From Patescibacteria group bacterium (GTDB lineage Bacteria > Patescibacteriota > Patescibacteriia > JAXHNJ01), in the NCBI GenBank assembly GCA_041649715.1, contig JBAZMP010000001.1:146741-210740 (forward strand): a DNA stretch of 64,000 nt, in the 5' to 3' direction. The stretch's first letter is position 1, and every line of letters starts with the position of its first letter. The notes under the pieces are model-generated. The model saw nothing but the letters and a program-made list of their open reading frames with translations, did no database searches and was not told the DNA's origin. Both the position numbers and the translations under genes were made by a program. Of the stretch, positions 1 to 64,000 are shown one piece after another.

Positions 1-1274
1 GCGGCGCCGCGGCTGATCAAGATAAATTCCTTGTCCTTTTGAACGATGACGCTGTTGCGTCGGCGCTCGGGATCAAAAGGAATTTCTTCGATTTGCCCGT
101 ATTGTTTTATATTTATTTTCTCTTCGGCGGGAAGATGGCCGATAAGCGCCTGGTCAAAAGCGTCGCCCGGCTCATCATCATCCTTAATATTTGGCGCGGC
201 CAGGTTGGCCAACCAAAGAGCGGGCCGGTCTTGAAAGGCATATACTTGATCAACGGTAAGCTTGTTTTCGGTGAGCGTGCCGGTTTTATCCGTGCACAAG
301 ATTTCTACGCTGCCTAAGTCTTCAATGGCCGCCAGTCTTTTTACTACCACTTTATTTTTGGCCAGGCGCAAGGCGCCGCGCGAAAGGGAAAAAGTGGTGA
401 CGACCGGCAAGGCTTCCGGAATGACACTGATGGCCAGAGCGATGGAGAAAATAACCAGTTCCGCCAGATCCGACAAACCCTTAATGAAAAGATTGGCCAG
501 AAAAACCGCCACTAAAGTGATGGAAATAAGGCGCAGAATAAAAGTGCTGAATTTGGCCAGATTTTTTTCGAAAGCGCCGATATGGATCGTTTCCCCGGTC
601 ATTTTGGCGATTCTTCCGATTTCAGTTTTGGCGCCGGTGGCAAATATTATTCCCTTGCCTTCACCGGTCATGATATGGGTGCCGGAAAAACCGATATTGG
701 TCGCGGCAAAGATCGCATTGCTTTTTTCTTTTTCCGTTTCGGCAGATTTTTTCGCTGGGGCGGATTCGCCGGTCAAGACCGATTCATCGACCATTAAGTC
801 GTAAGCGGCAAAAAAACGCAGATCGGCCGGCAGAATATCGCCCGGTTTAACCAGTATTATGTCACCGGGGACAAGAGAGGCGCTTTCCACCGTTTCCTCG
901 CGGCCGTCACGCAGAGTTCGTAGACGGTGGACCATGTATCTTTTCAGGAGTTTCACGGCGTTTTCCGAATGGTATTCCTGAATAAAGCCCAAAAAAGTAT
1001 TAATGGCGACAAAGAGAAGAATCATGCCGCCGTCAATAAACTCCCTTAAAATAAAAGCCAGCCCCACGGCTCCCAGCAGAAGCCAAATAAAAGGGGAAGT
1101 GAATTGCCTTTTTAGGATCTGCCAGCCGTTGACCTCGCGGCCACTGATTTTATTCGGGCCGTAAGAGAGGAGCCTTTTTTCTGCTTCCGCCTTCGATAAG
1201 CCCTTGTTTAAATCGACGGAGAATTCTTTAGATAGTTCTTCTGGCGATTTGTTGGTATAAGCTGAATATTCCAT
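1..1274 (-). CDS. Cation-transporting P-type ATPase (N-terminal part; runs off the left edge of the window)
   Basis: The reverse strand translates as MEYSAYTNKSPEELSKEFSVDLNKGLSKAEAEKRLL... It continues to PEALPVV and to the phosphorylation motif ICTDKTGTLTENKLTV (DKTGT), around 250-300 on the + strand. No stop codon appears before position 1. The ORF is absent from the track because it is truncated. Confidence 0.85.
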   Translation of the reverse strand, partial: MEYSAYTNKSPEELSKEFSVDLNKGLSKAEAEKRLLSYGPNKISGREVNGWQILKRQFTSPFIWLLLGAVGLAFILREFIDGGMILLFVAINTFLGFIQEYHSENAVKLLKRYMVHRLRTLRDGREETVESASLVPGDIILVKPGDILPADLRFFAAYDLMVDESVLTGESAPAKKSAETEKEKSNAIFAATNIGFSGTHIMTGEGKGIIFATGAKTEIGRIAKMTGETIHIGAFEKNLAKFSTFILRLISITLVAVFLANLFIKGLSDLAELVIFSIALAISVIPEALPVVTTFSLSRGALRLAKNKVVVKRLAAIEDLGSVEILCTDKTGTLTENKLTVDQVYAFQDRPALWLANLAAPNIKDDDEPGDAFDQALIGHLPAEEKINIKQYGQIEEIPFDPERRRNSVIVQKDKEFILISRGA

Positions 1275-1432
1275 AAGTATTTCTTAATATAATTATAGCG
1301 CCGATCAGCTTAAAAAACCACTTTCTCGTTTATTCTTGACAGATAAACAGTCATCATTTAAAATAAGGCCATTATTGTCACGGATAAATAAGCGGATTTG
1401 GTCGATCGTTGCCTTTACCAAAGGAGGAAGAG

Positions 1433-1828
1433 GTGAAAGAAATCATTGTGACGGATAAGGCGCCGAAAGCCATCGGTCCCTATTCACAGGCGGTCAAGGT
1501 TGATACGTTCGCGACCTCCTATGTGGTTTTCACTTCCGGCCAGCTGCCGGTTGATCCAGCCACCAATAATATGGTCAAGGGAGGCATCAAGGAGCAGACC
1601 GAGCAGGTGATTAAAAATCTTATCGCGGTCCTTGAAGCGTCCGGCGCTGATTTAGAGAGTGTGGCCGATGTCATGGTCCTTCTGGCCGATATCAACGATT
1701 TTGCGGCTATGAACGAGGTCTACCGCCAGTATTTTGCCCAAGATTGCCCGGCGCGCGTCGCTTTTCAGGCGGCGGCTTTGCCTCTCGGCGCGAAAGTCGA
1801 GATAAGAGCCATCGCGTTTACCGAGTAA
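1433..1828 (+). CDS. ridA: RidA/YjgF/TdcF-family reactive enamine/imine deaminase
   Basis: Translation KEIIVTDKAPKAIGPYSQAVKV...ARVAFQAAALPLGAKVEIRAIA is typical of the RidA family. GGAGG lies 5 nt upstream of GTG at 1433. The ORF-track start at 1409 is a TTG. Confidence 0.85.
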   Translation: MKEIIVTDKAPKAIGPYSQAVKVDTFATSYVVFTSGQLPVDPATNNMVKGGIKEQTEQVIKNLIAVLEASGADLESVADVMVLLADINDFAAMNEVYRQYFAQDCPARVAFQAAALPLGAKVEIRAIAFTE

Positions 1829-1850
1829 TCGGATAGGAAGTAAAGGTCAT

Positions 1851-1880
1851 CGCCACTTGCGCAAACAAGTGGCGATTTTT
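1851..1880 (+). terminator. Rho-independent terminator downstream of ridA
   Basis: Hairpin cgccacttg-cgcaaa-caagtggcg followed by ATTTTT. Confidence 0.5.
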
Positions 1881-1890
1881 CATAATATAA

Positions 1891-1921
1891 AAAACCCCAC
1901 GAGTGATCGCGGGGTTTTTCC
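1891..1921 (-). terminator. Terminator-like hairpin (bidirectional) downstream of the minus-strand gene 1943..2437
   Basis: aaaaCCCCacgagtgatcgcGGGGttttt: a GC stem with an A-run on one side and a T-run on the other. Confidence 0.4.
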
Positions 1922-1942
1922 CTTTCGGGGTGTTTGAAATGA

Positions 1943-2437
1943 TCAGCGTTGGCGCAGCGAAACGCGGCCTTGAGCGTCGAAGCCGAATCTTCGGTCGTGA
2001 CTGAGAGTGAACTTGAAGTTGCCCTTGAAGTTCATACCCGGCTTTTTCCACCATTTCGCGACGACCTGCGTCGCCAGGGTTTCCAGGCTCATCGGCCGGC
2101 TGTGTTTCGCAAGGATCAGATAGGCGATCTCCGCCACGTTCTTCGCCTGCTTGAAATGCTCGAGGCGTATCCGGCGGATTCGGACCTTTCTGATTCGGTC
2201 GATCTTGCGGACACGGACGCGCCGACCCTTGGCCTGCTTGGCCTTTTTCTCGATCTTCTGCAGCCTGGCGGCCCGCTTCTGTTCCACCTTGACGTAGCCG
2301 AGCAGGCTTTTCAGGTATCGCTCCATCCTTTTCAAATTCTGGAGGCTGGCGCGGGAGACGAAGCGAGAACGGCGTTTGCGCTTTGGAGTGCCCTTTTCTG
2401 ACTGTTTGACACTCACCTTTTTCTTGGCGTTTTTCAT
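1943..2437 (-). CDS. Lys/Arg-rich DNA-binding protein with a C-terminal HARE-HTH-like winged helix (histone H1/Hc1-like nucleoid protein candidate)
   Basis: GGAGG RBS precedes the ATG at 2437. The N-terminal ~100 aa are extremely basic (KKKVSVKQSEKGTPKRKRRSR...RVRVRKIDRIRKVRIRRIR). The C-terminus VAEIAYLILAKHSRPMSLETLATQVVAKWW...FTLSHDRRFGFDAQGRVSL matches the HARE-HTH pattern (DxRFxxxGxGxWxL). The two overlapping ORFs 1818..2468(-) and 1949..2401(+) are shadow frames. Confidence 0.6.
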   Translation of the reverse strand: MKNAKKKVSVKQSEKGTPKRKRRSRFVSRASLQNLKRMERYLKSLLGYVKVEQKRAARLQKIEKKAKQAKGRRVRVRKIDRIRKVRIRRIRLEHFKQAKNVAEIAYLILAKHSRPMSLETLATQVVAKWWKKPGMNFKGNFKFTLSHDRRFGFDAQGRVSLRQR

Positions 2438-2565
2438 GCATTCCTCCTTTGCTAAGCCAAGATTTCAAAGAAAAAGATCTGACTTTTTAGGATAAATTAA
2501 CTTAGCACGAAAGTTTGCGGCTGTCAAGGTATTAAATCCCGCAAGAAATGCGATTTCTAACGGAA

Positions 2566-2606
2566 TAAAAAAACCGTCCCAAAATATTATAAAGAGACGG
2601 TTCTTT
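2566..2606 (-). terminator. Rho-independent terminator for gene 2616..2855
   Basis: On the minus strand: stem ACCGUC/GACGGU followed by UUUUUU (plus strand aaaaaaccgtccc...gagacggttcttt). Confidence 0.5.
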
Positions 2607-2615
2607 AATCTCTTA

Positions 2616-2855
2616 TTATTTGTTTTCTTCGTTGAGGCCCGCTTTTTCCGCGAGCTTCCCAAGCTTAGCGGTGATCAAGACCACCGCGATGGTTACGATC
2701 ACGGCATAGACAAAAAGCGAGATGATGCCACTTGCCTCTCCGAATATCTTGGCAAAAAGGGCGGTGATGGCGCCGTTCCAGGCCAAAGCCGCCACTAAGC
2801 CAAAAGCGGTGGTGGCCAGCGAGATCATGGTTTTGAGATAGTTTTTTCCGAGCAT
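2616..2855 (-). CDS. Small hydrophobic membrane protein (two predicted TM helices)
   Basis: 79 aa and hydrophobic throughout (ISLATTAFGLVAALAWNGAITALFAKIF...IISLFVYAVIVTIAVVLITA). It sits compactly with its neighbours and has a terminator downstream. Confidence 0.55.
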   Translation of the reverse strand: MLGKNYLKTMISLATTAFGLVAALAWNGAITALFAKIFGEASGIISLFVYAVIVTIAVVLITAKLGKLAEKAGLNEENK

Positions 2856-2869
2856 AGTTTTTTTGTTAA

Positions 2870-3694
2870 TTACATATTGATTATTTGATAGTCTCTTTCA
2901 CTTTTCGCCCCCAGATTCAATTCCGCCGCTCGTTTAATCGTCGGAAATTCCCAGGGTTCAAAATTCAATTTATTTTTGGCCGGGTAGCTTTTTAATATCT
3001 TTAAGCCTTCCACATCCATGGCGACTCGGTCGGTTCCGGCCATTAATATATTTGGTTCAACTAAATCACCTTTATCAGGGCCATGAGTAATAAAAGCTTT
3101 TCGGCCGTCCATTATTATTAAGGCGGGCGTATAGGCCAGATTGATTTCCGCGATTTTTTCTTCTAGATGGTTCATGTGCAAAAAAGTCCGCTCAATTTTT
3201 TTCATGATCCCGACTCCTAACTTTAAGGACATGGTAAAGCGGGCAAAGCGGTGGACTTTTAAACAAGGCAAAAGAATCAATTTATCCACTTCTTCCAAGA
3301 CAGCGGGAATACTAATTGATTTTAAATATTTTCCCGGAATTTTCTTCTTGATATATCCACCATGATCAAAATTTATGGCTCTGACGCCATAATCTTTTTC
3401 CAAGGCAGAAAAATTCAAACAAGCCATTACTTTGCCAGTGTCTAACATCAGAGTACAGGAATCACCTATTAATATCTCGGACGGTTTGGCCTCTTTGACG
3501 ATTTCAATTACTGTCCTTAAAAACTTCGGATCGGAAGAGGCGGGGTATGGGTCGGCCGTGTTTAAATTCGGTTTTAATAAAACTTTATCCCCGGGTTTGA
3601 TAAAAATGGAAATCCCGCCCAGGGGCTGCAAGATTTTCAAGATATCGGCTTTTAAATCGCCGGAAGCTTTTGTTTTAGCAACAATGTTTGTCAT
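2870..3694 (-). CDS. DUF362-domain protein
   Basis: N-terminal pattern ...LGGISIFIKPGDKVLLKPNLNTADPYPASSDP is characteristic of DUF362 (PF04015). Confidence 0.75.
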   Translation of the reverse strand: MTNIVAKTKASGDLKADILKILQPLGGISIFIKPGDKVLLKPNLNTADPYPASSDPKFLRTVIEIVKEAKPSEILIGDSCTLMLDTGKVMACLNFSALEKDYGVRAINFDHGGYIKKKIPGKYLKSISIPAVLEEVDKLILLPCLKVHRFARFTMSLKLGVGIMKKIERTFLHMNHLEEKIAEINLAYTPALIIMDGRKAFITHGPDKGDLVEPNILMAGTDRVAMDVEGLKILKSYPAKNKLNFEPWEFPTIKRAAELNLGAKSERDYQIINM

Positions 3695-3775
3695 AAGTTT
3701 ATTATAGCGCGTTTTTTCAGATATAAAAATCCGCGAGAGAATTATCTCTCGCGGAAAATAAGATTCAGCCGTGTA

Positions 3776-4096
3776 TCAGTAGCCGAAACGCCTGATGAGG
3801 CGAATCGAAGGTATTTCGGGACGCCGGCCGGTCGCCGCGAACGTGGCGGAACTGCTTCGGAAAAAAGAGTTGTTTGGCGGCGGGACGGAGGGTTTCACCT
3901 TGGCTTTCTTCGCCTGCGGATCCGGCGGAATGGGTATCTTGTGGGCCATCAGCCAGGCCCGGGCTTCGACGCCTGTTTGGCCCAGCCAATGAGCATGAGC
4001 CAGGCAGAAAGCCTTGCGGCGCCGGTACTTGGCCAAACCCTTTCCATGTCTGCCATGAATTCGTCCGAATTTCACGAACTGTTCGTCCATTCTCAT
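3776..4096 (-). CDS. Hypothetical basic protein (GC-rich ORF)
   Basis: AAAGGAGG lies just upstream of the ATG (MRMDEQFVKFGRIHGRHGKGLAKYRRRKAF...). I recognise no family. The ORF-track start at 4147 is an upstream extension. Confidence 0.35.
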   Translation of the reverse strand: MRMDEQFVKFGRIHGRHGKGLAKYRRRKAFCLAHAHWLGQTGVEARAWLMAHKIPIPPDPQAKKAKVKPSVPPPNNSFFRSSSATFAATGRRPEIPSIRLIRRFGY

Positions 4097-4546
4097 TACC
4101 TGCCTCCTTTTCTTACCCAAAGGTTTTAGAGGGAGAAAGAGCGTCAAAATAATGTCCTTAGCTTAGATAAAGATTATTTTTTTGTCAACGGGATTTTTAT
4201 TCTGTAGATTTGCCGGATGATGGCTAGCGCCTTGACTTTTTTTGAAAAACGCCGGCGGAAAAACTTGGTTCACCTCAAAAAAAGGCGAGAACACCATATT
4301 TTGCGCTTCTTTTCCGCTCACCGGCATGAAGAAAAAAGCCGGTACGAAACAACTTACCTGACAGCGATATAAATAAAAAACGGACAAAAAAATTGTCTGT
4401 TTTTTGTCGCCACTGGCGCAATTTTTTGCTTGACAAAAGAATAAAAATAGTTCACAGTTTAATGGGGATAAAAAATATATGGGAGGCGGGAAAAGCGGGC
4501 AGGTAAACATATCTTATAAGGCCATTTTTTGGTCTTTTTTTAAAAC

Positions 4547-6937
4547 ATGATTAAAGTAAATAAAAATCAATCTGAGCCTACGGGCGAGCAACAAATTCCC
4601 TTGCATTGCATAAAGACCTTGGTAAATACGGCCAGGGAACCGTTTTTAATCCTCGATTTTAGTTTGAGGGTAATTTCGGCTAATGACTCTTTTTGCCGGA
4701 CCTTTTCGGTCAGCCGGAAAGAAACGGAGAAAAAGACGTTTTACGATATCGGCAATCGCCAGTGGGATATTCCCGAGCTACGGCGGTTATTAGAAAAAAT
4801 ATTACCCGAGAAGAAAATAATCAGGGATTATGAATTCAAATATAATTTTTCGGAACTTGGAAAAAAGGTACTTCGGCTTAATGCCCAGCTGATTGAGTCG
4901 ACAAGATTTATTGTCGTCAGCTTTGAGGATATCACCGCTAAAGAACAATTGGCCGAGAGCGAAGAATTTCACAAGGCTCTCGTTTACGCGGCTGACCGGG
5001 CCGGCATTGGCATCGCCATTTTGCAGAACGTTAAGGGCAGAGAAGCCGCGATAGTCTCGGTCAATAACCATGCGTGTTATATATCCGGCTATACGCGGGA
5101 AGAGTGTTTGAAACTGTCCATTTCCGATGTTATTCCGGTTGATATGCTCAGCCAGATTTTGGAAAGGTATCGGAAAAGACAGCAGGGGAAATCGGTACCA
5201 TATTTCTATGAAACCGATATTATCCGTAAAGACAAAAAAAGAGTGCCTATCTTAATCAGCTTGGCAATCACGAAAATTAAGGGGGAGATAGCGACGATTG
5301 TTTATTTTAGGGATATAACGGAGATTAAGCGCGTCGAGCTTATGCTCCAGGAGAGTGAAAATAAACTGAATGCGACCATCCAGGGTTCCCCCATTCCTAA
5401 ATTTGTCATTGACCAGAACCATAAAGTTATTCATTGGAACACGGCCTTGGAGAAATACAGCGGGATAAAGGCCAAAGAAATTTTGGGCACGAATCAGCAG
5501 TGGCGGGCGTTTTATCTCAAAAAACGTCCTTGTCTGGCGGATCTTCTAGTTGATGGAGCCATTGAAAGAATCCCGCAATGGTATACCGGTAAATATACCA
5601 AATCAAAGCTCATTCCGGACGCCTATGAAGCGACCGACTTCTTTCCCCAGATGGGTGAGAATGGTATTTGGCTTTATTTTACCGCCTCGGTCATCCGGGA
5701 TGCCAAGAGCGATGTCATCGGGGCCATGGAAACTCTCGAGGATATCACGGAACGCAAAAAAGCCGAGGAAGAACTAAAAAAGCATGAGGAGGAATTGGAG
5801 AATACTCAGAAGGCCCTTCTTCGCCTAATGGATGGTTTGGACCGAGAAAAAATAAAGCTCATAAACGAAAAAGCCAAGGACGAGGCGATTTTAGGCAATA
5901 TTGCGGACGGCGTGGTCGTGGTCGACAAAGAGGGCAAGATAATCGTGATCAATCAGGCGGCCAGAAAGATGCTGGGTTTTGAAAGTAGCGAGGCTTTAGG
6001 TAAACCTTGGTCTGAAATTTTGCGGCGTCAGGATGAAGAAGGCCATTTCATTTCTTCAGATACCGGCGCCGTTCAGGCGGCGCTTTTGAAAGAAAAAGTC
6101 ACCCGGGCGGATTCGTATTATTACGTCCGAAAAAATAAAACCAGATTTCCCGTTTTGCGAAGCGTTTCGCCGATCATCCTGGACAAAAAAGTGGTGGGGG
6201 CGGTTAATGTTTTCCGCGACATCACCCGCGAAAAGGAGATAGACCGGATGAAAGATGAATTTATCAGCGTGGCTTCCCATGAATTAAGGACCCCGATGAC
6301 CGCGATCATGGGAAATATTGACATGGTTCTAAAAGGGAAAGCCGGCCAGGTTAGTCATGAAGTAAAAGAATATCTAAAAGATGTGGCGATTGCTTCCGAT
6401 CGGTTAATCAAGCTGGTTAATGATATGTTGGACGTTTCTCATATTGAAGTGGGTCGATTAATGTTTAATCCCAAGCCTATCGATATTTCTGTTTTAATAC
6501 ACTCAGTGGTAAAAGAATGTCAGGCGATGGCTAAAGAAAAAAATCTTATCTTGAAATATAATCCCGGGAAGAATTTGCCCAAGGTTTCGGCTGATCCGGA
6601 TAAAGTCCTGCAAGTGCTGAACAATATTATTGGTAATGCCATTAAATTTACTCCCGAAGGATCAGTGACCATTACTACTAAACAAAAACAAAATAAGGTA
6701 ATTGTCCAGGTTAAGGATACGGGTATCGGTATCAGACAAGAAGACAAGGATAAGATATTTCAAAAATTCTTTCAGCTGGATACGAGTTTATCCAGAGAAA
6801 TCAAGGGGACTGGATTGGGGTTATACATCAGCCAACAGATGGTGAAAAAAATGGGTGGCGAGATTTGGCTGGAAAGCGAAGGGCTGGGCAGGGGGACGAT
6901 TATCAGCTTTTCTTTACCCAAGGCTAGCAAAAAATAA
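4547..6937 (+). CDS. Multi-PAS sensor histidine kinase
   Basis: Several PAS-like segments are followed by the H-box FISVASHELRTPMTAIMGNIDMVL and a C-terminal HATPase region (NAIKFTPEG...DTGIGI...GTGLGLYISQQMVKKMGGEIWLESEG). Confidence 0.9.
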   Translation: MIKVNKNQSEPTGEQQIPLHCIKTLVNTAREPFLILDFSLRVISANDSFCRTFSVSRKETEKKTFYDIGNRQWDIPELRRLLEKILPEKKIIRDYEFKYNFSELGKKVLRLNAQLIESTRFIVVSFEDITAKEQLAESEEFHKALVYAADRAGIGIAILQNVKGREAAIVSVNNHACYISGYTREECLKLSISDVIPVDMLSQILERYRKRQQGKSVPYFYETDIIRKDKKRVPILISLAITKIKGEIATIVYFRDITEIKRVELMLQESENKLNATIQGSPIPKFVIDQNHKVIHWNTALEKYSGIKAKEILGTNQQWRAFYLKKRPCLADLLVDGAIERIPQWYTGKYTKSKLIPDAYEATDFFPQMGENGIWLYFTASVIRDAKSDVIGAMETLEDITERKKAEEELKKHEEELENTQKALLRLMDGLDREKIKLINEKAKDEAILGNIADGVVVVDKEGKIIVINQAARKMLGFESSEALGKPWSEILRRQDEEGHFISSDTGAVQAALLKEKVTRADSYYYVRKNKTRFPVLRSVSPIILDKKVVGAVNVFRDITREKEIDRMKDEFISVASHELRTPMTAIMGNIDMVLKGKAGQVSHEVKEYLKDVAIASDRLIKLVNDMLDVSHIEVGRLMFNPKPIDISVLIHSVVKECQAMAKEKNLILKYNPGKNLPKVSADPDKVLQVLNNIIGNAIKFTPEGSVTITTKQKQNKVIVQVKDTGIGIRQEDKDKIFQKFFQLDTSLSREIKGTGLGLYISQQMVKKMGGEIWLESEGLGRGTIISFSLPKASKK

Positions 6938-6972
6938 TCATAAATATATTTATAACAAGAAAGGTAAAAAAT

Positions 6973-7359
6973 ATGACAAAAATATTGCTTATTGAGGATG
7001 ACGTCCTGATGCGGAGAATGTATCAGCGTATCTTTACCGAAAAAGAAGGTTTTCAGTTTGAGGCCGTGGAAACTGGCGAAGAGGGACTTGATAAAATTAA
7101 AAAATCAGAGCCAGACCTTGTTCTTTTGGATTTAATGTTGCCTAAAATGCCGGGCGAACAAGTGCTCAAGAACATGAATGACGCGGATTTGTTAAAAAAG
7201 ATTCCGGTGATTGTTCTTTCGTGTAAAGGCGATGAAACAACCGTCGAGCATTGTCTAAATCGGCTGGGCGCCAGTGATTATCTGCATAAAAGCGGTCTTA
7301 AGCCCGAAAAAGTCATAAAGAGAGTGAAGGGCGTTTTAAAAAAATTTGAGAGCGGATAA
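6973..7359 (+). CDS. Response regulator, receiver domain only (CheY-like)
   Basis: MTKILLIEDDVLMRRMYQRIF...PDLVLLDLMLPKMPGEQVL...KIPVIVLS shows the acidic pocket and the phospho-Asp context. There is no output domain. Confidence 0.85.
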   Translation: MTKILLIEDDVLMRRMYQRIFTEKEGFQFEAVETGEEGLDKIKKSEPDLVLLDLMLPKMPGEQVLKNMNDADLLKKIPVIVLSCKGDETTVEHCLNRLGASDYLHKSGLKPEKVIKRVKGVLKKFESG

Positions 7360-7381
7360 ATTCAGAATTAATTATAATATT

Positions 7382-7750
7382 ATGAATAAAGTTTTACTTA
7401 TCGATGATGAGGCCTTGGTCCTTCGTCTTTTTAAAAGAATTTTTACGCCAGTCACCGGTTTTGAATTGTCGACTGCCTGGGATGGCATGGAGGGTTTGCA
7501 AAAAATCAAAGAAGTAAAACCAGATTTGGTTTTGCTAGACATCCGGATGCCGAAAATAGATGGCCTTGAGGTTTTGAGGCGAATAAAGGCGGATAAAGAG
7601 ATAGCACGTATTCCGGTGATAATGTTGACCAATCTTAGTGACACAAAGCTGGTGTCTGAAGCCGTTTCTCTGGGAGCGAGAGGTTATCTAATTAAGACTA
7701 ATTATAAGCCGGATGAAATCTTGGAGTTGGTCAGGAGTACTTTGAATTAA
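7382..7750 (+). CDS. Response regulator, receiver domain only (CheY-like)
   Basis: MNKVLLIDDEALVLRLFKRIF...PDLVLLDIRMPKIDGLEVL...IPVIMLT. The ATG at 7382 is preferred over the upstream track start at 7346, which overlaps the previous gene. Confidence 0.85.
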   Translation: MNKVLLIDDEALVLRLFKRIFTPVTGFELSTAWDGMEGLQKIKEVKPDLVLLDIRMPKIDGLEVLRRIKADKEIARIPVIMLTNLSDTKLVSEAVSLGARGYLIKTNYKPDEILELVRSTLN

Positions 7751-7929
7751 TGATATTTCTTAGTTTATTGAATGGATTGAAGCGAAATAGAAAAATTGTA
7801 TTGGCCATTTTATTTTAAATAAATTGGAAAAAAGGGGGAGTATAGACGGTTTAATTTTTACAATAACCGTGGTTTTCTGCTGGTTATTTTCTCTTTCCAA
7901 AAGATTGATTAAACTATATAATTAACACG

Positions 7930-9156
7930 ATGAAGAAATACGACATTATTATTATCGGTGGCGGCGCCGCCGGGATGATGGCCGGCATTAGCTCTTCCCG
8001 GGACGGTAGATCGGTTTTGATCGTGGAAAAAAATTATAAATTGGGCCGGAAGGTTCTGGTCACGGGCAACGGCCGGTGCAACGTGACCAATCGGTTCGTG
8101 GACAAATCACGCTACTACGGAGCCAGCCCAGAATTCGTGGAAAAAGTATTATCATATTTTGATCAGTTTCGGGTAATGGAGTTTTTTGAAAGTTTGGGCG
8201 TGATGTTGAAAGAAGAGGATAACGGCCGGATGTTCCCCCGGACCAATCAGGCGGAAACGATTGTCAATGCTTTGACGGAAGAGTTAAAAGAGAAAAAGGT
8301 AAAGATAATCTCGGATCAACCGGTCGTTAGTTTAATAAAAAAAGAGAATATTTTTCAGGTTAAGCTGAAAAATAACGAAGAATTTTCGGCCGAGAAAGTG
8401 ATATTAACCACGGGCGGCCGGGCCAGCGGACAATACGGTTCAACCGGCGATGGATTTAGGTGGCTTGAAAATTTAGGGCATCATATTCTTTTTCAATATC
8501 CGGCACTCGTGCCCCTAGAGACGCAAGAACGCTGGCCCAAAGGTTTGGCGGGTTTGAAAGTGGCTGGAAGAGTAAAAGCAGAGAGTGAGGGCAAGATACT
8601 GGCGGAAAAAGAAGGAGAGGTTTTATTCACTCACTTCGGCTTGTCCGGGCCGCCGATACTATTTTTATCCAGTTTCATCAGCCCGATTTTAGGGAAAAAT
8701 AAAGTCAAAATCAATTTGGATTTATTTCCGGAAAGTACGGCCAAGGATTTGGATGTACGCCTGGAAAAAATATTTGAAAGTAGCGGAAAAAAATCGGTGA
8801 AGAACGCCTTGGCTGGTATGCTGCCCGCCAATTTTATTCCCGTTTTCTTAAAAAATATAAACATCCAGCCGGAGAAAAAAACAGCGGAGATTTCAAAAAC
8901 CGAGCGCTTGAAAATCGTTGACGGTCTTAAAAATATCACGCTTACTGTTACGGCCACTCGGCCTTTTTCCGAAGCGCATATCACCGCCGGAGGAGTGGAT
9001 ACAGGCGAAGTTAATCCGGCTACCCTAGAGTCAAAAATCATCCCCGGACTTTATCTAGCCGGCGAGATTTTAGACGTGAACGCGGATTCCGGCGGCTTCA
9101 ACCTACAGTGGGCCTGGTCTTCGGGTCGTCTGGCCGGGTTTAACGCGGCAAGTTAA
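7930..9156 (+). CDS. HI0933/YhiN-like FAD/NAD(P)-binding flavoprotein (BaiN family)
   Basis: MKKYDIIIIGGGAAGMMAGISS...VLIVEKNYKLGRKVLVTGNGRCNVTN and the C-terminal ...TAGGVDTGEVNPATLESKIIPGLYLAGEILDV are typical of this family. Confidence 0.9.
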   Translation: MKKYDIIIIGGGAAGMMAGISSSRDGRSVLIVEKNYKLGRKVLVTGNGRCNVTNRFVDKSRYYGASPEFVEKVLSYFDQFRVMEFFESLGVMLKEEDNGRMFPRTNQAETIVNALTEELKEKKVKIISDQPVVSLIKKENIFQVKLKNNEEFSAEKVILTTGGRASGQYGSTGDGFRWLENLGHHILFQYPALVPLETQERWPKGLAGLKVAGRVKAESEGKILAEKEGEVLFTHFGLSGPPILFLSSFISPILGKNKVKINLDLFPESTAKDLDVRLEKIFESSGKKSVKNALAGMLPANFIPVFLKNINIQPEKKTAEISKTERLKIVDGLKNITLTVTATRPFSEAHITAGGVDTGEVNPATLESKIIPGLYLAGEILDVNADSGGFNLQWAWSSGRLAGFNAAS

Positions 9157-9402
9157 AATCTGCTATAATGGAAAGAGGGTTAATATATTATCTGACGCGT
9201 ATGTGTAACCAAGAAAAGGGAACCTTTCAGGCTAAGCCGAAAGAGGCCGAGTGGCCGTTTTGATTTTCGGCGGCTTATGGCCGGTAATCCAGTAAATAAT
9301 CAGTTGATATTATCGATATTATGAACGGATATTTGAAAAAATATAAAAATGCATATAATACAAAAAATCGAAGAGAATTTTTAATATTAATTTTAAAAAA
9401 TT

Positions 9403-9876
9403 ATGCAGCTAAAAGATCATCAAATAGATACTTTACGTTTGCTGGCCCAATACGAAGAAACTATCGGCTCGCTTTACCAGCTCTACAGTCATAAATTCCC
9501 GGCCGAAAAAGAATTTTGGGAAGGTTTGTTTAAAGACGAATCTGACCACGCGACCTGGATCAAAAAATTTTCCGGCAGCATAGAAGAAGGCCAGGCATAT
9601 TTCCAGGAGAAAAGATTTAATATCCCGGCCATTGAAAGCAATATTAATTACGTCAAAGAAAAATACCGCGAGGCGGAAAAGGGAAACATCCCCCTGATTA
9701 AGGCCGTCGCTTTAGCCCTGGATCTTGAAAAGTCACTGCTGGAGAGCAAATACTACGAGGTTTTTAATGCCGACTTGTTTGAGTTCAAGAACTTGCTACA
9801 GAAGTTGACGGACGCGACGAAAATCCATGCTCAAAAAGTTGAGGTGATGTTAAATAAATACCGGGCAAAAGAATAA
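9403..9876 (+). CDS. Hypothetical protein (helical; possibly ferritin-like four-helix bundle)
   Basis: Clean 157-aa ORF predicted helical, with a single ExxH (DESDH). No secure family assignment. Confidence 0.5.
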   Translation: MQLKDHQIDTLRLLAQYEETIGSLYQLYSHKFPAEKEFWEGLFKDESDHATWIKKFSGSIEEGQAYFQEKRFNIPAIESNINYVKEKYREAEKGNIPLIKAVALALDLEKSLLESKYYEVFNADLFEFKNLLQKLTDATKIHAQKVEVMLNKYRAKE

Positions 9877-9945
9877 TAGATATACGATAATAAAAAGAGA
9901 AGAAGGCTTCTCTTTTCAATCAATATTAGTGAAGTAACTCTCTTT

Positions 9946-10332
9946 CTATTTTGGGGGAATAATTTTTCGGCAATTTTTGCTGCCACACCGGCATAGAAAG
10001 GTAATCGGCGCCGTCTTAGCGGTGTAAAATGAAGTTATTTCCTCCCCCTTTTTAATATTTTTTGAGGCGACGTCGCACATATTTTTTACCCGCGTGTTCG
10101 CCTCGCAGGAGTGGTTTACATAGCGTTCCGGCGGCTGCATCAGAATATACCGGTTCTTTGATTTTCCCACTAGGTAATTTTTTTCGCCAGGTGGTAATTT
10201 GCTAGCCCGTGATTTTGTAATAATCCTTGGTTTTTTCCATTTAATAACTGTTTCGCCTTTTTTAAAATTCCGGCCGGCAAAAACCCCTCTACCGCAGATT
10301 TTTGATTTTTTTACGAAAATACTTTTAGGCAT
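9946..10332 (-). CDS. SET-domain protein (putative protein-lysine N-methyltransferase)
   Basis: GRGVFAGRNFKKGETV...RYVNHSCEANT...EITSFY...CRCGSKNCRK matches the SET core (GxG, NHSCxPN, post-SET Cys cluster). Preferred start is the ATG at 10332 (MPKSIFVKK...). Confidence 0.8.
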   Translation of the reverse strand: MPKSIFVKKSKICGRGVFAGRNFKKGETVIKWKKPRIITKSRASKLPPGEKNYLVGKSKNRYILMQPPERYVNHSCEANTRVKNMCDVASKNIKKGEEITSFYTAKTAPITFLCRCGSKNCRKIIPPK

Positions 10333-10591
10333 ATTATTTCTCAAGTATAACAAAAAACCGCCGTATTGGCGATTTTTTATAACCAGCAAATATTATTTAT
10401 GAAATTTCTTGGCCTTGGCTTCTAACATAAGCCTTTTTATTTCTAGCCTCTTTTTCGTTTTGTGGGAATGTGATCTTTGCCTTCGGCCCACCGCGTGCGC
10501 TCTTTTTGCCATAAAAAAATCGTTAATAATTATTATAAGCCATTCTAGCTGATTATATCAATAAAATCAATAGCTATGAATATTTATCAAA

Positions 10592-10620
10592 AACCATTCC
10601 CTTTGAGAATGATCTGCTTG
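10592..10620 (+). repeat. Degenerate copy of the tRNA-His terminator hairpin (about 29/33 identical to 18447-18475)
   Basis: aaaccattccctttgagaatgatctgcttg compared with aaaccattccttatgggaatgatttctgatg. The hairpin cattc...gaatg is preserved through compensatory changes. Confidence 0.6.
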
Positions 10621-10804
10621 AAATCCTAATTTCTAATGTCTAATTTCTAAACAAATTCGAAATTATAAATTCTAAACTTTTTGAAAATTGTCACCCTACG
10701 GGTGATTTCCCGCAGGGAGAGAATTTCGGATTTTGGATTTGCCTTCGTCGCCGCTCAGGCCGGCGGTTTGTGATTTGGTGCTTGGGATTTGGGATTTAAG
10801 TCGG

Positions 10805-10872
10805 TGGGGTGACTAGAGGTCCCGATACTTGCGTCGCTAACGCTTCCGGGTACGGGGTAAAGATTTGCACCT
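10805..10872 (+). repeat. Scrambled partial copy of the tRNA-His 3' half (att-like direct repeat)
   Basis: tggggtgactagagg (10805-10819) is identical to 18478-18492, the tRNA-His CCA end plus acceptor 3' strand. tcgctaacgcttcc and gatttgcacc (T-loop) are also shared with the tRNA, but re-ordered. Confidence 0.65.
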
Positions 10873-10956
10873 TTTTAAAAATACGTTTCCGGCGGTGACT
10901 ACCCTTGCTAAAATCACCTTGTTGTGTGATGATAGGCAATTGTTTATAATGTCCTT

Positions 10957-12897
10957 ATGGAATCCGAAAGACTACATCATGAACACGAAAGGGCGGAAAC
11001 CGCTCCTTTTACGCCTCCGGTTGTCGAGTTGTTTTTGGATCCGTCTCGGGCGGGCGAAGTCTGGCCGGAACATATCGCAGAAAATGAGGCTTTTAAGGTC
11101 CAAATAGAGACACGCCGGGAGCTGAACGAAAGGCTTGAGACTATTTTTTCACATCTGCCCCGGCCGGATATCTCGCTTCAAGAGGCGATCAAGCAAGGTG
11201 AGATCACGGAAAGCCAAGTGGCGGATCTCTTTGCTTCATTAAACCCTTTACTTGAAGATAAGGATTATCGACGGATCGCCCTTTACCTTCCTTTTGAATT
11301 TTTCCCCGAAAAAGGGAAACCCTATTCGGAAACGCTTCAGCCGGCCGCGGATCAATTTCAGAAGGCCTATATGTCGGCCTGGAAATCACTCCTTCATACC
11401 CATGATGTGCGCGCCAACTTCGTGGACGGCGATGTTCTTGAAACAGAATCCCGCGTTACCGATCTGCCGCGGGTGGTCAAGGCCGCGCATCTGATACCGA
11501 AACTGGTTAAGCATGGTTTTCTAAAAACGGGAGACGCGATTAAGCTGATGGAAACAAGCGACGATGAAATGCTTGAGGGAAGCATCGCGGACACGCTCCC
11601 TGTTTTAGCGGACATGGGATTTATCGGAGAAGCAGAACTTAAGCGGATGAAAGCCTCTGATGAGGCATCTGCCCGCGATATGGCTGAGCATATTATTGAG
11701 GAGAAAAATAGACCGGAAAAGAAAGAGGCGGAAGGAGTTGAAACGCCGGAAATAAAACTATCATCACTTCAAGGAAGGCTCCGCGATGAATTCGATGACA
11801 TTGAGGCCGAACAATATGACCACGTGACGGAAAAAAGGGCAAACTGGCTGAGACAAGAAAAAAAACGAAAAGCTATTGAATCCGCGGGCGACGCCATCCA
11901 GTCCGCGATTGCCGGCCGGACTGTCTCTTCCGAAACGGTCGCTCAATTTGTTTCTGCCGAAGCAAATGCTACCAGCCAACAAGCGCTGGTTAATGGTCTC
12001 CGAAAAACGATTGAATCCGCGCCGCCGGAAGAAGCGAATAACATTTACAAACAATATCAGGACACTTTATTATCTCTCTGGAAAAATGAGACGCCTGAAC
12101 TTCAGGCCGAGCTGGCAAAAACTTTCTGTCGGCTGAACAAACTTGGCGTGGTGGAGGATGAGCAGCTGGCCGCCCTCGGCCTTAAGATACCCGAACTGGC
12201 CGGCCCGTTCTCAAAAAATTTAGAGACCATGAAAGAAGAAATGCATGAGGTAAGAGATATCGCCGTGGCCATAGAATCAGATCCGGAGCTGTCAAAAAAG
12301 ATTTATCCCGTGGTTTCCGTTTTCGGTTCCCGGCTCAAAGGCTACGGAGACAAGAATGCCGATATTGATGTCGGGGTGTTTGTCCGGCCGGAGACATCGA
12401 TAAGCGAGCGGGAGACTCTTACAGCTTCAATCAAACAACTTTTCACTCATGAAAAGATACAGGGAAAAGTCGTGGAATTCTGGTTGGAAGAAACTAAAGA
12501 TGGTCTCGCTGTCCGTGACTTCGGCAAGCCCGATGTGACGCTAGGCGAAAGTTATTGGACGCATGTCCTCTTTGGCGCCGCGTCAGAAGGGAACAAAAGC
12601 GCGATCCGCGAACTGCGCGAAAAACTTCTTGTTCCCTATATGAATGACCAGAAAAAAGCCATCCATGGCCGAGAGGCGCGGGGACTCTATCTTGAAGAGA
12701 TGGAACGGGATACACTGCAATATCGGCTGATGCACAAGGGTTATGAACAATTCAATCCTTCTTTTGGCGGCATAAAGACACCCCACGCCGATCTGATCGA
12801 TGGCCAAAGCGCTTTCTGGGATTCAGGCTACCGTCAGACCGCCACCAAATTGTTCGCCAGCCGGGTTTTTATCCCGAAGATTTCTCATACAAAATAA
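10957..12897 (+). CDS. Large protein with a C-terminal Pol-beta-type nucleotidyltransferase domain
   Basis: Residues ~450-470 read VVSVFGSRLKGYGDKNADIDVGVFV, matching hG[GS]x9-13DhDh. Further acidic residues follow (VEFWLEETKDG). The N-terminal ~430 aa have no recognisable motif. Confidence 0.65.
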   Translation: MESERLHHEHERAETAPFTPPVVELFLDPSRAGEVWPEHIAENEAFKVQIETRRELNERLETIFSHLPRPDISLQEAIKQGEITESQVADLFASLNPLLEDKDYRRIALYLPFEFFPEKGKPYSETLQPAADQFQKAYMSAWKSLLHTHDVRANFVDGDVLETESRVTDLPRVVKAAHLIPKLVKHGFLKTGDAIKLMETSDDEMLEGSIADTLPVLADMGFIGEAELKRMKASDEASARDMAEHIIEEKNRPEKKEAEGVETPEIKLSSLQGRLRDEFDDIEAEQYDHVTEKRANWLRQEKKRKAIESAGDAIQSAIAGRTVSSETVAQFVSAEANATSQQALVNGLRKTIESAPPEEANNIYKQYQDTLLSLWKNETPELQAELAKTFCRLNKLGVVEDEQLAALGLKIPELAGPFSKNLETMKEEMHEVRDIAVAIESDPELSKKIYPVVSVFGSRLKGYGDKNADIDVGVFVRPETSISERETLTASIKQLFTHEKIQGKVVEFWLEETKDGLAVRDFGKPDVTLGESYWTHVLFGAASEGNKSAIRELREKLLVPYMNDQKKAIHGREARGLYLEEMERDTLQYRLMHKGYEQFNPSFGGIKTPHADLIDGQSAFWDSGYRQTATKLFASRVFIPKISHTK

Positions 12898-12950
12898 AAA
12901 AATACATTAAAGTATGCCCTTTCGTTAAAGCGGGTATCTTTTGCGTATAA

Positions 12951-12988
12951 AAAAAGGGGCCAGACAACAGAGTGTCTGGCCCGGCCCA
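12951..12988. terminator. Bidirectional terminator hairpin between convergent genes
   Basis: aaaaaaGGGGCCAGACAacagagtGTCTGGCCCGGCCC forms a perfect 9-bp stem (ggccagaca/tgtctggcc). It lies between the stops at 12897 (+) and 13015 (-). Confidence 0.55.
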
Positions 12989-13014
12989 CAAAGTGGGGAA
13001 AGAACGTGAATTGA

Positions 13015-14220
13015 TCAGAGTTTGCGGCCGCCGATACCGGAGAGCCGACCGCCACGGGTTCCGCCAAGCGAATCCCAGGGAATCTGGGACCCGAGCATGA
13101 ACAGCGTACCGAAGTACTGCAGCTCTTCGTTGCCGGCCGGCTGGTCCTTCACCTGCATGACCGCCAGTACGAACCGGGTGAGGTTCGTTTCCAGCCGCGG
13201 GTAGGTGGCGGAAACCGCCACGTTCAGCTGCCGGAGCATCTGGTCGCGGTTAGCTGCCCCGATCAAGGACGGCAGACGGGGATTCTCCAGCGTCTCCTTG
13301 ATCTTGGTCGCGTCGTAGGCGACGGCGGCCGTGATCTGGACTCCGGTTCCTGCGAATACGCGGTTGACGGCGTCGGCCACGGCGTCGGCGTGATCGCGAA
13401 GCACGCCGGTGTCCGGAGGCTGCATCATACCCGGAGGCATGACGCCGGCGCTGCCGGAAGCCGCCATGATCGCACTCATCATCATCGCCGGATTGGCCGC
13501 CCCCTGCATCCAGGCTTCCTGCCAGGACTTGAGCTGGTCGTAGAAGCTGATGATCGCCGGCCACAGGTGCTCGTCGATTCGCGCGAAGAGCTTTTCCTTG
13601 CGCCCCTCGGTGACATACGAGCCGTCGAAACCAGGGATGGCTTCGAAGATCTCGGCGTAGGAACGCCTGGTCATTTGTTTCCGGAGTTTGAAGAACTCCT
13701 GATCGACTTGTTCGTCGTTCTCATCCGCGAACTTCTCCATCAGTTTCACGAGACCCTCCGGAATACTGAAGAGGCCGGCCCGGTGCGCGAGGGCCGCCCG
13801 GATCGCGGAAATGACGGTCGACTGCTCGACCTTGAGCACGCCGCCTGCCCGAAGCGCTTCCAGCCAGGAGGCGTCACTCGGGACCGACGGAAGGATGTCG
13901 AACGACATGGGGCTCATGGCGCTGGCCGCCGCCGCGGGTTCGGCCGGAGCGAGTGCCTTCAGCAGGTTTCTGGCCGGTATCTTCTTCATTCCGATGCCGA
14001 CCAGGTCTCCTTCGGTGAGGCCGGACAGATCGGCGAGCGTCTCGGCGCCGATTTCCGACTTGATCTTGGTGATCATCTCGTCGTTGACGCCCAGCTCGGC
14101 CAGCTTTGCCCCCACGGGATCAACCGTGGTGGCTGGACCTGTGTCGGCGGCCGCCGAGGCCGAAGCTTCGGCCGTTCCATCGACTGCGGGATCTTTCTTG
14201 TCCTTGTCGTCTCCGTTCAT
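13015..14220 (-). CDS. Hypothetical protein (GC-rich island gene 1): acidic/Ala-rich N-terminus and an HhH/SAP-like segment
   Basis: 401-aa ORF with strong GC skew relative to the flanks. LAELGVNDEMITKIKSEIGAETLADLSGLTEGDL resembles helix-hairpin-helix/Rho-N-like motifs. The rest has no recognisable family. Confidence 0.6.
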   Translation of the reverse strand: MNGDDKDKKDPAVDGTAEASASAAADTGPATTVDPVGAKLAELGVNDEMITKIKSEIGAETLADLSGLTEGDLVGIGMKKIPARNLLKALAPAEPAAAASAMSPMSFDILPSVPSDASWLEALRAGGVLKVEQSTVISAIRAALAHRAGLFSIPEGLVKLMEKFADENDEQVDQEFFKLRKQMTRRSYAEIFEAIPGFDGSYVTEGRKEKLFARIDEHLWPAIISFYDQLKSWQEAWMQGAANPAMMMSAIMAASGSAGVMPPGMMQPPDTGVLRDHADAVADAVNRVFAGTGVQITAAVAYDATKIKETLENPRLPSLIGAANRDQMLRQLNVAVSATYPRLETNLTRFVLAVMQVKDQPAGNEELQYFGTLFMLGSQIPWDSLGGTRGGRLSGIGGRKL

Positions 14221-14236
14221 CGATATCTCCTTTCAA

Positions 14237-15622
14237 CTACTGGAAGAGTTTGTCTCGCTCGGTCGGTCCGAACGAGACCAGGCGAACCGGAACTCCAACT
14301 CTCTCATTCAGAACGCCGGCACAAAGCGCGAATAAGTCTTCTCGCTTGGCGCCGGGTGAAAGGCCGTAGGTTGTAATCTCGGGCGTGCAGACTTGAAGTT
14401 GCTCCCCGAGGGCTTCTTGATAGGCAAGTTGTTTTGCATCGTCTCCGTATCGGACTATCAGGTTGCCAGAGGGTGAAAAGAAAGTCCGATCATCAACGTT
14501 GCGGTAACGATCGCACAGGAGCCAGGCGCCGTTGGTCTGAATTTGGTCAAACCACGTGATCGCTAGGCCATTAAACGCGGTCGGACCGCCGCAGACTTCG
14601 ATTGCATAACGAAGCAATGTCAGGTCAAGCGGACCGACACGCACTTTTCCCTGGTAGCGGTTTTTCTCCTTGTGACTGCCAGGGAGAAGATTTTCAGCCA
14701 TGGCCGGATCGAAGGTTGGCATCGGGCCGGCTCCATGACGGATCTGATAGGCTCGGGTTACCCCGAGGTTGATGACTGTTCCGCTGTAGCCGGCGTCTTT
14801 CAGCATCGCCTGCGTAAAACGCGGCAATATCCGAATGGCGCTGGTATGCGGATGGAAACCGTGGAAGCAATCGTTGAGTACTCCATGCGAGCTTTCCACA
14901 ATAACCACGCCGTCTCGGGAAAGAATTTCTCTTCCCAAGAATTCGTGGTCAACGATGGTCAGCCGTCGATTGGCTTCTTGAAGTCGCCTTAAGACGTAGT
15001 TAAGGAAATCGTCGTCGTGCAGACGTTCGATTTCTTTGGCCGCCGTCTCGCGATCCTCCGGGAGAAATTCTCCGGGAAAGACCGTGGCGAGATCTTGAAG
15101 TATCTGTTCTCGAATGGCAACCAGTTTCTCGCGCAGATCGGGCCGCTTCAGATCGCGAACGAAAAGCGCAAGTTGAGGAAATCGTTGGGCCCCACGATAA
15201 GCTTCGCCAACGCCGGTGCCGATCGTACCCCGAGGATTGTTTCTTCTCGCCATTTCTTTCAGGCGCGAAGCGATTCCGTGATACGGCGTGGCACACAGTG
15301 CTTCTTCATCCACGGTTAATAGACTAAAGGGGTCGTGAATGCCGCCGGTGTAACGGAGAGCGTCGGCTTCGTTGAGCAAGCCTTCCGGTGAAACCACCAT
15401 CCGGGACGAAATATGCGTCTTCGTCCCTTCAAATGTGCCACACCCCCACTGGCTGAACGCGAAGCGTTCGCCTCTGGAAGTTGCGACTCCGTGGCTGCCC
15501 TGGGCGCCGCCGACTTTAACGATCGTGTGCGGCTTCATCCTTGTCGAGATAGCGTGTACCACGCCACCTTTACCACCATCACCCGGACCGAGATCGGTGA
15601 CGGTGTAGACTTTTTTGGTCAT
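14237..15622 (-). CDS. Adenylosuccinate synthetase family protein (divergent PurA/PurZ-like)
   Basis: Start [23 protein letters not shown] matches the PurA P-loop [20 protein letters not shown] corresponds to [19 protein letters not shown] corresponds to [26 protein letters not shown] corresponds to [38 protein letters not shown] corresponds to TRVGAGPFPTE. The ORF-track start at 15865 is a non-homologous N-terminal extension that overlaps the upstream gene. The ATG at 15622 has an RBS. Confidence 0.8.
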   Translation of the reverse strand: [461 protein letters not shown]

Positions 15623-15665
15623 AGTCACCTTTTTCGGTTTTAGGGTGATAGGCGGAAAAAACGGC

Positions 15666-16784
15666 TTAGAGCCATTCTCCCGTTTTCTCTTCGGGATTGT
15701 CTCCCGCGGGCTTTTCTTTTCCGATCTCTTTCGGATCGACCGGCCAGAGGTCGGTCTTTTCCCGGAAGAGGTCGCCTTTGACGGGACGCTTGGAAAAGTT
15801 CGGCAGCGCCGCCTGGGCCCCGATGGGGATGTTGGCGACGGAGCGAGCGATTTTCGCGACGTCATCCTTGTCGACGTTGTGCTCTTTGAGGAAGGCGGCT
15901 ACCTCTTTGAGGCTCAGCGTTCCTTCCGTCAGCCCGATGATCGTCGCCTGCACCTGCGGCAAAAGCTCGGTGCTGGGCAGGACGACCACGCGCTCACGGC
16001 CGAAAATCTTGGTCCAGTATTGGGTGGTGCGAGATCGTTCTTCCACCTGAAGGAAAAAGGCATGCGCCCGAGTCAGGAGATCTTGTACCATCTCTTTCGT
16101 TGTCGGGAGAGACCTGATATCGAGCTGATAGCTGTTTTCCTTCACCTTTTCGAAGACTTCGTCCCCGAAAATCCGGCGGAGCTGGCGTTCATCGAGCCCA
16201 TCGTGCGCCGTGGCGTCCGAGACCGTGAAATCATAGCCTTTCAGTCCGAGGGCGCAGATGTGCGCCGCGGTCAGATAAGCGGCGCCGAAAAGTCCGTAGT
16301 GCGGATCTTCCGGTTCGTCGCCGCCGTCCCGTTCCGGCACCATCAGGGTGAGCTGTTCGACGATTTTCTCGGCGACCATCTCAAACTGCGGCCGGCAGAG
16401 CACGAATAGGTCGGTGACGTCGGCGAAGATCCCGGTGGCGATCTGAAGATCGTAGCCGGGCAAAACAAGGCTGCTTAGCTCGTGGGCTTTGGGCAGGACA
16501 CGGAGGGCGATATCTACGTTGTTACCCATGCTGCCCGTGGTGTCGACCCGGGTTTCGATAGGTATTGGCGTGCCGACTGTCAGTTCCCAAAGGCCATCCT
16601 CTCGTTTCTCAAGCCGGGGCAGGGATCGGCGGATGACGCCGAATCCTTTGGGATCGACGAGCGGATTAAGCTCGCCGGTCTCCCGCGCTTTCTGCTCGGC
16701 CCGAGCGGTGGCCGGACCTTTTTCCGGCGCGAAATGCCGAACCGATTTTGCAAAAGCATCTCGTGAAAAAGTGTCATGTCCCAT
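15666..16784 (-). CDS. Hypothetical protein, possibly vWA-like (DTTGSMG MIDAS-like motif)
   Basis: ETRVDTTGSMGNNVDIALRVL fits the vWA DxSGSM beta1 motif, with downstream Thr and Asp candidates (TGIFADVTD). The GC-rich codon usage is like that of the neighbouring island genes. Confidence 0.5.
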   Translation of the reverse strand: MGHDTFSRDAFAKSVRHFAPEKGPATARAEQKARETGELNPLVDPKGFGVIRRSLPRLEKREDGLWELTVGTPIPIETRVDTTGSMGNNVDIALRVLPKAHELSSLVLPGYDLQIATGIFADVTDLFVLCRPQFEMVAEKIVEQLTLMVPERDGGDEPEDPHYGLFGAAYLTAAHICALGLKGYDFTVSDATAHDGLDERQLRRIFGDEVFEKVKENSYQLDIRSLPTTKEMVQDLLTRAHAFFLQVEERSRTTQYWTKIFGRERVVVLPSTELLPQVQATIIGLTEGTLSLKEVAAFLKEHNVDKDDVAKIARSVANIPIGAQAALPNFSKRPVKGDLFREKTDLWPVDPKEIGKEKPAGDNPEEKTGEWL

Positions 16785-16802
16785 GCAACGCTCCTTTCTC
16801 GT

Positions 16803-17615
16803 TTAGGAATTCAACGGAAACGACGTGAACGGGTAAAACTCCCGCCGCCAGAGCCCGTCGATGAGCTCGTAGAATTTAGCGTGAGCCCGTTTTGCTTCGC
16901 GCAGATTTTCGTCCGCCAGATCCAGAAGAAAAGCGGTATATTCATTATTGTCCGGGAAAAGTCTTCTTTCGAGATCACCTCCTAGCAACGTAATAATCGC
17001 TTTCGCGACCTGCGAAATTTCGGTACCGGCTATCTCGGCCGGCACGTTTTCCGGATACAGGTGCGCTTTCGACCAGTCGTAGAACACCACGTAGTGTTGG
17101 TCCGGCTCGATCAGAATATTCGCGTCATCCAGGCGCCCGACGGCGATCCCCTGGCTGTGCGCGAACACCAGGAGTTTCAAACTCTTTCCCAGTATCCACG
17201 CGCTGGTCCGCAAGTCTACTCGGCGCCGATCGCGAACCGTGATGTTGCGTAACGGCACCATCTTGGTTACATCCTCGATTTTTCTGAAGGCGAGGATGTT
17301 GATCCAGCGCCCGCCCTGCGGCTGGCATGAGAAACTGTCTACCAGCTCAGGGAATCCCAGGCCATAATTCAGAAGAACTTTCGGATCCGTCCGCACTTTT
17401 TCATACTCCGCTTCAAGCTCATCCGCCAGGCGTTTAAGCTCTTGCAGAAGGTATGAAGAGCGGCTTAGCGGGCCGTTTTGGCTCGTTTCAGCCGCGATTT
17501 GGAGCAGGCACCGGCGTCCCGTCTTTTCCTGTTTGCACAGGTAGAGTCGGTACTCGCCGGCATCCGCCACTTGGTCGCCAACGACATAGTTGTCTAACAT
17601 TCCTTCAACAATCAT
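16803..17615 (-). CDS. Atypical protein-kinase-like fold protein (Kdo/RIO-like catalytic-loop resemblance; possibly pseudokinase)
   Basis: The N-lobe-like segment is GEYRLYLCKQ...RRCLLQIAAE. FAHSQGIAVGRLDDANILIEPD...VVFYDWSKA resembles HxDLxxxNILh plus DFG-like motifs. GGGGG RBS before the ATG at 17615. Confidence 0.45.
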   Translation of the reverse strand: MIVEGMLDNYVVGDQVADAGEYRLYLCKQEKTGRRCLLQIAAETSQNGPLSRSSYLLQELKRLADELEAEYEKVRTDPKVLLNYGLGFPELVDSFSCQPQGGRWINILAFRKIEDVTKMVPLRNITVRDRRRVDLRTSAWILGKSLKLLVFAHSQGIAVGRLDDANILIEPDQHYVVFYDWSKAHLYPENVPAEIAGTEISQVAKAIITLLGGDLERRLFPDNNEYTAFLLDLADENLREAKRAHAKFYELIDGLWRREFYPFTSFPLNS

Positions 17616-17961
17616 AGATTATCCCCCTTTCAACGGGTTGGTGGCAAAACCGAAATAAATAAAACTACTAATCAATTTGTCAAAGTACCTCCTTTTATCC
17701 CCAAATTATGGATTAAGGAGATGAATCAATGTAACATATTTATGAAAAATGTCAAGGGTTTCTAAGATTACATAAAAATAACATCAAAAACACAAAAACT
17801 CGTTCTTTAGAACATGCTTATGTGTTTGGGGTTCCGACCGTACGCTTTTTTTAACTAATTTTATGGCGGTAATAAGGGATAAACAGTATTTTCGGGTAGC
17901 CATTAAACATCTACAGATGATACAGGCGTGTTACTGGTGGGCCGCGGCTGGAAGTCTGTTT

Positions 17962-18414
17962 TTAATAATTATTTGTCTGCGATTTGAAAGAATGGGTGCG
18001 GATATTTACAATTATTTGAATGATAAATAGGGCAAGTATAATAATTCCTCCTGTTTGAAAATAGTATTTCCAGACCATAACCACAAAACCATAATTCATG
18101 GCATAGTATAGGGCCAAATAGGGTATGGCCGGCCGCCAATACTTTTTCATATTCTCACGGAAAGGAATCTTTAAAATATAGTCGTACAAAAATTCCAGAA
18201 TTAAGAAGGCTAAAAATATCCCCAAGAATATACTGTAGCGAACCGTTTTTTGTTCCTGGTGCACTAAAAAAATTCCATAAACAGCCGGAATTGCCAAAAG
18301 AAAATAAAACTTGCCCACTCGTTGCAAAATGGACATTTTTTTCCGGATTAAAAAAATGTAAATTAAGAATAGATTATTTAGAATTCCGAGCCCGAAAAAT
18401 AATTTTTCTAACAT
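17962..18414 (-). CDS. Polytopic membrane protein (hypothetical)
   Basis: 150 aa containing 4-5 hydrophobic helices. Confidence 0.55.
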   Translation of the reverse strand: MLEKLFFGLGILNNLFLIYIFLIRKKMSILQRVGKFYFLLAIPAVYGIFLVHQEQKTVRYSIFLGIFLAFLILEFLYDYILKIPFRENMKKYWRPAIPYLALYYAMNYGFVVMVWKYYFQTGGIIILALFIIQIIVNIRTHSFKSQTNNY

Positions 18415-18446
18415 AAATTATAGTTTAATCTTAATACAAGTATACC

Positions 18447-18475
18447 AAAAACCATTCCTTATGGGAATGATTTCT
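18447..18475 (-). terminator. Rho-independent terminator of tRNA-His
   Basis: Immediately 3' of the tRNA on the minus strand: CAUUCC-CAUAA-GGAAUG followed by GUUUUUG. Confidence 0.6.
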
Positions 18476-18477
18476 GA

Positions 18478-18553
18478 TGGGGTGACTAGAGGGATTTGCA
18501 CCCTCGCTAAAGCCTCCACAGGGCTCTGTGCTAACTACTACACTATAGTCACC
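18478..18553 (-). tRNA. tRNA-His (anticodon GUG), with encoded G-1 and CCA
   Basis: The reverse complement folds as a cloverleaf: 8-bp acceptor stem including G-1:C73, anticodon loop CUGUGGA, T-stem GAGGG/CCCUC, CCA encoded. Unusual features are a T-loop reading UGCAAAU (G at position 55) and a D-loop with no GG. Confidence 0.85.
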
Positions 18554-18562
18554 ATGATTGCT

Positions 18563-19150
18563 TTATTCGTTCGTTTGATGCTTGTGTTCCACCTCACGGA
18601 TTTTATTAAGAATCTCGCGCGGCAGTTCGCCGTATAATTGCTTGTCCGATTCCGTTAAACCATCTTGGAACATTTCGATTAACAGATCCCGTAAACTGCG
18701 GTATTTATACTGGATTTTTTGGGAAAGAATGCCTTTAGCCTCTTCGTCTTCTTCGCTGATTTTTTCCGCGTCCTGTCGCGTCGCTTTGACTTCTTCCATT
18801 ATATCAATTAATCTTGGTTCAAATTTTTGGTATTTTTCTTGTTCAAAAAAGTGTTCAAGATTAACCCCGACCTGGCCCGCGATATCTTCAAGAGTTTTAC
18901 TGGCGCTTAAAAGTGATTGGCGATCATAGACATTTTCCCGGACCATTTCTCTTTGAAAGGCTTGGGCGATGGGGATATATTCTTTAATTATTTCCTTGCT
19001 GTCGGGCAATAGCCCTTCTGATTTTTTCTGAATAAAAATATTAAGTTCCGTTTCTTTCTGATTAAGCTGTCCTAGCTCTTCTTCAACTTTTTCCTTCACC
19101 AAAGCATCGGACAGGGCTTTTTCTATATTGTCGTTTTCTCTTTCCGGCAT
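18563..19150 (-). CDS. Hypothetical acidic coiled-coil protein
   Basis: 195-aa ORF between the two tRNAs. It is Glu/Lys-rich and has no recognisable family. Confidence 0.55.
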   Translation of the reverse strand: MPERENDNIEKALSDALVKEKVEEELGQLNQKETELNIFIQKKSEGLLPDSKEIIKEYIPIAQAFQREMVRENVYDRQSLLSASKTLEDIAGQVGVNLEHFFEQEKYQKFEPRLIDIMEEVKATRQDAEKISEEDEEAKGILSQKIQYKYRSLRDLLIEMFQDGLTESDKQLYGELPREILNKIREVEHKHQTNE

Positions 19151-19164
19151 AAAATTTTTAATTT

Positions 19165-19239
19165 TGGTACCCTCGACAGGAATCGAACCTGTGTCCGCAG
19201 CTTAGAAGGCTGCTGTTCTATCCACTGAACTACGAGGGC
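19165..19239 (-). tRNA. tRNA-Arg (anticodon UCU)
   Basis: The reverse complement GCCCUCGUAGUUCAGUGGAUAGAACAGCAGCCUUCUAAGCUGCGGACACAGGUUCGAUUCCUGUCGAGGGUACCA folds canonically: D-stem GUUC/GAAC, anticodon stem GCAGC/GCUGC, loop CUUCUAA, T-loop UUCGAUU, CCA encoded. Confidence 0.9.
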
Positions 19240-19456
19240 TATTAATATAAATAAATTTTTCAATGAGTAATCTTATTTTCCGTGATTTTATCCATCTTTC
19301 TCTGTAGGATAGATGATAGGAATTTTTGCTTATAGTGAATTCTTTTGAAAGGCGAGTTGCGACGGAGCCTTACTTTATTTCATTTATGGGGCGGGACGAC
19401 GAGGGTGTTAAAAACTTTGTAAGGTATACTAATTTTAGCAGAAAACGATGATGCCG

Positions 19457-20164
19457 TCAATCTAGCGGTGGTTTTCTGAAGCTTTCCGGCGTGATTTTTT
19501 GGGCAAAACCGATTTTTTTGGCGTAACCGGCCACGATCCTTTGAATAGAACGGGGGGTCAGGGGCTTCAGACTTGATTTTCCGCTGGCCCGGTCGTGACG
19601 GATGAATATAAATTCACATTTATCTTTTCTTTCATTTAGATATTCTTTTAGCCAGTAATTTCCTTGTTGGCCGAGACCCAGATCATAAAGACCTTTTCGT
19701 TTTAACCGGCAGATTTCCGAGACCTTTAATTGGGAAGAAAAAAGAAGTTCTAGGAGCAATCTGTCTCTTTTCCGGATAATGGCGGCGATTTTTTGTTCTT
19801 CCGGCGCCGCCATGATTTTTTCCAAATCTTTTCTAGACACTATCTCATTTGTTTTATTTTTCACCGGATATAGAGAAATTTTTTCGGGGTCGAGGTTATT
19901 GATATTTTCTTTATTCAAAAACTTTAAAAAAGCCCGCAAGGCGATAAGATGATAGTTCTGGGTGCTTTGATTCAGCTTGAGTCGATTGAGTCTTAGGCGA
20001 AAGGCGCGGATGGCCGGATAATTTAATTCTTCGGTTTCTGATATATCCATCAAGTCAATAAATCGGCCGAGGTAAAATTTATAGTTATTAAGGGTGGCCG
20101 GGCTTATTTCTTGTTTTTTGGCCCTTATAAAATCCGCCAATAAATTTGTTAACTCTTTTCTCAT
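19457..20164 (-). pseudogene. Tyrosine recombinase (XerC/XerD/phage integrase family), degenerate and C-terminally truncated
   Basis: An N-terminal SAM-like core-binding domain is present, followed by the LRKRDRLLLELLFSSQLKVSE region. Box I Arg appears replaced (QLKVSE). The protein ends at ...KITPESFRKPPLD, before the HxxR...Y catalytic segment, so no catalytic Tyr is encoded. Confidence 0.55.
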
Positions 20165-20318
20165 ACAATAATATTTTACGACACAAAGCTTGGATCGGCA
20201 AGGTAATTGACTGAAAAGCGACTTTATGTTATTTTTATCTTGCTAATAACTAACTACGTTTTCTTGGTGAAAGCCCTTTTCGGACTTCACTCGGGAAGCG
20301 CGGACAAGGGAAAAAGTA

Positions 20319-20585
20319 ATGCCTTTATCAAAACAGCAAAAGGACAGGATTATTGAAAAATTCAAGACCCATGCCTCCGACACCGGCTCTTCCGAGGTGC
20401 AGATCGCTATTCTTTGCGAAGAGATCCGCCAGTTGACGGACCACCTAAAGACCCACAAGAAAGATTTTTCTTCCCGGAGGGGTCTGCTCCGCAAGGTGGG
20501 CTTGCGCCGCCGGCTGCTCAAGTATCTGGAAAAGGACAATCTAAAAAGCTACGAAAGTCTGGTTAAGAAATTAAAACTAAAATAA
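20319..20585 (+). CDS. rpsO: 30S ribosomal protein S15
   Basis: 88 aa: MPLSKQQKDRIIEKFKTHASDTGSSEVQIAILCEEIRQLTDHLKTHKKDFSSRRGLLRKVGLRRRLLKYL is canonical S15. Confidence 0.95.
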   Translation: MPLSKQQKDRIIEKFKTHASDTGSSEVQIAILCEEIRQLTDHLKTHKKDFSSRRGLLRKVGLRRRLLKYLEKDNLKSYESLVKKLKLK

Positions 20586-20586
20586 T

Positions 20587-21117
20587 ATGCCGAAGCACGC
20601 AGAACAGCGCGTCGGCGTTTTCGTCGACGTTTCCAACATGTATCATTCCGCCAAAAATCTTTACGGCGCGAAAGTAAATTTTGGCAAAGTTTTGGAAGAA
20701 GCGGTTTCGGGGCGGAAACTGATCCGGGCCATTGCCTATGTCATCAAGGCGGCCAGCCAGGAAGAGCAGAATTTTTTTGAAGCCCTGGACAAGCAGGGGT
20801 TTGAGGTGAAGATGAAGGACCTGCAGGTTTTTTGGGGGGGGGCGAAAAAAGGCGACTGGGATGTCGGCATCACCATTGACGCGGTGTTGCTGGCCAATAA
20901 AATGGACGCGGTGATCTTGGTCACCGGCGATGGCGATTATCTGCCGCTGGTCAATTATTTGAAGACCAATAAGGGTTGTTTTGTGGAAGTGATGGCTTTC
21001 GGTGAATCCTGCTCCACCAAACTGAAGGAAACCGCCGATGAATTCACCGATTTATCAGCCAATAAAAAGAAATATTTGCTGCCGATCAGCCCCCGCCGTC
21101 TGGCCAGAAGAAGATAA
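20587..21117 (+). CDS. NYN-domain (LabA/YacP-like, PIN-related) protein
   Basis: VGVFVDVSNMYHSAKNLYG...GDWDVGITIDAVLLA...VILVTGDGDYLPLV matches the NYN-domain conserved acidic positions. Confidence 0.8.
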   Translation: MPKHAEQRVGVFVDVSNMYHSAKNLYGAKVNFGKVLEEAVSGRKLIRAIAYVIKAASQEEQNFFEALDKQGFEVKMKDLQVFWGGAKKGDWDVGITIDAVLLANKMDAVILVTGDGDYLPLVNYLKTNKGCFVEVMAFGESCSTKLKETADEFTDLSANKKKYLLPISPRRLARRR

Positions 21118-21132
21118 TTAATTTTTAAAAAT

Positions 21133-21855
21133 ATGTCGAATTATAATGAGTCCGTCGGTGAAAGTCTGGGAACCGGCCCAGCGGAATCAGGCTACGAGCC
21201 CGATCTATATTTTCGACCACCGGCCACGGAACAAGATTACGAGCGATTTTCCATCGCTGACTCTTTGGATAAAAGTTTTAACGAGATAGATGAAATGCCG
21301 GCGATGCCCGATATCGTTATAAGTCCGGAGGAAATAAAAGATATTTCCGAACGGGAAGCCCTGCAAAAATATTTAAAAGAGATTTTGACCGAATTGTTCG
21401 CCAATTCGAGAATTAAAGATTTTCGGCGGCAAACAAAAAAAGAAGGCTATACGGTCCTAAGTCGCCTGGAAAAAGAAGAGATATTCAGAATATATGACCG
21501 GATAAAATCCCAGGCGCGGGAGAAAATCGGCCCTCTTTTAACGCCCAAATTGCTGAACGAAGTCAAATTTATCACGGGCAGCGACCTGAATCATTCTTTG
21601 CGGTCAAGAATCCTGGAGGGGGGCGATGCCGAACCCTGGATGATATTAAACCCCATTAAAAAGGGGCGTTTCAATCGTTTGGTCGACTACATGGATTCGC
21701 GAAAATTACGTCTCTTTTTGAGAAATTCTTTGAGCAAAAAAGGCGATATTAAGTTCATTCGGCAGTCCGTGAAGGAAGGGACGGGAACTGAAGCGATGGC
21801 CGAAGTGGCCAAAGATTTTCCCGACGTGGAAGAAGAAGCCGCTGAAGCCAAATAG
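21133..21855 (+). CDS. Hypothetical acidic protein
   Basis: 240-aa ORF immediately downstream of the NYN gene. No recognisable family. Confidence 0.55.
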   Translation: MSNYNESVGESLGTGPAESGYEPDLYFRPPATEQDYERFSIADSLDKSFNEIDEMPAMPDIVISPEEIKDISEREALQKYLKEILTELFANSRIKDFRRQTKKEGYTVLSRLEKEEIFRIYDRIKSQAREKIGPLLTPKLLNEVKFITGSDLNHSLRSRILEGGDAEPWMILNPIKKGRFNRLVDYMDSRKLRLFLRNSLSKKGDIKFIRQSVKEGTGTEAMAEVAKDFPDVEEEAAEAK

Positions 21856-22018
21856 CCCGTTGGTCTGGACAAATAGGCGAAAATAAGCTAGAGTATCTAT
21901 ATTCGCAACTTAATAATTATCTTGGCCGTCAGACAGGTGGACTATCAAAAACAGGCAAATATAAGCCATTTTGCGTAGTCTAAAGCCTGCCGGCCAAACA
22001 TTCGGAAAGGAATTTTTT

Positions 22019-24262
22019 ATGTCCGTGCAAAGATTTGAAACGGAATTGGCCGGAAAAAAACTAATCATCGAGACGGGTAAGCTCGCCGCACAGGCCCACG
22101 GCTCCTGCACCTTGCAGTACGGCGAAACCGTCGTTTTGGCGACCGCTGTCATGAGCCAGAATGTCCGGGAAGGGATAGACTACTTCCCGCTTTTGGTTGA
22201 CTACGAAGAGAGGCTGTACGCCGCCGGCAAGATCAAAGGCTCGCGCTTTATCAAGAGGGAGGGCCGGCCTTCGGATGACGCCATTTTGGTATCCCGGCTG
22301 GTGGATCGGGCCATCCGGCCTTTTTTCAACCAAAAAATGCGCAATGATGTGCAGGTCGTCATCACGGTTCTCTCCGTGGATATGGAGAACGATTCCGATA
22401 TTTTCTCTCTCATCGCCGCTTCCTGTGCCCTGCATATTTCCGACATTCCCTGGGCCGGGCCCTTGGGTTGCGTCCGGGTCGGCCAGATTTCAGGTGAATG
22501 GGTTTTAAACCCCACTTATGCCGCCCGGGAAAAAAGCGATTTTGACCTGGTTGTGGCCGGCACCGCGGAAAAGGTGGTCATGATGGAAGCAAAAGCGAAT
22601 GAAACCCCGGAAAAGACCATCGTGGAAGGGATCGCCTTCGGCCACAAAAATTTGAAAAAGATAATTGATCTGATCGAAGAAGTCAGAAAAAAGGTCGGTT
22701 CGGAAAAAATCAAGCCGGATTTTGAAGAATTGACCGATGAGGAAAAGTCCGCTTTTGAAAAAGTGCAAAGCAAGGTCAAGACTTTTACCGCCGGAAAACT
22801 GAAGGAATTGCTGACGATCAAGGAAAAGGCCAAACGCGAAGAAGAACTGACCCGCTTAAAAGAAGAGTTGGACCAGGCCTTAAAAGATGATAACGAAGTA
22901 TCTAAAGAAATGCGAGAAGAGGCTTCGGATATTTTAGAGGATTTTTTGGACGCGGAAGGCCAGCGCTTGGTTTTGGAGGAGAACAAGCGGGTGGATGGCC
23001 GGGCCCTGGATGAGATCCGGCCCATTTCCTGTGAAGTGGGGTTGCTACCGCGTACCCATGGTTCGGGACTTTTCAACCGCGGCGAAACGCAGGTACTTTC
23101 CATTGTAACCTTGGGTTCCCCCGGCGACGAGCAGACTCTGGATACGATGGAGGAATCCGGCAAGAAAAGATACATGCATCATTATAATTTTCCCGGTTTT
23201 TCCACTGGCGAAGTCGCGCCCTTAAGAGGGGCGGGACGGCGGGAAATCGGGCACGGGGCGTTGGCGGAAAAATCGCTTGAACCGGTCTTGCCCTCCAAGG
23301 AAGACTTCCCCTACACCATCCGCGTTGTCTCGGAGGTTTTATCCTCCAATGGCTCAACCTCCCAGGCCTCGGTCTGCGGCTCATCCTTGGCTTTAATGGA
23401 CGCTGGCGTGCCAATAAAGAAGCCGGTGGCCGGCATTGCCATGGGTTTGGTTATGGATGAAGCGAGCGGTAAATATAAGATTATCACCGATATTCAGGGG
23501 CTGGAAGATCATTCCGGCGGCATGGATTTTAAGGTGGCGGGCACGCTTTCAGGCATTACCGCCATCCAGCTCGATGTTAAAGTTTCGGGCCTGACCCTAA
23601 AGATTTGCGAGGAGACTTTAGCTAAAGCGAGAACGGCCCGCGAGTATATCCTTCAAAAAATAACGGCAGTGATCAGCCAGCCCCGGAAAGAATTATCGCC
23701 TTACGCGCCTCGTATTTATTCTTTGAGGATCGATCCGGAGAAGATCCGCGACGTGATCGGCCGCGGCGGCGAAGTTATCAACAAGATCATCGATGAATGC
23801 GGCGGACGCGACGTGACCAAAATAGATATTGAAGACGACGGTCTGGTCATGATCACTTCTCACAATCCGGAGATGGGCGTAAAAGCCCTGGAGTGGGTGA
23901 AAAACCTGACACGTGACGTGGCGATTGGCGAGATCTATGAAGGGACCGTGACGCAAATCATGCGGGACAGGATGAATGAGGCGAAAGAGATCGGCGCTAT
24001 TGTCGAACTTTTCCCCGGCCACGACGGCATGGTTCATGTCTCGGAGTTTTCCTATCAGAGGATTGACAAAGTAAGCGACGTGGTTAAAGTCGGCGACAAA
24101 TTAAAAGTTAAAGTGGTTGACGTAGATAAGGAAAGAGGCCGGGTTAGCCTTTCGGTTAAAGCTTTGTCCCAGGCGCCGGCCGGTTACGAGAATTTTTCTC
24201 GTGATTCGCGCCCTTCTGATAACAGAAAAAGAAAGCCATTCGGCTTCCGTAAAAGATTCTAA
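22019..24262 (+). CDS. pnp: Polyribonucleotide nucleotidyltransferase (PNPase)
   Basis: MSVQRFETELAGKKLIIETGKLAAQAHGSCTLQYGETVVLATAV..., two RNase PH-like cores, and C-terminal KH and S1 regions (VAIGEIYEGTVTQIM...). The ATG at 22019 follows a GGAAAGGAA RBS. Confidence 0.95.
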   Translation: MSVQRFETELAGKKLIIETGKLAAQAHGSCTLQYGETVVLATAVMSQNVREGIDYFPLLVDYEERLYAAGKIKGSRFIKREGRPSDDAILVSRLVDRAIRPFFNQKMRNDVQVVITVLSVDMENDSDIFSLIAASCALHISDIPWAGPLGCVRVGQISGEWVLNPTYAAREKSDFDLVVAGTAEKVVMMEAKANETPEKTIVEGIAFGHKNLKKIIDLIEEVRKKVGSEKIKPDFEELTDEEKSAFEKVQSKVKTFTAGKLKELLTIKEKAKREEELTRLKEELDQALKDDNEVSKEMREEASDILEDFLDAEGQRLVLEENKRVDGRALDEIRPISCEVGLLPRTHGSGLFNRGETQVLSIVTLGSPGDEQTLDTMEESGKKRYMHHYNFPGFSTGEVAPLRGAGRREIGHGALAEKSLEPVLPSKEDFPYTIRVVSEVLSSNGSTSQASVCGSSLALMDAGVPIKKPVAGIAMGLVMDEASGKYKIITDIQGLEDHSGGMDFKVAGTLSGITAIQLDVKVSGLTLKICEETLAKARTAREYILQKITAVISQPRKELSPYAPRIYSLRIDPEKIRDVIGRGGEVINKIIDECGGRDVTKIDIEDDGLVMITSHNPEMGVKALEWVKNLTRDVAIGEIYEGTVTQIMRDRMNEAKEIGAIVELFPGHDGMVHVSEFSYQRIDKVSDVVKVGDKLKVKVVDVDKERGRVSLSVKALSQAPAGYENFSRDSRPSDNRKRKPFGFRKRF

Positions 24263-24275
24263 AACATTAGTCTTT

Positions 24276-24833
24276 ATGATAATATCACTTTCCGGCGCGC
24301 CCGGCAGTGGCAAATCAACGGTCGCCAAAAAATTGGCGGACCGTTTGGGATACAAGCGTTATTATATGGGTGAGATTTTGCGGCTTAAGGCGAAGGAGAA
24401 AAATATGACTCTGGCGGAATATTTGAAACTGGGCGAGACGGATTTTTCAGTTGATAGGGAAGTCGACCAGTACATGAAAGAATTGTCCAAAAAAGAAGAT
24501 AATTTCATTATAGAAAATCGTACTGCTTTTCACATTCTTCCTCAATCTTTGAAAATCTATTTAGATATTCAAGAAAAGGAAGGAGCTAAACGGATATTCT
24601 CGGACTTGAAAATTAATCCTACGAGAAACGAAGCCAGAAATCTAAATTCGGTCGAAGCGGTTATTAAAGCCAATAGAGAGCGCCGGATAGGTGACCAGAA
24701 AAGATACCGACAATATTATCAAATCGACCTGTTTAACCCCAAGAATTATGATTTTGTCCTGGATACCACGAATTTAAATCCTGAGGAAGAATTCCAAGAG
24801 GTGTGGCGCTTCGTTAAGAGTAAATTAGGCTAA
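24276..24833 (+). CDS. cmk: Cytidylate kinase, archaeal-type (type 2 Cmk-like P-loop NMP kinase)
   Basis: MIISLSGAPGSGKSTVAKKLADRLGYKRYYMGEILRLKAKEKNMTLAEY... resembles short archaeal-type Cmk, not bacterial Cmk. Confidence 0.7.
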   Translation: MIISLSGAPGSGKSTVAKKLADRLGYKRYYMGEILRLKAKEKNMTLAEYLKLGETDFSVDREVDQYMKELSKKEDNFIIENRTAFHILPQSLKIYLDIQEKEGAKRIFSDLKINPTRNEARNLNSVEAVIKANRERRIGDQKRYRQYYQIDLFNPKNYDFVLDTTNLNPEEEFQEVWRFVKSKLG

Positions 24834-24947
24834 TTATAGCAAAAAAATTTAATCTGTGGATAAAGTCAACTGTTTAACGGATTATTTTGAAATATCTATA
24901 ATAAATAAATAGCTATATTAAGCCATTTTTTTGATTTTTCAACAACT

Positions 24948-24983
24948 TGACAACAGGCAATAAGTTTGATATACTAGTTATGT
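24948..24983 (+). promoter_or_regulatory. Canonical sigma70-like promoter (TTGACA-17-TATACT) with no ORF immediately downstream
   Basis: ttgaca acaggcaataagtttga tatact. Confidence 0.35.
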
Positions 24984-25642
24984 AAATATTCGCGAACTGA
25001 TTAGGTAGGAAAAGATTTTGGCTAATTTTAGCCTAATGAGTTAAAATCTTTTCTTAACTATTCGTCAAGGGTAGCTGGGTACCCGTTTGAAAAATTGTAA
25101 ACAAAAACAAAAAGGTATGTCTTTGGGTCAAACCAGGGATAATACCAGAAGAATGGTTAAGAATATTTTAGATCTTTTTACCCCAGCAATAAAGATTAGT
25201 CGGGAGGGAAAATCATCATATTTTATTCTGCCGTTAATCCGTTCTCTTGAAAAAGGGAGCCGGCTATCGGCGGAATAGAATTGGATCTTTCACTAACTCC
25301 CATAGGCGCATGTCGCCTTTAAAGCAACAATGTTTTTCAAGGTGCCACATGCGCCTTTTCTTTTTGCATTCAAAATCATCGCGATCAATTTCTGTAGGCA
25401 GTTTTTTAGGCTTTTTTATTGACAAAAGGCAAAAATAGGAGTATAATAATAGCATAACTATATAGATTTACCGTTAATATAAGCCGTTTAATGTATAATT
25501 TCGGTAAAATTAATTTAATAAATCAGGAGGGCGAGTAAACCGCTATTTTTAGCGGTCTTTTTTTGTTTAAAACAACCTATTTAATATATTTAACATTAAT
25601 CTTCCGTCTTTTGACGGTTTCTAAAAAAATAATAATAAAAAA

Positions 25643-28600
25643 ATGAAGAAAAAATTATATATTATCTTAAATTTTCTCACCGTTCTTTCCCTCGTCGGTC
25701 CTTTTTCTTTTATGAATGTGAATTTCGCGCAAGCAATAACCGCCGGTCCAAGCATATCAGTATACGCCGGCGACACCACTTTGGATGAAACTACCAGCTA
25801 TATTATTACTTTAAATCACATTCCTGAAATGACCACGACCGAAGTTTGGCATAACATCCAGTTTTTTACGGGAATTAATTACCGCGGGGCAGAAAATCCG
25901 AATGCAGAAATCGATTTTTCGAATGCCACTCTGACTGGCGGTTACGTCCGTGTTTACACGGGCGAATCCTATGTGACCGTGCCCGCGGGACAAACGGAAT
26001 TGCAGACTAGTGCCGATAATATCAGAAATTTTGATTTGATCATTAATGGTGCCTACAGTATACCCGAAAATGCCCTGATTAAGATTAAAATAAATAATGT
26101 GGTTAATCCCAGCGTCGCCGGCACTTTCAGCGCCTGGTTTAACGGCGGCTTTTCAGATAATGTAGGTTGGAACGACATAGGCGGCGCACAAAATGATAGT
26201 GCCCTGCTTCTAGGGATCGATAAATTCATTAACGGTGACGTGACGTATAAGACGGGAGGGGCGGTTACCACTTGTGCGATCAACGCCAATAAACAGGGGG
26301 CGCAGGAATGGGCAAACGCCGATTGCGACGGTAGCGGCCACTATAACTTGGGCTTGACTTCCGCTGGTACCTGGCAGGTTCATCTTGATGCCAAAAATAT
26401 CAACGGCCAAAGAGTGACGACGGACTGGATTTATGAAGGATCCGATTCTTATGTTGAGGCTAATGTCGCGGGCACTTATACTCAAAATTTTTCGGTGGTT
26501 AAAGCCACTTCTTCGGTTATGGGGAAAGTACTTTTGGCAAACGGCGCCGTCCCCGCTAACCCATGGGAATATCGCGTGGACATCAGGAATCAGCAAGGAC
26601 AGGGTTCCGGGACTAATTTGGGTAATGATGGCGCGTTCAGTGTTCCGGTTTTAGCCGGCACCTACAACCTCAGCGTCAATTCGCAGAACGCGCAATTTTA
26701 TGTTGATCCTCTAAACATAACGATCGGAAATGATCAAACAAAGAATGTCGGTACTTTAACCCTGAAAGAGAAGACGGCTGCCATCAAGGGTAAGGTGACC
26801 GATGACTCCGGTTCACCGGTCAGCGGCCTAAGGGTGAATATGTGGGGCCAGAATGGTTGGGGAGAAGGCCGGACGAACGCCAATGGAAATTACACCATCT
26901 GGACTTATAAAGGTGACTGGGAAATAATGGTTGATCAGATGGAGGCCGGCCAGCAGGGTTTGATCCAGCAGGGCGAGCCAAACCGGATTTCCATTACTGA
27001 AAATGATCAGATTGTGACCGGGGTTAATTTCAGGTTGATTCAGACCGATGCCACGGCCAAACTGACCATTCTTGATATGAACGGGGTTAAAGCCGGCAAC
27101 ATAAATGGTTACGCTTATTGCCGCAAAGCCGACGCGATGCCCGGTCCGGGCAGTGATTTTGGCATGGGTTTGGGCGGTCAAAGCGCGAACCCCGTTTCCA
27201 TACCGGTTATCGGCGGCGAGACCTACGTCTGCGGCGTGAACGTACCCTCCGAAATGAACTTAGCTTTGGATAAGGAGGTCGAGGCGTATATCGGTGTCGG
27301 CCAAACCAAATCCATCAGCGTTGTTTTGCTTCATAATGATTCGGAAATTGTCGGCTACTTGAGGGATGCGTCAAGCGGCGCCGTGATTACCAATGTCGAG
27401 GGCGATGTCTTCGCCCAAGGCGAAATGAAGGGCATGGGTTATCATTCTTTCATCAATGCCGATGGAAGCTACCGTTTGTCAGTCAAGGGCGGCAGCTCAT
27501 ATTTCTTGGGATATAATATCAGAACAGCCGGCTATGTTCAGGGCCAGCCGGATCAGTCGCCGGTCGTCGTACCGGCCAGCAGCCGCGTGGTGAAGACCTT
27601 GAAAGTGCATAAGGCTAACGCCAATCTAAATATCACGGTGCTTGATCCCGACGGGAGTAAGGTGACATATGCCTGGGTGTGGTGTGATAACATGAAACAA
27701 AAAGAGAACGAATTAAAAGGTTCTTTTGAGGGCGGAGAGGTTTTGCATGCCGGCGGAGAAACCAATCTTTCGGGCGTGGCCAAACTGCCCATCGTCGCCG
27801 GGGAGTATACTTGCGGAGCCGGTCTGCCGCCCAACATGGCGCAGTACATGCCGCCAGAGAATGCGGAGATAATGATTGTGTCCGGGGCGACGGAAAACAT
27901 CACTTTGCAATTCAGGGAATCGGAAGGGACGGTTAAGGGCAGTGTCACGGATGAGAACGGCAGCGAAATGTCAATGGGTTTTTGCCATGCCTGGAATCCG
28001 GAAGGCGGTTTTTCCGGGGGCCAAGTCTTTAACGGTTCATACAGCATTCCTCTGACCCGCGGCACCTGGTATGTCGGCTGCGACAGCATGAACGGCCAGG
28101 AATTTTTCCGATCGGATGAAATGCAGATCAATCTTGAGGCGGTGGGCGATAATATCAGCAAAGATTTTGTCTTAAGAAAATCAAGTTTTGAGATTCCGCA
28201 GGGCATCAGCCAGAGTTTTGATGCCAGCACTTTAACGGTTATTAATTTGCCGGACGGCTCAATGATCACTATTCCCGCCAATGCCGTCGCGACTTCCGGC
28301 ACCTACACCTTGACCGCTTCACCGAATATTAATCTTTACCATACGCCAGAGGCCAAGCCAGCTTTAGGCTTTGCCTGGTCTTTTGAACTGACCGATTCAA
28401 GCGGCCAGTCGGTAACCACGAACTTCAACAGCAATGTTACCATCACGATAAAATATGATGAGGAGATATTGCGAGAAATGGGTATTGATGAGGCAAAGAT
28501 CATCGGCCGCTATTGGGATGAGGCTTCTTCCACCTGGAAGATGCCGGATAATATCGTGCAAGATACGGAAAACAATATTATCAATATCATGATCGATCAC

Positions 28601-29713
28601 TTTACTGATTTCGCGGTGACCACCGGTACTGATGATATTGGCGGCGTGACCGAAAAGAACATTGTGACCGCACCTAAGGTCGGCGGCGGACCCCAGGTGA
28701 CGACTTGGGATTCGAATGGAACCAGGCAGGCTGGTTTTATGGCTTACGCTCCTACCCTAAGAACGGGCGTCAAGGCGGTAATGGGCGATTTGGACGGGGA
28801 CGGCAACGATGAAATTGTCACCTTGCCTTCTGGTCTAGCGGCGCCCCATTTGCGCGTCTTTACTTCTTCCGGTGAGGTTTTGGCCGGCACTTTTATCTAC
28901 GCCACGACTTTTCGCGGCACTTATTCATTGTCTCTAGGCGATGTAGATGGCGATGGCAGTCAGGAAATTATAGTTGCTCCTACCGCCAACGGCGGTCCGC
29001 AAGTGAGAGTGTATAAGTATGCCGCTGGCGTTCTCTCATTGCATTCTTCTTTCTTCGCTTACGCCCAGACTTTAAGGACCGGGATAAACGTTTATGCCGG
29101 CGATGTCAATGGTGATGGCGAGGATGAAATTATCACGGCCACTCGTCAAGGTGCCGCCCCGCATGTCAGGATTTTCAGTGGTACCGGTGGATTGGTCAGT
29201 CAGTTTTTCGCCTTCCCGACCGGATTTCGTGGAGGCGTTAATATCGCTTTAGGTGACTACAACGGTGACGGTTCGCAGGATTTAGCCTTGACTCCGGCGG
29301 GAAACGGCGGCCCGCAGTATCGAGTAGTGAATTATGAGGGAACGACTTTGTTATCAGGTTTTGCCTATAACACTGCCTGGCGGATGGGCTTAAAGGCAGG
29401 GATCGGCGATGTTGATGGCGATAATCAAGCTGAAGTTGTCGTTGCCCCGGTACTCGGCGGAGCCCATATCCAGGTTTACGGTCCAAGCGGCTTGGAAAAA
29501 CAATTCTTCGCTTTTCCCACCACTTTCCGCGGCGGCGCTGACCTAAAAGTGACGGATGTTGATGCCAACGGCACGGCCGATATTATCATTACGCCGATGA
29601 CGGGTGGCGGTCCTCAGGTTAGAGTGATGAACAGTTCTGGCACCGTCCTCTATCAGTTCATGTCTTTGCACCCGGGCTTTAGGGGTGGCGTCAACCTTGA
29701 AGTTAGTAAATAG
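25643..29713 (+). CDS. Giant secreted protein with a C-terminal FG-GAP/VCBS-type beta-propeller
   Basis: Signal peptide MKKKLYIILNFLTVLSLVGPFSFMNVNFAQA. The C-terminal 400 aa contain about 7 repeats of the form GDxDGDGxxEIVxxP...GPQVRVY, which is the FG-GAP pattern. Confidence 0.8.
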   Translation: MKKKLYIILNFLTVLSLVGPFSFMNVNFAQAITAGPSISVYAGDTTLDETTSYIITLNHIPEMTTTEVWHNIQFFTGINYRGAENPNAEIDFSNATLTGGYVRVYTGESYVTVPAGQTELQTSADNIRNFDLIINGAYSIPENALIKIKINNVVNPSVAGTFSAWFNGGFSDNVGWNDIGGAQNDSALLLGIDKFINGDVTYKTGGAVTTCAINANKQGAQEWANADCDGSGHYNLGLTSAGTWQVHLDAKNINGQRVTTDWIYEGSDSYVEANVAGTYTQNFSVVKATSSVMGKVLLANGAVPANPWEYRVDIRNQQGQGSGTNLGNDGAFSVPVLAGTYNLSVNSQNAQFYVDPLNITIGNDQTKNVGTLTLKEKTAAIKGKVTDDSGSPVSGLRVNMWGQNGWGEGRTNANGNYTIWTYKGDWEIMVDQMEAGQQGLIQQGEPNRISITENDQIVTGVNFRLIQTDATAKLTILDMNGVKAGNINGYAYCRKADAMPGPGSDFGMGLGGQSANPVSIPVIGGETYVCGVNVPSEMNLALDKEVEAYIGVGQTKSISVVLLHNDSEIVGYLRDASSGAVITNVEGDVFAQGEMKGMGYHSFINADGSYRLSVKGGSSYFLGYNIRTAGYVQGQPDQSPVVVPASSRVVKTLKVHKANANLNITVLDPDGSKVTYAWVWCDNMKQKENELKGSFEGGEVLHAGGETNLSGVAKLPIVAGEYTCGAGLPPNMAQYMPPENAEIMIVSGATENITLQFRESEGTVKGSVTDENGSEMSMGFCHAWNPEGGFSGGQVFNGSYSIPLTRGTWYVGCDSMNGQEFFRSDEMQINLEAVGDNISKDFVLRKSSFEIPQGISQSFDASTLTVINLPDGSMITIPANAVATSGTYTLTASPNINLYHTPEAKPALGFAWSFELTDSSGQSVTTNFNSNVTITIKYDEEILREMGIDEAKIIGRYWDEASSTWKMPDNIVQDTENNIINIMIDHFTDFAVTTGTDDIGGVTEKNIVTAPKVGGGPQVTTWDSNGTRQAGFMAYAPTLRTGVKAVMGDLDGDGNDEIVTLPSGLAAPHLRVFTSSGEVLAGTFIYATTFRGTYSLSLGDVDGDGSQEIIVAPTANGGPQVRVYKYAAGVLSLHSSFFAYAQTLRTGINVYAGDVNGDGEDEIITATRQGAAPHVRIFSGTGGLVSQFFAFPTGFRGGVNIALGDYNGDGSQDLALTPAGNGGPQYRVVNYEGTTLLSGFAYNTAWRMGLKAGIGDVDGDNQAEVVVAPVLGGAHIQVYGPSGLEKQFFAFPTTFRGGADLKVTDVDANGTADIIITPMTGGGPQVRVMNSSGTVLYQFMSLHPGFRGGVNLEVSK

Positions 29714-29743
29714 CTTGAAGATATAGTCAAAAACAAAAAAACT

Positions 29744-29776
29744 AAAAAATCCTCTATAAATAAAGAGGATTTTTTA
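29744..29776 (+). terminator. Rho-independent terminator
   Basis: aaaaAATCCTCTataaataaAGAGGATTtttt. Confidence 0.55.
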
Positions 29777-29899
29777 GTTGCTTAACTGTGATTATTGACA
29801 AAAATATAGACTATCTTTATAATTAAGCTAGAAAGTGATTAAATTATTTCTTTTTTGTCACAATATAACTCACTTTTTTTATTTTTAAAAAACAAAACT

Positions 29900-30256
29900 A
29901 TGGATGCGAATTTTATCACCGAGATGAAAGAAAAATTGGAAAGCGAGCGCACGGATTTAAGAAAAAGACTCGGCCTTTTGGGCCCGGAAGACAAGAAAGT
30001 TAAGGACGATTTTCACGCGAAATTTCCGCAATACGGCAGTTCCGAAGAAGATAACGCCACGGAAGTCGCGCAATATCAGGATAATGTGTCGCTGGAAGGA
30101 AATTTAGAGGGAAGATTAAAGGAAGTGGAAGAAGCTTTGGTAAAAATTAACAAGGGGGGTTATGGCCGATGCGAAAACTGTCAGGAAGAAATTCCCCGGG
30201 AAAGACTGGAGGTCAATCCGGCGGCGGCGATTTGCGTCAAATGCAAGGATCTATAG
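29900..30256 (+). CDS. DksA/TraR-family C4 zinc-finger protein
   Basis: The coiled-coil N-terminus is followed by GGYGRCENCQEEIPRERLEVNPAAAICVKC. Confidence 0.75.
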   Translation: MDANFITEMKEKLESERTDLRKRLGLLGPEDKKVKDDFHAKFPQYGSSEEDNATEVAQYQDNVSLEGNLEGRLKEVEEALVKINKGGYGRCENCQEEIPRERLEVNPAAAICVKCKDL

Positions 30257-30257
30257 A

Positions 30258-30722
30258 ATGCGGCTTTTAAGAAATATATATTTTTTATTGGCCGTTGTTT
30301 TTTTTACTTTTATATTGGACCGGTTGTTTAAAAACCTTGTTTTAAACAAAGGTGGTTTTTCTGCCCTCCATGATTTTCTAAAAATCAATCTTTACCCCAA
30401 CGGAGGCATCGCTTTGAGTTTGCCGGCCAGCCGTTTTATTATTTATCCCTTGATTATTCTGATCCTGATCATTGTTTTTTATTTTCTTTTCCTGGGCCTT
30501 AAGAAACATGATTATTTGTTGATCTGGGGCATGGCTCTTATTTTTGTCGGCGCGTCTTCTAATCTGATCGACCGCCTCCGCTTCGGTAATGTGATTGATT
30601 ATCTTAATTTTAGCGGATTTTTTCCGGTGTTTAATTTCGCCGACGTGATGATCGTGGCGGGCGCGGGGCTGTTTCTTCTCAAAAGTCTGGGGAAGGATCA
30701 TTTGACAAATATATTAGAATAA
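30258..30722 (+). CDS. lspA: Lipoprotein signal peptidase (signal peptidase II)
   Basis: Four TM segments, with FPVFNFADVMIVAGAGLFL matching the LspA catalytic Asp region. The ATG at 30258 abuts the dksA stop. Confidence 0.8.
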   Translation: MRLLRNIYFLLAVVFFTFILDRLFKNLVLNKGGFSALHDFLKINLYPNGGIALSLPASRFIIYPLIILILIIVFYFLFLGLKKHDYLLIWGMALIFVGASSNLIDRLRFGNVIDYLNFSGFFPVFNFADVMIVAGAGLFLLKSLGKDHLTNILE

Positions 30723-30774
30723 ATTATCTTTAAATAAGTTAAGGGTGGCTTTTAAAAGAAAGCGACCTTATTTT

Positions 30775-32292
30775 ATGTCCTCAAAAATTTATTCGGCGGC
30801 CCTGATCGGCCTTAATTCATCCTTGGTCGAAGTGGAAGCGGATACCTCAAGCGGTTTGCCGAAATTTACCATTGTCGGCCTGCCCGACGCCGCCGTGCAG
30901 GAAGCCACGGAAAGAGTGCGGGCCGCGGTAAAAAACAGCGGTTTTAATTTTCCCTATGGCCGTCAGACGATAAATCTGGCGCCAGCCGATATTAAAAAAG
31001 AAGGGCCGTCTTATGATTTGCCCATTGCCTTGGCGCTGCTTGTGGCCACCAGGCAGCTGTCTTTTTCCTACCGAGAGAGCATCTTTATTGGTGAACTTTC
31101 ATTAGACGGCGGATTGAGGCCGGTGAACGGCATCCTGTCATTTGTTCAGCTGGCTCGCGAAAAGAGGATAAAAAATATCTTTTTGCCGGCGGAAAATGCC
31201 AATGAAGCCTGTTTAATCCCCGGCCCGAAGATTTTTCCTTGTCAGAGTCTCGGCCAGGTGGTTAATCACTTGGCGAAAAAGGAATCGATTCCTTCCCATC
31301 GTTATGTCTGGAAAACTATAGATTTGGCGGTGGATTCGACTTTGGACATGGCTTATATCAAAGGTCAGGAGCACGTGAAAAGAGCGTTAGAAATCGCGGC
31401 CGCCGGGCATCATAACATCGTGATGTCTGGTCCGCCCGGTTCAGGCAAAACTTTGCTGGCCAAATCTCTGACCACTATTTTGCCGGAAATGGATCTAGGC
31501 GATGCCCTGGAAGTGACAAAAATTTACAGCGTGGCCGGCCTCATAAAGCCGGACCAGCCCCTGATCGTCAAAAGACCGTTTCGTTCCCCGCATCACACCG
31601 CTTCGGCCGCTTCTATTATCGGTGGCGGCCGGATCCCTCGGCCCGGGGAAGTCTCCTTAGCCCACCGCGGCATTTTGTTTTTGGATGAATTGCCGGAATT
31701 TCAGCGGGGGGTCTTAGAGAGTTTGCGCCAGCCTTTGGAAGAGGGAGAAGTGACGGTGGCCCGCGTGGCCGGCAGCCTGACCTATCCCGCCCGTTTTATG
31801 CTCGTGGCCGCCTTAAATCCCTGCCCTTGCGGCTATTATTCCGATCCGGAAAAGGAATGCACTTGTTCGCCGTCGCAGATTATCCGTTATCGCAAAAAAA
31901 TTTCTGGGCCCTTGCTTGACCGCATTGATCTGCACCTTGAAGTACCGCGCTTAAAAACGGAAAAGCTCCTGTCGGAAAAACTAGGGGAATGCTCCAGTGA
32001 GATAAGAAGGCGGGTTTTGAAGGCTCAGGCTGTTCAAAAAGCAAGATTTAAGAATCTTTCGTGCAAGCTTAATTCAGAAATAAAAGCGCCAGACGTGGAA
32101 GCATTCTGCCGATTGGATGAGCCCGGCCGCCAGTTGATTAAAAATTCGGCGGTGCAGCTTAATCTTTCCGCTCGCGCCTATCATAAGATTTTAAGGCTTT
32201 CCCGGACCATTGCCGATCTGGAAGGATCAGAAAAAATAGAAATCAAGCATTTGGCGGAGGCCCTGCAGTATCGGCCGAAAGGAAACGATTAG
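30775..32292 (+). CDS. comM: YifB/ComM-family Mg-chelatase-like AAA+ ATPase
   Basis: MSSKIYSAALIGLNSSLVEVEADTSSGLPKFTIVGLPDAAVQEATERVRAAV..., Walker A GPPGSGKT, and ILFLDELPEF. Confidence 0.9.
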   Translation: MSSKIYSAALIGLNSSLVEVEADTSSGLPKFTIVGLPDAAVQEATERVRAAVKNSGFNFPYGRQTINLAPADIKKEGPSYDLPIALALLVATRQLSFSYRESIFIGELSLDGGLRPVNGILSFVQLAREKRIKNIFLPAENANEACLIPGPKIFPCQSLGQVVNHLAKKESIPSHRYVWKTIDLAVDSTLDMAYIKGQEHVKRALEIAAAGHHNIVMSGPPGSGKTLLAKSLTTILPEMDLGDALEVTKIYSVAGLIKPDQPLIVKRPFRSPHHTASAASIIGGGRIPRPGEVSLAHRGILFLDELPEFQRGVLESLRQPLEEGEVTVARVAGSLTYPARFMLVAALNPCPCGYYSDPEKECTCSPSQIIRYRKKISGPLLDRIDLHLEVPRLKTEKLLSEKLGECSSEIRRRVLKAQAVQKARFKNLSCKLNSEIKAPDVEAFCRLDEPGRQLIKNSAVQLNLSARAYHKILRLSRTIADLEGSEKIEIKHLAEALQYRPKGND

Positions 32293-32293
32293 A

Positions 32294-32662
32294 GTGTCTC
32301 AAATCCGGCGAATTTATGATCCGTATTATCCATATTATTTTGTCACCGTCAAAACATTTGAGAATAGAAAAATTTTTGGTGATTACAATAAATGCCGGTT
32401 ACTTTACCGAGTTTTTAATCATTTAAAGAGTGAGGGTTATATAAATCTTTTTGCTTGGGTGATTTTGCCCGATCATTTTCATTTATTGTTGGAAATTACC
32501 GGGATGAAAAATATTTCCGAGGTGATACATGATTTGAAAAGTTATTCTGCTAATCAAATATCAAAATTGATATTATCGAGCCGAGGCGCGGTGGCCTCGG
32601 CTCCGCGGGCGGGGAATAATCAAAAAATCGTAGGCGAGGCCTCCGCGCCTCGGCTTACATAA
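32294..32662 (+). pseudogene. REP-associated tyrosine transposase (RAYT/IS200-like Y1), N-terminal fragment ending in REP-like palindromes
   Basis: YFVTVKTFENRKIFGDY...LFAWVILPDHFHLLLEITGMKNIS carries the HuH motif. The reading frame then runs into GC-rich palindromes (ccgaggcgcgg...ccgcgcctcgg) and loses RAYT similarity. The catalytic Tyr region is absent. Confidence 0.6.
32575..32655. repeat. REP-like GC-rich palindromic elements
   Basis: gagccgaggcgcggtggcctcggctccgcgggcgg...ggcgaggcctccgcgcctcggc. ccgagg/cctcgg and gccgaggcgcgg/ccgcgcctcggc are inverted repeats in an AT-rich context. Confidence 0.55.
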
Positions 32663-32820
32663 TCGGCGGACAGAATCAACGGTGAATGTGTCTGTATACA
32701 ATAAATCAAATGACCTCAGGATATTTAAAAAGTTTTGATTTTTAAGATCTCTCGTAGATATTGAGGAAAACAGGGGGTGCATGTGATACGTATATATCTG
32801 TTTAAGTAGGGAAAACCCTG

Positions 32821-32852
32821 AAAATAAAAAAAGGCGCCAGTCTTTGACGCCT
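32821..32852 (-). terminator. Rho-independent terminator of the T9SS-CTD gene
   Basis: On the minus strand: AGGCG-loop-CGCCU followed by UUUUUUAUUUU. Confidence 0.5.
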
Positions 32853-32863
32853 TTATATAGTTA

Positions 32864-33481
32864 TTACCTGAGAAGTACGATCTTTCGGGTTTTTATCTGC
32901 TCCCCACAGATCAATTGAGCAAAATATACGCCCGAAGCCATTTTCTGTGAATTCCATGGACATTGGTAATTATCTGAATTCTGTTCTTTGTCAATCAGGT
33001 TTTCGACGAGTTCGCCCTTTACATTGAATATTTTTAGTGAAACGTGTGATTGGCTCGGCACATTGTAGCTGATATTAACTACAGAATTAAAGGGATTCGG
33101 ATAGACCTGAAAAACAATATTCTTGCTATCGGGTATTTCTTCCACTGCCGTGGCTTCCCATAATGTTGGATAAATATACCAACCTGTAGGTCCACCTTGT
33201 CTCCAACCATTCCCAGCAATATCAGTAAATGAATGGCATTCCCAAAATGCAATTGAATCGACGGGAATGGGAGGATCGTCAGCAGCTTCTCGAAGCCAGT
33301 AAGGTTCCGGATCAACGCCACTCATCATATATACTTCACCATTTGAGGTAAGTATACAAATGGAATTACCATCACTCATAGATGTGGTGGCAACGATAGG
33401 ACCACCCATTACTACTGCAGAGCTTTCCGCCTGAGAGACAAAAACCAGTAAACACAATAGTACCAAAAACACGGTTTTCAT
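32864..33481 (-). CDS. Secreted protein with a T9SS (Por) C-terminal sorting domain
   Basis: Signal peptide MKTVFLVLLCLLVFVSQA. The C-terminal ~80 aa (FQVYPNPFNSVVNISYNV...VSLKIFNVKGELVENL...ASGVYFAQLICGEQIKTRKIVLLR) match the type-A T9SS CTD. Codon usage is visibly more A/T at third positions than in the neighbours. Confidence 0.75.
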   Translation of the reverse strand: MKTVFLVLLCLLVFVSQAESSAVVMGGPIVATTSMSDGNSICILTSNGEVYMMSGVDPEPYWLREAADDPPIPVDSIAFWECHSFTDIAGNGWRQGGPTGWYIYPTLWEATAVEEIPDSKNIVFQVYPNPFNSVVNISYNVPSQSHVSLKIFNVKGELVENLIDKEQNSDNYQCPWNSQKMASGVYFAQLICGEQIKTRKIVLLR

Positions 33482-33673
33482 TTCACACCTCCTAGAATGA
33501 AAAAAGAACTTACTTTATAATTTGACCCTATATAATTTGACCCTAACAGATAAGTTTAATTTTGTCAATAATAAGAAAAACCCCTTGCGGGGCTTTTCTT
33601 CCAGACAAAATTTGTCTATAAAATTAAATCTTTACAGTATTTAATTATTTAATACAATTATTAAAATATTCAT

Positions 33674-34098
33674 TTGCATCTTTTTGCTTGGGTGATTTTG
33701 CCCGATCATTTTCATTTATTGTTGAAGATTACAGGTATGAAAAACATATCAGAGATTATGAAAAGTATTAAGGGAAATTACAGTTGGATAATCAACCATT
33801 CCGTCCAGACTGGAAAGTCTGGACTTCGTTTTGGAAATGATATTAATTATAATACCGGAGGGCAGACTTTTCCCGCCCCCAAAGGATATATCATATGTTT
33901 TGCGGGACCCCGCAAAGCGGTGGCCAGTCTGCCCACAAAAATGTAAATCAAATCTGGCAAACTTCTTTTTATGATCACATAATCCGTAATCAAACGGATT
34001 TTAATAACCACGTCAATTACATCCATTACAATCCAGTAAAACACGGTTACGCGCAGAAAATAGAAGATTGGCTGTGGTCGAGCTATAATAATTTGTAA
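33674..34098 (+). pseudogene. RAYT (REP-associated tyrosine transposase), 5'-truncated and frameshifted C-terminal fragment
   Basis: Frame 1 reads LFAWVILPDHFHLLLKITGMKNISEIMKSIKGNYSWIINHS. Frame 2 (33895..34098) reads IWQTSFYDHIIRNQTDFNNHVNYIHYNPVKHGYAQKIEDWLWSSY, the catalytic-Tyr region. A 9-bp perfect palindrome, gtccagactggaaagtctggac, sits at the frame break. Confidence 0.6.
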
Positions 34099-34127
34099 TA
34101 ATAAAATTGAAATTACTTTATAATACT

Positions 34128-34158
34128 CTTGACTTTTCCCTGATTTTGCGCTATAATT
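34128..34158 (+). promoter_or_regulatory. Canonical sigma70-like promoter (TTGACT-17-TATAAT)
   Basis: ttgact tttccctgattttgcgc tataat. Confidence 0.4.
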
Positions 34159-34211
34159 AGGTTATAAAGAGGTGAAAAGTCCTCTTTTTGTTTGCTAAAA
34201 CAAAAACAAAA

Positions 34212-34412
34212 ATGCTTTTAACAAAAGAAACTTTAATAGAACTGATCTTGTATACCCGGCGCTTGATGAATCTTCCCACGGATGACCAAACCGTTGATTT
34301 TATCAGAGGATCAGGCGTCGAAAGCGTCAAACAGATTTGGTACGGCCTGGATGAGTTGGCGCGGATTTTCCAGAATTTCGGCCAAAAGACTTTTGCCGGC
34401 CAGAATGCATAA
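34212..34412 (+). CDS. Small hypothetical protein (66 aa)
   Basis: ATG ORF MLLTKETLIELILYTRRLMNLPTDDQTVDFIRGSGVESVKQIWYGLDELARIFQNF..., lying between the canonical promoter and a T-rich terminator hairpin (34417-34455). No strong RBS. Confidence 0.35.
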   Translation: MLLTKETLIELILYTRRLMNLPTDDQTVDFIRGSGVESVKQIWYGLDELARIFQNFGQKTFAGQNA

Positions 34413-34485
34413 GAAAAAACCCCCCTTGTCTTCATCTACTGAGGGGCTTTTTTTACTGGTCTTTTTGCGCTAAAATTAATAAGCC

Positions 34486-35370
34486 ATGAAAAATGATTTA
34501 AGATATTTTTTAATCTTGAATCCCGCCGCCAATCAGGGCCGGGCGGCTAAGATAATTCCCATAATCCAGGAATTTTTTAATAAATGGGACCAGAAATATG
34601 AACTCGCGGTCACGAAAAGGCCGAAAGAGGCGGTAACTTTGGCAAATCAGGCGGCAAAAAAGTACGATGTCGTGGTGGCAATTGGCGGCGATGGGACAAT
34701 CAATGAAGTCGTAAACGGTTTGATGGGCAGCCGGGCGGTTTTTGGCCTTATACCGGCGGGGGCCGGCAATGATTTCAGTAAAGCCTTAGGCCTCAAAAAT
34801 AATTTATCAGAAAACCTGGAAATAATATTAAGGGGCCATGTTAGGGAAGTGGACGTGGGAAAAGTGAATCATTTGTATTTTATCAATATCTTGGGTACCG
34901 GTTTTGACGCCCTGGTGGCCGAGTCAATGGCCAGCCGGCCAAAAATGTTGAAAGGCTTGGCCGCTTATCTCTGGGGGCTGGCCAAGACCTTAAAGAGATA
35001 TCGATTTACTCGTTTAAAGCTGAAAACCGACGGCTGGTCGGAAGAAAAGGAATATTTGATGGTGGCCGCCGCCAACGGCGAATTTTTTGGCGGTGGTTTT
35101 CATCTCACCCCTCACGCCTCCATCCGGGACGGTTTTTTGGATGTTTTGCTGGCCGATAAAATGTCGAGAAAATATTTATTAAAAAATTTGAACAAAGTGA
35201 TAAAAGGCACCCATGAAAATTTGCCGGAGATCAGAATAATTAAGACTAAAAAATTATCTATTGAATCTGAAGGCGAATTGCTCTGCGAGTACGACGGTGA
35301 ACTTCTGCGCGGTCAAAAAAAATTGGAAATTGAAATTCTGCCCAGGGCAATAAAGATTATCGGTAACTAA
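34486..35370 (+). CDS. Diacylglycerol-kinase-family lipid kinase (YegS/BmrU-like)
   Basis: DVVVAIGGDGTINEVVNGL...GLIPAGAGNDFSKAL is the DAGK catalytic-domain signature. Confidence 0.85.
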   Translation: MKNDLRYFLILNPAANQGRAAKIIPIIQEFFNKWDQKYELAVTKRPKEAVTLANQAAKKYDVVVAIGGDGTINEVVNGLMGSRAVFGLIPAGAGNDFSKALGLKNNLSENLEIILRGHVREVDVGKVNHLYFINILGTGFDALVAESMASRPKMLKGLAAYLWGLAKTLKRYRFTRLKLKTDGWSEEKEYLMVAAANGEFFGGGFHLTPHASIRDGFLDVLLADKMSRKYLLKNLNKVIKGTHENLPEIRIIKTKKLSIESEGELLCEYDGELLRGQKKLEIEILPRAIKIIGN

Positions 35371-35410
35371 AAACGAAAGAGATTTTATTTTATCCCGGTT
35401 TTTTTGCGGT

Positions 35411-36688
35411 CTAAAGATAGCTTAAGGGATTTACTTTCGTGCCGTTAATGATCACTTCAAAGTGAAGATGAGTGCCCGTGCACCAGCCGGTGCAGCCCAT
35501 CATGCCGATGGTCTGGCCCTTTGAGACCGATTGGCCTTGTTTAATAAAGAATTTGCTTAGATGAGCATAGACGGTTTTTTTGCCGCCGCCATGGTTGACA
35601 ATAATGACATTGCCGTAGCCCGTACCCTGACCGACTTTTTCCGCGGTGCCGTTTTCGGCGGCATAGATAGGCGAAGAATAGTTGCCGTCTATATCGATAG
35701 CCGCATGCCTCCATTTATAGTATTGATTGATTTTATGGCTGGGCGTGGGCCAGAGCAGCCGGGAGCCTTCGGGGACGCGGGCCGAAGGCGGCGCATTTCC
35801 GGAAAAAATGGAAGCGAAAGAGGTTGATTTTTTCGGGGTGGGGGCCGGCGCCTCTATTTGGCCGCCGGGGATCATGATCTGGTCATCGATGTCAATCGCC
35901 GAAGCGTCAGCCAGAAGATTGAATTCCATGATGGTATTCTCATCGGCTTTGAATTTTTTGGCGATACTGGACAGAGTATCGTTTTTTTGGACTTTATAAA
36001 ACACGCCCGAGACCGGCGGGATAGTCAGGGTTTGGCCGGGTTTAATATAATCCGTATCATTCAAACCGTTGGCCCAAAGAATTGTGTTGGTGGAAATGCC
36101 GAATTTACCGGCGATGGTGCTTATCGTGTCGCCACCTTTGACCTGGTAATATTCAATCGCTTCGCGCGGCTGGCCAGCAGAAGAAGTGTCCGGCAGGGTA
36201 TTTTTTACCAGAACACTGCCGCCCTCCGTGGTGATCAGGGGGTTTTCGGCGGTGATCACCGCATATTCCGTGATGGGGCGGCTGATCAAAGCGCCTTTTT
36301 GTTCCTGATATTTATTTTGTCTCACAACAGTTTCGACCGTTTCTGTGGTCTCTTCGTTTAGGTCAGAAGTGAGCAGGGCGGAAAAAAGGGTCTTTTGGCC
36401 GAATTGCCCCAGTTTAACTTCCCGGGCGCTTAAGCTGTTGCTTGAGATCGAGAGGGCGATTATGACGATCAGGAAGTGAATCAGGTACCGGTGGGTTAGA
36501 AGATGGTAGAATTTTTGGCCGGTGGGCAGGTTCAGCTTTAAATATTCTTTTTTCAGGAGCCGGTAAAATTTATACAAAGTAATCGCGACCGGTTTAAGCA
36601 GGAGATCGGCCAGATAGAGCAAGGGCCGGCCCAGGCCGTAAATGAAAAAAAGCCTTAAACCTCGGCCGAATAAATTTAAGACCTTCAT
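35411..36688 (-). CDS. LysM-domain M23-family peptidoglycan endopeptidase
   Basis: An N-terminal TM segment, then two LysM-like segments (YQVKGGDTISTIAGKFGIS and YKVQKNDTLSSIAKKF), then the C-terminal M23 motif region ...YAHLSKFFIKQGQSVSKGQTIGMMGCTGWCTGTHLHFEVI. Confidence 0.85.
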   Translation of the reverse strand: MKVLNLFGRGLRLFFIYGLGRPLLYLADLLLKPVAITLYKFYRLLKKEYLKLNLPTGQKFYHLLTHRYLIHFLIVIIALSISSNSLSAREVKLGQFGQKTLFSALLTSDLNEETTETVETVVRQNKYQEQKGALISRPITEYAVITAENPLITTEGGSVLVKNTLPDTSSAGQPREAIEYYQVKGGDTISTIAGKFGISTNTILWANGLNDTDYIKPGQTLTIPPVSGVFYKVQKNDTLSSIAKKFKADENTIMEFNLLADASAIDIDDQIMIPGGQIEAPAPTPKKSTSFASIFSGNAPPSARVPEGSRLLWPTPSHKINQYYKWRHAAIDIDGNYSSPIYAAENGTAEKVGQGTGYGNVIIVNHGGGKKTVYAHLSKFFIKQGQSVSKGQTIGMMGCTGWCTGTHLHFEVIINGTKVNPLSYL

Positions 36689-36875
36689 TATTTTCGCCAG
36701 GATAATAACCGCGATTTTTTTGAATTGATAGCTAATAGTTTTTTTGGTTAATTATTAGCGTTTTTTCCAGGGCTGACCCGGAATTTTGGGGATAGGCACT
36801 ATCATACCAGGGGGGGCGGAATGTGTCAAGATTTTCCATTTGTGAAAATAGCAAAATAATGATAAAATTTAAAAT

Positions 36876-39338
36876 ATGAATAATGGTTATCGTCCGCGGG
36901 AAATCGAAAAAAAATGGCAAGAATTATGGGCTGACGGAAAATTATCCGCCGCCTCCGACAAGAAAAAAAATAAATACTATTGTTTGATTGAGTTTCCCTA
37001 CCCTTCCGGCGATGGTCTGCATGTCGGGCATCTAAGGAGTTATACGGCTTTGGATATTGTCGCCCGGAAAAAAAGAATGGAAGGCAGGGACGTTTTATTT
37101 CCTATCGGTTTTGACTCTTTCGGCCTGCCCACGGAAAATTACGCCATAAAAGTCAAAAGAAAACCGCAGGCTATAACGCGCGAAAATATCGTCAATTTTA
37201 CCCGGCAGCTGAAAGCCATGGGCTTTTCTTTTGATTGGAGCCGGGCGGTTGACACCTCCGACCCGAAATATTATAAATGGACCCAGTGGATTTTTTTGCA
37301 ACTGTACAAAGCCGGTCTGGTTTACCAGAAAGAAATGCCGATCAATTGGTGTCCTGCCTGCAAGATCGGTCTGGCGAACGAAGAAGTGGTGGGTGGCAAA
37401 TGCGAACGTTGCGGTTCGGCCGTAACCAAGAAAAATCAGAAACAATGGCTTTTTAAAATCACTAAATATGCCGATCGTCTTATCTCCGATCTGGACAAAG
37501 TTGATTATCTGGAAAAAATCAAGCGGCAGCAGATAAATTGGATCGGCCGGTCAGAAGGAGCTAACGTTAAATTCCAAATCACAAGCACCAAATCCCAAAT
37601 AAATTCTAAATCTCAAATTCAAAACTCCAAACAAATTATTGAAGTGTTTACCACTAGGCCAGACACTCTTTACGGCGTGACTTACGTGGTTTTGTCGCCG
37701 GAACATGAACTTATTAAGAATTTAAAAAAGAGGATTGATAATTATCCGGAGGTAAAAACGTATATTGAAAGCGCGGCTAAAAAGTCAGATTTAGAAAGAA
37801 CGGAAAGCAAAGAAAAAACCGGCGTGGAATTAAAAGGAATTAAAGCCATAAATCCGGTTAATCAGGAGGAAATTCCCATTTTTGTAGCGGATTATGTTTT
37901 AACCGGTTATGGGACAGGTGCCATTATGGCCGTGCCGGGGCATGACGAGCGGGATTTTGAATTCGCAAAAAAGTATAATCTTGAGATTAGAATTGTGATA
38001 TTACCGTCAGTAGGTAAGAACGAAAAAGAGTTATTTGCTCAGCGAGAGGAAATCAAGAATAAAAATGAGTGTTTTTGCGGAATTGGCAATTTGATTAATT
38101 CGGGCGGGTACAACGGCTTTAATTCAGTGCGAGCGAGTGAAAAAATAACAGATTGGCTGCAAAATAACAGTTTCGGCAGAAAAGCCGTCAATTACAAGCT
38201 TCGCGACTGGATTTTTTCCCGCCAGCATTATTGGGGCGAGCCGATCCCTTTAATTCATTGTGAAAGATGCGGAGAGGTTCCTGTACCGGAAAAAGACTTG
38301 CCGGTAGAATTACCCGATGTTAAGGAATACGAGCCGACTAATACCGGTGAGTCACCACTGGCTAAAATTACCGATTGGGTGAATACAAAGTGTCCGCAGT
38401 GCGGCGGGAAGGCCTTGCGCGAGACTGATACCATGCCCAACTGGGCCGGTTCAAACTGGTATTTCATCCGTTATTGCGATCCGCATAATGACAAGGCTTT
38501 TGCCGACATGAAAAAGATGAAGCACTGGCTGCCGGTGGATTTGTACAACGGCGGTATGGAGCATACCACTCTGCATCTTTTATATTCCCGCTTCTGGTAC
38601 AAAGCCTTATATGATTTAAAACTGGTGCCGACAGACGAGCCCTATCAAAAGCGGGTTTCCCACGGTATGGTTTTGGCGGAAGACGGACAGAAAATGTCCA
38701 AGTCGCGCGGCAATGTCATTAATCCCGATACGGTGGTTAAGGAATTCGGGGCGGACGCGGTCAGGCTTTATGAAATGTTTATGGGGCCTTTTGACCAGGC
38801 GATCAACTGGTCAGCCGACGGTTTGCGGGGGACAAAAAGATTTTTGGATAAAATTTTCAAGATTTTTTCTGAAAATAAGAAAGGTGAAACAAGCGCCGCT
38901 TTACATAAAACAATTAAGAAAGTAACGGAAGATATCGATAATTTGAGATTTAATACCGCAGTTTCCTCGCTCATGATTTTAGTAAATGAAATATCAGAAA
39001 AAGGCGCGGATAAAAACACATGGGAAAAATTTTTAGTTATCCTTTCGCCTTTTGCTCCTCATCTGGCCGAAGAACTCTGGGAGAAATTAGGGCATAAACA
39101 GTCTGTTTTTAAAGAAAAATGGCCTTCTTTTGACCCAAAACTGGTTAAAGACGAAGAAGTGGAATTTATTATTCAGGTTAATGGTAAATTGCGCGATAGA
39201 TTAAAATTGCCAATTGATATTTCGGAAAACGAAGCAAAAGAAAAAGCCTTGAACTCCGAGAAAGTCAAAAAATACGTGTCAGGCGAGCCGAAAAAAGTAA
39301 TATTCGTCAAAGGAAGATTAATTAATTTTGTCGTTTAA
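36876..39338 (+). CDS. leuS: Leucyl-tRNA synthetase
   Basis: HVGHLRSYTALDIVARKKRMEG (HIGH), TTRPDTLYGVTYVVLSPEH (CP1 editing domain), KMSKSRGN (KMSKS). The protein is 820 aa and contains a low-complexity insertion QITSTKSQINSKSQIQNSKQ. Confidence 0.95.
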   Translation: MNNGYRPREIEKKWQELWADGKLSAASDKKKNKYYCLIEFPYPSGDGLHVGHLRSYTALDIVARKKRMEGRDVLFPIGFDSFGLPTENYAIKVKRKPQAITRENIVNFTRQLKAMGFSFDWSRAVDTSDPKYYKWTQWIFLQLYKAGLVYQKEMPINWCPACKIGLANEEVVGGKCERCGSAVTKKNQKQWLFKITKYADRLISDLDKVDYLEKIKRQQINWIGRSEGANVKFQITSTKSQINSKSQIQNSKQIIEVFTTRPDTLYGVTYVVLSPEHELIKNLKKRIDNYPEVKTYIESAAKKSDLERTESKEKTGVELKGIKAINPVNQEEIPIFVADYVLTGYGTGAIMAVPGHDERDFEFAKKYNLEIRIVILPSVGKNEKELFAQREEIKNKNECFCGIGNLINSGGYNGFNSVRASEKITDWLQNNSFGRKAVNYKLRDWIFSRQHYWGEPIPLIHCERCGEVPVPEKDLPVELPDVKEYEPTNTGESPLAKITDWVNTKCPQCGGKALRETDTMPNWAGSNWYFIRYCDPHNDKAFADMKKMKHWLPVDLYNGGMEHTTLHLLYSRFWYKALYDLKLVPTDEPYQKRVSHGMVLAEDGQKMSKSRGNVINPDTVVKEFGADAVRLYEMFMGPFDQAINWSADGLRGTKRFLDKIFKIFSENKKGETSAALHKTIKKVTEDIDNLRFNTAVSSLMILVNEISEKGADKNTWEKFLVILSPFAPHLAEELWEKLGHKQSVFKEKWPSFDPKLVKDEEVEFIIQVNGKLRDRLKLPIDISENEAKEKALNSEKVKKYVSGEPKKVIFVKGRLINFVV

Positions 39339-39340
39339 CG

Positions 39341-39946
39341 ATGGCTGATAATATTATTCTCAATGATAAAATATATAATTTAATCGACAATGATTTACCC
39401 TGTCTTGTCGTTTATAGCGAAAAGGCCGGCGGCTCTCACTTTACCGTGACCATGATTACCGATCTATTTTTACAGGGAAAAAAGATACTGTTTTTGACGG
39501 CTTATCCGATGGCAAAGGATAATTTTTTAGAACAAATAAAAGATTTTTTTGGTAAAACCATTTATATTACCGATAAAAAACAGCTTGACGATACGCCAGG
39601 GATCATTATAGAGAGCGGAAACGAGGAATTATTTTTGGAAGCCTTGAAATTACTGCCGGACATTAAGGAGCGGATTATTCTGATCAAAAACATGGAAGTA
39701 TTTAGCCAGACTGTTTTTGATGCCTGCCTTGATTTTCCGAATCTTATCCTTTCCGGGGATATTGACAAGTGTGTCGCTAAGGAGCAAATCATTAAAAAGG
39801 TTTACAAAACTATTGTCGTTTTTTCCAAGCCTCAAATTAAACTAGGTTTTGAAATTCCCGCGCTTGAAAAATACGTCGGTTATTGGTGGAACCAAGACAA
39901 TAAAGGTTTAGTGAAAATAAAGATGGGAGAAAGAAAGATTAATTAA
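39341..39946 (+). CDS. Hypothetical protein
   Basis: 201-aa ORF immediately after leuS. No recognisable family. A degenerate P-loop-like segment reads EKAGGSHFT. Confidence 0.5.
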   Translation: MADNIILNDKIYNLIDNDLPCLVVYSEKAGGSHFTVTMITDLFLQGKKILFLTAYPMAKDNFLEQIKDFFGKTIYITDKKQLDDTPGIIIESGNEELFLEALKLLPDIKERIILIKNMEVFSQTVFDACLDFPNLILSGDIDKCVAKEQIIKKVYKTIVVFSKPQIKLGFEIPALEKYVGYWWNQDNKGLVKIKMGERKIN

Positions 39947-39964
39947 TTTTGTCGTTTAATTAAT

Positions 39965-40657
39965 ATGGAAGAAAGAGAACATGAATTAGGAAACAAGGAG
40001 GAATTGAAGGATGCTTTTGGCGTCGATTTGGAGCGGCGAAAAGAGATGATGGATCTGGATGCCGAACTAGTTGTCAGGCGATGCCTGAGAAAGAAGTTGC
40101 AGCCTCGTGAACTGCTGAAATTAAAATTTGACCCCACTGATCCATTTATGATCGGGCGTTACAGCGAAGAAAAAATTCATGAAACCCTGGAATCAGTCGA
40201 TAATCTCAGGGATTATGATCTTAAAGAAAAAACAGATTATGAGCAGGCCGTAGACGCGGTCGGCCTTATCTTTAATAATTTGGCGGAATTTGAGTTTGCC
40301 GATCAAGGACGGCTCAGGCATGCTTCAGAAGGAATAATGGAATCCATGAAAAATCAAAAAGAGGCTGGTATCCTCCAGTATGAACTTAGAAATAAAGATG
40401 GACACATATCGCTTATGATCCATGTGCCGCCCCAGGCGGAGAATTTAACCAGAGGAAAACTTAGAGAAGCGCGCCAAAGACTGGCTGAAGTGGTCAAAAA
40501 CGATGTATCAATTGAAGAAATCGAAGGCAGCTCCTTGCTGCTTGAGCATCCCCTTGTCAGAAAATTGGGTTTTGAAATTGACCAGGAATCGGATGAGGGT
40601 TTTACTCCCAATTTTCATATGGCGAGAGAAGAATTTTTAGAAAGATTTACTCACTAA
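39965..40657 (+). CDS. Hypothetical protein
   Basis: 230-aa ORF. No recognisable family. Confidence 0.5.
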   Translation: MEEREHELGNKEELKDAFGVDLERRKEMMDLDAELVVRRCLRKKLQPRELLKLKFDPTDPFMIGRYSEEKIHETLESVDNLRDYDLKEKTDYEQAVDAVGLIFNNLAEFEFADQGRLRHASEGIMESMKNQKEAGILQYELRNKDGHISLMIHVPPQAENLTRGKLREARQRLAEVVKNDVSIEEIEGSSLLLEHPLVRKLGFEIDQESDEGFTPNFHMAREEFLERFTH

Positions 40658-40660
40658 AAT

Positions 40661-41209
40661 ATGGATTTCTTTGAAACCATTTTAAAGCGCCATTCCGTCC
40701 GGGCTTATCTTTCTAAGCCAGTGGAGGAAAAGAAGCTTAAAAAAATCATGGGGGCCGGCCTCCATTCCGCCTCCGCCCATCACCGCCAGCCATATAAAGT
40801 TTTTGTGGTCAAGGAGAAGAAATTAAGGCAGGGGATTGTCAGGGCCAATCACCCGATTAATTTTTGGTTAAAAGAAGCGCCGGTTATCATGGTCATCTGC
40901 CTCGCCGGCGGGAAAAAAGAAGATAAAAAGTATCCGCTAATCGACGCCGGAATAATGTTGGCAAATATAATGCTGGCGGCCACGGCCCTGGGTTTAGGCT
41001 CCTGCGCCTGCGGGGCTTTCAAGGCAGAAAAAGTCAAAAAAATCCTAAAGTTATCCATCAATCTCAAGCCCATCATCTGTCTGCCTGTGGGTTATCCGCG
41101 AAATAAAAGAAAAAGAATGATTGATCTGTCCAAGGATTATGAAAAATTAAGCCGCGCCCTGCTTCATTACAAAGACAAGAAAATAGATGATATTTTTATT
41201 CCCCGATAA
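40661..41209 (+). CDS. Nitroreductase-family protein
   Basis: MDFFETILKRHSVRAYLSKPVEEKKLKKIMGAGLHSASAHHRQPYKVFVV...IMLAATALGLGSC is typical nitroreductase. Confidence 0.8.
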   Translation: MDFFETILKRHSVRAYLSKPVEEKKLKKIMGAGLHSASAHHRQPYKVFVVKEKKLRQGIVRANHPINFWLKEAPVIMVICLAGGKKEDKKYPLIDAGIMLANIMLAATALGLGSCACGAFKAEKVKKILKLSINLKPIICLPVGYPRNKRKRMIDLSKDYEKLSRALLHYKDKKIDDIFIPR

Positions 41210-41215
41210 AACTAA

Positions 41216-41614
41216 ATGAAAAGAACGATAATAACGATAATAATTTTAACCTTCTCCTTATTTATCATCGGTTGTCAAGAAGAGACGTCGGTTATTAATA
41301 ATACGAATCCGTCGAATTCAGCCGCCCGTGATTTAGACGAGGTAAAAGAGCCGATTTTTTTCTACAGCAATGGCTGCGGCCATTGCCAGAAGGTAAAGGA
41401 ATACATCGCTGAAAATAATATTAAAAATGCCGTGTCTTACCGTGAAGTGGAGGCCTTTGCCACCCAAGAAAATTTGGACCTATTCAACGAAAAATCGGCC
41501 GCCTGCGGTATCGCGGAAAATGAACGGGGCGTGCCCCTGGTTTTTGAGAATGGTGAATGTTATTTCGGTCAATTTGAAGCGATAGATTTTTTTAAGAAAA
41601 AAGCCGGTCTTTAA
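41216..41614 (+). CDS. Thioredoxin-fold lipoprotein with a CxxC motif
   Basis: Lipoprotein signal MKRTIITIIILTFSLFIIGC, then FFYSNGCGHCQKVKEYI (glutaredoxin/thioredoxin-like CxxC). Confidence 0.6.
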   Translation: MKRTIITIIILTFSLFIIGCQEETSVINNTNPSNSAARDLDEVKEPIFFYSNGCGHCQKVKEYIAENNIKNAVSYREVEAFATQENLDLFNEKSAACGIAENERGVPLVFENGECYFGQFEAIDFFKKKAGL

Positions 41615-41624
41615 ACCCAAAAAA

Positions 41625-42200
41625 TTGGAAATCATAAAGCGAAAAGCTAAAAATTTCTGGCCGAAGGTCATTGCGGTCTTAAAAAACAAGGGCGTGATTG
41701 TTTTTCCCACGGACACCGCTTATGGGCTGGGCGCCGATTTTCTCTCAAACCGGGCCATAAATAATATTTATCGGATAAAAAACCGGCCGAAGTCAAAAAA
41801 AATCGGGCTCGTGGCCGCTTCGCTTAAGCAGATAAAAAAATTTTTCCGCCTTAATCCCAAGGAATTATCTTTGGCAAAAAAACACTGGCCCGGGCCGCTG
41901 ACCATTATCCTGCCCTTAAAAAACAAAAAAATAAAATTAGGCGTGCGGGTGCCCAGACTGGCCTTGGCCAGGCAAATTTGCGGGCGTTACGGCCGGCCTC
42001 TAACCGCTACTTCCGCCAATATCGCCGGAGAAAATGAGAGCTACGCTCCAAGCGAAGTTTTAAAACAATTTCGCCGCCGGAAATATCAGCCCGACCTGCT
42101 GATAGACGCCGGCCGGTTAAAAAAAGAAAAACCCTCCACCTTGATTGTCTGTAAAAATAATCAAATAAAAACAATAAGACCGGGTCCCATAAAAATATGA
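41625..42200 (+). CDS. tsaC: L-threonylcarbamoyladenylate synthase (TsaC/YrdC/Sua5 family)
   Basis: VIVFPTDTAYGLGAD...IKNRPKSKKIGLVAASL...LTIILP...RVPRLALARQIC...PLTATSANIAG matches YrdC. The start is a TTG at 41625, so the exact start is uncertain. Confidence 0.8.
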   Translation: MEIIKRKAKNFWPKVIAVLKNKGVIVFPTDTAYGLGADFLSNRAINNIYRIKNRPKSKKIGLVAASLKQIKKFFRLNPKELSLAKKHWPGPLTIILPLKNKKIKLGVRVPRLALARQICGRYGRPLTATSANIAGENESYAPSEVLKQFRRRKYQPDLLIDAGRLKKEKPSTLIVCKNNQIKTIRPGPIKI

Positions 42201-43357
42201 ATTTAAAAATGATCAGTTATAACGTTTCCCACTATTTTTCCAAGAGAGTGCCGCGGCAGCTCGAAGAACTTTACGCCTCCGTGGCCATCATGGATTTTGC
42301 CATTTCTTCCATCGCCATTTTTGAGCCGATTTACTTGTGGAAAATCGGCTACTCCCTGCAAAGCATCCTCATTTTTTATTTGATGGTTTACGGTCTTTAT
42401 TTTTTGCTGGTTCCCCTGGGCGGCAAATTAATCGGCCTTATCGGCTATGAGCGGACTATTTTATACAGCTGTTTTTTTCTCATCTTCTTCTACTTGAGCC
42501 TGTTTTTAATCCCTCATCATCCGGTTTTCTTACTCCTGGCGGTTTTTATGTATGCCATGCAAAAAAGTCTGTATTGGCCGGCTTATCACGGGGATTTCGC
42601 CGAATATTCGCAAAAAGAAGACCGGGGCAAAGAAACGGCCGGGCTGATGGATATTTCTCTGGTCGTTTGCGTCTTTGGGCCCTTGGCCGGGGGTTTTATT
42701 ATCAAATTCTTCGGGTTTAACGCCTTATTTTTCATTGTTTCCCTCTTGATCCTTATTTCGAACATCCCGCTGATGGTAACCAAGGAAGAATTCAAAAAAG
42801 TCGGGTTTCCCTATTTATCAACCTATAAAATGATCTTAAAAAAAGAAAATGTTAAAAGCTTCCTGGCCTACCTGGGTTTCGGCGAGGAATTGATCGTGAT
42901 GGTGGTCTGGCCGATTTTTATATACTTGGTGATAAAAGATTTTCTTACTCTGGGTGGCCTGGTCGCTTTATCCACTCTGGTGACGAGCCTGTTGATTCTT
43001 TATATCGGTAAACTGACGGATAATAAAGATAAAAAGAAATTGATCAGGACCGGTTCGGTTTTTTATTCCGCGGCCTGGTTCATCCGTCTTTTAGCCGTCA
43101 GCGGCTTTCACGTTTTTTTTATTGATGCTTTTTCGCGCATATTCAAAAGCGTAATTTATGTGCCGGTCGTGACCACCACTTATGACCGGGCGAACAAGTC
43201 CGATATCGTCAGGACGGTTGTTTTTTTTGAACAAAGCCTGGCTTTAGGCAAAGTAATCGCCTGTCTTATCGCCTACTTTCTCCTTTTCTTTTTCAGCGGC
43301 TGGACCGCCGCCTTCGTGATTGCCGGCTTGATGACCTTTCTCTACGTGCTGTTATAA
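42197..43357 (+). CDS. Polytopic membrane protein, MFS-transporter-like
   Basis: About 12 hydrophobic segments, with an MFS-like loop motif LVPLGGKLIGLIGYERT. Confidence 0.55.
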   Translation: MNLKMISYNVSHYFSKRVPRQLEELYASVAIMDFAISSIAIFEPIYLWKIGYSLQSILIFYLMVYGLYFLLVPLGGKLIGLIGYERTILYSCFFLIFFYLSLFLIPHHPVFLLLAVFMYAMQKSLYWPAYHGDFAEYSQKEDRGKETAGLMDISLVVCVFGPLAGGFIIKFFGFNALFFIVSLLILISNIPLMVTKEEFKKVGFPYLSTYKMILKKENVKSFLAYLGFGEELIVMVVWPIFIYLVIKDFLTLGGLVALSTLVTSLLILYIGKLTDNKDKKKLIRTGSVFYSAAWFIRLLAVSGFHVFFIDAFSRIFKSVIYVPVVTTTYDRANKSDIVRTVVFFEQSLALGKVIACLIAYFLLFFFSGWTAAFVIAGLMTFLYVLL

Positions 43358-43368
43358 TAAATATTTGC

Positions 43369-44211
43369 ATGCTAAATTTATCAAAAGAGCTTATTCAGAC
43401 ACTTTGTCGTAAGATCGGTTTTTACCCTCGGCGTTCGTCGGGGCAGAATTTTTTGTATAATCAGGATACAATCCGGAAAATTTTGGACGAGTCGGACCTG
43501 TCGAAAGACGACATTATACTGGAGATCGGGCCAGGCCTCGGTTTTTTAACAGAAATGATAGCGACCCGGGCAAAAAAGCTGGTCGCCGTAGAGCTGGATA
43601 GGCGTTTAGCCGGCTTTTTGAAGGATAAGCTGTCCGCCTACAAAAATACGGAAGTGATCCGGGCGGATATATTTGAAATCGATTTAAAAAAACATTTCAA
43701 GGATAACGAATATAAACTGATCGCCAATCTGCCTTATAATATCACTTCTCTTGTCTTAAGAAATTTTTTGGCCCTGCCGCCGCGGCCCAGAGAAATGCTA
43801 CTGCTGGTACAGAAAGAAGTGGCGGAAAGAATTTGTGCTCGCCCCGGGGAAATGAGCCTCCTTTCTCTGGTTTGCCAGTATTATTCTTCGCCCCGGATCA
43901 TTAAAAATATCGGACGGGAAAATTTCTGGCCGGAACCCAAGGTTGATACCTGTTTGATCAAGTTGAAAAATATCGGAGCAAGAAGTAAGATGGCGGGGGG
44001 AGAAAGAGCTTTTTTTAAACTGATTAAGGTCGGTTTTAGCGCCAAAAGAAAGAAATTAACCAATAATTTAAAGAATGGGTTAGGAATTTCCGCTGAAATT
44101 AGCCAAAAAGCCCTAAAAAAACAAAATCTTGACCCGCAAATCAGACCGCAACAACTCTCTTTGGAAAATTGGCTGTTGTTAAGCAAATATTTCTTTGACA
44201 TTTTGATTTAA
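43369..44211 (+). CDS. rsmA: 16S rRNA (adenine1518/1519-N6)-dimethyltransferase
   Basis: RRSSGQNFLYNQDTIRKIL...IILEIGPGLGFLTEMI...LIANLPYNITS matches KsgA/RsmA. Confidence 0.9.
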   Translation: MLNLSKELIQTLCRKIGFYPRRSSGQNFLYNQDTIRKILDESDLSKDDIILEIGPGLGFLTEMIATRAKKLVAVELDRRLAGFLKDKLSAYKNTEVIRADIFEIDLKKHFKDNEYKLIANLPYNITSLVLRNFLALPPRPREMLLLVQKEVAERICARPGEMSLLSLVCQYYSSPRIIKNIGRENFWPEPKVDTCLIKLKNIGARSKMAGGERAFFKLIKVGFSAKRKKLTNNLKNGLGISAEISQKALKKQNLDPQIRPQQLSLENWLLLSKYFFDILI

Positions 44212-44258
44212 ATGTGCTATAATTGATAGGTCTAATACTGTTATTTTCGTCAAAAATA

Positions 44259-45131
44259 ATGCCTGATATAATTCGGCAAAATCCCCCTGATTCAAGCCCC
44301 GATAAAGGCGACCGGCCCGATAAGATAAATGAAAGGAAAATTTTTGCCTTGGTGGGTTTAATAGGTGTCGTGGCTCTTTTTTTAGGATTTATGCAGCTTT
44401 TGCAACAGATAAGAAGTCCTTTCTTACCCGAGGATGTGACTTTAAGCAATGCCGCCCTTCTTACCAACGAACAGTTAAGCGAGATAAACAATTTAAGATC
44501 GGCTGATACCGACGGTGACGGACTTTTCGACTATGACGAACTTTATGTTCATAACACCAGCCCTTATCTTAAAGATTCGGATTCGGACGGCATTTCTGAC
44601 AAGGAAGAGGTTACAAACGGCACCGATCCGAATTGTCCGTCCGGCCAGGATTGCACCGGTTCTTCCAATACCAATAGCGTTAAGACAAATTCAAGTTCTG
44701 CCGGCCAAAATAACACCAATTCTGGGCTCTTAGCCGGCAACATGTCCGCGGATACTTTGCGCGTAACTTTGAAAAACGCCGGCGTGCCGCAGAGTGTTCT
44801 GGACGGCACGAGCGACGAAGACTTACTGGCCGTCTACAATCAGACGATCAGCGAAACGAAGAATGCCAACACAAATTCCAGCGTAAGCGCGAACAATAAT
44901 CTTAATATCAATTTGAACACTAATACGGCCGCTGATACCAATATATCTGTCAGTGATTTAAACAGCGCCCTGCAAGATCTTACGCCGGCCGAAATCAGAG
45001 AGCTGCTGACGGAATACGGTTTGGAAGAAAGCATGCTTAATAACGTGGATGACGACACTTTGCAGGCGATCTTTCTTCAGGCGATGGCCGAGCAAGAGCA
45101 GACTGAAACGAACACCAATATAAACCAATAA
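44259..45131 (+). CDS. Membrane-anchored protein with thrombospondin type-3-like Ca-binding Asp repeats
   Basis: One TM segment (IFALVGLIGVVALFLGF), then DTDGDGLFDYDE...DSDSDGISDKEE and an Asn/Thr-rich low-complexity tail. The ATG at 44259 is preferred over the TTG at 44223. Confidence 0.55.
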   Translation: MPDIIRQNPPDSSPDKGDRPDKINERKIFALVGLIGVVALFLGFMQLLQQIRSPFLPEDVTLSNAALLTNEQLSEINNLRSADTDGDGLFDYDELYVHNTSPYLKDSDSDGISDKEEVTNGTDPNCPSGQDCTGSSNTNSVKTNSSSAGQNNTNSGLLAGNMSADTLRVTLKNAGVPQSVLDGTSDEDLLAVYNQTISETKNANTNSSVSANNNLNINLNTNTAADTNISVSDLNSALQDLTPAEIRELLTEYGLEESMLNNVDDDTLQAIFLQAMAEQEQTETNTNINQ

Positions 45132-45137
45132 TTTAAT

Positions 45138-48100
45138 ATGCCCCGTTCACCCGTGGGTAAAAACAAGAAAAAGCAAACAATCAGTAGCTATTTTATGCTA
45201 CTTTTTTTTGTGTCCGTCATTGTGATCCCCTTCTTGCTTAAGCCGGAAAGAGCCGACGCGCAAATGGTCGATCCGACCGGCTGGCCGCGGACGATTTTTA
45301 CGGAAATAAAACAAGCCTACCGCTGGGTTAAGGATAATATTTATAACAAGCTCCAGGGCACGCTGAAAGAGGCGGCGGCCGTCGCTTTTAAGAATTCAAT
45401 GAAGGTATTTTTCGGCCGGCTCGCCGAAGATACGGCTGTTTGGCTGGCTTCGGCCGGCACCGGCCAAAAACCGCTTTTTTTGTCCGATCCCGGGCAATAC
45501 TTTAAAGATGTGGGCGACGCCGCTTTGGGTGACGCCCTTTATACTTTAGGCGCCAACACTTTCGGGGTCAATGTCTGCGAGCCGGACCTTTCGGCCAAGA
45601 TCAGCATCACTTTCGCCTTGGGAAAAACCTTTAATCCTTCGACCTGGTGCCAAGATTCCTGCCGGAGCACAAACAGTACGCAGAGCAAGGCGGTAAGTGC
45701 CAAATATATCATGACCTCCGATATGACCGAAGAACAAAAAGAGCGGACGATTGATTATTTTAAGGCGTTTGATTCGGAGGCAGGAATAGAAAATTTTAAA
45801 GATCTTAAGCCGGGGTCTTTCATCTGTCCGGTCACTTGCCCGACGGGCATAGGCAGAATGGGATTTATTCCAAATTGTTCGAACCCAGCCTATGCCGACG
45901 AGGGAGGAACGCCTCTCAATACCGAACGGGTTAATCTTCAGGCTTGTATCACGACTATGCAGTTTTTGTACGACTCCGAGTTACAAAAATCGCAGACGGA
46001 TTTGAACCTGTGCCTGCGTAACTGCACTAAGGGTGCCCGCAAGGCCCAATGTACGGCCTCCACTGTCCTGAAGAATGTCAAAAACTTGAAGGATCAAAAA
46101 ATAATAGGGACCCAGGTCGGTTTATATTTTCAGCCCGAACAGAACGATCTGGGCCAGCTTTTGACCCTGTATGGCGTGCTGCAAGAGAAAAAACAATCGG
46201 AAATTGATGCAGAAAGACTTTTGTACCAGAATCAGATCGGCCCCGTCACTTCAAAAGTGACCCGGGAAGTGCTGACTCCTTCCGAACTTGTCCAGGCGCG
46301 GGGAACGGTTTCTCTCCAGCAGGCGACGGCGACCGAAGAGGTTTACACCGGTTCTATCAAGGCCGATGTTGTTACCATATTCACCAATACTTTGATTAAT
46401 AAATTGATTCAGCGGTTTTACGGGGGCAAGTGCGCCCTCAACCCTTCGGCGGAAGCCTGCAAGGGTCCGTCTGGCGGTTCCAAATTGAGCCAGCTGATTT
46501 TTGGCGGCGGCGGGCCATCCGGCATCGCGGCGGCTAAACTGCAGTTCGCCTCTATTGCCAAGCTCAATTTTACCCGCGGTTCACCCGGCCAGGACCCGAT
46601 AGCCATCAATGACCTGGTCGCCAAGGGAATTGTTGATTCGGGTTTTCAAACGGCCATTGACCAGATGCTGACAGTCAAAGAAGCGATTGATAAAGGCCTG
46701 GTCGGCGGGACTTTTGGCTTTGACGTGGAAGGCCGCGAACCGAACCTTGATTCCGGCGTGCCCTACCAGACGATCGTCTATTTGCGCAAATATCGGGTGG
46801 TGCCCGTCGGCTGGGAACTGGCAGCCGAGTGGATAAGGGATCATCCGCAGAACATCACTTTAGAAAAACTGGTCAGCGAAGAATTCAGCCGTTGCGACTC
46901 GGACAAGCATTTTTGCAGCAATAATAATACGAGAAGCTGTCAGGCGGACAGTGATTGTTACGACGAAAATATTTACCCGGCCTGCACTGGCAATAGCCAG
47001 TGTCCCGGACAGATCTGTTTGTCGGCGACCGAAGGGGCTAAATCGGTTTGCTACGACAGTTGTGATCCGGACGTGCCACCCGAGGATCTTCCCTGCGGCG
47101 ACGGCCGGGAGTGCCGGACGACGGCGACCGGCACCGGTTACTGCGTGAGAACGGATGAACCTTTTTGCCAGCCGGAAAGCGGCGTTTCGCCTTTTTGCGG
47201 CCTGGTGGATCCGAACTGGGTCTTAAAGATGCCGGAAACTTATTGCGAGAAAAGAGGCGCTTCGGATACTATCCTGGCCAAGGATTTTATCTGCGATGAG
47301 GACACCAACGGCGACGAAAAAGTGGATTGTAATAACGGAGATATCGGTCATTGGCAGATCAGTCGCGACTCCGAGACTTGCGTGGACGAAGTGGCGTGTT
47401 TGAAGGAAGACAGTCAGGGTAAATGCCAAGCTTACGGCTATTGTTTCGAGGAAAAACCTATCTGGCGTTTCAACGGCGACGAATGTTCTCGCGTCTATGC
47501 CTCCTGCCAGAGTTATACGGCGGCGGACGGCTCCACGGTTTCCTATTTAAAAAATACTTTAGATACCAATGGTTGTGACGCGACCAATGCCGGCTGCCGC
47601 TGGTACTGCGCCGAGCCGGCTTATGACACGGCGACCGGCCAGTGGTCTTGCACCCGCGATAACGCGAGCAACAAGATACGCTTTGACCGCGATGTCGCCG
47701 AGTGCGATGAAACCGAAGTCGGCTGCCAGGAATATATCACTACCGGCGAAAGCAGCGGCGCTAATATTTTTGCCAACAGCAGCTTCGAATACTATACCGT
47801 CCAAATTGATGACGGCGTTCCTGATTTATACTCGGATTACACCCCGGGCTATCCGAGCGTGTGGGTAGGTAATCAAAACATTCTTTCGCCGTGTGGCGCG
47901 GCGGCGGAAGCGGTGAGCGACGCTTATACCGGCGGAGCCGCCCTCAAGCTTACTTGGCGAGACACTTGCTCCGCGACAGACTCCGGCCATTACATGGTAC
48001 TGAACGACATTAACACCGGCCACTCGGTGTTGAATCGGACTTTCACTTTTTCTTTTTACGCCAAAGCGGATGCGGCTACGGTATTGACTGTTAACGCCAG

Positions 48101-50747
48101 CCAAGGCCGCGGCGGTGAGGTGTTCAGATATCCCGTTAAAGATTTTAATCTTACGACTGAATGGCAGCGTTTTTCTTTCACCGAAATTTTCAATACGCTC
48201 TATCTCGAAGGTGGCGTCCCGAAATATCCGAATTTAGTCGTGGTCGCTTTCCGGCCGGTGGAAGGACGCGTCCTGTACTTTGACGGTATGCAGGTGGAGG
48301 AAGGTGGTTTATCCAATTATAAAGACTATGGCTCGGAGAATAAGATTTATCTGAATAAAAACCGTCTGGCTTGCGAAGCCAAAGACGTCGGCTGCGACAA
48401 ATACACGCCGGTAAAGGGAGGCCTATCCGTTCCCGGCGTGGTCTATGGTCAGAACATGTGTTCGGCGGACAAAGTCGGCTGCCAGTCTTTCAGGGAAACG
48501 GCCATTGATAATATTCCCAAGAGAAGTGGTCAGGATCCGGTTTACTTCATCTCCGGCACGGGCACGAGTTGTCCGAACACGGCGGTCGGCTGCGAAGAAT
48601 ATACCAATCTTGATGAAGTGGCAAGAGGCGGAGAAGGCAAGGAATATTTCCAGCAAATCAGGCAGTGCATCAAGCCGAATACGCCCAGTATTCCGATCGC
48701 AAATTATTATACTTGGGAAGGCAGCGATACGGCCGGCTATCAGCTAAGAGCTTTCCGTTATCTAGTCAGTAATTTAAACAATTATAACGGTGAAAGCGGT
48801 AACGCGCCCTGCACGAATTTAAGCATCGAGGCGGGCGGCACGACTCCCTCCTGTGTCGATGTTAATACCCTTGATGAAACGGAAAGCTTAAGACCGGCTT
48901 TCTGCACGGCGGACGATCTGGCGTCTAACCCCGACTGCACCGAGTTTTACGATACCGCCGGCCATATTTTTTACCGGCTGAGATCGCGCATTATCGTGGA
49001 GACGGACAAATGTTATTCTTACCGCAATACCACGGACGCCCAGGAAGATCCGGCCTCGAATAAAATATACTTTATCAATGCCGATACCAGCGTTAGGTGC
49101 GCGGCCAGCCAGGCGGGTTGCCGCGAATACAAAGGCAACACCGGGGAGGTGACCCGCGACATCTTTAAGGATGATTTTGAAAAAGTGGAAACTGGCGCGG
49201 TTAACTGGGTGACCGGCAATGTCAGCAATGAATCTTTGCGGGCCAATGAGCATTCTCTCCACGTCACGGGCAATACCACGGCGACCAGCACGAACGTTCC
49301 CAATGTTTTGAAAGAGGGCAAGATGGCCAACGGCCAATACTATAAGATTTCTTTTTGGTTGAAGCCGGATACAGCGACGACCATTAATAGTGTCTTTATC
49401 CAAGATAATTTGCCGTCCGGGCCGGCTGGCCGACTGGATTTCCCGGGTTTGGCCGTTCCCTTGGCTGTTACTTCTGACTGGAATAAATACACATTTGGCC
49501 CCTTATTGTTCGACCGCAGCCCGGCAAGCCCCGGTGATTACGAACAACTGGTGATCAGCCTTAACGGCGCCTATTATCTGGACAATGTGTCGCTGGAAGA
49601 GGTGAATGATACTGTTTATCTGATCAAGAATACTTATCTAAGTTGCCAGGCGGCCGACCTGGGCTGTCAGGAATATAAGAATAGCAGGGGAATAAGCAAA
49701 TTTATCAAATCCTTTGACCATTTATGTGCCGAGAAGTTTATCGGCTGCCAGGCGATGATCAATACCCGAAATTCCACTAATCCGTATCAGACGACGGTCA
49801 AGGGCATTGTTACGCCGGCGGACACATTTGAGACATACGTGAACAACAGCGCTAATTATTGCTCGGCTTCGGCCAAAGGCTGCCAGCGTTTTGGCTTGCC
49901 GGCCTTAGACTCGACTAATCAGCCGACGGCCTGGCAGACGAAATACTTGATTAATGATCCGGATAAGTATCAATACATAGACAGCGAAGGCAATGACAAG
50001 TCTATTGCTTGTGTGGCGTCTGAGGAGGGCTGCGACGAATTTAATTACAGCAATGGAACGGGGGTCAGCTGGTTTAAGGATCCCCAGGGCAAGACCTGCG
50101 AGTATAAACAAACGCCGGATTCAACCGAATACCGCTGGTATAAGAAAAACACGAATCTTCTCTGCCCGTACGTGACGCCGCCGCTGGAAACTCAGCCTTC
50201 AGGTAAGGCTTGTGTTATGACTTGTGCCGCCGGGATATACGCCGGTCAGGCTTGCGTTTTGAATAGCGATTGCCCGAACAGCTATTGTAATGGTGACGCC
50301 ACCGATGTCGGCAAGGCCTGCACGTCAGACGCTAACTGCAAACCGGGCAACAGGTGCGATTACTGGGCGGGTTTATGTCCCGAGGCCCAGAGCGGCTGCA
50401 ATGAATATCGCGATCCTTCTGATCCGGAAAATTGCCGGTCGCAGTGCCCCTTAGAGGAGATTGGGGGAGAGCCGGTGCCGATGGATGAAAATTGTAAATA
50501 TACGGTTTGTGTAGGAGGCACCAAAAACGGAGAGAGTTGCTATTCCAGCGGAGATTGTCTGGGCGGCGGCACCTGTGTGGCCTCCGGCGTGTCGGCCATC
50601 GGTCTGCCCGGCTGCCATTCTTATTACTACATTAAAGACAGCGTGGAGGCCAACCAGGAAGAGTGCGGCAATACCGTCAATGTGGAAGAAGGTTGCCTGC
50701 CCTTTAACGATACCTCTAATCCGGTCTTAAACATGAGAGGTCAGTAA
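45138..50747 (+). CDS. Giant (1869 aa) Cys-rich secreted/membrane-anchored protein
   Basis: N-terminal TM/signal segment (ISSYFMLLFFVSVIVIPFLL), then hundreds of Cys in CxxxC/GC-containing modules. It is the first of five tightly packed co-directional genes. Confidence 0.8.
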   Translation: MPRSPVGKNKKKQTISSYFMLLFFVSVIVIPFLLKPERADAQMVDPTGWPRTIFTEIKQAYRWVKDNIYNKLQGTLKEAAAVAFKNSMKVFFGRLAEDTAVWLASAGTGQKPLFLSDPGQYFKDVGDAALGDALYTLGANTFGVNVCEPDLSAKISITFALGKTFNPSTWCQDSCRSTNSTQSKAVSAKYIMTSDMTEEQKERTIDYFKAFDSEAGIENFKDLKPGSFICPVTCPTGIGRMGFIPNCSNPAYADEGGTPLNTERVNLQACITTMQFLYDSELQKSQTDLNLCLRNCTKGARKAQCTASTVLKNVKNLKDQKIIGTQVGLYFQPEQNDLGQLLTLYGVLQEKKQSEIDAERLLYQNQIGPVTSKVTREVLTPSELVQARGTVSLQQATATEEVYTGSIKADVVTIFTNTLINKLIQRFYGGKCALNPSAEACKGPSGGSKLSQLIFGGGGPSGIAAAKLQFASIAKLNFTRGSPGQDPIAINDLVAKGIVDSGFQTAIDQMLTVKEAIDKGLVGGTFGFDVEGREPNLDSGVPYQTIVYLRKYRVVPVGWELAAEWIRDHPQNITLEKLVSEEFSRCDSDKHFCSNNNTRSCQADSDCYDENIYPACTGNSQCPGQICLSATEGAKSVCYDSCDPDVPPEDLPCGDGRECRTTATGTGYCVRTDEPFCQPESGVSPFCGLVDPNWVLKMPETYCEKRGASDTILAKDFICDEDTNGDEKVDCNNGDIGHWQISRDSETCVDEVACLKEDSQGKCQAYGYCFEEKPIWRFNGDECSRVYASCQSYTAADGSTVSYLKNTLDTNGCDATNAGCRWYCAEPAYDTATGQWSCTRDNASNKIRFDRDVAECDETEVGCQEYITTGESSGANIFANSSFEYYTVQIDDGVPDLYSDYTPGYPSVWVGNQNILSPCGAAAEAVSDAYTGGAALKLTWRDTCSATDSGHYMVLNDINTGHSVLNRTFTFSFYAKADAATVLTVNASQGRGGEVFRYPVKDFNLTTEWQRFSFTEIFNTLYLEGGVPKYPNLVVVAFRPVEGRVLYFDGMQVEEGGLSNYKDYGSENKIYLNKNRLACEAKDVGCDKYTPVKGGLSVPGVVYGQNMCSADKVGCQSFRETAIDNIPKRSGQDPVYFISGTGTSCPNTAVGCEEYTNLDEVARGGEGKEYFQQIRQCIKPNTPSIPIANYYTWEGSDTAGYQLRAFRYLVSNLNNYNGESGNAPCTNLSIEAGGTTPSCVDVNTLDETESLRPAFCTADDLASNPDCTEFYDTAGHIFYRLRSRIIVETDKCYSYRNTTDAQEDPASNKIYFINADTSVRCAASQAGCREYKGNTGEVTRDIFKDDFEKVETGAVNWVTGNVSNESLRANEHSLHVTGNTTATSTNVPNVLKEGKMANGQYYKISFWLKPDTATTINSVFIQDNLPSGPAGRLDFPGLAVPLAVTSDWNKYTFGPLLFDRSPASPGDYEQLVISLNGAYYLDNVSLEEVNDTVYLIKNTYLSCQAADLGCQEYKNSRGISKFIKSFDHLCAEKFIGCQAMINTRNSTNPYQTTVKGIVTPADTFETYVNNSANYCSASAKGCQRFGLPALDSTNQPTAWQTKYLINDPDKYQYIDSEGNDKSIACVASEEGCDEFNYSNGTGVSWFKDPQGKTCEYKQTPDSTEYRWYKKNTNLLCPYVTPPLETQPSGKACVMTCAAGIYAGQACVLNSDCPNSYCNGDATDVGKACTSDANCKPGNRCDYWAGLCPEAQSGCNEYRDPSDPENCRSQCPLEEIGGEPVPMDENCKYTVCVGGTKNGESCYSSGDCLGGGTCVASGVSAIGLPGCHSYYYIKDSVEANQEECGNTVNVEEGCLPFNDTSNPVLNMRGQ

Positions 50748-50753
50748 AGACCT

Positions 50754-53700
50754 ATGTTTACTGCCAAAAAATTTCTTTCCATAAAAATAGTTTCTTTGAT
50801 AATTTCATCAGCCGTTTTTCTGATTTTTACCGCGTTGGCGGGGGAGGTAAAAGCGATCAGCATTTCTTCCGGTCCAACCGCATCTAGTCTGACAACGACC
50901 ACGGCCAATATTTCCTGGCAGACGAACGAAATCGGCAATTCCCAGGTGTATTACACGGATAACGGCAATCCCGGCTGGATCACGAGCAAGGTGGAATCAT
51001 CCACTTTTTCCTTTTTATCTGTTGACGGCTTGAGTAGAAAAAATTTGTGGGCTTTGGGTATCGGTGACGGGGTCAGTAAAATATATCATTATGATGGCGC
51101 TTCTTGGGTTCTTCAGTATTCAACCGCCGCCATCACTCTGCATTCAATTGCGGTCATCGATTCCACTCACGCTTGGGCCGTGGGCAGCGGAGGCAACATT
51201 CTTTTTTATAACGGTTCAAGTTGGTCCCTTCAGGCGACCCTGGGCGGGTATCTGAACAAGGTTTACGCTCTTGACTCTTCGCACGTGTGGGCGGTCGGTG
51301 ACAATGCCGCCGACCAGGGCGCTTTATTCTTTTTTGACGGGTCCGCCTGGAGTGTCAAAGCCACGTATTCCGAAACCCTAAAAAGTCTCTGGGTCAGCGA
51401 TGCGACTCATATTTGGGCGATTACGCAATTAGGCGAAATTCTGTTCTATAACGGCAGTTCAATGGTTAGCCAGGCGAGCTACTCTTATGCTCTGTATGAT
51501 ATTGACGGCTATGACTCAAGTCATGTCTGGGTGGTGGGACAGGGAGGATATATTGTTTTTTTCAACGGTACTAGTTGGCAACTTCAATCTACGGCTTCAG
51601 GTGTTTTATTTGCGGTGCACGTGGTCGGTCCCGGCAGTGTCTGGGCGGTAGGCGGTACCCAGGCTTACCATACCGAAAACGGCGGGGCAAACTGGAGTGC
51701 GGTTAGCCCGCCGGTAGGCAGCATGTATGCCGTATTTCATTTCTCGGCAAATCAAGTATGGGTCGGCAGTTATTTAGGCAACATTCATTATTACGGGTTA
51801 AATTATAATTATTCATATTATACCGCGCCCGAAGTCACTAATCATCAAATGACCCTTTCCAGTCTGGCTCCTTCGACAACCTATTATTATTACGTCTGCT
51901 CGGCAAGCTCTGGTCAAGAAGTGTGCAGCAATGATTATAGCTTTACTACCCTGGGAGTTTGTCCGGACGGCACGTATGCCGGTCTGTGCAGCGGTACCCG
52001 ATATTGCGATCCGGTCCTTCTGACACTTGTTGATAATTGCATCCAGTGCAGCTACGTCTGTCCTTCGGCCACGCCTTACTGCAATACTGCCAATGGCCAA
52101 TGTCTGGCTGGCTGTAACCTGACAACTCCGGTCGGCAGCTGTTACAACACGCAATACTGCGCCAGCGCCAATACCTTTGTCAATGATTGCCGGCAGTGCG
52201 GTTATACTTGCCCTTCCGGCACGCCTTACTGCAATACGGCCAATGGCCAATGTCTGGCTGGCTGTAACCTGACAACTCCGGTCGGCAGCTGTTACAACAC
52301 GCAATACTGCGCCAGCGCCAATACCTTTGTCAATGATTGCCGGCAGTGCGGTTATACTTGCCCTTCCGGCACGCCTTACTGCAATACGGCCAATGGCCAA
52401 TGTCTGGCTGGCTGTAATCTAACAACTCCGGTCGGCGGCTGCTCCGGCACCCAGTATTGTCAAAGTGCGAATAATCTCGTGAATAATTGTTTACAGTGCG
52501 GATATACCTGCCCCAGCGGAACAAATTTCTGCAATAACGGCACTTGCGAAGCCTGGTGCGCGACGGATATCAGTGTAGGTGAGTGCCGCGGCGATCAGAT
52601 GTGCACTTCCAGTTTGGCCTTTGAAAATTGGTGCAATTACTGCGGCTATTATTGCCCCGCCACCGAATATTGTGATGGAACGACGCATCAATGCGATAAT
52701 ACCAAATGTTCCGACGGCACGGCCCGCGGCACCTGCAATACCAACCAGCAATATTGCTGCGGCGATACCGATACATTTTGCACGCCGGGCACCCTGACTA
52801 ATAAATGCACCAAATGCGGCTATACTTGTTCTTCCAGCGAACCTTATTGCAATGCCAATTTTGATTGCGAACCAAGCTGTCCCGACGGCACCCCTTTTGG
52901 CCAGTGCAATACTGCTACCAAGTGGTATTGCGCAGATGGCGCATATTACCCGGCCGACGGCCCGAATTGCTACGTTTGCGATTTTGACTGCTCTTTAACA
53001 CCCGGTACTCCTTATTGCGACGAGGATGAAACTCAAGCCTGTATCAATCGCTGTTCCGACGGCACGGAAGCAAGTCAGTGTTCCAATACCAGTACCAAAT
53101 ACTGCAATGATTCTTACCAGCTGGTCGATGATTGCCGGCAGTCCTGCGGTTATACTTGTTCTGGCGCCACGCCGCAATGCAACGACTTGACGGGCGTTTG
53201 CGAGGCGGACACCACGCCGCCGGTCATTAATAATATCAATGTGGTGCCGGATATTAATAGCGCCGTTCTGACCTTTGACACTTCCGAGCCGACGCAGGCT
53301 TTCATCCTTTTGAACTCGACGCCGTCCTGCGACGGAGACGTGACCGCGATCGGGCTTTTGGGCTTTGCTTCCAGCCGGACTATCGAATTTTCCGATTATG
53401 CCGGTCAGCTTGCTCCCTTAACGACTTATTATTTCTGCATAACGGTTTATGATGCCGCCTTTAATTACGCCGCGACAACCGAGCCTTCTCCTTGGTTTTT
53501 TACCACTCTGGCCGCTCCTGATACGACGCCCCCAACCGTTGATATTATCGCCCCGCAGGAAGGGGAAAATATTTCCACCCCGACCTATACGATTACGGTA
53601 CAAGCCAGTGATGATAACAGTGTTAGTTACCTTGATCTTGGTTTTGACGGCGCTGTCGATGATTTTTCTTTCGCCCATTTGACCACGGCCCCTTATGAAT

Positions 53701-54125
53701 ATGATTTTGACGTCAGCCTCTATAGTACCGGCGAACATACTTTACGGGCGAGGGCGACTGACGGGGCGGGTAATTCCGCCCTTGCCGAACGCCATTTTAC
53801 CATCAGTTTTGACGCCAAACCGCCGGTCATTGACAATATCTCCGACCAAGTGCAGATCGGCGCCAACGATATTCCCTATGCGGTCATCACCTGGCGGACG
53901 AACGAGCCGGCCACTTCACGAGTGGATTTCACCCTGGAAAATTTGGACGGCACTTATGACGGAACTTACGGCGGCGACACAAATTGCGCCAGCCTAACTG
54001 ATTGCGTCAAAGACGACACTTTGGTCACTGACGGGCACAGCATAACGTTGCCCAATTTGGAAAAAAACCGGCGCTATCATTATCAGATTACTTCCTGCGA
54101 CAGTAATAATTATTGCAGCCACTAA
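50754..54125 (+). CDS. Giant (1123 aa) secreted protein: FN3-like domain, Ycf48/BNR-like beta-propeller repeats, tandem Cys-rich modules
   Basis: Signal peptide, then SISSGPTASSLTTTTANISWQT (FN3-like). About 6 repeats follow of the form HxWAVGxxGxILFYNGSSWSLQ. Then come tandem ~50-aa Cys modules of the form CPSGTPYCNTANGQCLAGCNLTTPVGSCYNTQYCASANTFVNDCRQCGYT. Confidence 0.8.
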   Translation: MFTAKKFLSIKIVSLIISSAVFLIFTALAGEVKAISISSGPTASSLTTTTANISWQTNEIGNSQVYYTDNGNPGWITSKVESSTFSFLSVDGLSRKNLWALGIGDGVSKIYHYDGASWVLQYSTAAITLHSIAVIDSTHAWAVGSGGNILFYNGSSWSLQATLGGYLNKVYALDSSHVWAVGDNAADQGALFFFDGSAWSVKATYSETLKSLWVSDATHIWAITQLGEILFYNGSSMVSQASYSYALYDIDGYDSSHVWVVGQGGYIVFFNGTSWQLQSTASGVLFAVHVVGPGSVWAVGGTQAYHTENGGANWSAVSPPVGSMYAVFHFSANQVWVGSYLGNIHYYGLNYNYSYYTAPEVTNHQMTLSSLAPSTTYYYYVCSASSGQEVCSNDYSFTTLGVCPDGTYAGLCSGTRYCDPVLLTLVDNCIQCSYVCPSATPYCNTANGQCLAGCNLTTPVGSCYNTQYCASANTFVNDCRQCGYTCPSGTPYCNTANGQCLAGCNLTTPVGSCYNTQYCASANTFVNDCRQCGYTCPSGTPYCNTANGQCLAGCNLTTPVGGCSGTQYCQSANNLVNNCLQCGYTCPSGTNFCNNGTCEAWCATDISVGECRGDQMCTSSLAFENWCNYCGYYCPATEYCDGTTHQCDNTKCSDGTARGTCNTNQQYCCGDTDTFCTPGTLTNKCTKCGYTCSSSEPYCNANFDCEPSCPDGTPFGQCNTATKWYCADGAYYPADGPNCYVCDFDCSLTPGTPYCDEDETQACINRCSDGTEASQCSNTSTKYCNDSYQLVDDCRQSCGYTCSGATPQCNDLTGVCEADTTPPVINNINVVPDINSAVLTFDTSEPTQAFILLNSTPSCDGDVTAIGLLGFASSRTIEFSDYAGQLAPLTTYYFCITVYDAAFNYAATTEPSPWFFTTLAAPDTTPPTVDIIAPQEGENISTPTYTITVQASDDNSVSYLDLGFDGAVDDFSFAHLTTAPYEYDFDVSLYSTGEHTLRARATDGAGNSALAERHFTISFDAKPPVIDNISDQVQIGANDIPYAVITWRTNEPATSRVDFTLENLDGTYDGTYGGDTNCASLTDCVKDDTLVTDGHSITLPNLEKNRRYHYQITSCDSNNYCSH
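52035..52485 (+). repeat. Tandem 150-bp direct repeats inside gene 50754..54125 (about 3 copies; copies 2 and 3 nearly identical)
   Basis: gattgccggcagtgcggttatacttgcccttccggcacgccttactgcaatacggccaatggccaatgtctggctggctgtaa... recurs at 52185 and 52335. A reverse-strand ORF repeating RIAVRRAGRASITALPAIIDKGIGAGAVLRVVTAADRSCQVTASQTLAIG is a by-product. Confidence 0.8.
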
Positions 54126-54139
54126 CGATAAATTTTCTT

Positions 54140-57100
54140 ATGAATAAGCTAAGAGAAAAAATTAAAGAGAGAAAAATTTTAAGCTTTAAGCGAGCCCTTG
54201 TTTTAGGTTTTTGTCTCGTTATTCTTTTTGCGGCCGCAAATCTTTGGGCTTCATCTTTTATTAATGCTTTGCCAAAAATAATTTCGCCGGCCAAAGCCCA
54301 GACGACTTCTCTTTATTTGGTCAATATCAATGTTACCGCCATCACTTCCACGACGGCGACCATCACCTGGGAGACGAATTTACCGGCTAATTCAAGCCTT
54401 AAATACGGGCTGACCGATGCCTATGAATTGACCAGTACTTGTGGCTCCTGCCAGGCCACCGATCTGGTCACCACCCACCGCCTGACCGTCGGCAATTTGA
54501 ACGCGGCCACCACTTATCATTTTCAGGTGATCTCCGCCACCGCCTCCGAGACAAAAACGAGCCAGGACCGCAATTTCGCCACCGCCAGTCCTTCCGGCGG
54601 GTCTGACACGACCGCTCCTTTTGTCACTTATATCAAGGTGGATTCCACCAATACGCAGGCCATCGTGAATATTAATACCAACGAAGAGACGCACGTGACG
54701 GTTTACTATAGCCTGACTCCCGGCGTTACCCAGGCCACGCCGACTTATGTCGCCGAAGATCCAGACCAGCCCTACCGGATAAGTCATGCCCCGGCTTTTA
54801 CGGTTACCGGCGGCACGCGCTATTATTACCGGATCTACTCGGTTGACCGGAACGGCAACAGTTCCCTTACCGCCGAGTTTGATTTTACTTCCTCCACTTC
54901 CACCGATCACGTTTTTTCCACCGGCCTGTGTCCGGGCAATGTGCCCCTGGGCGCCTGCACGGCTGACGGCAATTACTGTGATGTCGGTACCGGCACTTTG
55001 GTAAAGAACTGCGAACAGTGCGGCGCCAGCTGTGCGGCCGGTCAGACCTGCCGGCCGGGCGGCGAATGCACTAATGATCCTTCTTTGTCCGGCGATCCCT
55101 ACCAGTGCAATTCTTCCGCTTGTTACGATGCCGCCAATCAATTTACGCCGTCGGCGACGGTAAATTGCTACGCCAGCTATCCGAGATGCGACGCTAACAC
55201 CATCCTGAAAGTGAAAAGGGATCGCGAATGCGCCAAGTGGTTCACCTGCGGGACGGCGATCGATCAGAACAATCCGACGACCGGCCAAAGCGAAGAACTC
55301 TGTCTTAATTCCGCCGTCTGTACTTCCTTGGGCGAGAACGGGCAATGCAACAGTTATGTGGAACTGCCGAAAGCGGAAATGACCTACCGGACCCCGGCCG
55401 AAATAAGCAAAATAAAATATCTGACCGGCTCGCTAAACGCCGGCCTGGACTGGCAATACCAGTCAGGCGCCCCGGTCATCAGGGGCTATTACCCCTGGTC
55501 AGCCATGGAAGAAGTGGGCGGCAAGATCAGTATTGAAAATTATAATTTTGAAAATACGACCAGCCCGCGGGCCGTGGATAATGATCCGGCTTCATCAAGT
55601 GTTTTGACCTACGATATCCGGCTTTGGCCGGCCTGGCAGACTTACGCTGATCCCGTCTCGGAAACAAATCCGGCGATCTCCAGTGAATGGGATCCGGAGA
55701 CGGCCAATAAAAAAGATAACCATGTGCTGGCGGTCCAGCAAATTTCCGCCCTTAATCAAGGGGCGGTGGTTAAGCTGGGGGCCGCCACTTCCACGGGCTT
55801 CCAATACGTCTTAAGCCTGAAAATAAAGTCATCCGCCCCCCAGGAGCAGAAAGTCACTTTCGCGCTGGCCAACAACACCAACCCCGGCGGCAGCTCACCG
55901 GACGTGAGCTCTTTCGGCGAATACGCGCTTACTACCGGCTGGCAGACTATTTTGACCCGGGCGACGGCGGGCGTCGGCGGCAGCGTCAATTATCTGCGGA
56001 TCTATGTTTCTGGCGGCAGCCTCCAAACTTTTTATATTGATGAGGTAAAAATTCAGCCAGTCTTAGAGGCGGGTTCGGGGGTTTATCTTTCCCGTTCCTG
56101 CCGGCTTTATCCCAAGGAAGATTCGCCGGCCTGCGAATACACCGACGATAACGGCATCACTAATAAGGGCTGGTACGGCTATTGCCTGGAGCGCGACCCG
56201 AAGAACGAAAGCCTTTGCCTTTCCTGGTGGCCGGTGGATATTCTTTTCGGCGAATCCAATCTTTTCGGTTCGGAACAAACCGCCGGCTACACCGGCCGGA
56301 AGCCCCTGTATTATTGCTTGGAAAGCCGGGGCAGAGGCAATTATCAACCCTGGGGATTTCAGCCAGACTTTAATGAAGCTGTTTCCAATTGGAATATCTT
56401 TAATTCAAGGGGTTGGGTAAGAACCGCAACGTGGGATAAGATACCGTCAGACCTATTGGATGTTTATCTTTATGATATTGCGAGTATAAGATTACAGACT
56501 GATCCTGACAATGATCACTATCATCCGAGAGGATCTAACGGTAACCCCCCTTATTTGGGGTGGACGAATAATAATCAAGTGGATGGTTGGCAGGCAGATG
56601 ATCTGCAATTTTCCAATAATTATTTTTGGACAATGAGCAATACAACAGTTTCGGAGGATGGGCATCACGGTGACTGGATCCGTTTGCAGGTAGATAATAA
56701 AAATATGGGAGATTTTGACGCGGCACTAAGAATAGCCTTTTATTTTAATCGCACCACATTAAAGTTAGAGCTTTTCGGCTATGTTTGGGCGTATAATAAA
56801 AATAATGTAACTCATTATTCGCCGCCTTACCTGCGTATATACATGTATTTTAAAGATAGATGCGATAAAATCGTGCAGGTGGTGGATGAGTTCGGAAATA
56901 ATGCCGCTTGGGCGGAAACCATAAATTCTTCCGTTACTCCGGTTCTGAATCTTAATTACGGAAAAACCAGCGATTTGGATCCTTATGGCGGCGCCGTGAC
57001 CTCTTCCAGCGATCCGACCAGCTGGTCATTGCCTCTCTTTGCCCAGGACGCCAATGATTATACGATTGGTCTCGGGACGCCTTTTCAACTGCGTTCAGGG

Positions 57101-58054
57101 CGGCCTTACGCTTGTTTTGGCCCTTGTTCGCAGAAGGTATGTTCAGGCGGAGGAAAAGATGGCCAGTCTTGCCATAACAATACTGATTGCTTGGGCGCCA
57201 ATAATACCGGACAGGGTCTTTGCGTGGGCGTTGGCTCTTGCTTTTCAACCGCTCAAGCCTGCACGAATGATTCCCAGTGTCCTGGCGATATCTGTATCGG
57301 CGGCGCGGCCAGCAGCCGAGGCGCCCAATTGGTCAATGACGCGCCAGCAGTCGCGGATTCATATTTTGCCATGCTTAGATTGCGCGGTCTTTTTGCCAAG
57401 ACTTACGGCTTTTGGCGGTGGGATACCGCCACCGGGCATTATGCCGGAGTATATAGTACTCCTCCGGCGGAAATAGAGAATCCAATATTTTATTCCTGGA
57501 ATCCGCCGACGGATAAATGTTCAGGCACAACGCGCCAATACAGCCCGACCGATCTCAACAGTTACTGCGGTTACGCCCCGCAGATCAGAAATATCAAGTT
57601 AGGTGACGGAAGCTCCAATACGGTTAAGCTTGGTTTGGACGGCGGCAAGATAAAATTATCCTTTAACACCGTGGTGGACAGCCAGCAGCAGCCGCTGAAG
57701 ACTTTTTACATTGACTGGGGCGACGGTAATGTGGACGCGATACCATTTGGCTACAAATCAAAAGACAGTCCCGATAGTCCCCATGTTTATAATCATGCTT
57801 ACGGCAGTTGCAGGAGCGCTAGTTGCACATATGTCATTAAGATATTGGCCGAAGACAGCTGGGGCTGGTGTTCTGCTCGACCGGAAGGCCGGACTGGCTC
57901 TTGCGAAGATATTTCTCTTGAAGGAAACAAGGCTCGCTGGGATCCGGTGGACAGCAATGCCTGTTCTGGCGGGACCTGTATCGACGGTATCTGCACCGAC
58001 GGGGTGGACGGCGGCCGGTCCTGCGGCGCTTTAACCGTGGAATTAAAAGATTAA
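54140..58054 (+). CDS. Giant (~1300 aa) secreted Cys-rich protein with an N-terminal FN3-like domain
   Basis: TM/signal (ILSFKRALVLGFCLVILFAAANLWA), then ITSTTATITWETNLPANSSLKYGLTD (FN3-like), then a Cys-rich body. The ATG at 54140 is preferred over the TTG at 54113. Confidence 0.8.
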   Translation: MNKLREKIKERKILSFKRALVLGFCLVILFAAANLWASSFINALPKIISPAKAQTTSLYLVNINVTAITSTTATITWETNLPANSSLKYGLTDAYELTSTCGSCQATDLVTTHRLTVGNLNAATTYHFQVISATASETKTSQDRNFATASPSGGSDTTAPFVTYIKVDSTNTQAIVNINTNEETHVTVYYSLTPGVTQATPTYVAEDPDQPYRISHAPAFTVTGGTRYYYRIYSVDRNGNSSLTAEFDFTSSTSTDHVFSTGLCPGNVPLGACTADGNYCDVGTGTLVKNCEQCGASCAAGQTCRPGGECTNDPSLSGDPYQCNSSACYDAANQFTPSATVNCYASYPRCDANTILKVKRDRECAKWFTCGTAIDQNNPTTGQSEELCLNSAVCTSLGENGQCNSYVELPKAEMTYRTPAEISKIKYLTGSLNAGLDWQYQSGAPVIRGYYPWSAMEEVGGKISIENYNFENTTSPRAVDNDPASSSVLTYDIRLWPAWQTYADPVSETNPAISSEWDPETANKKDNHVLAVQQISALNQGAVVKLGAATSTGFQYVLSLKIKSSAPQEQKVTFALANNTNPGGSSPDVSSFGEYALTTGWQTILTRATAGVGGSVNYLRIYVSGGSLQTFYIDEVKIQPVLEAGSGVYLSRSCRLYPKEDSPACEYTDDNGITNKGWYGYCLERDPKNESLCLSWWPVDILFGESNLFGSEQTAGYTGRKPLYYCLESRGRGNYQPWGFQPDFNEAVSNWNIFNSRGWVRTATWDKIPSDLLDVYLYDIASIRLQTDPDNDHYHPRGSNGNPPYLGWTNNNQVDGWQADDLQFSNNYFWTMSNTTVSEDGHHGDWIRLQVDNKNMGDFDAALRIAFYFNRTTLKLELFGYVWAYNKNNVTHYSPPYLRIYMYFKDRCDKIVQVVDEFGNNAAWAETINSSVTPVLNLNYGKTSDLDPYGGAVTSSSDPTSWSLPLFAQDANDYTIGLGTPFQLRSGRPYACFGPCSQKVCSGGGKDGQSCHNNTDCLGANNTGQGLCVGVGSCFSTAQACTNDSQCPGDICIGGAASSRGAQLVNDAPAVADSYFAMLRLRGLFAKTYGFWRWDTATGHYAGVYSTPPAEIENPIFYSWNPPTDKCSGTTRQYSPTDLNSYCGYAPQIRNIKLGDGSSNTVKLGLDGGKIKLSFNTVVDSQQQPLKTFYIDWGDGNVDAIPFGYKSKDSPDSPHVYNHAYGSCRSASCTYVIKILAEDSWGWCSARPEGRTGSCEDISLEGNKARWDPVDSNACSGGTCIDGICTDGVDGGRSCGALTVELKD

Positions 58055-58057
58055 TCA

Positions 58058-61000
58058 ATGCCGAGTATTTTCCAAAACAAAAAAATCAGGTCTCTGGCCG
58101 TTTTTTCCGGCCTGGTTTTGGTCATCGTCGGAATCGGTCTTATCTGGCCGCAGGGCGCCGCTTTAGCCGATGACGGCATGAATTTTATCGAAAGCGCCAT
58201 ATCATGGATCCTGATGCGGATCGTCGGATTTTTGGCCAATCTCCTTGTTCAGATCATCAATATTTTGGTCGCCGTGGCCAAATACAACGATTTTATCAAC
58301 GCCACGGCGGTGGTCAAGGGCTGGGTGATTGTCCGCGACGTCTGCAACATGCTTTTTATCGCCATTCTGCTCGTGATCGCTTTCGGCACGATCTTCAAAT
58401 GGGAGGCTTATCGTTACACCCGTTTGCTGCCCAAGTTCATCTTGATGGCCGTCCTGATCAATTTTTCCAAGTTCATCTGCGGTTTTTTCATTGATTTTTT
58501 CCAGGTGCTGATGATGACTTTTGTCAATGCTTTCGCCGGCGTGGCCGCCGGCAATTTCATCAACGGCCTGCATCTTCGGGAAATGGTGTCGTTTAGGGAA
58601 GATGCCGGCACCGACGTCAGCCTAAGCGGTGTGTTCGGCGCTTTGCTTTTAGCCGTCACCCTTTTGTTGATCGCGGTGGTGGTCATGCTGGTTATCACCA
58701 TTTTTTTGCTGTTCAGGATAATGATGCTCTGGATCCTGGTGGTGCTTTCTCCGCTCGCTTTCGTCCTGCGGGCCTGGCCCGGCAAGGGCGAGCGTTACGC
58801 CTCGGAGTGGTGGGACCAATTCACCAATAATCTGACCTCGGGGCCGATCCTCGCTTTCTTTATCTGGTTGTCCTTATCCGTCATGACCTTAAGTTCCGGC
58901 GACCCTGAAACGACCTGTCAGGGCACCAATCCAAACGTCGCCGGCATCCCCTGTGTTGATACCACCGAGCAGACGGCTTCAACGACCGCTCCTACCACCG
59001 GTGTCAGCGGCAAGGTCGCTTCCACTATTTCCGCGATCTCTGAATCCGATACTCTTTTAAGCTATATAATTTCCATCGCCATGCTCATGGGTTCTTTAAT
59101 GATGGCCCAGAAAATGGGCGGCATGGGCGGGCAGCTGGCCGGCCAAGCTTTAGGCGGCGTCCAGAAGCGTCTTAGCACGGCCCTTAAATACGGCGCGGCC
59201 GGCGCGGCCGGCGGTGCTTTGGGTGTGGCTTTATGGAAGGGTCGGGGTGTTATCAGTAAAGCGCCGGGCTGGGCACGCCGCAAGGTCACTGGTGGAATTG
59301 TCAGCACGGCCGCCAGCAGCAAAGTATTACAGGGAGCCATGGGCTATGCTACCCGCGCCCCGATTATCGGCGCATTGGCCGGACAAGGCTTAAGCCGGAT
59401 GCAAAGACGGCAAAAGGCGGATAAGGCGAAAGCTGAAGAATATGTAAATAGTTTTGATCAAAATACCAAGGCCGGCGCCCGTGCCCTGACCAACATGGCT
59501 AATGCCCCTTTGATTGGGCGGCTAACGGATTCTCGCCGAAAAATCCGTTCCGCGGCTCGCAATATCATGCCTACAAGTATTAGGGATCCAAGGAGAAGAC
59601 AGGAGCAGATTAATAGAATGGACGTGAAAGCAATAGGCGCGCTTAGCATCCGTGAACAACAGAATCTTGGGCGGGAGCACTCGTTGGGCAACATAGATCT
59701 TTTCCAAAATCAAGACCTGATAGACTACGCCCAGAGGAACCAGAACTTTAGAGGTAATTTAAGCCGGGGATCGGTGAGGGATGTTGTTGATCGGAGGGGT
59801 ACTCCTGTTCCTGGTATTGTCAATCCCGCTACCGGTGAAGCGCTCTTAGGTCTCGCGACAGGTGGCGTGCCATTTGGATGGGGACGCGGATCGGTCGGTC
59901 CGGGTACTAATTTGCCTCCACTCCGGCGCCTCGCTTCGTGGTGGGAGCGCAACAAATCACAGGGAGATGGGGATTGGAGCCTTAATGCCCTGAACCGCGG
60001 GCAGAAAAATGAGATCGGCCTGGATTTTAGCAAGTTCGGTGATAAGTTTCAGCAACGTTTGCTTGAGGGTTCCGGCAGAAGAGACGTTAAGCATATTAAG
60101 GGCGCGGACTTAACCAGAGGCGATATTAATAGGGCGGCAACAGAATTAGTGCCTATTTTGGATAAGGAAATCGCCCGCCTGAAAGAAGAAGGCGGCAGCC
60201 AGGAAGAAATAGACGAGGCGCAAAAGACGCGTGACATTTTTGCTAACCCGGAAGCCGTAAAAAACATGGATCATCTTGATCTTATTAATACTTCCGCCGT
60301 TAATTATAAACGCGGACAATTAAGAATAACTAAGCCCCATGAAGAAATTCACGGTGAGGGAGTGACTGACGAAAAGTCCGTTGATCAGATCGTAAAAATA
60401 TTAGCCGAAAACAAGATGCGTAGTTTGGCGCCGGTGATGGCGCGTTACGTGCGTTCGGGTTTATCCCCCAAACAAGCCGCCAAAGAGCTTCAGCCGGTGA
60501 TGGATAAAATAAATTCCGAAAGGGCCAAGAGTAATCGCGGCGAAAAAGGCATGAGACCGGAAGAGGTCATTGAGGAGATGACAGGCTTTAAGACCGGTTA
60601 TTTGAAGGAACGGATTATCCGGCCCGAACGGCAAAAATCACCGGAAGAAATTGCCCAAATCGAAGCCGAAGATAAAGCGCAAAAAGAAGCCGCCGCCGCC
60701 GAAGATAAAGCGCAAAAAGAAGCAGTTATTAAAGAGGAGGAAGCCAAACGTAAAAGTGCCGCTTTTGCCGAGGAATTGGGCGTTAAGCCTGGTATTATTA
60801 GCGAGGAAGAACGTCAACCGTCCAGGTATTCTCAGACTATTGGTCCGGGGACAGCGAAACTGGAAAGAGAAATGGCGGAAGAAGCAAGGAGAAAAGTCCA
60901 GGAAGCGGCGGTTCGCTTTGGCGTCAAGCCCGAGTCTTTAGGCGAGGAAACAGCCGCCCCTAAATATTCAAAAACTTATGGTCCGGCGGCGGAAAAGATG

Positions 61001-61684
61001 GAAAGAGAAATTGCGGAAGAGCAGGCTCGCAAGCGGGAGGAGAAATTCGGCCGAGCGGTTAAACCCGCCCCGAAACCGACCGCCCAAAAAGCGGAGAAAA
61101 AGTCCACTATTCTTTATAGCGCCAGCGGTGCCCCGATTAATCCGGAGGAATATAGCCCCGCGGCCGAGCAAGAAGAAAAAGCCGTATCCGAGGAAAAACC
61201 AGCCGTTAGTGTCGGTCAGCCGGCTCCGTCCGCGACCGTTGTGCCCCCTGAATTAAAACAGAATGCCGGCCTTAACAGCCAACTGGACAAGCTTGGCAGT
61301 TTCCTGGAACAGATGGAAGGCAATCTAAAACCTGATTATGAAAAATTGTCTTCGGCGTTAGAAAAACTGAGACAGGAGATCAATAAAAGTAAAACGTCTT
61401 CCGCCGCTAATATTTCTAAAAATATGGTTGATCCCCTTTTGCGGGCGACAAGCCTCGGCCCTAATTTGACCGCGTCTGAGTTCGTAAGATTGTCGGATAA
61501 TCTAAAACGTTTAGTAGAAGTCTTTAATAAAAAAAGTGTGCCGGAAGCGAGTAAGGGGGAAAAGCCGGCAAAAAAAATAGGACGGGAAGAAGAAAAAACT
61601 GGGAACGAGACTGTTGGGTTTGAAGAAAGAACGTCCAAAAATCCGCTTTCTTCACGCGCGGACGATAATAAAGATAATTATTAG
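58058..61684 (+). CDS. Polytopic membrane protein (1208 aa) with a long Lys/Glu/Ala-rich repetitive C-terminal tail
   Basis: The N-terminal ~330 aa contain ~6 TM helices (e.g. LAVFSGLVLVIVGIGLIW and LLLAVTLLLIAVVVMLVITIFLLF). The C-terminal ~450 aa are charged, with internal repeats of the form AEDKAQKEA. Confidence 0.75.
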   Translation: MPSIFQNKKIRSLAVFSGLVLVIVGIGLIWPQGAALADDGMNFIESAISWILMRIVGFLANLLVQIINILVAVAKYNDFINATAVVKGWVIVRDVCNMLFIAILLVIAFGTIFKWEAYRYTRLLPKFILMAVLINFSKFICGFFIDFFQVLMMTFVNAFAGVAAGNFINGLHLREMVSFREDAGTDVSLSGVFGALLLAVTLLLIAVVVMLVITIFLLFRIMMLWILVVLSPLAFVLRAWPGKGERYASEWWDQFTNNLTSGPILAFFIWLSLSVMTLSSGDPETTCQGTNPNVAGIPCVDTTEQTASTTAPTTGVSGKVASTISAISESDTLLSYIISIAMLMGSLMMAQKMGGMGGQLAGQALGGVQKRLSTALKYGAAGAAGGALGVALWKGRGVISKAPGWARRKVTGGIVSTAASSKVLQGAMGYATRAPIIGALAGQGLSRMQRRQKADKAKAEEYVNSFDQNTKAGARALTNMANAPLIGRLTDSRRKIRSAARNIMPTSIRDPRRRQEQINRMDVKAIGALSIREQQNLGREHSLGNIDLFQNQDLIDYAQRNQNFRGNLSRGSVRDVVDRRGTPVPGIVNPATGEALLGLATGGVPFGWGRGSVGPGTNLPPLRRLASWWERNKSQGDGDWSLNALNRGQKNEIGLDFSKFGDKFQQRLLEGSGRRDVKHIKGADLTRGDINRAATELVPILDKEIARLKEEGGSQEEIDEAQKTRDIFANPEAVKNMDHLDLINTSAVNYKRGQLRITKPHEEIHGEGVTDEKSVDQIVKILAENKMRSLAPVMARYVRSGLSPKQAAKELQPVMDKINSERAKSNRGEKGMRPEEVIEEMTGFKTGYLKERIIRPERQKSPEEIAQIEAEDKAQKEAAAAEDKAQKEAVIKEEEAKRKSAAFAEELGVKPGIISEEERQPSRYSQTIGPGTAKLEREMAEEARRKVQEAAVRFGVKPESLGEETAAPKYSKTYGPAAEKMEREIAEEQARKREEKFGRAVKPAPKPTAQKAEKKSTILYSASGAPINPEEYSPAAEQEEKAVSEEKPAVSVGQPAPSATVVPPELKQNAGLNSQLDKLGSFLEQMEGNLKPDYEKLSSALEKLRQEINKSKTSSAANISKNMVDPLLRATSLGPNLTASEFVRLSDNLKRLVEVFNKKSVPEASKGEKPAKKIGREEEKTGNETVGFEERTSKNPLSSRADDNKDNY

Positions 61685-61687
61685 CGC

Positions 61688-63049
61688 ATGAACTATTTAA
61701 AGGACATAATGCAAAAGTTTAATCAGCTGCCGGAGGCCGTTCGGGAGAGGGTTGATAATCCGGCGGCGGATGAAGTCATAAAAGAAATTGAAGACCGATA
61801 TCAAATTAGTCTAAAACTTTTGATAGTCTTGGTTATGGTCGGTGAAATTGAATTTGACGATATACCCGATTATCTTTATCACCAATATCATCTGGATGAA
61901 GAAGTAGCGGCCGACATCAGAGACGAGCTGGTCAAAAAGATTTTTGTTATGTTTCTTGACGAACAAGACAGGCAAGTGGCCAAGCCGGCTGAGGCGGTAA
62001 AAAACATTTTTAAAAGAAATCTAGTGGCATTCTTGAAGGCTACGGAAGATAATAGGCATGATATAAATGAGCGAATTATTTACATGATGGAAACCGACGA
62101 AACCATAAACGAGGAGGAGTTAGTGAAGCAGATCTTAGCTAATTCGGAGGAGTTAACGACTAAGCCGTTTTTAATCAACGGGCAGGAGGCGGCCCCCTCC
62201 ATCGCCAATTGGTTGCAGGATTTTATTAAATACCAGGGTTTTGATGATTTTGATAATTTTAGGATAGTTGAATATGTTTCCTCATCGCCGAACGCAAAAA
62301 TTCTGGACAAGGACGAAAAACAAATCCTCATGGATTTGATTCAGCTTTATCGCAATATCAAATTTTTTCCCACTCCGCAGGAAGGCGATCCGCGGGACTG
62401 GGAGGTTTTTCCTTTAGCCAAAGAGGAAAAAGAGTTTAAGGCGCTTTCTATCCCGGGCGGTCTAGAAAATGTTTCATCGTCCACGCCGGCCGGCCAGGTT
62501 TTGTCCTGGCAGGAAAAATTGAAAAAGATCAATGAAAAAAACGAGCCGTTCCTGTCCCGCCTGAAAAACTTGGCGGATATGACGCAGGCCCAAACAAAAG
62601 GGGATTTGCCCTCCATCATCATGACTTTGCTGAACGATTTTGAGGCGAAAAGGCAAGAGCCGTTTTTAGCCGGACTTTTCCTCCTGGTGAAAATGGAAGC
62701 CTGGCCGGCGGTCATGCAAGATGAGAACATAAAAAATCTATTGATAAAGACTGTATTGCCGCTTTTGAAAAAACAAAAAGCGGACATAAATCTAGAAAGA
62801 ATAATCGCTGATTTCGAGCAATCGTCAAATAGCGGCCTTTACGGAAAAATACTGCTTAAGTATTTTTTAAACGTGATAATGCCGGCGCAACTTCAGACTT
62901 CCGCCTATCTCGCCTCGCAGCTGGAAAATATTTTCGCCGCTTCAGGGCAAAAGGAATACTTGGGTCTGGCCTATTTCAATCTGTTAAGCGAAGAGTACGA
63001 ATGGGCAAACGTCGATTTCACGGCGGACGGCTTTTTAAAGATGGAATAA
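61688..63049 (+). CDS. Hypothetical protein (453 aa)
   Basis: Last gene of the co-directional cluster, with a 3-nt gap after the previous stop. No recognisable family. Confidence 0.65.
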   Translation: MNYLKDIMQKFNQLPEAVRERVDNPAADEVIKEIEDRYQISLKLLIVLVMVGEIEFDDIPDYLYHQYHLDEEVAADIRDELVKKIFVMFLDEQDRQVAKPAEAVKNIFKRNLVAFLKATEDNRHDINERIIYMMETDETINEEELVKQILANSEELTTKPFLINGQEAAPSIANWLQDFIKYQGFDDFDNFRIVEYVSSSPNAKILDKDEKQILMDLIQLYRNIKFFPTPQEGDPRDWEVFPLAKEEKEFKALSIPGGLENVSSSTPAGQVLSWQEKLKKINEKNEPFLSRLKNLADMTQAQTKGDLPSIIMTLLNDFEAKRQEPFLAGLFLLVKMEAWPAVMQDENIKNLLIKTVLPLLKKQKADINLERIIADFEQSSNSGLYGKILLKYFLNVIMPAQLQTSAYLASQLENIFAASGQKEYLGLAYFNLLSEEYEWANVDFTADGFLKME

Positions 63050-63124
63050 AGAATGGCGAAAAAGGCGGAGACAAGATTTTCCGCTTTTTCTTTTGCCTTA
63101 TCATAAAGAAATAATCCCGCGTTT

Positions 63125-63451
63125 ATGAAAATTTACCTAAAAAAAACTTTTGCCGACAATACGCCGACGCTTCTTAAAAAATGCGGCTATCACTATACCG
63201 GCGAATTCAGGGGGGAATCCGGTTTTGCCCGCCGGGCGGGGGCAGGCATTTATCCGCAATTTCATATTTACGTTAACCAAGACACGGACGAAGAATTAAT
63301 CCTGAATCTGCATTTTGACGCCAAGAAGCCTTCTTACGCCGGCTCTTCCATGCATTCAGGCGAGTATGATACGGAAATTGTAAAAGATGAGGCCGACAGA
63401 ATAAAAAATTTTATCGCCAGGGTCGCCGAGGAAAGCGGTAATCAGACTTAA
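63125..63451 (+). CDS. Hypothetical small protein (108 aa)
   Basis: ATG ORF MKIYLKKTFADNTPTLLKKCGYHYTGEFRGESGFARRAG... with no recognisable family. Confidence 0.45.
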   Translation: MKIYLKKTFADNTPTLLKKCGYHYTGEFRGESGFARRAGAGIYPQFHIYVNQDTDEELILNLHFDAKKPSYAGSSMHSGEYDTEIVKDEADRIKNFIARVAEESGNQT

Positions 63452-63589
63452 TTTTTTTGCTGGTTTAAGGGGTTATCAACCGAGAAAATAGGTTTATTCT
63501 TTTATTTGTGAAAAATGGCTAGTTATGTTATAATCATAACAAGATTTCACTCCGTTTTTCCCTAATTTTAACAATATTTTGTCTAAGAT

Positions 63590-64000
63590 ATGGGGGGTCA
63601 AACCATTTATTTGCTCTCGGAGCAAGCTTTAAAGGAAAAATTGGCCAATAATTTGCCGGAGATTCTCAGTTTGCCGGCCGTGGTTAAGGATTTTCGTTTA
63701 AAATTTTTAGGCTTAAGCCCTTCTCCCCGTCAAACTCTCGCCCAAGATATTATCGCCATATTAAAAGCTAATAATCAGGCCATCGGTCAGGCGTTAGTCA
63801 CGCAAAATGGTTTGAGATTACCGCCGACCTTGGCCAACTGGCTAGCTGATTACGCGGATTTCGCCGGCCAGTATTTTTCGCCAGAAAAAAGAGAAGAATA
63901 CCTTAAAACGGCGGAAAAAGATAATCTCGCCGGTAACGAACGGGTAGTTTTGGCAAATTTGTTTGATCTTTATGGATTTTTTTCTCAAATAACCAATGAT
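63590..64000 (+). CDS. Hypothetical protein, 5' part (runs off the right edge); paralogue of 61688..63049
   Basis: MGGQTIYLLSEQALKEKLANNLPEILSLPAVVKDF...LANWLADYADFAGQYF...VVLANLFDLYGFF. The ORF is open to the window end and shares ...NG..A.PS/TLANWL.DF... and ...L.DL..LY..F.FF motifs with 61688..63049. Confidence 0.4.
   Translation, partial: MGGQTIYLLSEQALKEKLANNLPEILSLPAVVKDFRLKFLGLSPSPRQTLAQDIIAILKANNQAIGQALVTQNGLRLPPTLANWLADYADFAGQYFSPEKREEYLKTAEKDNLAGNERVVLANLFDLYGFFSQITND

Follow-up and report, generated by a model that had tools for sequence, protein, structure and literature searches.

The six genes g1 to g6 are the leading, surface-exposed part of a T4SS cluster in an ultrasmall bacterium of the Patescibacteria (CPR), and they are good candidates for the part that holds the T4SS against the host cell. 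They lie in the window, the whole 64,000-nt stretch of DNA that was analysed, with the following features:

44195–44223, + strand: sigma-70-type promoter, TTGACA-17 nt-TATAAT with a TG extended −10 (TGnTATAAT), 12/12 match
44259–45131, + strand: g1, 290 aa from the ATG at 44259, or 302 aa (44223–45131) from a TTG
45138–50747, + strand: g2, 1869 aa, 87 Cys
50754–54125, + strand: g3, 1123 aa, 74 Cys
52062–52441, + strand: 150-bp tandem repeat in g3, 2.5 copies, 97% identical (TRF)
54140–58054, + strand: g4, 1304 aa from the ATG, or 1313 aa from a TTG at 54113, 46 Cys
58058–61684, + strand: g5, 1208 aa, extended VirB6/TrbL-like
61688–63049, + strand: g6, 453 aa (446 aa in public gene calls)
63060–63099, + strand: intrinsic-terminator-like hairpin (63060–63089) and T-run, a 12-pair stem and then CTTTTGCCTT
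63125–63451, + strand: d1, 108-aa ORF between two transcription units, with homologues in only 4 loci
63506–63534, + strand: second promoter-like site ahead of the T4SS core genes, TTGTGA-17-TGnTATAAT, 10/12 with TG
63590–64000, + strand: d2, 492-aa gene cut by the window end, distant g6 paralogue

A preliminary description had seen an apparatus of unknown type without a recognisable secretion-system gene set. That view has to be given up, as g5 is VirB6/TrbL-like and T4SS core genes lie downstream. Past g6 on the same contig, genes for PrgI/VirB3, TrsD/TraC-like and VirB4 proteins start at ~4–5 kb and that for a VirB2-like pilin at ~8 kb, so that the T4SS ATPase which the description proposed to look for beyond the window is present as VirB4. 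The order after d2 is PrgI/VirB3-like (167 aa), TrsD/TraC-like (226 aa), VirB4 (631–646 aa), TM proteins of 200 and 172 aa and the pilin (424 aa), whose C-terminal extension is Cys-rich, as the giants are. The corresponding Pfam matches are PrgI (3.1e-5), TraC_F_IV (1.9e-3), P-loop_TraG (1.1e-28) and T4SS_pilin (7.5e-9). Another assembly, L001, is identical to the window across a 5,943-nt overlap. The 20 kb examined contained neither a relaxase, a coupling protein or an integrase nor a repeat boundary.

Because a VirB6/TrbL-like g5 is followed by these core genes, the locus is the T4SS cluster published for Patescibacteria (Wang et al. 2023, PMC10633639; Quinonero-Coronel et al. 2025, PMC12102498), which is related to the monoderm MPF-FATA conjugation machinery. 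It shares with that system a chromosomal VirB4, TrsD-like, PrgI/VirB3, VirB6 and VirB2-like pilin genes, the lack of a relaxase or coupling protein nearby, and ksgA as a neighbour, a frequent one of virB4 in Patescibacteria (PMC12102498). The g1 gene and a giant Cys-rich CBM protein before VirB6 have no mention in the published descriptions consulted. The Southlakia T4SS, the one experimentally studied in Patescibacteria, is without the giant and, in place of g6 and d2, encodes a 998-aa protein; its SEML1_0013 is, like g5, an extended VirB6 with a long hydrophilic tail. The giant protein is not mentioned in the literature searched, including the readable text of PMC10633639 and PMC12102498, and the 2025 survey detected no adhesins in Patescibacteria (PMC12102498). 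Since Cys-rich, putatively sugar-binding giants precede a VirB6-like subunit here, they are candidates for the so-far-missing host-holding part.

The g5 protein is an extended VirB6/TrbL-like membrane subunit. It has ~7–9 hydrophobic segments in its first 350 aa, within a helical membrane domain (aa 1 to ~385), and a hydrophilic tail of 788 aa with short repeats (17% K+R, 15% D+E); the polytopic protein with a charged tail described earlier is thus confirmed. In Foldseek searches with the g5 model (pLDDT 76.5, pTM 0.69), the six best matches were all chains of the R388 TrwJ/VirB5-TrwI/VirB6 stalk (7o3v, 8rt9, 8rtd), at probability 0.84–1.00 (five ≥0.99), though with a modest best E of 4e-3 and TM of 0.35/0.50 (TM-target up to 0.50). 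Pfam TrbL was matched by 6 of 36 g5-family members (best 8.7e-7, above the gathering cut-off), g5 itself having no Pfam match at E up to 10, and one g5 homologue is labelled VirB6-like by JGI. The likeness to VirB6/TrbL (TrwI of R388; Pfam PF04610) lies in the polytopic helical membrane domain, the best fold match and the neighbouring VirB3 and VirB4; unlike TrwI, g5 is 1208 aa long with its charged tail, and the two are ~16% identical in the structural alignment. The g6 protein is soluble, with no Cys and no TM segment, and gave no Pfam match and no PDB sequence match. Its gene, found in 60 of 82 loci, keeps its place immediately behind the VirB6-like gene, and the protein shares with d2 an N-terminal domain of ~94 aa (hhalign probability 97.6%, E 3.5e-12).

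The six co-directional genes are as tightly packed as first described, all on the + strand with intergenic gaps of 6, 6, −13 (or +14), 3 and 3 nt, and their reading as one unit is strengthened by a promoter and a terminator of their own. Translational coupling, which had been deduced from the spacing, is an unspecific reading because the unrelated housekeeping genes upstream of g1 (36876–44211) are equally close (−4 to 18 nt). The unit is better delimited by the promoter at 44195–44223 and the hairpin at 63060–63089, which closes it, than by spacing, and g1–g6 are read as one transcription unit from 44195 to the terminator at 63060. The promoter overlaps the 3′ end of rsmA/ksgA and is the sole 12/12 match within 32500–64000. 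The promoter recurs ahead of g1 homologues, with 12/12 positions matching in L006 and L009 and 11/12 in L008 (at least 11 are reached by 0.7% of random 241-nt windows), and 10 of 16 loci have a perfect TGnTATAAT. For g1, the ATG at 44259 is the more probable start, since the TTG at 44223 falls inside the −10 hexamer. No terminator lies in the 3-nt gap between g4 and g5. The giant ORFs, for which frameshifts had been considered, are free of them in two more assemblies, L001 and L002, where all six ORFs are intact and only g3 deviates, by a single 150-bp repeat unit.

The giants g2, g3 and g4 contain 87, 74 and 46 cysteines (4.7, 6.6 and 3.5%), and the total of 207 bears out the “hundreds” first reported; compared with the other ORFs in related loci (median 0.37%), they are ten-fold enriched. 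Each has one N-terminal hydrophobic segment, a signal peptide or membrane anchor, and none has an LPXTG sortase signal. In g2 this segment is followed by a helical region (~aa 50–430), Cys-hairpin modules and at least two CBM4/9-like jelly-rolls (Pfam CBM_4_9, 27.4 bits against a cut-off of 25.9). The AlphaFold model of g2 has low overall confidence (pLDDT 63.8, pTM 0.31), with well-predicted domains at aa 490–590, 610–760 and 870–1070, and Foldseek assigns its domains to CBM4/16/22 folds (E 1.3e-7, TM ~0.65). The motif C-x5-G-C-x2-[YFWM] occurs 11 times in g2, and 2.3 times per 1000 aa in the giants against 0.006 in other ORFs. For g4, whose start is placed at the ATG at 54140 in public gene calls, the Pfam matches are Pur_ac_phosph_N (1.2e-9), fn3 (1.7e-4) and CBM_4_9 (4e-3, weaker than in g2), and a putative PKD-like motif near the C-terminus was read by eye from the sequence.

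The g2 and g4 proteins are two halves of one giant of 2.6–3.3 kaa, which is a single gene in most relatives. Single homologues of 2.6–3.2 kaa are collinear with g2 over aa 1 to ~1750, and aa ~300–1280 of g4 align collinearly behind it. Thus g2 represents the N-terminal two-thirds and g4 the C-terminal third of the ancestral giant, which is split here with g3 inserted between the halves; g4 begins with a signal peptide or anchor of its own and carries two extra FN3-like domains. The giant family comprises at least 1,000 clusters at 50% identity (1,255 cluster representatives in a core-region search), with lengths of 1.6–3.8 kaa and widely varying domain content, including PA14, dockerin and Laminin_G_3 in homologues. 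Its members have CBM4/9 jelly-rolls and a C-x5-G-C-x2-[YF] motif that recurs along the protein. A helical N-terminal region and invariant cysteine columns are conserved across the family alignment.

The inserted g3 consists of a signal peptide or anchor, FN3-like domains, a beta-propeller, eight units of ~50 aa with 8 Cys each, and Big_7/Ig domains (Pur_ac_phosph_N 6.8e-15, Big_7 2e-11). The propeller is of the Ycf48/PSII_BNR type, with repeated WAVG blades, and homologues carry PF14870 PSII_BNR. Full-length g3 homologues occur only in genomes with a split giant (P0166, P0195, P0216, L091). The tandem repeat encodes near-identical 50-aa Cys units and its copy number varies by assembly: L001 is shorter by exactly one 150-bp unit but shows no other change, and the L002 contig starts inside the array, at 52388. 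The preliminary description had given FN3-like and beta-propeller modules to the giants at large; the former are found in g3 and g4 and the latter in g3, whereas g2 has neither and carries CBM4/9 jelly-rolls instead. The same text spoke of a paralogous pair. There is no whole-gene pair inside 44259–63049, g3 and g4 being similar only in one FN3 and Cys-unit module (E ~3e-4), and what stands is the distant g6 paralogue that begins at 63590.

The g1 protein matches TSP3_bac (2.2e-10), that is, bacterial thrombospondin type-3 (Ca-binding) repeats, and with a single hydrophobic segment (aa 35–53) it is a single-pass membrane protein that also carries an N/S/T-rich region. In 25 loci, and in 9 of 9 reciprocal look-ups, the gene immediately before the giant is a g1 homologue; g1 is the giant's constant partner gene.

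The gene order is conserved across related genomes, as the preliminary description had proposed to check: g1, giant, VirB6-like, g6, d2, VirB3, TrsD and VirB4 recur in dozens of species-level genomes. A giant homologue precedes the VirB6-like gene in 46 of the 56 species-level loci with at least 9 kb of upstream sequence, VirB4 follows the latter in 48 of 57, and in reciprocal look-ups a VirB6-like gene follows 7 of 9 giant homologues, usually starting 2–130 nt downstream of single-gene giants. Synteny also reaches unrelated housekeeping genes (M23 peptidase, LeuRS, Sua5, MFS transporter, KsgA), which makes a conserved order, taken by itself, weak evidence for a common function.

We consider it somewhat better than an even bet, judging from sequence features, that the g1–g6 unit encodes Sec-exported, disulfide-stabilised, glycan-binding adhesins working with the T4SS. 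The domain content and folds agree with the earlier view of the giants as exported surface or adhesion proteins. Export would proceed by Sec, directed by the N-terminal signal or anchor, and outside the cell numerous disulfides would stabilise the giants; a lipoprotein thioredoxin with a CGHC motif is encoded 2.6 kb upstream. Either their own N-terminus or g1, the TSP3 membrane protein, would keep them at the surface. The CBM4/9 jelly-rolls, the putative PKD-like motif of g4, the FN3 domains and the propeller may bind host cell-wall glycans, and adhesion would then bring channel and pilin of the T4SS up against the host cell, with g3 and its variable tandem repeat as a possible fast-evolving specificity module. 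Glycan binding by the CBM4/9 modules is predicted from the fold: like CBM4, CBM9, CBM16 and CBM22 of glycoside hydrolases, g2 shows the jelly-roll fold and matches Pfam CBM_4_9, as g4 does more weakly, but no catalytic domain is attached and the modules sit within a disulfide-rich giant. A parallel is the conjugation operon of enterococcal pCF10, where the genes for the surface adhesins PrgA, PrgB and PrgC precede those for the channel. The giants resemble them as exported proteins of the surface whose genes lie ahead of the channel genes in one operon of a monoderm T4SS, with presumed attachment to a partner cell; they differ in being far larger, in their extreme Cys content, in their CBM, FN3, PKD-like and propeller modules and in lacking LPXTG, and no sequence relationship was found.

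It is unlikely, though worth serious weighing, that the giants and g1 serve envelope or adhesion functions in general, with no functional tie to the T4SS, in which case the adjacency would reflect an ancient, rarely rearranged origin-proximal block and the VirB6-like gene would merely share the transcript. KsgA precedes g1 in 12 of 16 loci, and in 8 of 8 reciprocal look-ups with upstream flank it comes before the giant, in most cases as the immediate neighbour of g1; L083 and L090 keep the KsgA-g1-giant block with no T4SS gene within 10 kb downstream, and the Southlakia cluster has no giant. However, a strong conserved promoter separates ksgA from g1, whereas g4 and g5 are 3 nt apart with no terminator between them, VirB6 starts 2–12 nt after the single-gene giant in L086, L087 and L088, and the cluster's own pilin shares the feature of a Cys-rich extracellular extension. 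A quite improbable alternative makes the giant a structural part of the conduit: a stalk, cap or tip, either spanning the wall or lying outside the cell, that takes over what VirB5, VirB9 and VirB10, missing from this monoderm system, would do. Its gene immediately precedes that of VirB6, which forms a stalk with VirB5 in R388, the family conserves its N-terminal helical region and cysteines, and few VirB8/VirB9 homologues, as well as no adhesin, were detected in Patescibacteria (PMC12102498). Against this, the recognisable modules are glycan-binding and Ig-like, as is typical of adhesins, the giant is absent from the Saccharibacteria cluster, and a length of 1.6–3.8 kaa with variable domains and tolerated gene fission and insertion would be unusual for a core channel part.

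The adhesin-first operon order, which resembles that of pCF10, also recalls a conjugative element, an ICE or plasmid remnant whose giants would be mating-pair adhesins for DNA transfer between Patescibacteria. The conjugation machinery of monoderms is, moreover, a relative of this T4SS (PMC12102498). This is highly improbable given the lack of relaxase, coupling protein, integrase and repeat boundary in the 20 kb examined, a locus embedded in conserved housekeeping context in many genomes, and a survey that finds relaxases in only 103 genomes and concludes that the system was co-opted for other roles (PMC12102498). The chance that errors of assembly or annotation created the large ORFs, or that they cluster by coincidence, is negligible: this is a metagenome assembly with a near-perfect tandem repeat in g3 where one assembly breaks, but the ORFs are the same in three assemblies bar one repeat unit, and conserved cysteines, like the same gene order, are seen in hundreds of homologues.

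The preliminary description had reported six co-directional open reading frames of 302, 1,869, 1,123, about 1,300, 1,208 and 453 aa, and these were borne out at 44.2-63.1 kb of the window, with the following genes and sites.

44195-44223 (+): perfect extended promoter, TTGACA-17-TGnTATAAT, 12/12 match, the sole one in the 32 kb scanned; overlaps the end of ksgA
44223/44259-45131 (+): g1, TSP3 membrane protein
45138-50747 (+): g2, giant
50754-54125 (+): g3, giant
54113/54140-58054 (+): g4, giant
58058-61684 (+): g5, VirB6-like subunit
61688-63049 (+): g6, soluble protein
63060-63099 (+): terminator-like 12-pair hairpin with T-run, directly 3' of g6
ahead of 63590: second promoter-like site, 5' of the start of d2

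The intergenic gaps from g1 to g6 are 6, 6, -13 (+14 with the ATG at 54140 as start), 3 and 3 nt; the housekeeping genes at 36876-44211 (LeuRS, Sua5, an MFS transporter, KsgA and others) lie equally near to one another, and close spacing is no peculiarity of g1-g6. The six-gene unit is delimited by the promoter and the hairpin, and the position of the promoter makes the ATG at 44259, adopted in the preliminary description, the likelier start of g1. Promoter scores of 11 or more occur in only 0.7% of random windows. Upstream of g1 homologues in relatives, two loci match at 12/12 and one at 11/12, and 10 of 16 loci have a perfect TGnTATAAT. With a promoter between ksgA and g1 and no terminator before g5, the sequence argues that the giants and the VirB6-like g5 are expressed together.

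The product of g5 is VirB6-like. Between aa 12 and 350 it has about 7-9 hydrophobic segments, in keeping with the at least five hydrophobic helices expected of a polytopic VirB6/TrbL inner-membrane protein, and the AlphaFold model of the membrane domain is helical (pLDDT 76.5, pTM 0.69; pLDDT >85 over most of aa 50-280). In a fold search of the PDB, the six best matches of this model were all chains of the R388 TrwJ/VirB5-TrwI/VirB6 stalk, the result table leaving each chain unspecified as VirB5 or VirB6 (probability 0.84-1.00, five at least 0.99; best E 4.3e-3; query TM 0.35, target TM at most 0.50). No Pfam family, TrbL/VirB6 (PF04610) included, matched g5 itself at E up to 10, and direct Pfam and NCBIfam annotation gave no matches for g5 or g6. 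Among 36 aligned members of the g5 family, six matched Pfam TrbL and no other family was matched, the best at 8.7e-7 (29.4 bits vs a curated cut-off of 25.9); in the membrane domain, the homologue P0012 and g5 share 48% identity. The g5 profile matched only low-complexity or coiled-coil proteins among PDB sequences. The family comprises 311 database matches and is found in >540 species-level genome loci. The long hydrophilic tail of g5 (788 aa, 17% K+R, 15% D+E) is in keeping with the "extended VirB6" class of PMC12857230, and the VirB6-like SEML1_0013 of Southlakia (1088 aa) resembles g5 with its long tail. Short repeats can be seen in the tail by eye; BLAST reported no internal repeats.

It had been stated earlier that no secretion-system gene set was recognisable, which proved wrong: PrgI/VirB3-like, TrsD-like, VirB4 and VirB2-like pilin genes follow on L001, a further assembly of the same locus. 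A T4SS ATPase beyond the window, proposed as something to look for, was found there as VirB4, and the PrgI-like and VirB4 genes lie 4-5 kb further 3' on the same strand.

Genes 3' of g6 (d3-d8 lie beyond the window on L001)
d1, 108 aa
d2, 492 aa: starts at 63590, behind the second promoter-like site
d3, 167 aa: PrgI/VirB3-like
d4, 226 aa: TraC-N-terminal/TrsD-like, directly 5' of VirB4
d5, 631-646 aa: VirB4 ATPase (P-loop_TraG, 1.1e-28)
d6, 200 aa: TM protein
d7, 172 aa: TM protein
d8, 424 aa: VirB2-like pilin with Cys-rich C-terminal extension (T4SS_pilin 7.5e-9, 36 bits vs a 26.6-bit cut-off)

Against the PrgI profile d3 scores 24.8 bits (E 3.1e-5), under the 27-bit cut-off, and its positional homologues in three related loci (L085, L087, L088) carry a recorded PrgI match. 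Published accounts of the Patescibacteria T4SS give this gene set, with no relaxase or coupling protein nearby and ksgA frequently close (PMC12102498; PMC10633639). No Pfam or NCBIfam match to SLH/S-layer domains, prepilin, PilB/PilT or sortase was obtained in g1-g6 and nine downstream genes. The pilin gene (L001 21331-22605, about 8.3 kb past g6) encodes a C-terminal extension of ~290 aa with 5.9% cysteine. Pilin homologues that are Cys-rich in a similar way were seen in 12 related loci, and it would therefore seem that this T4SS lineage commonly has extracellular parts rich in cysteine.

Between VirB6 and VirB3 lie g6 and d2, at the position where Southlakia has an essential 998-aa protein. 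The g6 protein is soluble, has no cysteine and had no match in the databases, and neither the g6 nor the d2 profile returned anything credible from the PDB. The two families have a common N-terminal domain of ~94 residues (hhalign probability 97.6%, E 3.5e-12). A paralogous pair, which the preliminary description had placed among the six genes, survives only in altered form: the sole similarity inside that range is an FN3 plus Cys-unit module common to g3 and g4, and it is to d2 that the g6 family is related N-terminally.

The giants g2, g3 and g4 contain 87, 74 and 46 cysteines (4.7, 6.6 and 3.5%), against a median of 0.37% in other ORFs of the related loci, and each has one N-terminal hydrophobic segment. 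According to phmmer domain tables, aa 1-~1760 of g2 and aa ~300-1280 of g4 are collinear with one protein of 2.6-3.3 kaa in most relatives. As g2 matches the N-terminal and g4 the C-terminal part of a single giant, the two are ruled out as a paralogous pair. The giant gene is split in this genome and a subclade (L015, L017, L089, L091, P0125-P0147); in the split form g4 has its own added export signal and two FN3-like domains, and a middle gene, here g3, is inserted. FN3-like domains, a Ycf48/PSII_BNR propeller, eight ~50-aa units of 8 Cys each and Big_7 domains make up g3. With phmmer matches in L001 and L002 only, g3 initially looked unique to this genome, a reading rejected on the evidence of a database search and L091, which show g3-like genes in other split-type genomes. 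An antisense ORF in g4 (54392-55345, -; 317 aa, Gly/Arg/Ala-rich) is most likely no gene, having arisen as a side effect of high GC in the coding strand.

A search with the g2 core yielded 1,255 cluster representatives (50% identity), of which 1,046 have E values no higher than 1e-30. Among the 150 matches listed, almost all measure 1.6-3.8 kaa, and the named matches are hypothetical proteins of Patescibacteria only. Cysteine columns are invariant across the family, and the motif C-x5-G-C-x2-[YFWM], present 11 times in g2, has a frequency of 2.3 per 1000 aa in giants vs 0.006 elsewhere. CBM_4_9 was matched by g2 at 27.4 bits (cut-off 25.9) and by g4 at 17.9 bits, under the cut-off, and giant homologues carry PA14, dockerin and Laminin_G_3. 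The CBM modules lie at about aa 870-1070 and 1340-1500 of g2 and aa 477-634 of g4. The confident part of the g2 model matches the jelly-rolls of CBM4, CBM16 and CBM22 (TM-target 0.6-0.7, E 1e-7 to 1e-5); the CBM domain alone was returned in this fold search, the N-terminal helical region being of low confidence and without a match. The recognisable modules thus point to glycan binding as the predicted activity of the giants. Pfam and NCBIfam searches of g2-g4 for known adhesin domains gave only CBM_4_9, FN3-like and Big domains, and comparison with PDB sequences gave nothing beyond FN3/CBM traces. No LPxT[GAN] sorting motif occurs in g1-g4, and their C-termini are not hydrophobic; in this, g2-g4 differ from PrgB-type and other sortase-anchored Gram-positive adhesins, in which an LPXTG sorting signal is expected.

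Gene order was compared in 80 species-level loci centred on g5 homologues, with ORFs that we called ourselves and matched by phmmer. The arrangement that recurs has g1 and the giant first; then, sometimes after a small gene, come the VirB6-like gene, g6, d2, VirB3-like, TrsD-like, VirB4 and d6, often followed by a Cys-rich pilin. The giant is present in 46 of the 56 loci with sufficient upstream DNA, and VirB4 in 48 of the 57 with sufficient downstream DNA. In a reciprocal look-up from nine giant homologues, a VirB6-like gene follows in seven: within 2-130 nt of four single-gene giants, after two of the split form, and once beyond a 4.5-kb insertion. A recurrent three-gene insert (about 415, 550 and 250-400 aa), without a match to the window proteins, separates the giant from the VirB6-like gene in L023-L029, L058, L063 and others, and a longer insert in L020, L021, L026, L031 and L056 pushes any giant past the 10-kb flank.

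With slightly more confidence than doubt, we propose that the giants are Sec-exported, disulfide-bonded, host-glycan-binding proteins that would dock the T4SS, pilin included, to the host, a role analogous to that of the adhesins whose genes precede those of the channel in pCF10. Their disulfides would form extracellularly, and a candidate extracytoplasmic thiol-disulfide oxidoreductase is encoded just 5' of the operon at 41216-41614 (+; 132 aa, lipoprotein signal …FIIGC, thioredoxin/glutaredoxin fold, CGHC active site). The giants may be retained at the surface via their own N-terminus or via g1, and docking would follow once they bind glycans of the host wall. In L084, too, a DsbA/thioredoxin gene is located close to the giant.

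Synteny alone cannot prove a functional tie, because the upstream housekeeping block (M23/LysM peptidase, LeuRS, Sua5, MFS, KsgA) is likewise conserved, and KsgA-g1-giant is kept even in L083 and L090, where no T4SS gene lies within 10 kb of the giant. The giants might accordingly be independent surface proteins adjacent to the channel genes only through ancient synteny, in which case they would be a new widespread CPR surface-protein family beside a known system; with a promoter that they appear to share with g5, we judge this rather unlikely. Genes directly before VirB6 might also encode a structural part of the conduit, which seems improbable for proteins with folds of glycan-binding type. 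A conjugative element could explain the channel genes, and yet neither a relaxase nor a coupling protein is found among the genes from 44 kb of the window to 10 kb past g5, and we give this reading very little credence. Artefactual ORFs or clustering have a practically negligible probability. Both g5 and g2 have identical counterparts among the hypothetical proteins of a Patescibacteria-group MAG, on a contig of 608 kb, the ENA contig L001 shows no difference from the window in their 5.9-kb overlap, and the giant ORFs, for which disruption by frameshifts had been considered, are free of them in two other assemblies.

The sole difference between assemblies is one 150-bp unit of the near-perfect tandem repeat in g3 (52062-52441), which is present in 2.5 copies in the window and with one unit less in the ENA assembly; one of the two other assemblies breaks inside it, the Logan contig beginning within the array. 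This reflects either real copy-number heterogeneity or assembly collapse.

The T4SS itself is already known. As docking proteins co-transcribed with VirB6, the giants would offer a concrete candidate for attaching this machine to the host, and possibly for host range. A wider proposal, which we put forward tentatively and think doubtful, is that the Cys-rich CBM giant (a family without a name so far, with no fewer than 1,000 clusters at 50% identity) could be the component, hitherto missing, by which the T4SS of non-Saccharibacteria CPR contacts the host. Co-transcribed with the extended VirB6 as its obligate partner, it would dock the channel on host cell-wall glycans and set host range, and gene fission and the repeat-variable g3 would diversify specificity. 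The literature searched contained no mention of a link between the CPR T4SS and a giant cysteine-rich CBM family, and nothing relevant on cysteine-rich or giant proteins tied to this system; a 2025 survey found no adhesins for the Patescibacteria T4SS (PMC12102498). The experimentally studied T4SS cluster of Saccharibacteria differs in having no giant. Saccharibacteria are the sole Patescibacteria class in which the T4SS has been studied experimentally, and its role there was called "completely unknown" in a 2024 perspective (PMC11665869); the system is essential for epibiotic growth in the one species tested (PMC10633639).

Elsewhere in the window, a G+C island at 12000-17700 (mostly -; 0.52-0.57 vs 0.38-0.50 around it), flanked by tRNA-His and tRNA-Arg at 18478-19239, may be acquired DNA. 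It encodes a very divergent PurA-like protein (542 aa, 86 bits vs a cut-off of 402) and three proteins without a family match, and PADLOC and NCBIfam scans of its 12-17 kb returned nothing significant. Between LeuRS and a nitroreductase, at 39341-40657 (+), two proteins conserved in position (201 and 230 aa) are encoded, neither with a Pfam or NCBIfam match. A separate surface-type protein of 1356 aa, unrelated to the operon giants, is encoded at 25643-29713 (+) and carries FG-GAP/VCBS-like repeats and CarboxypepD_reg domains.
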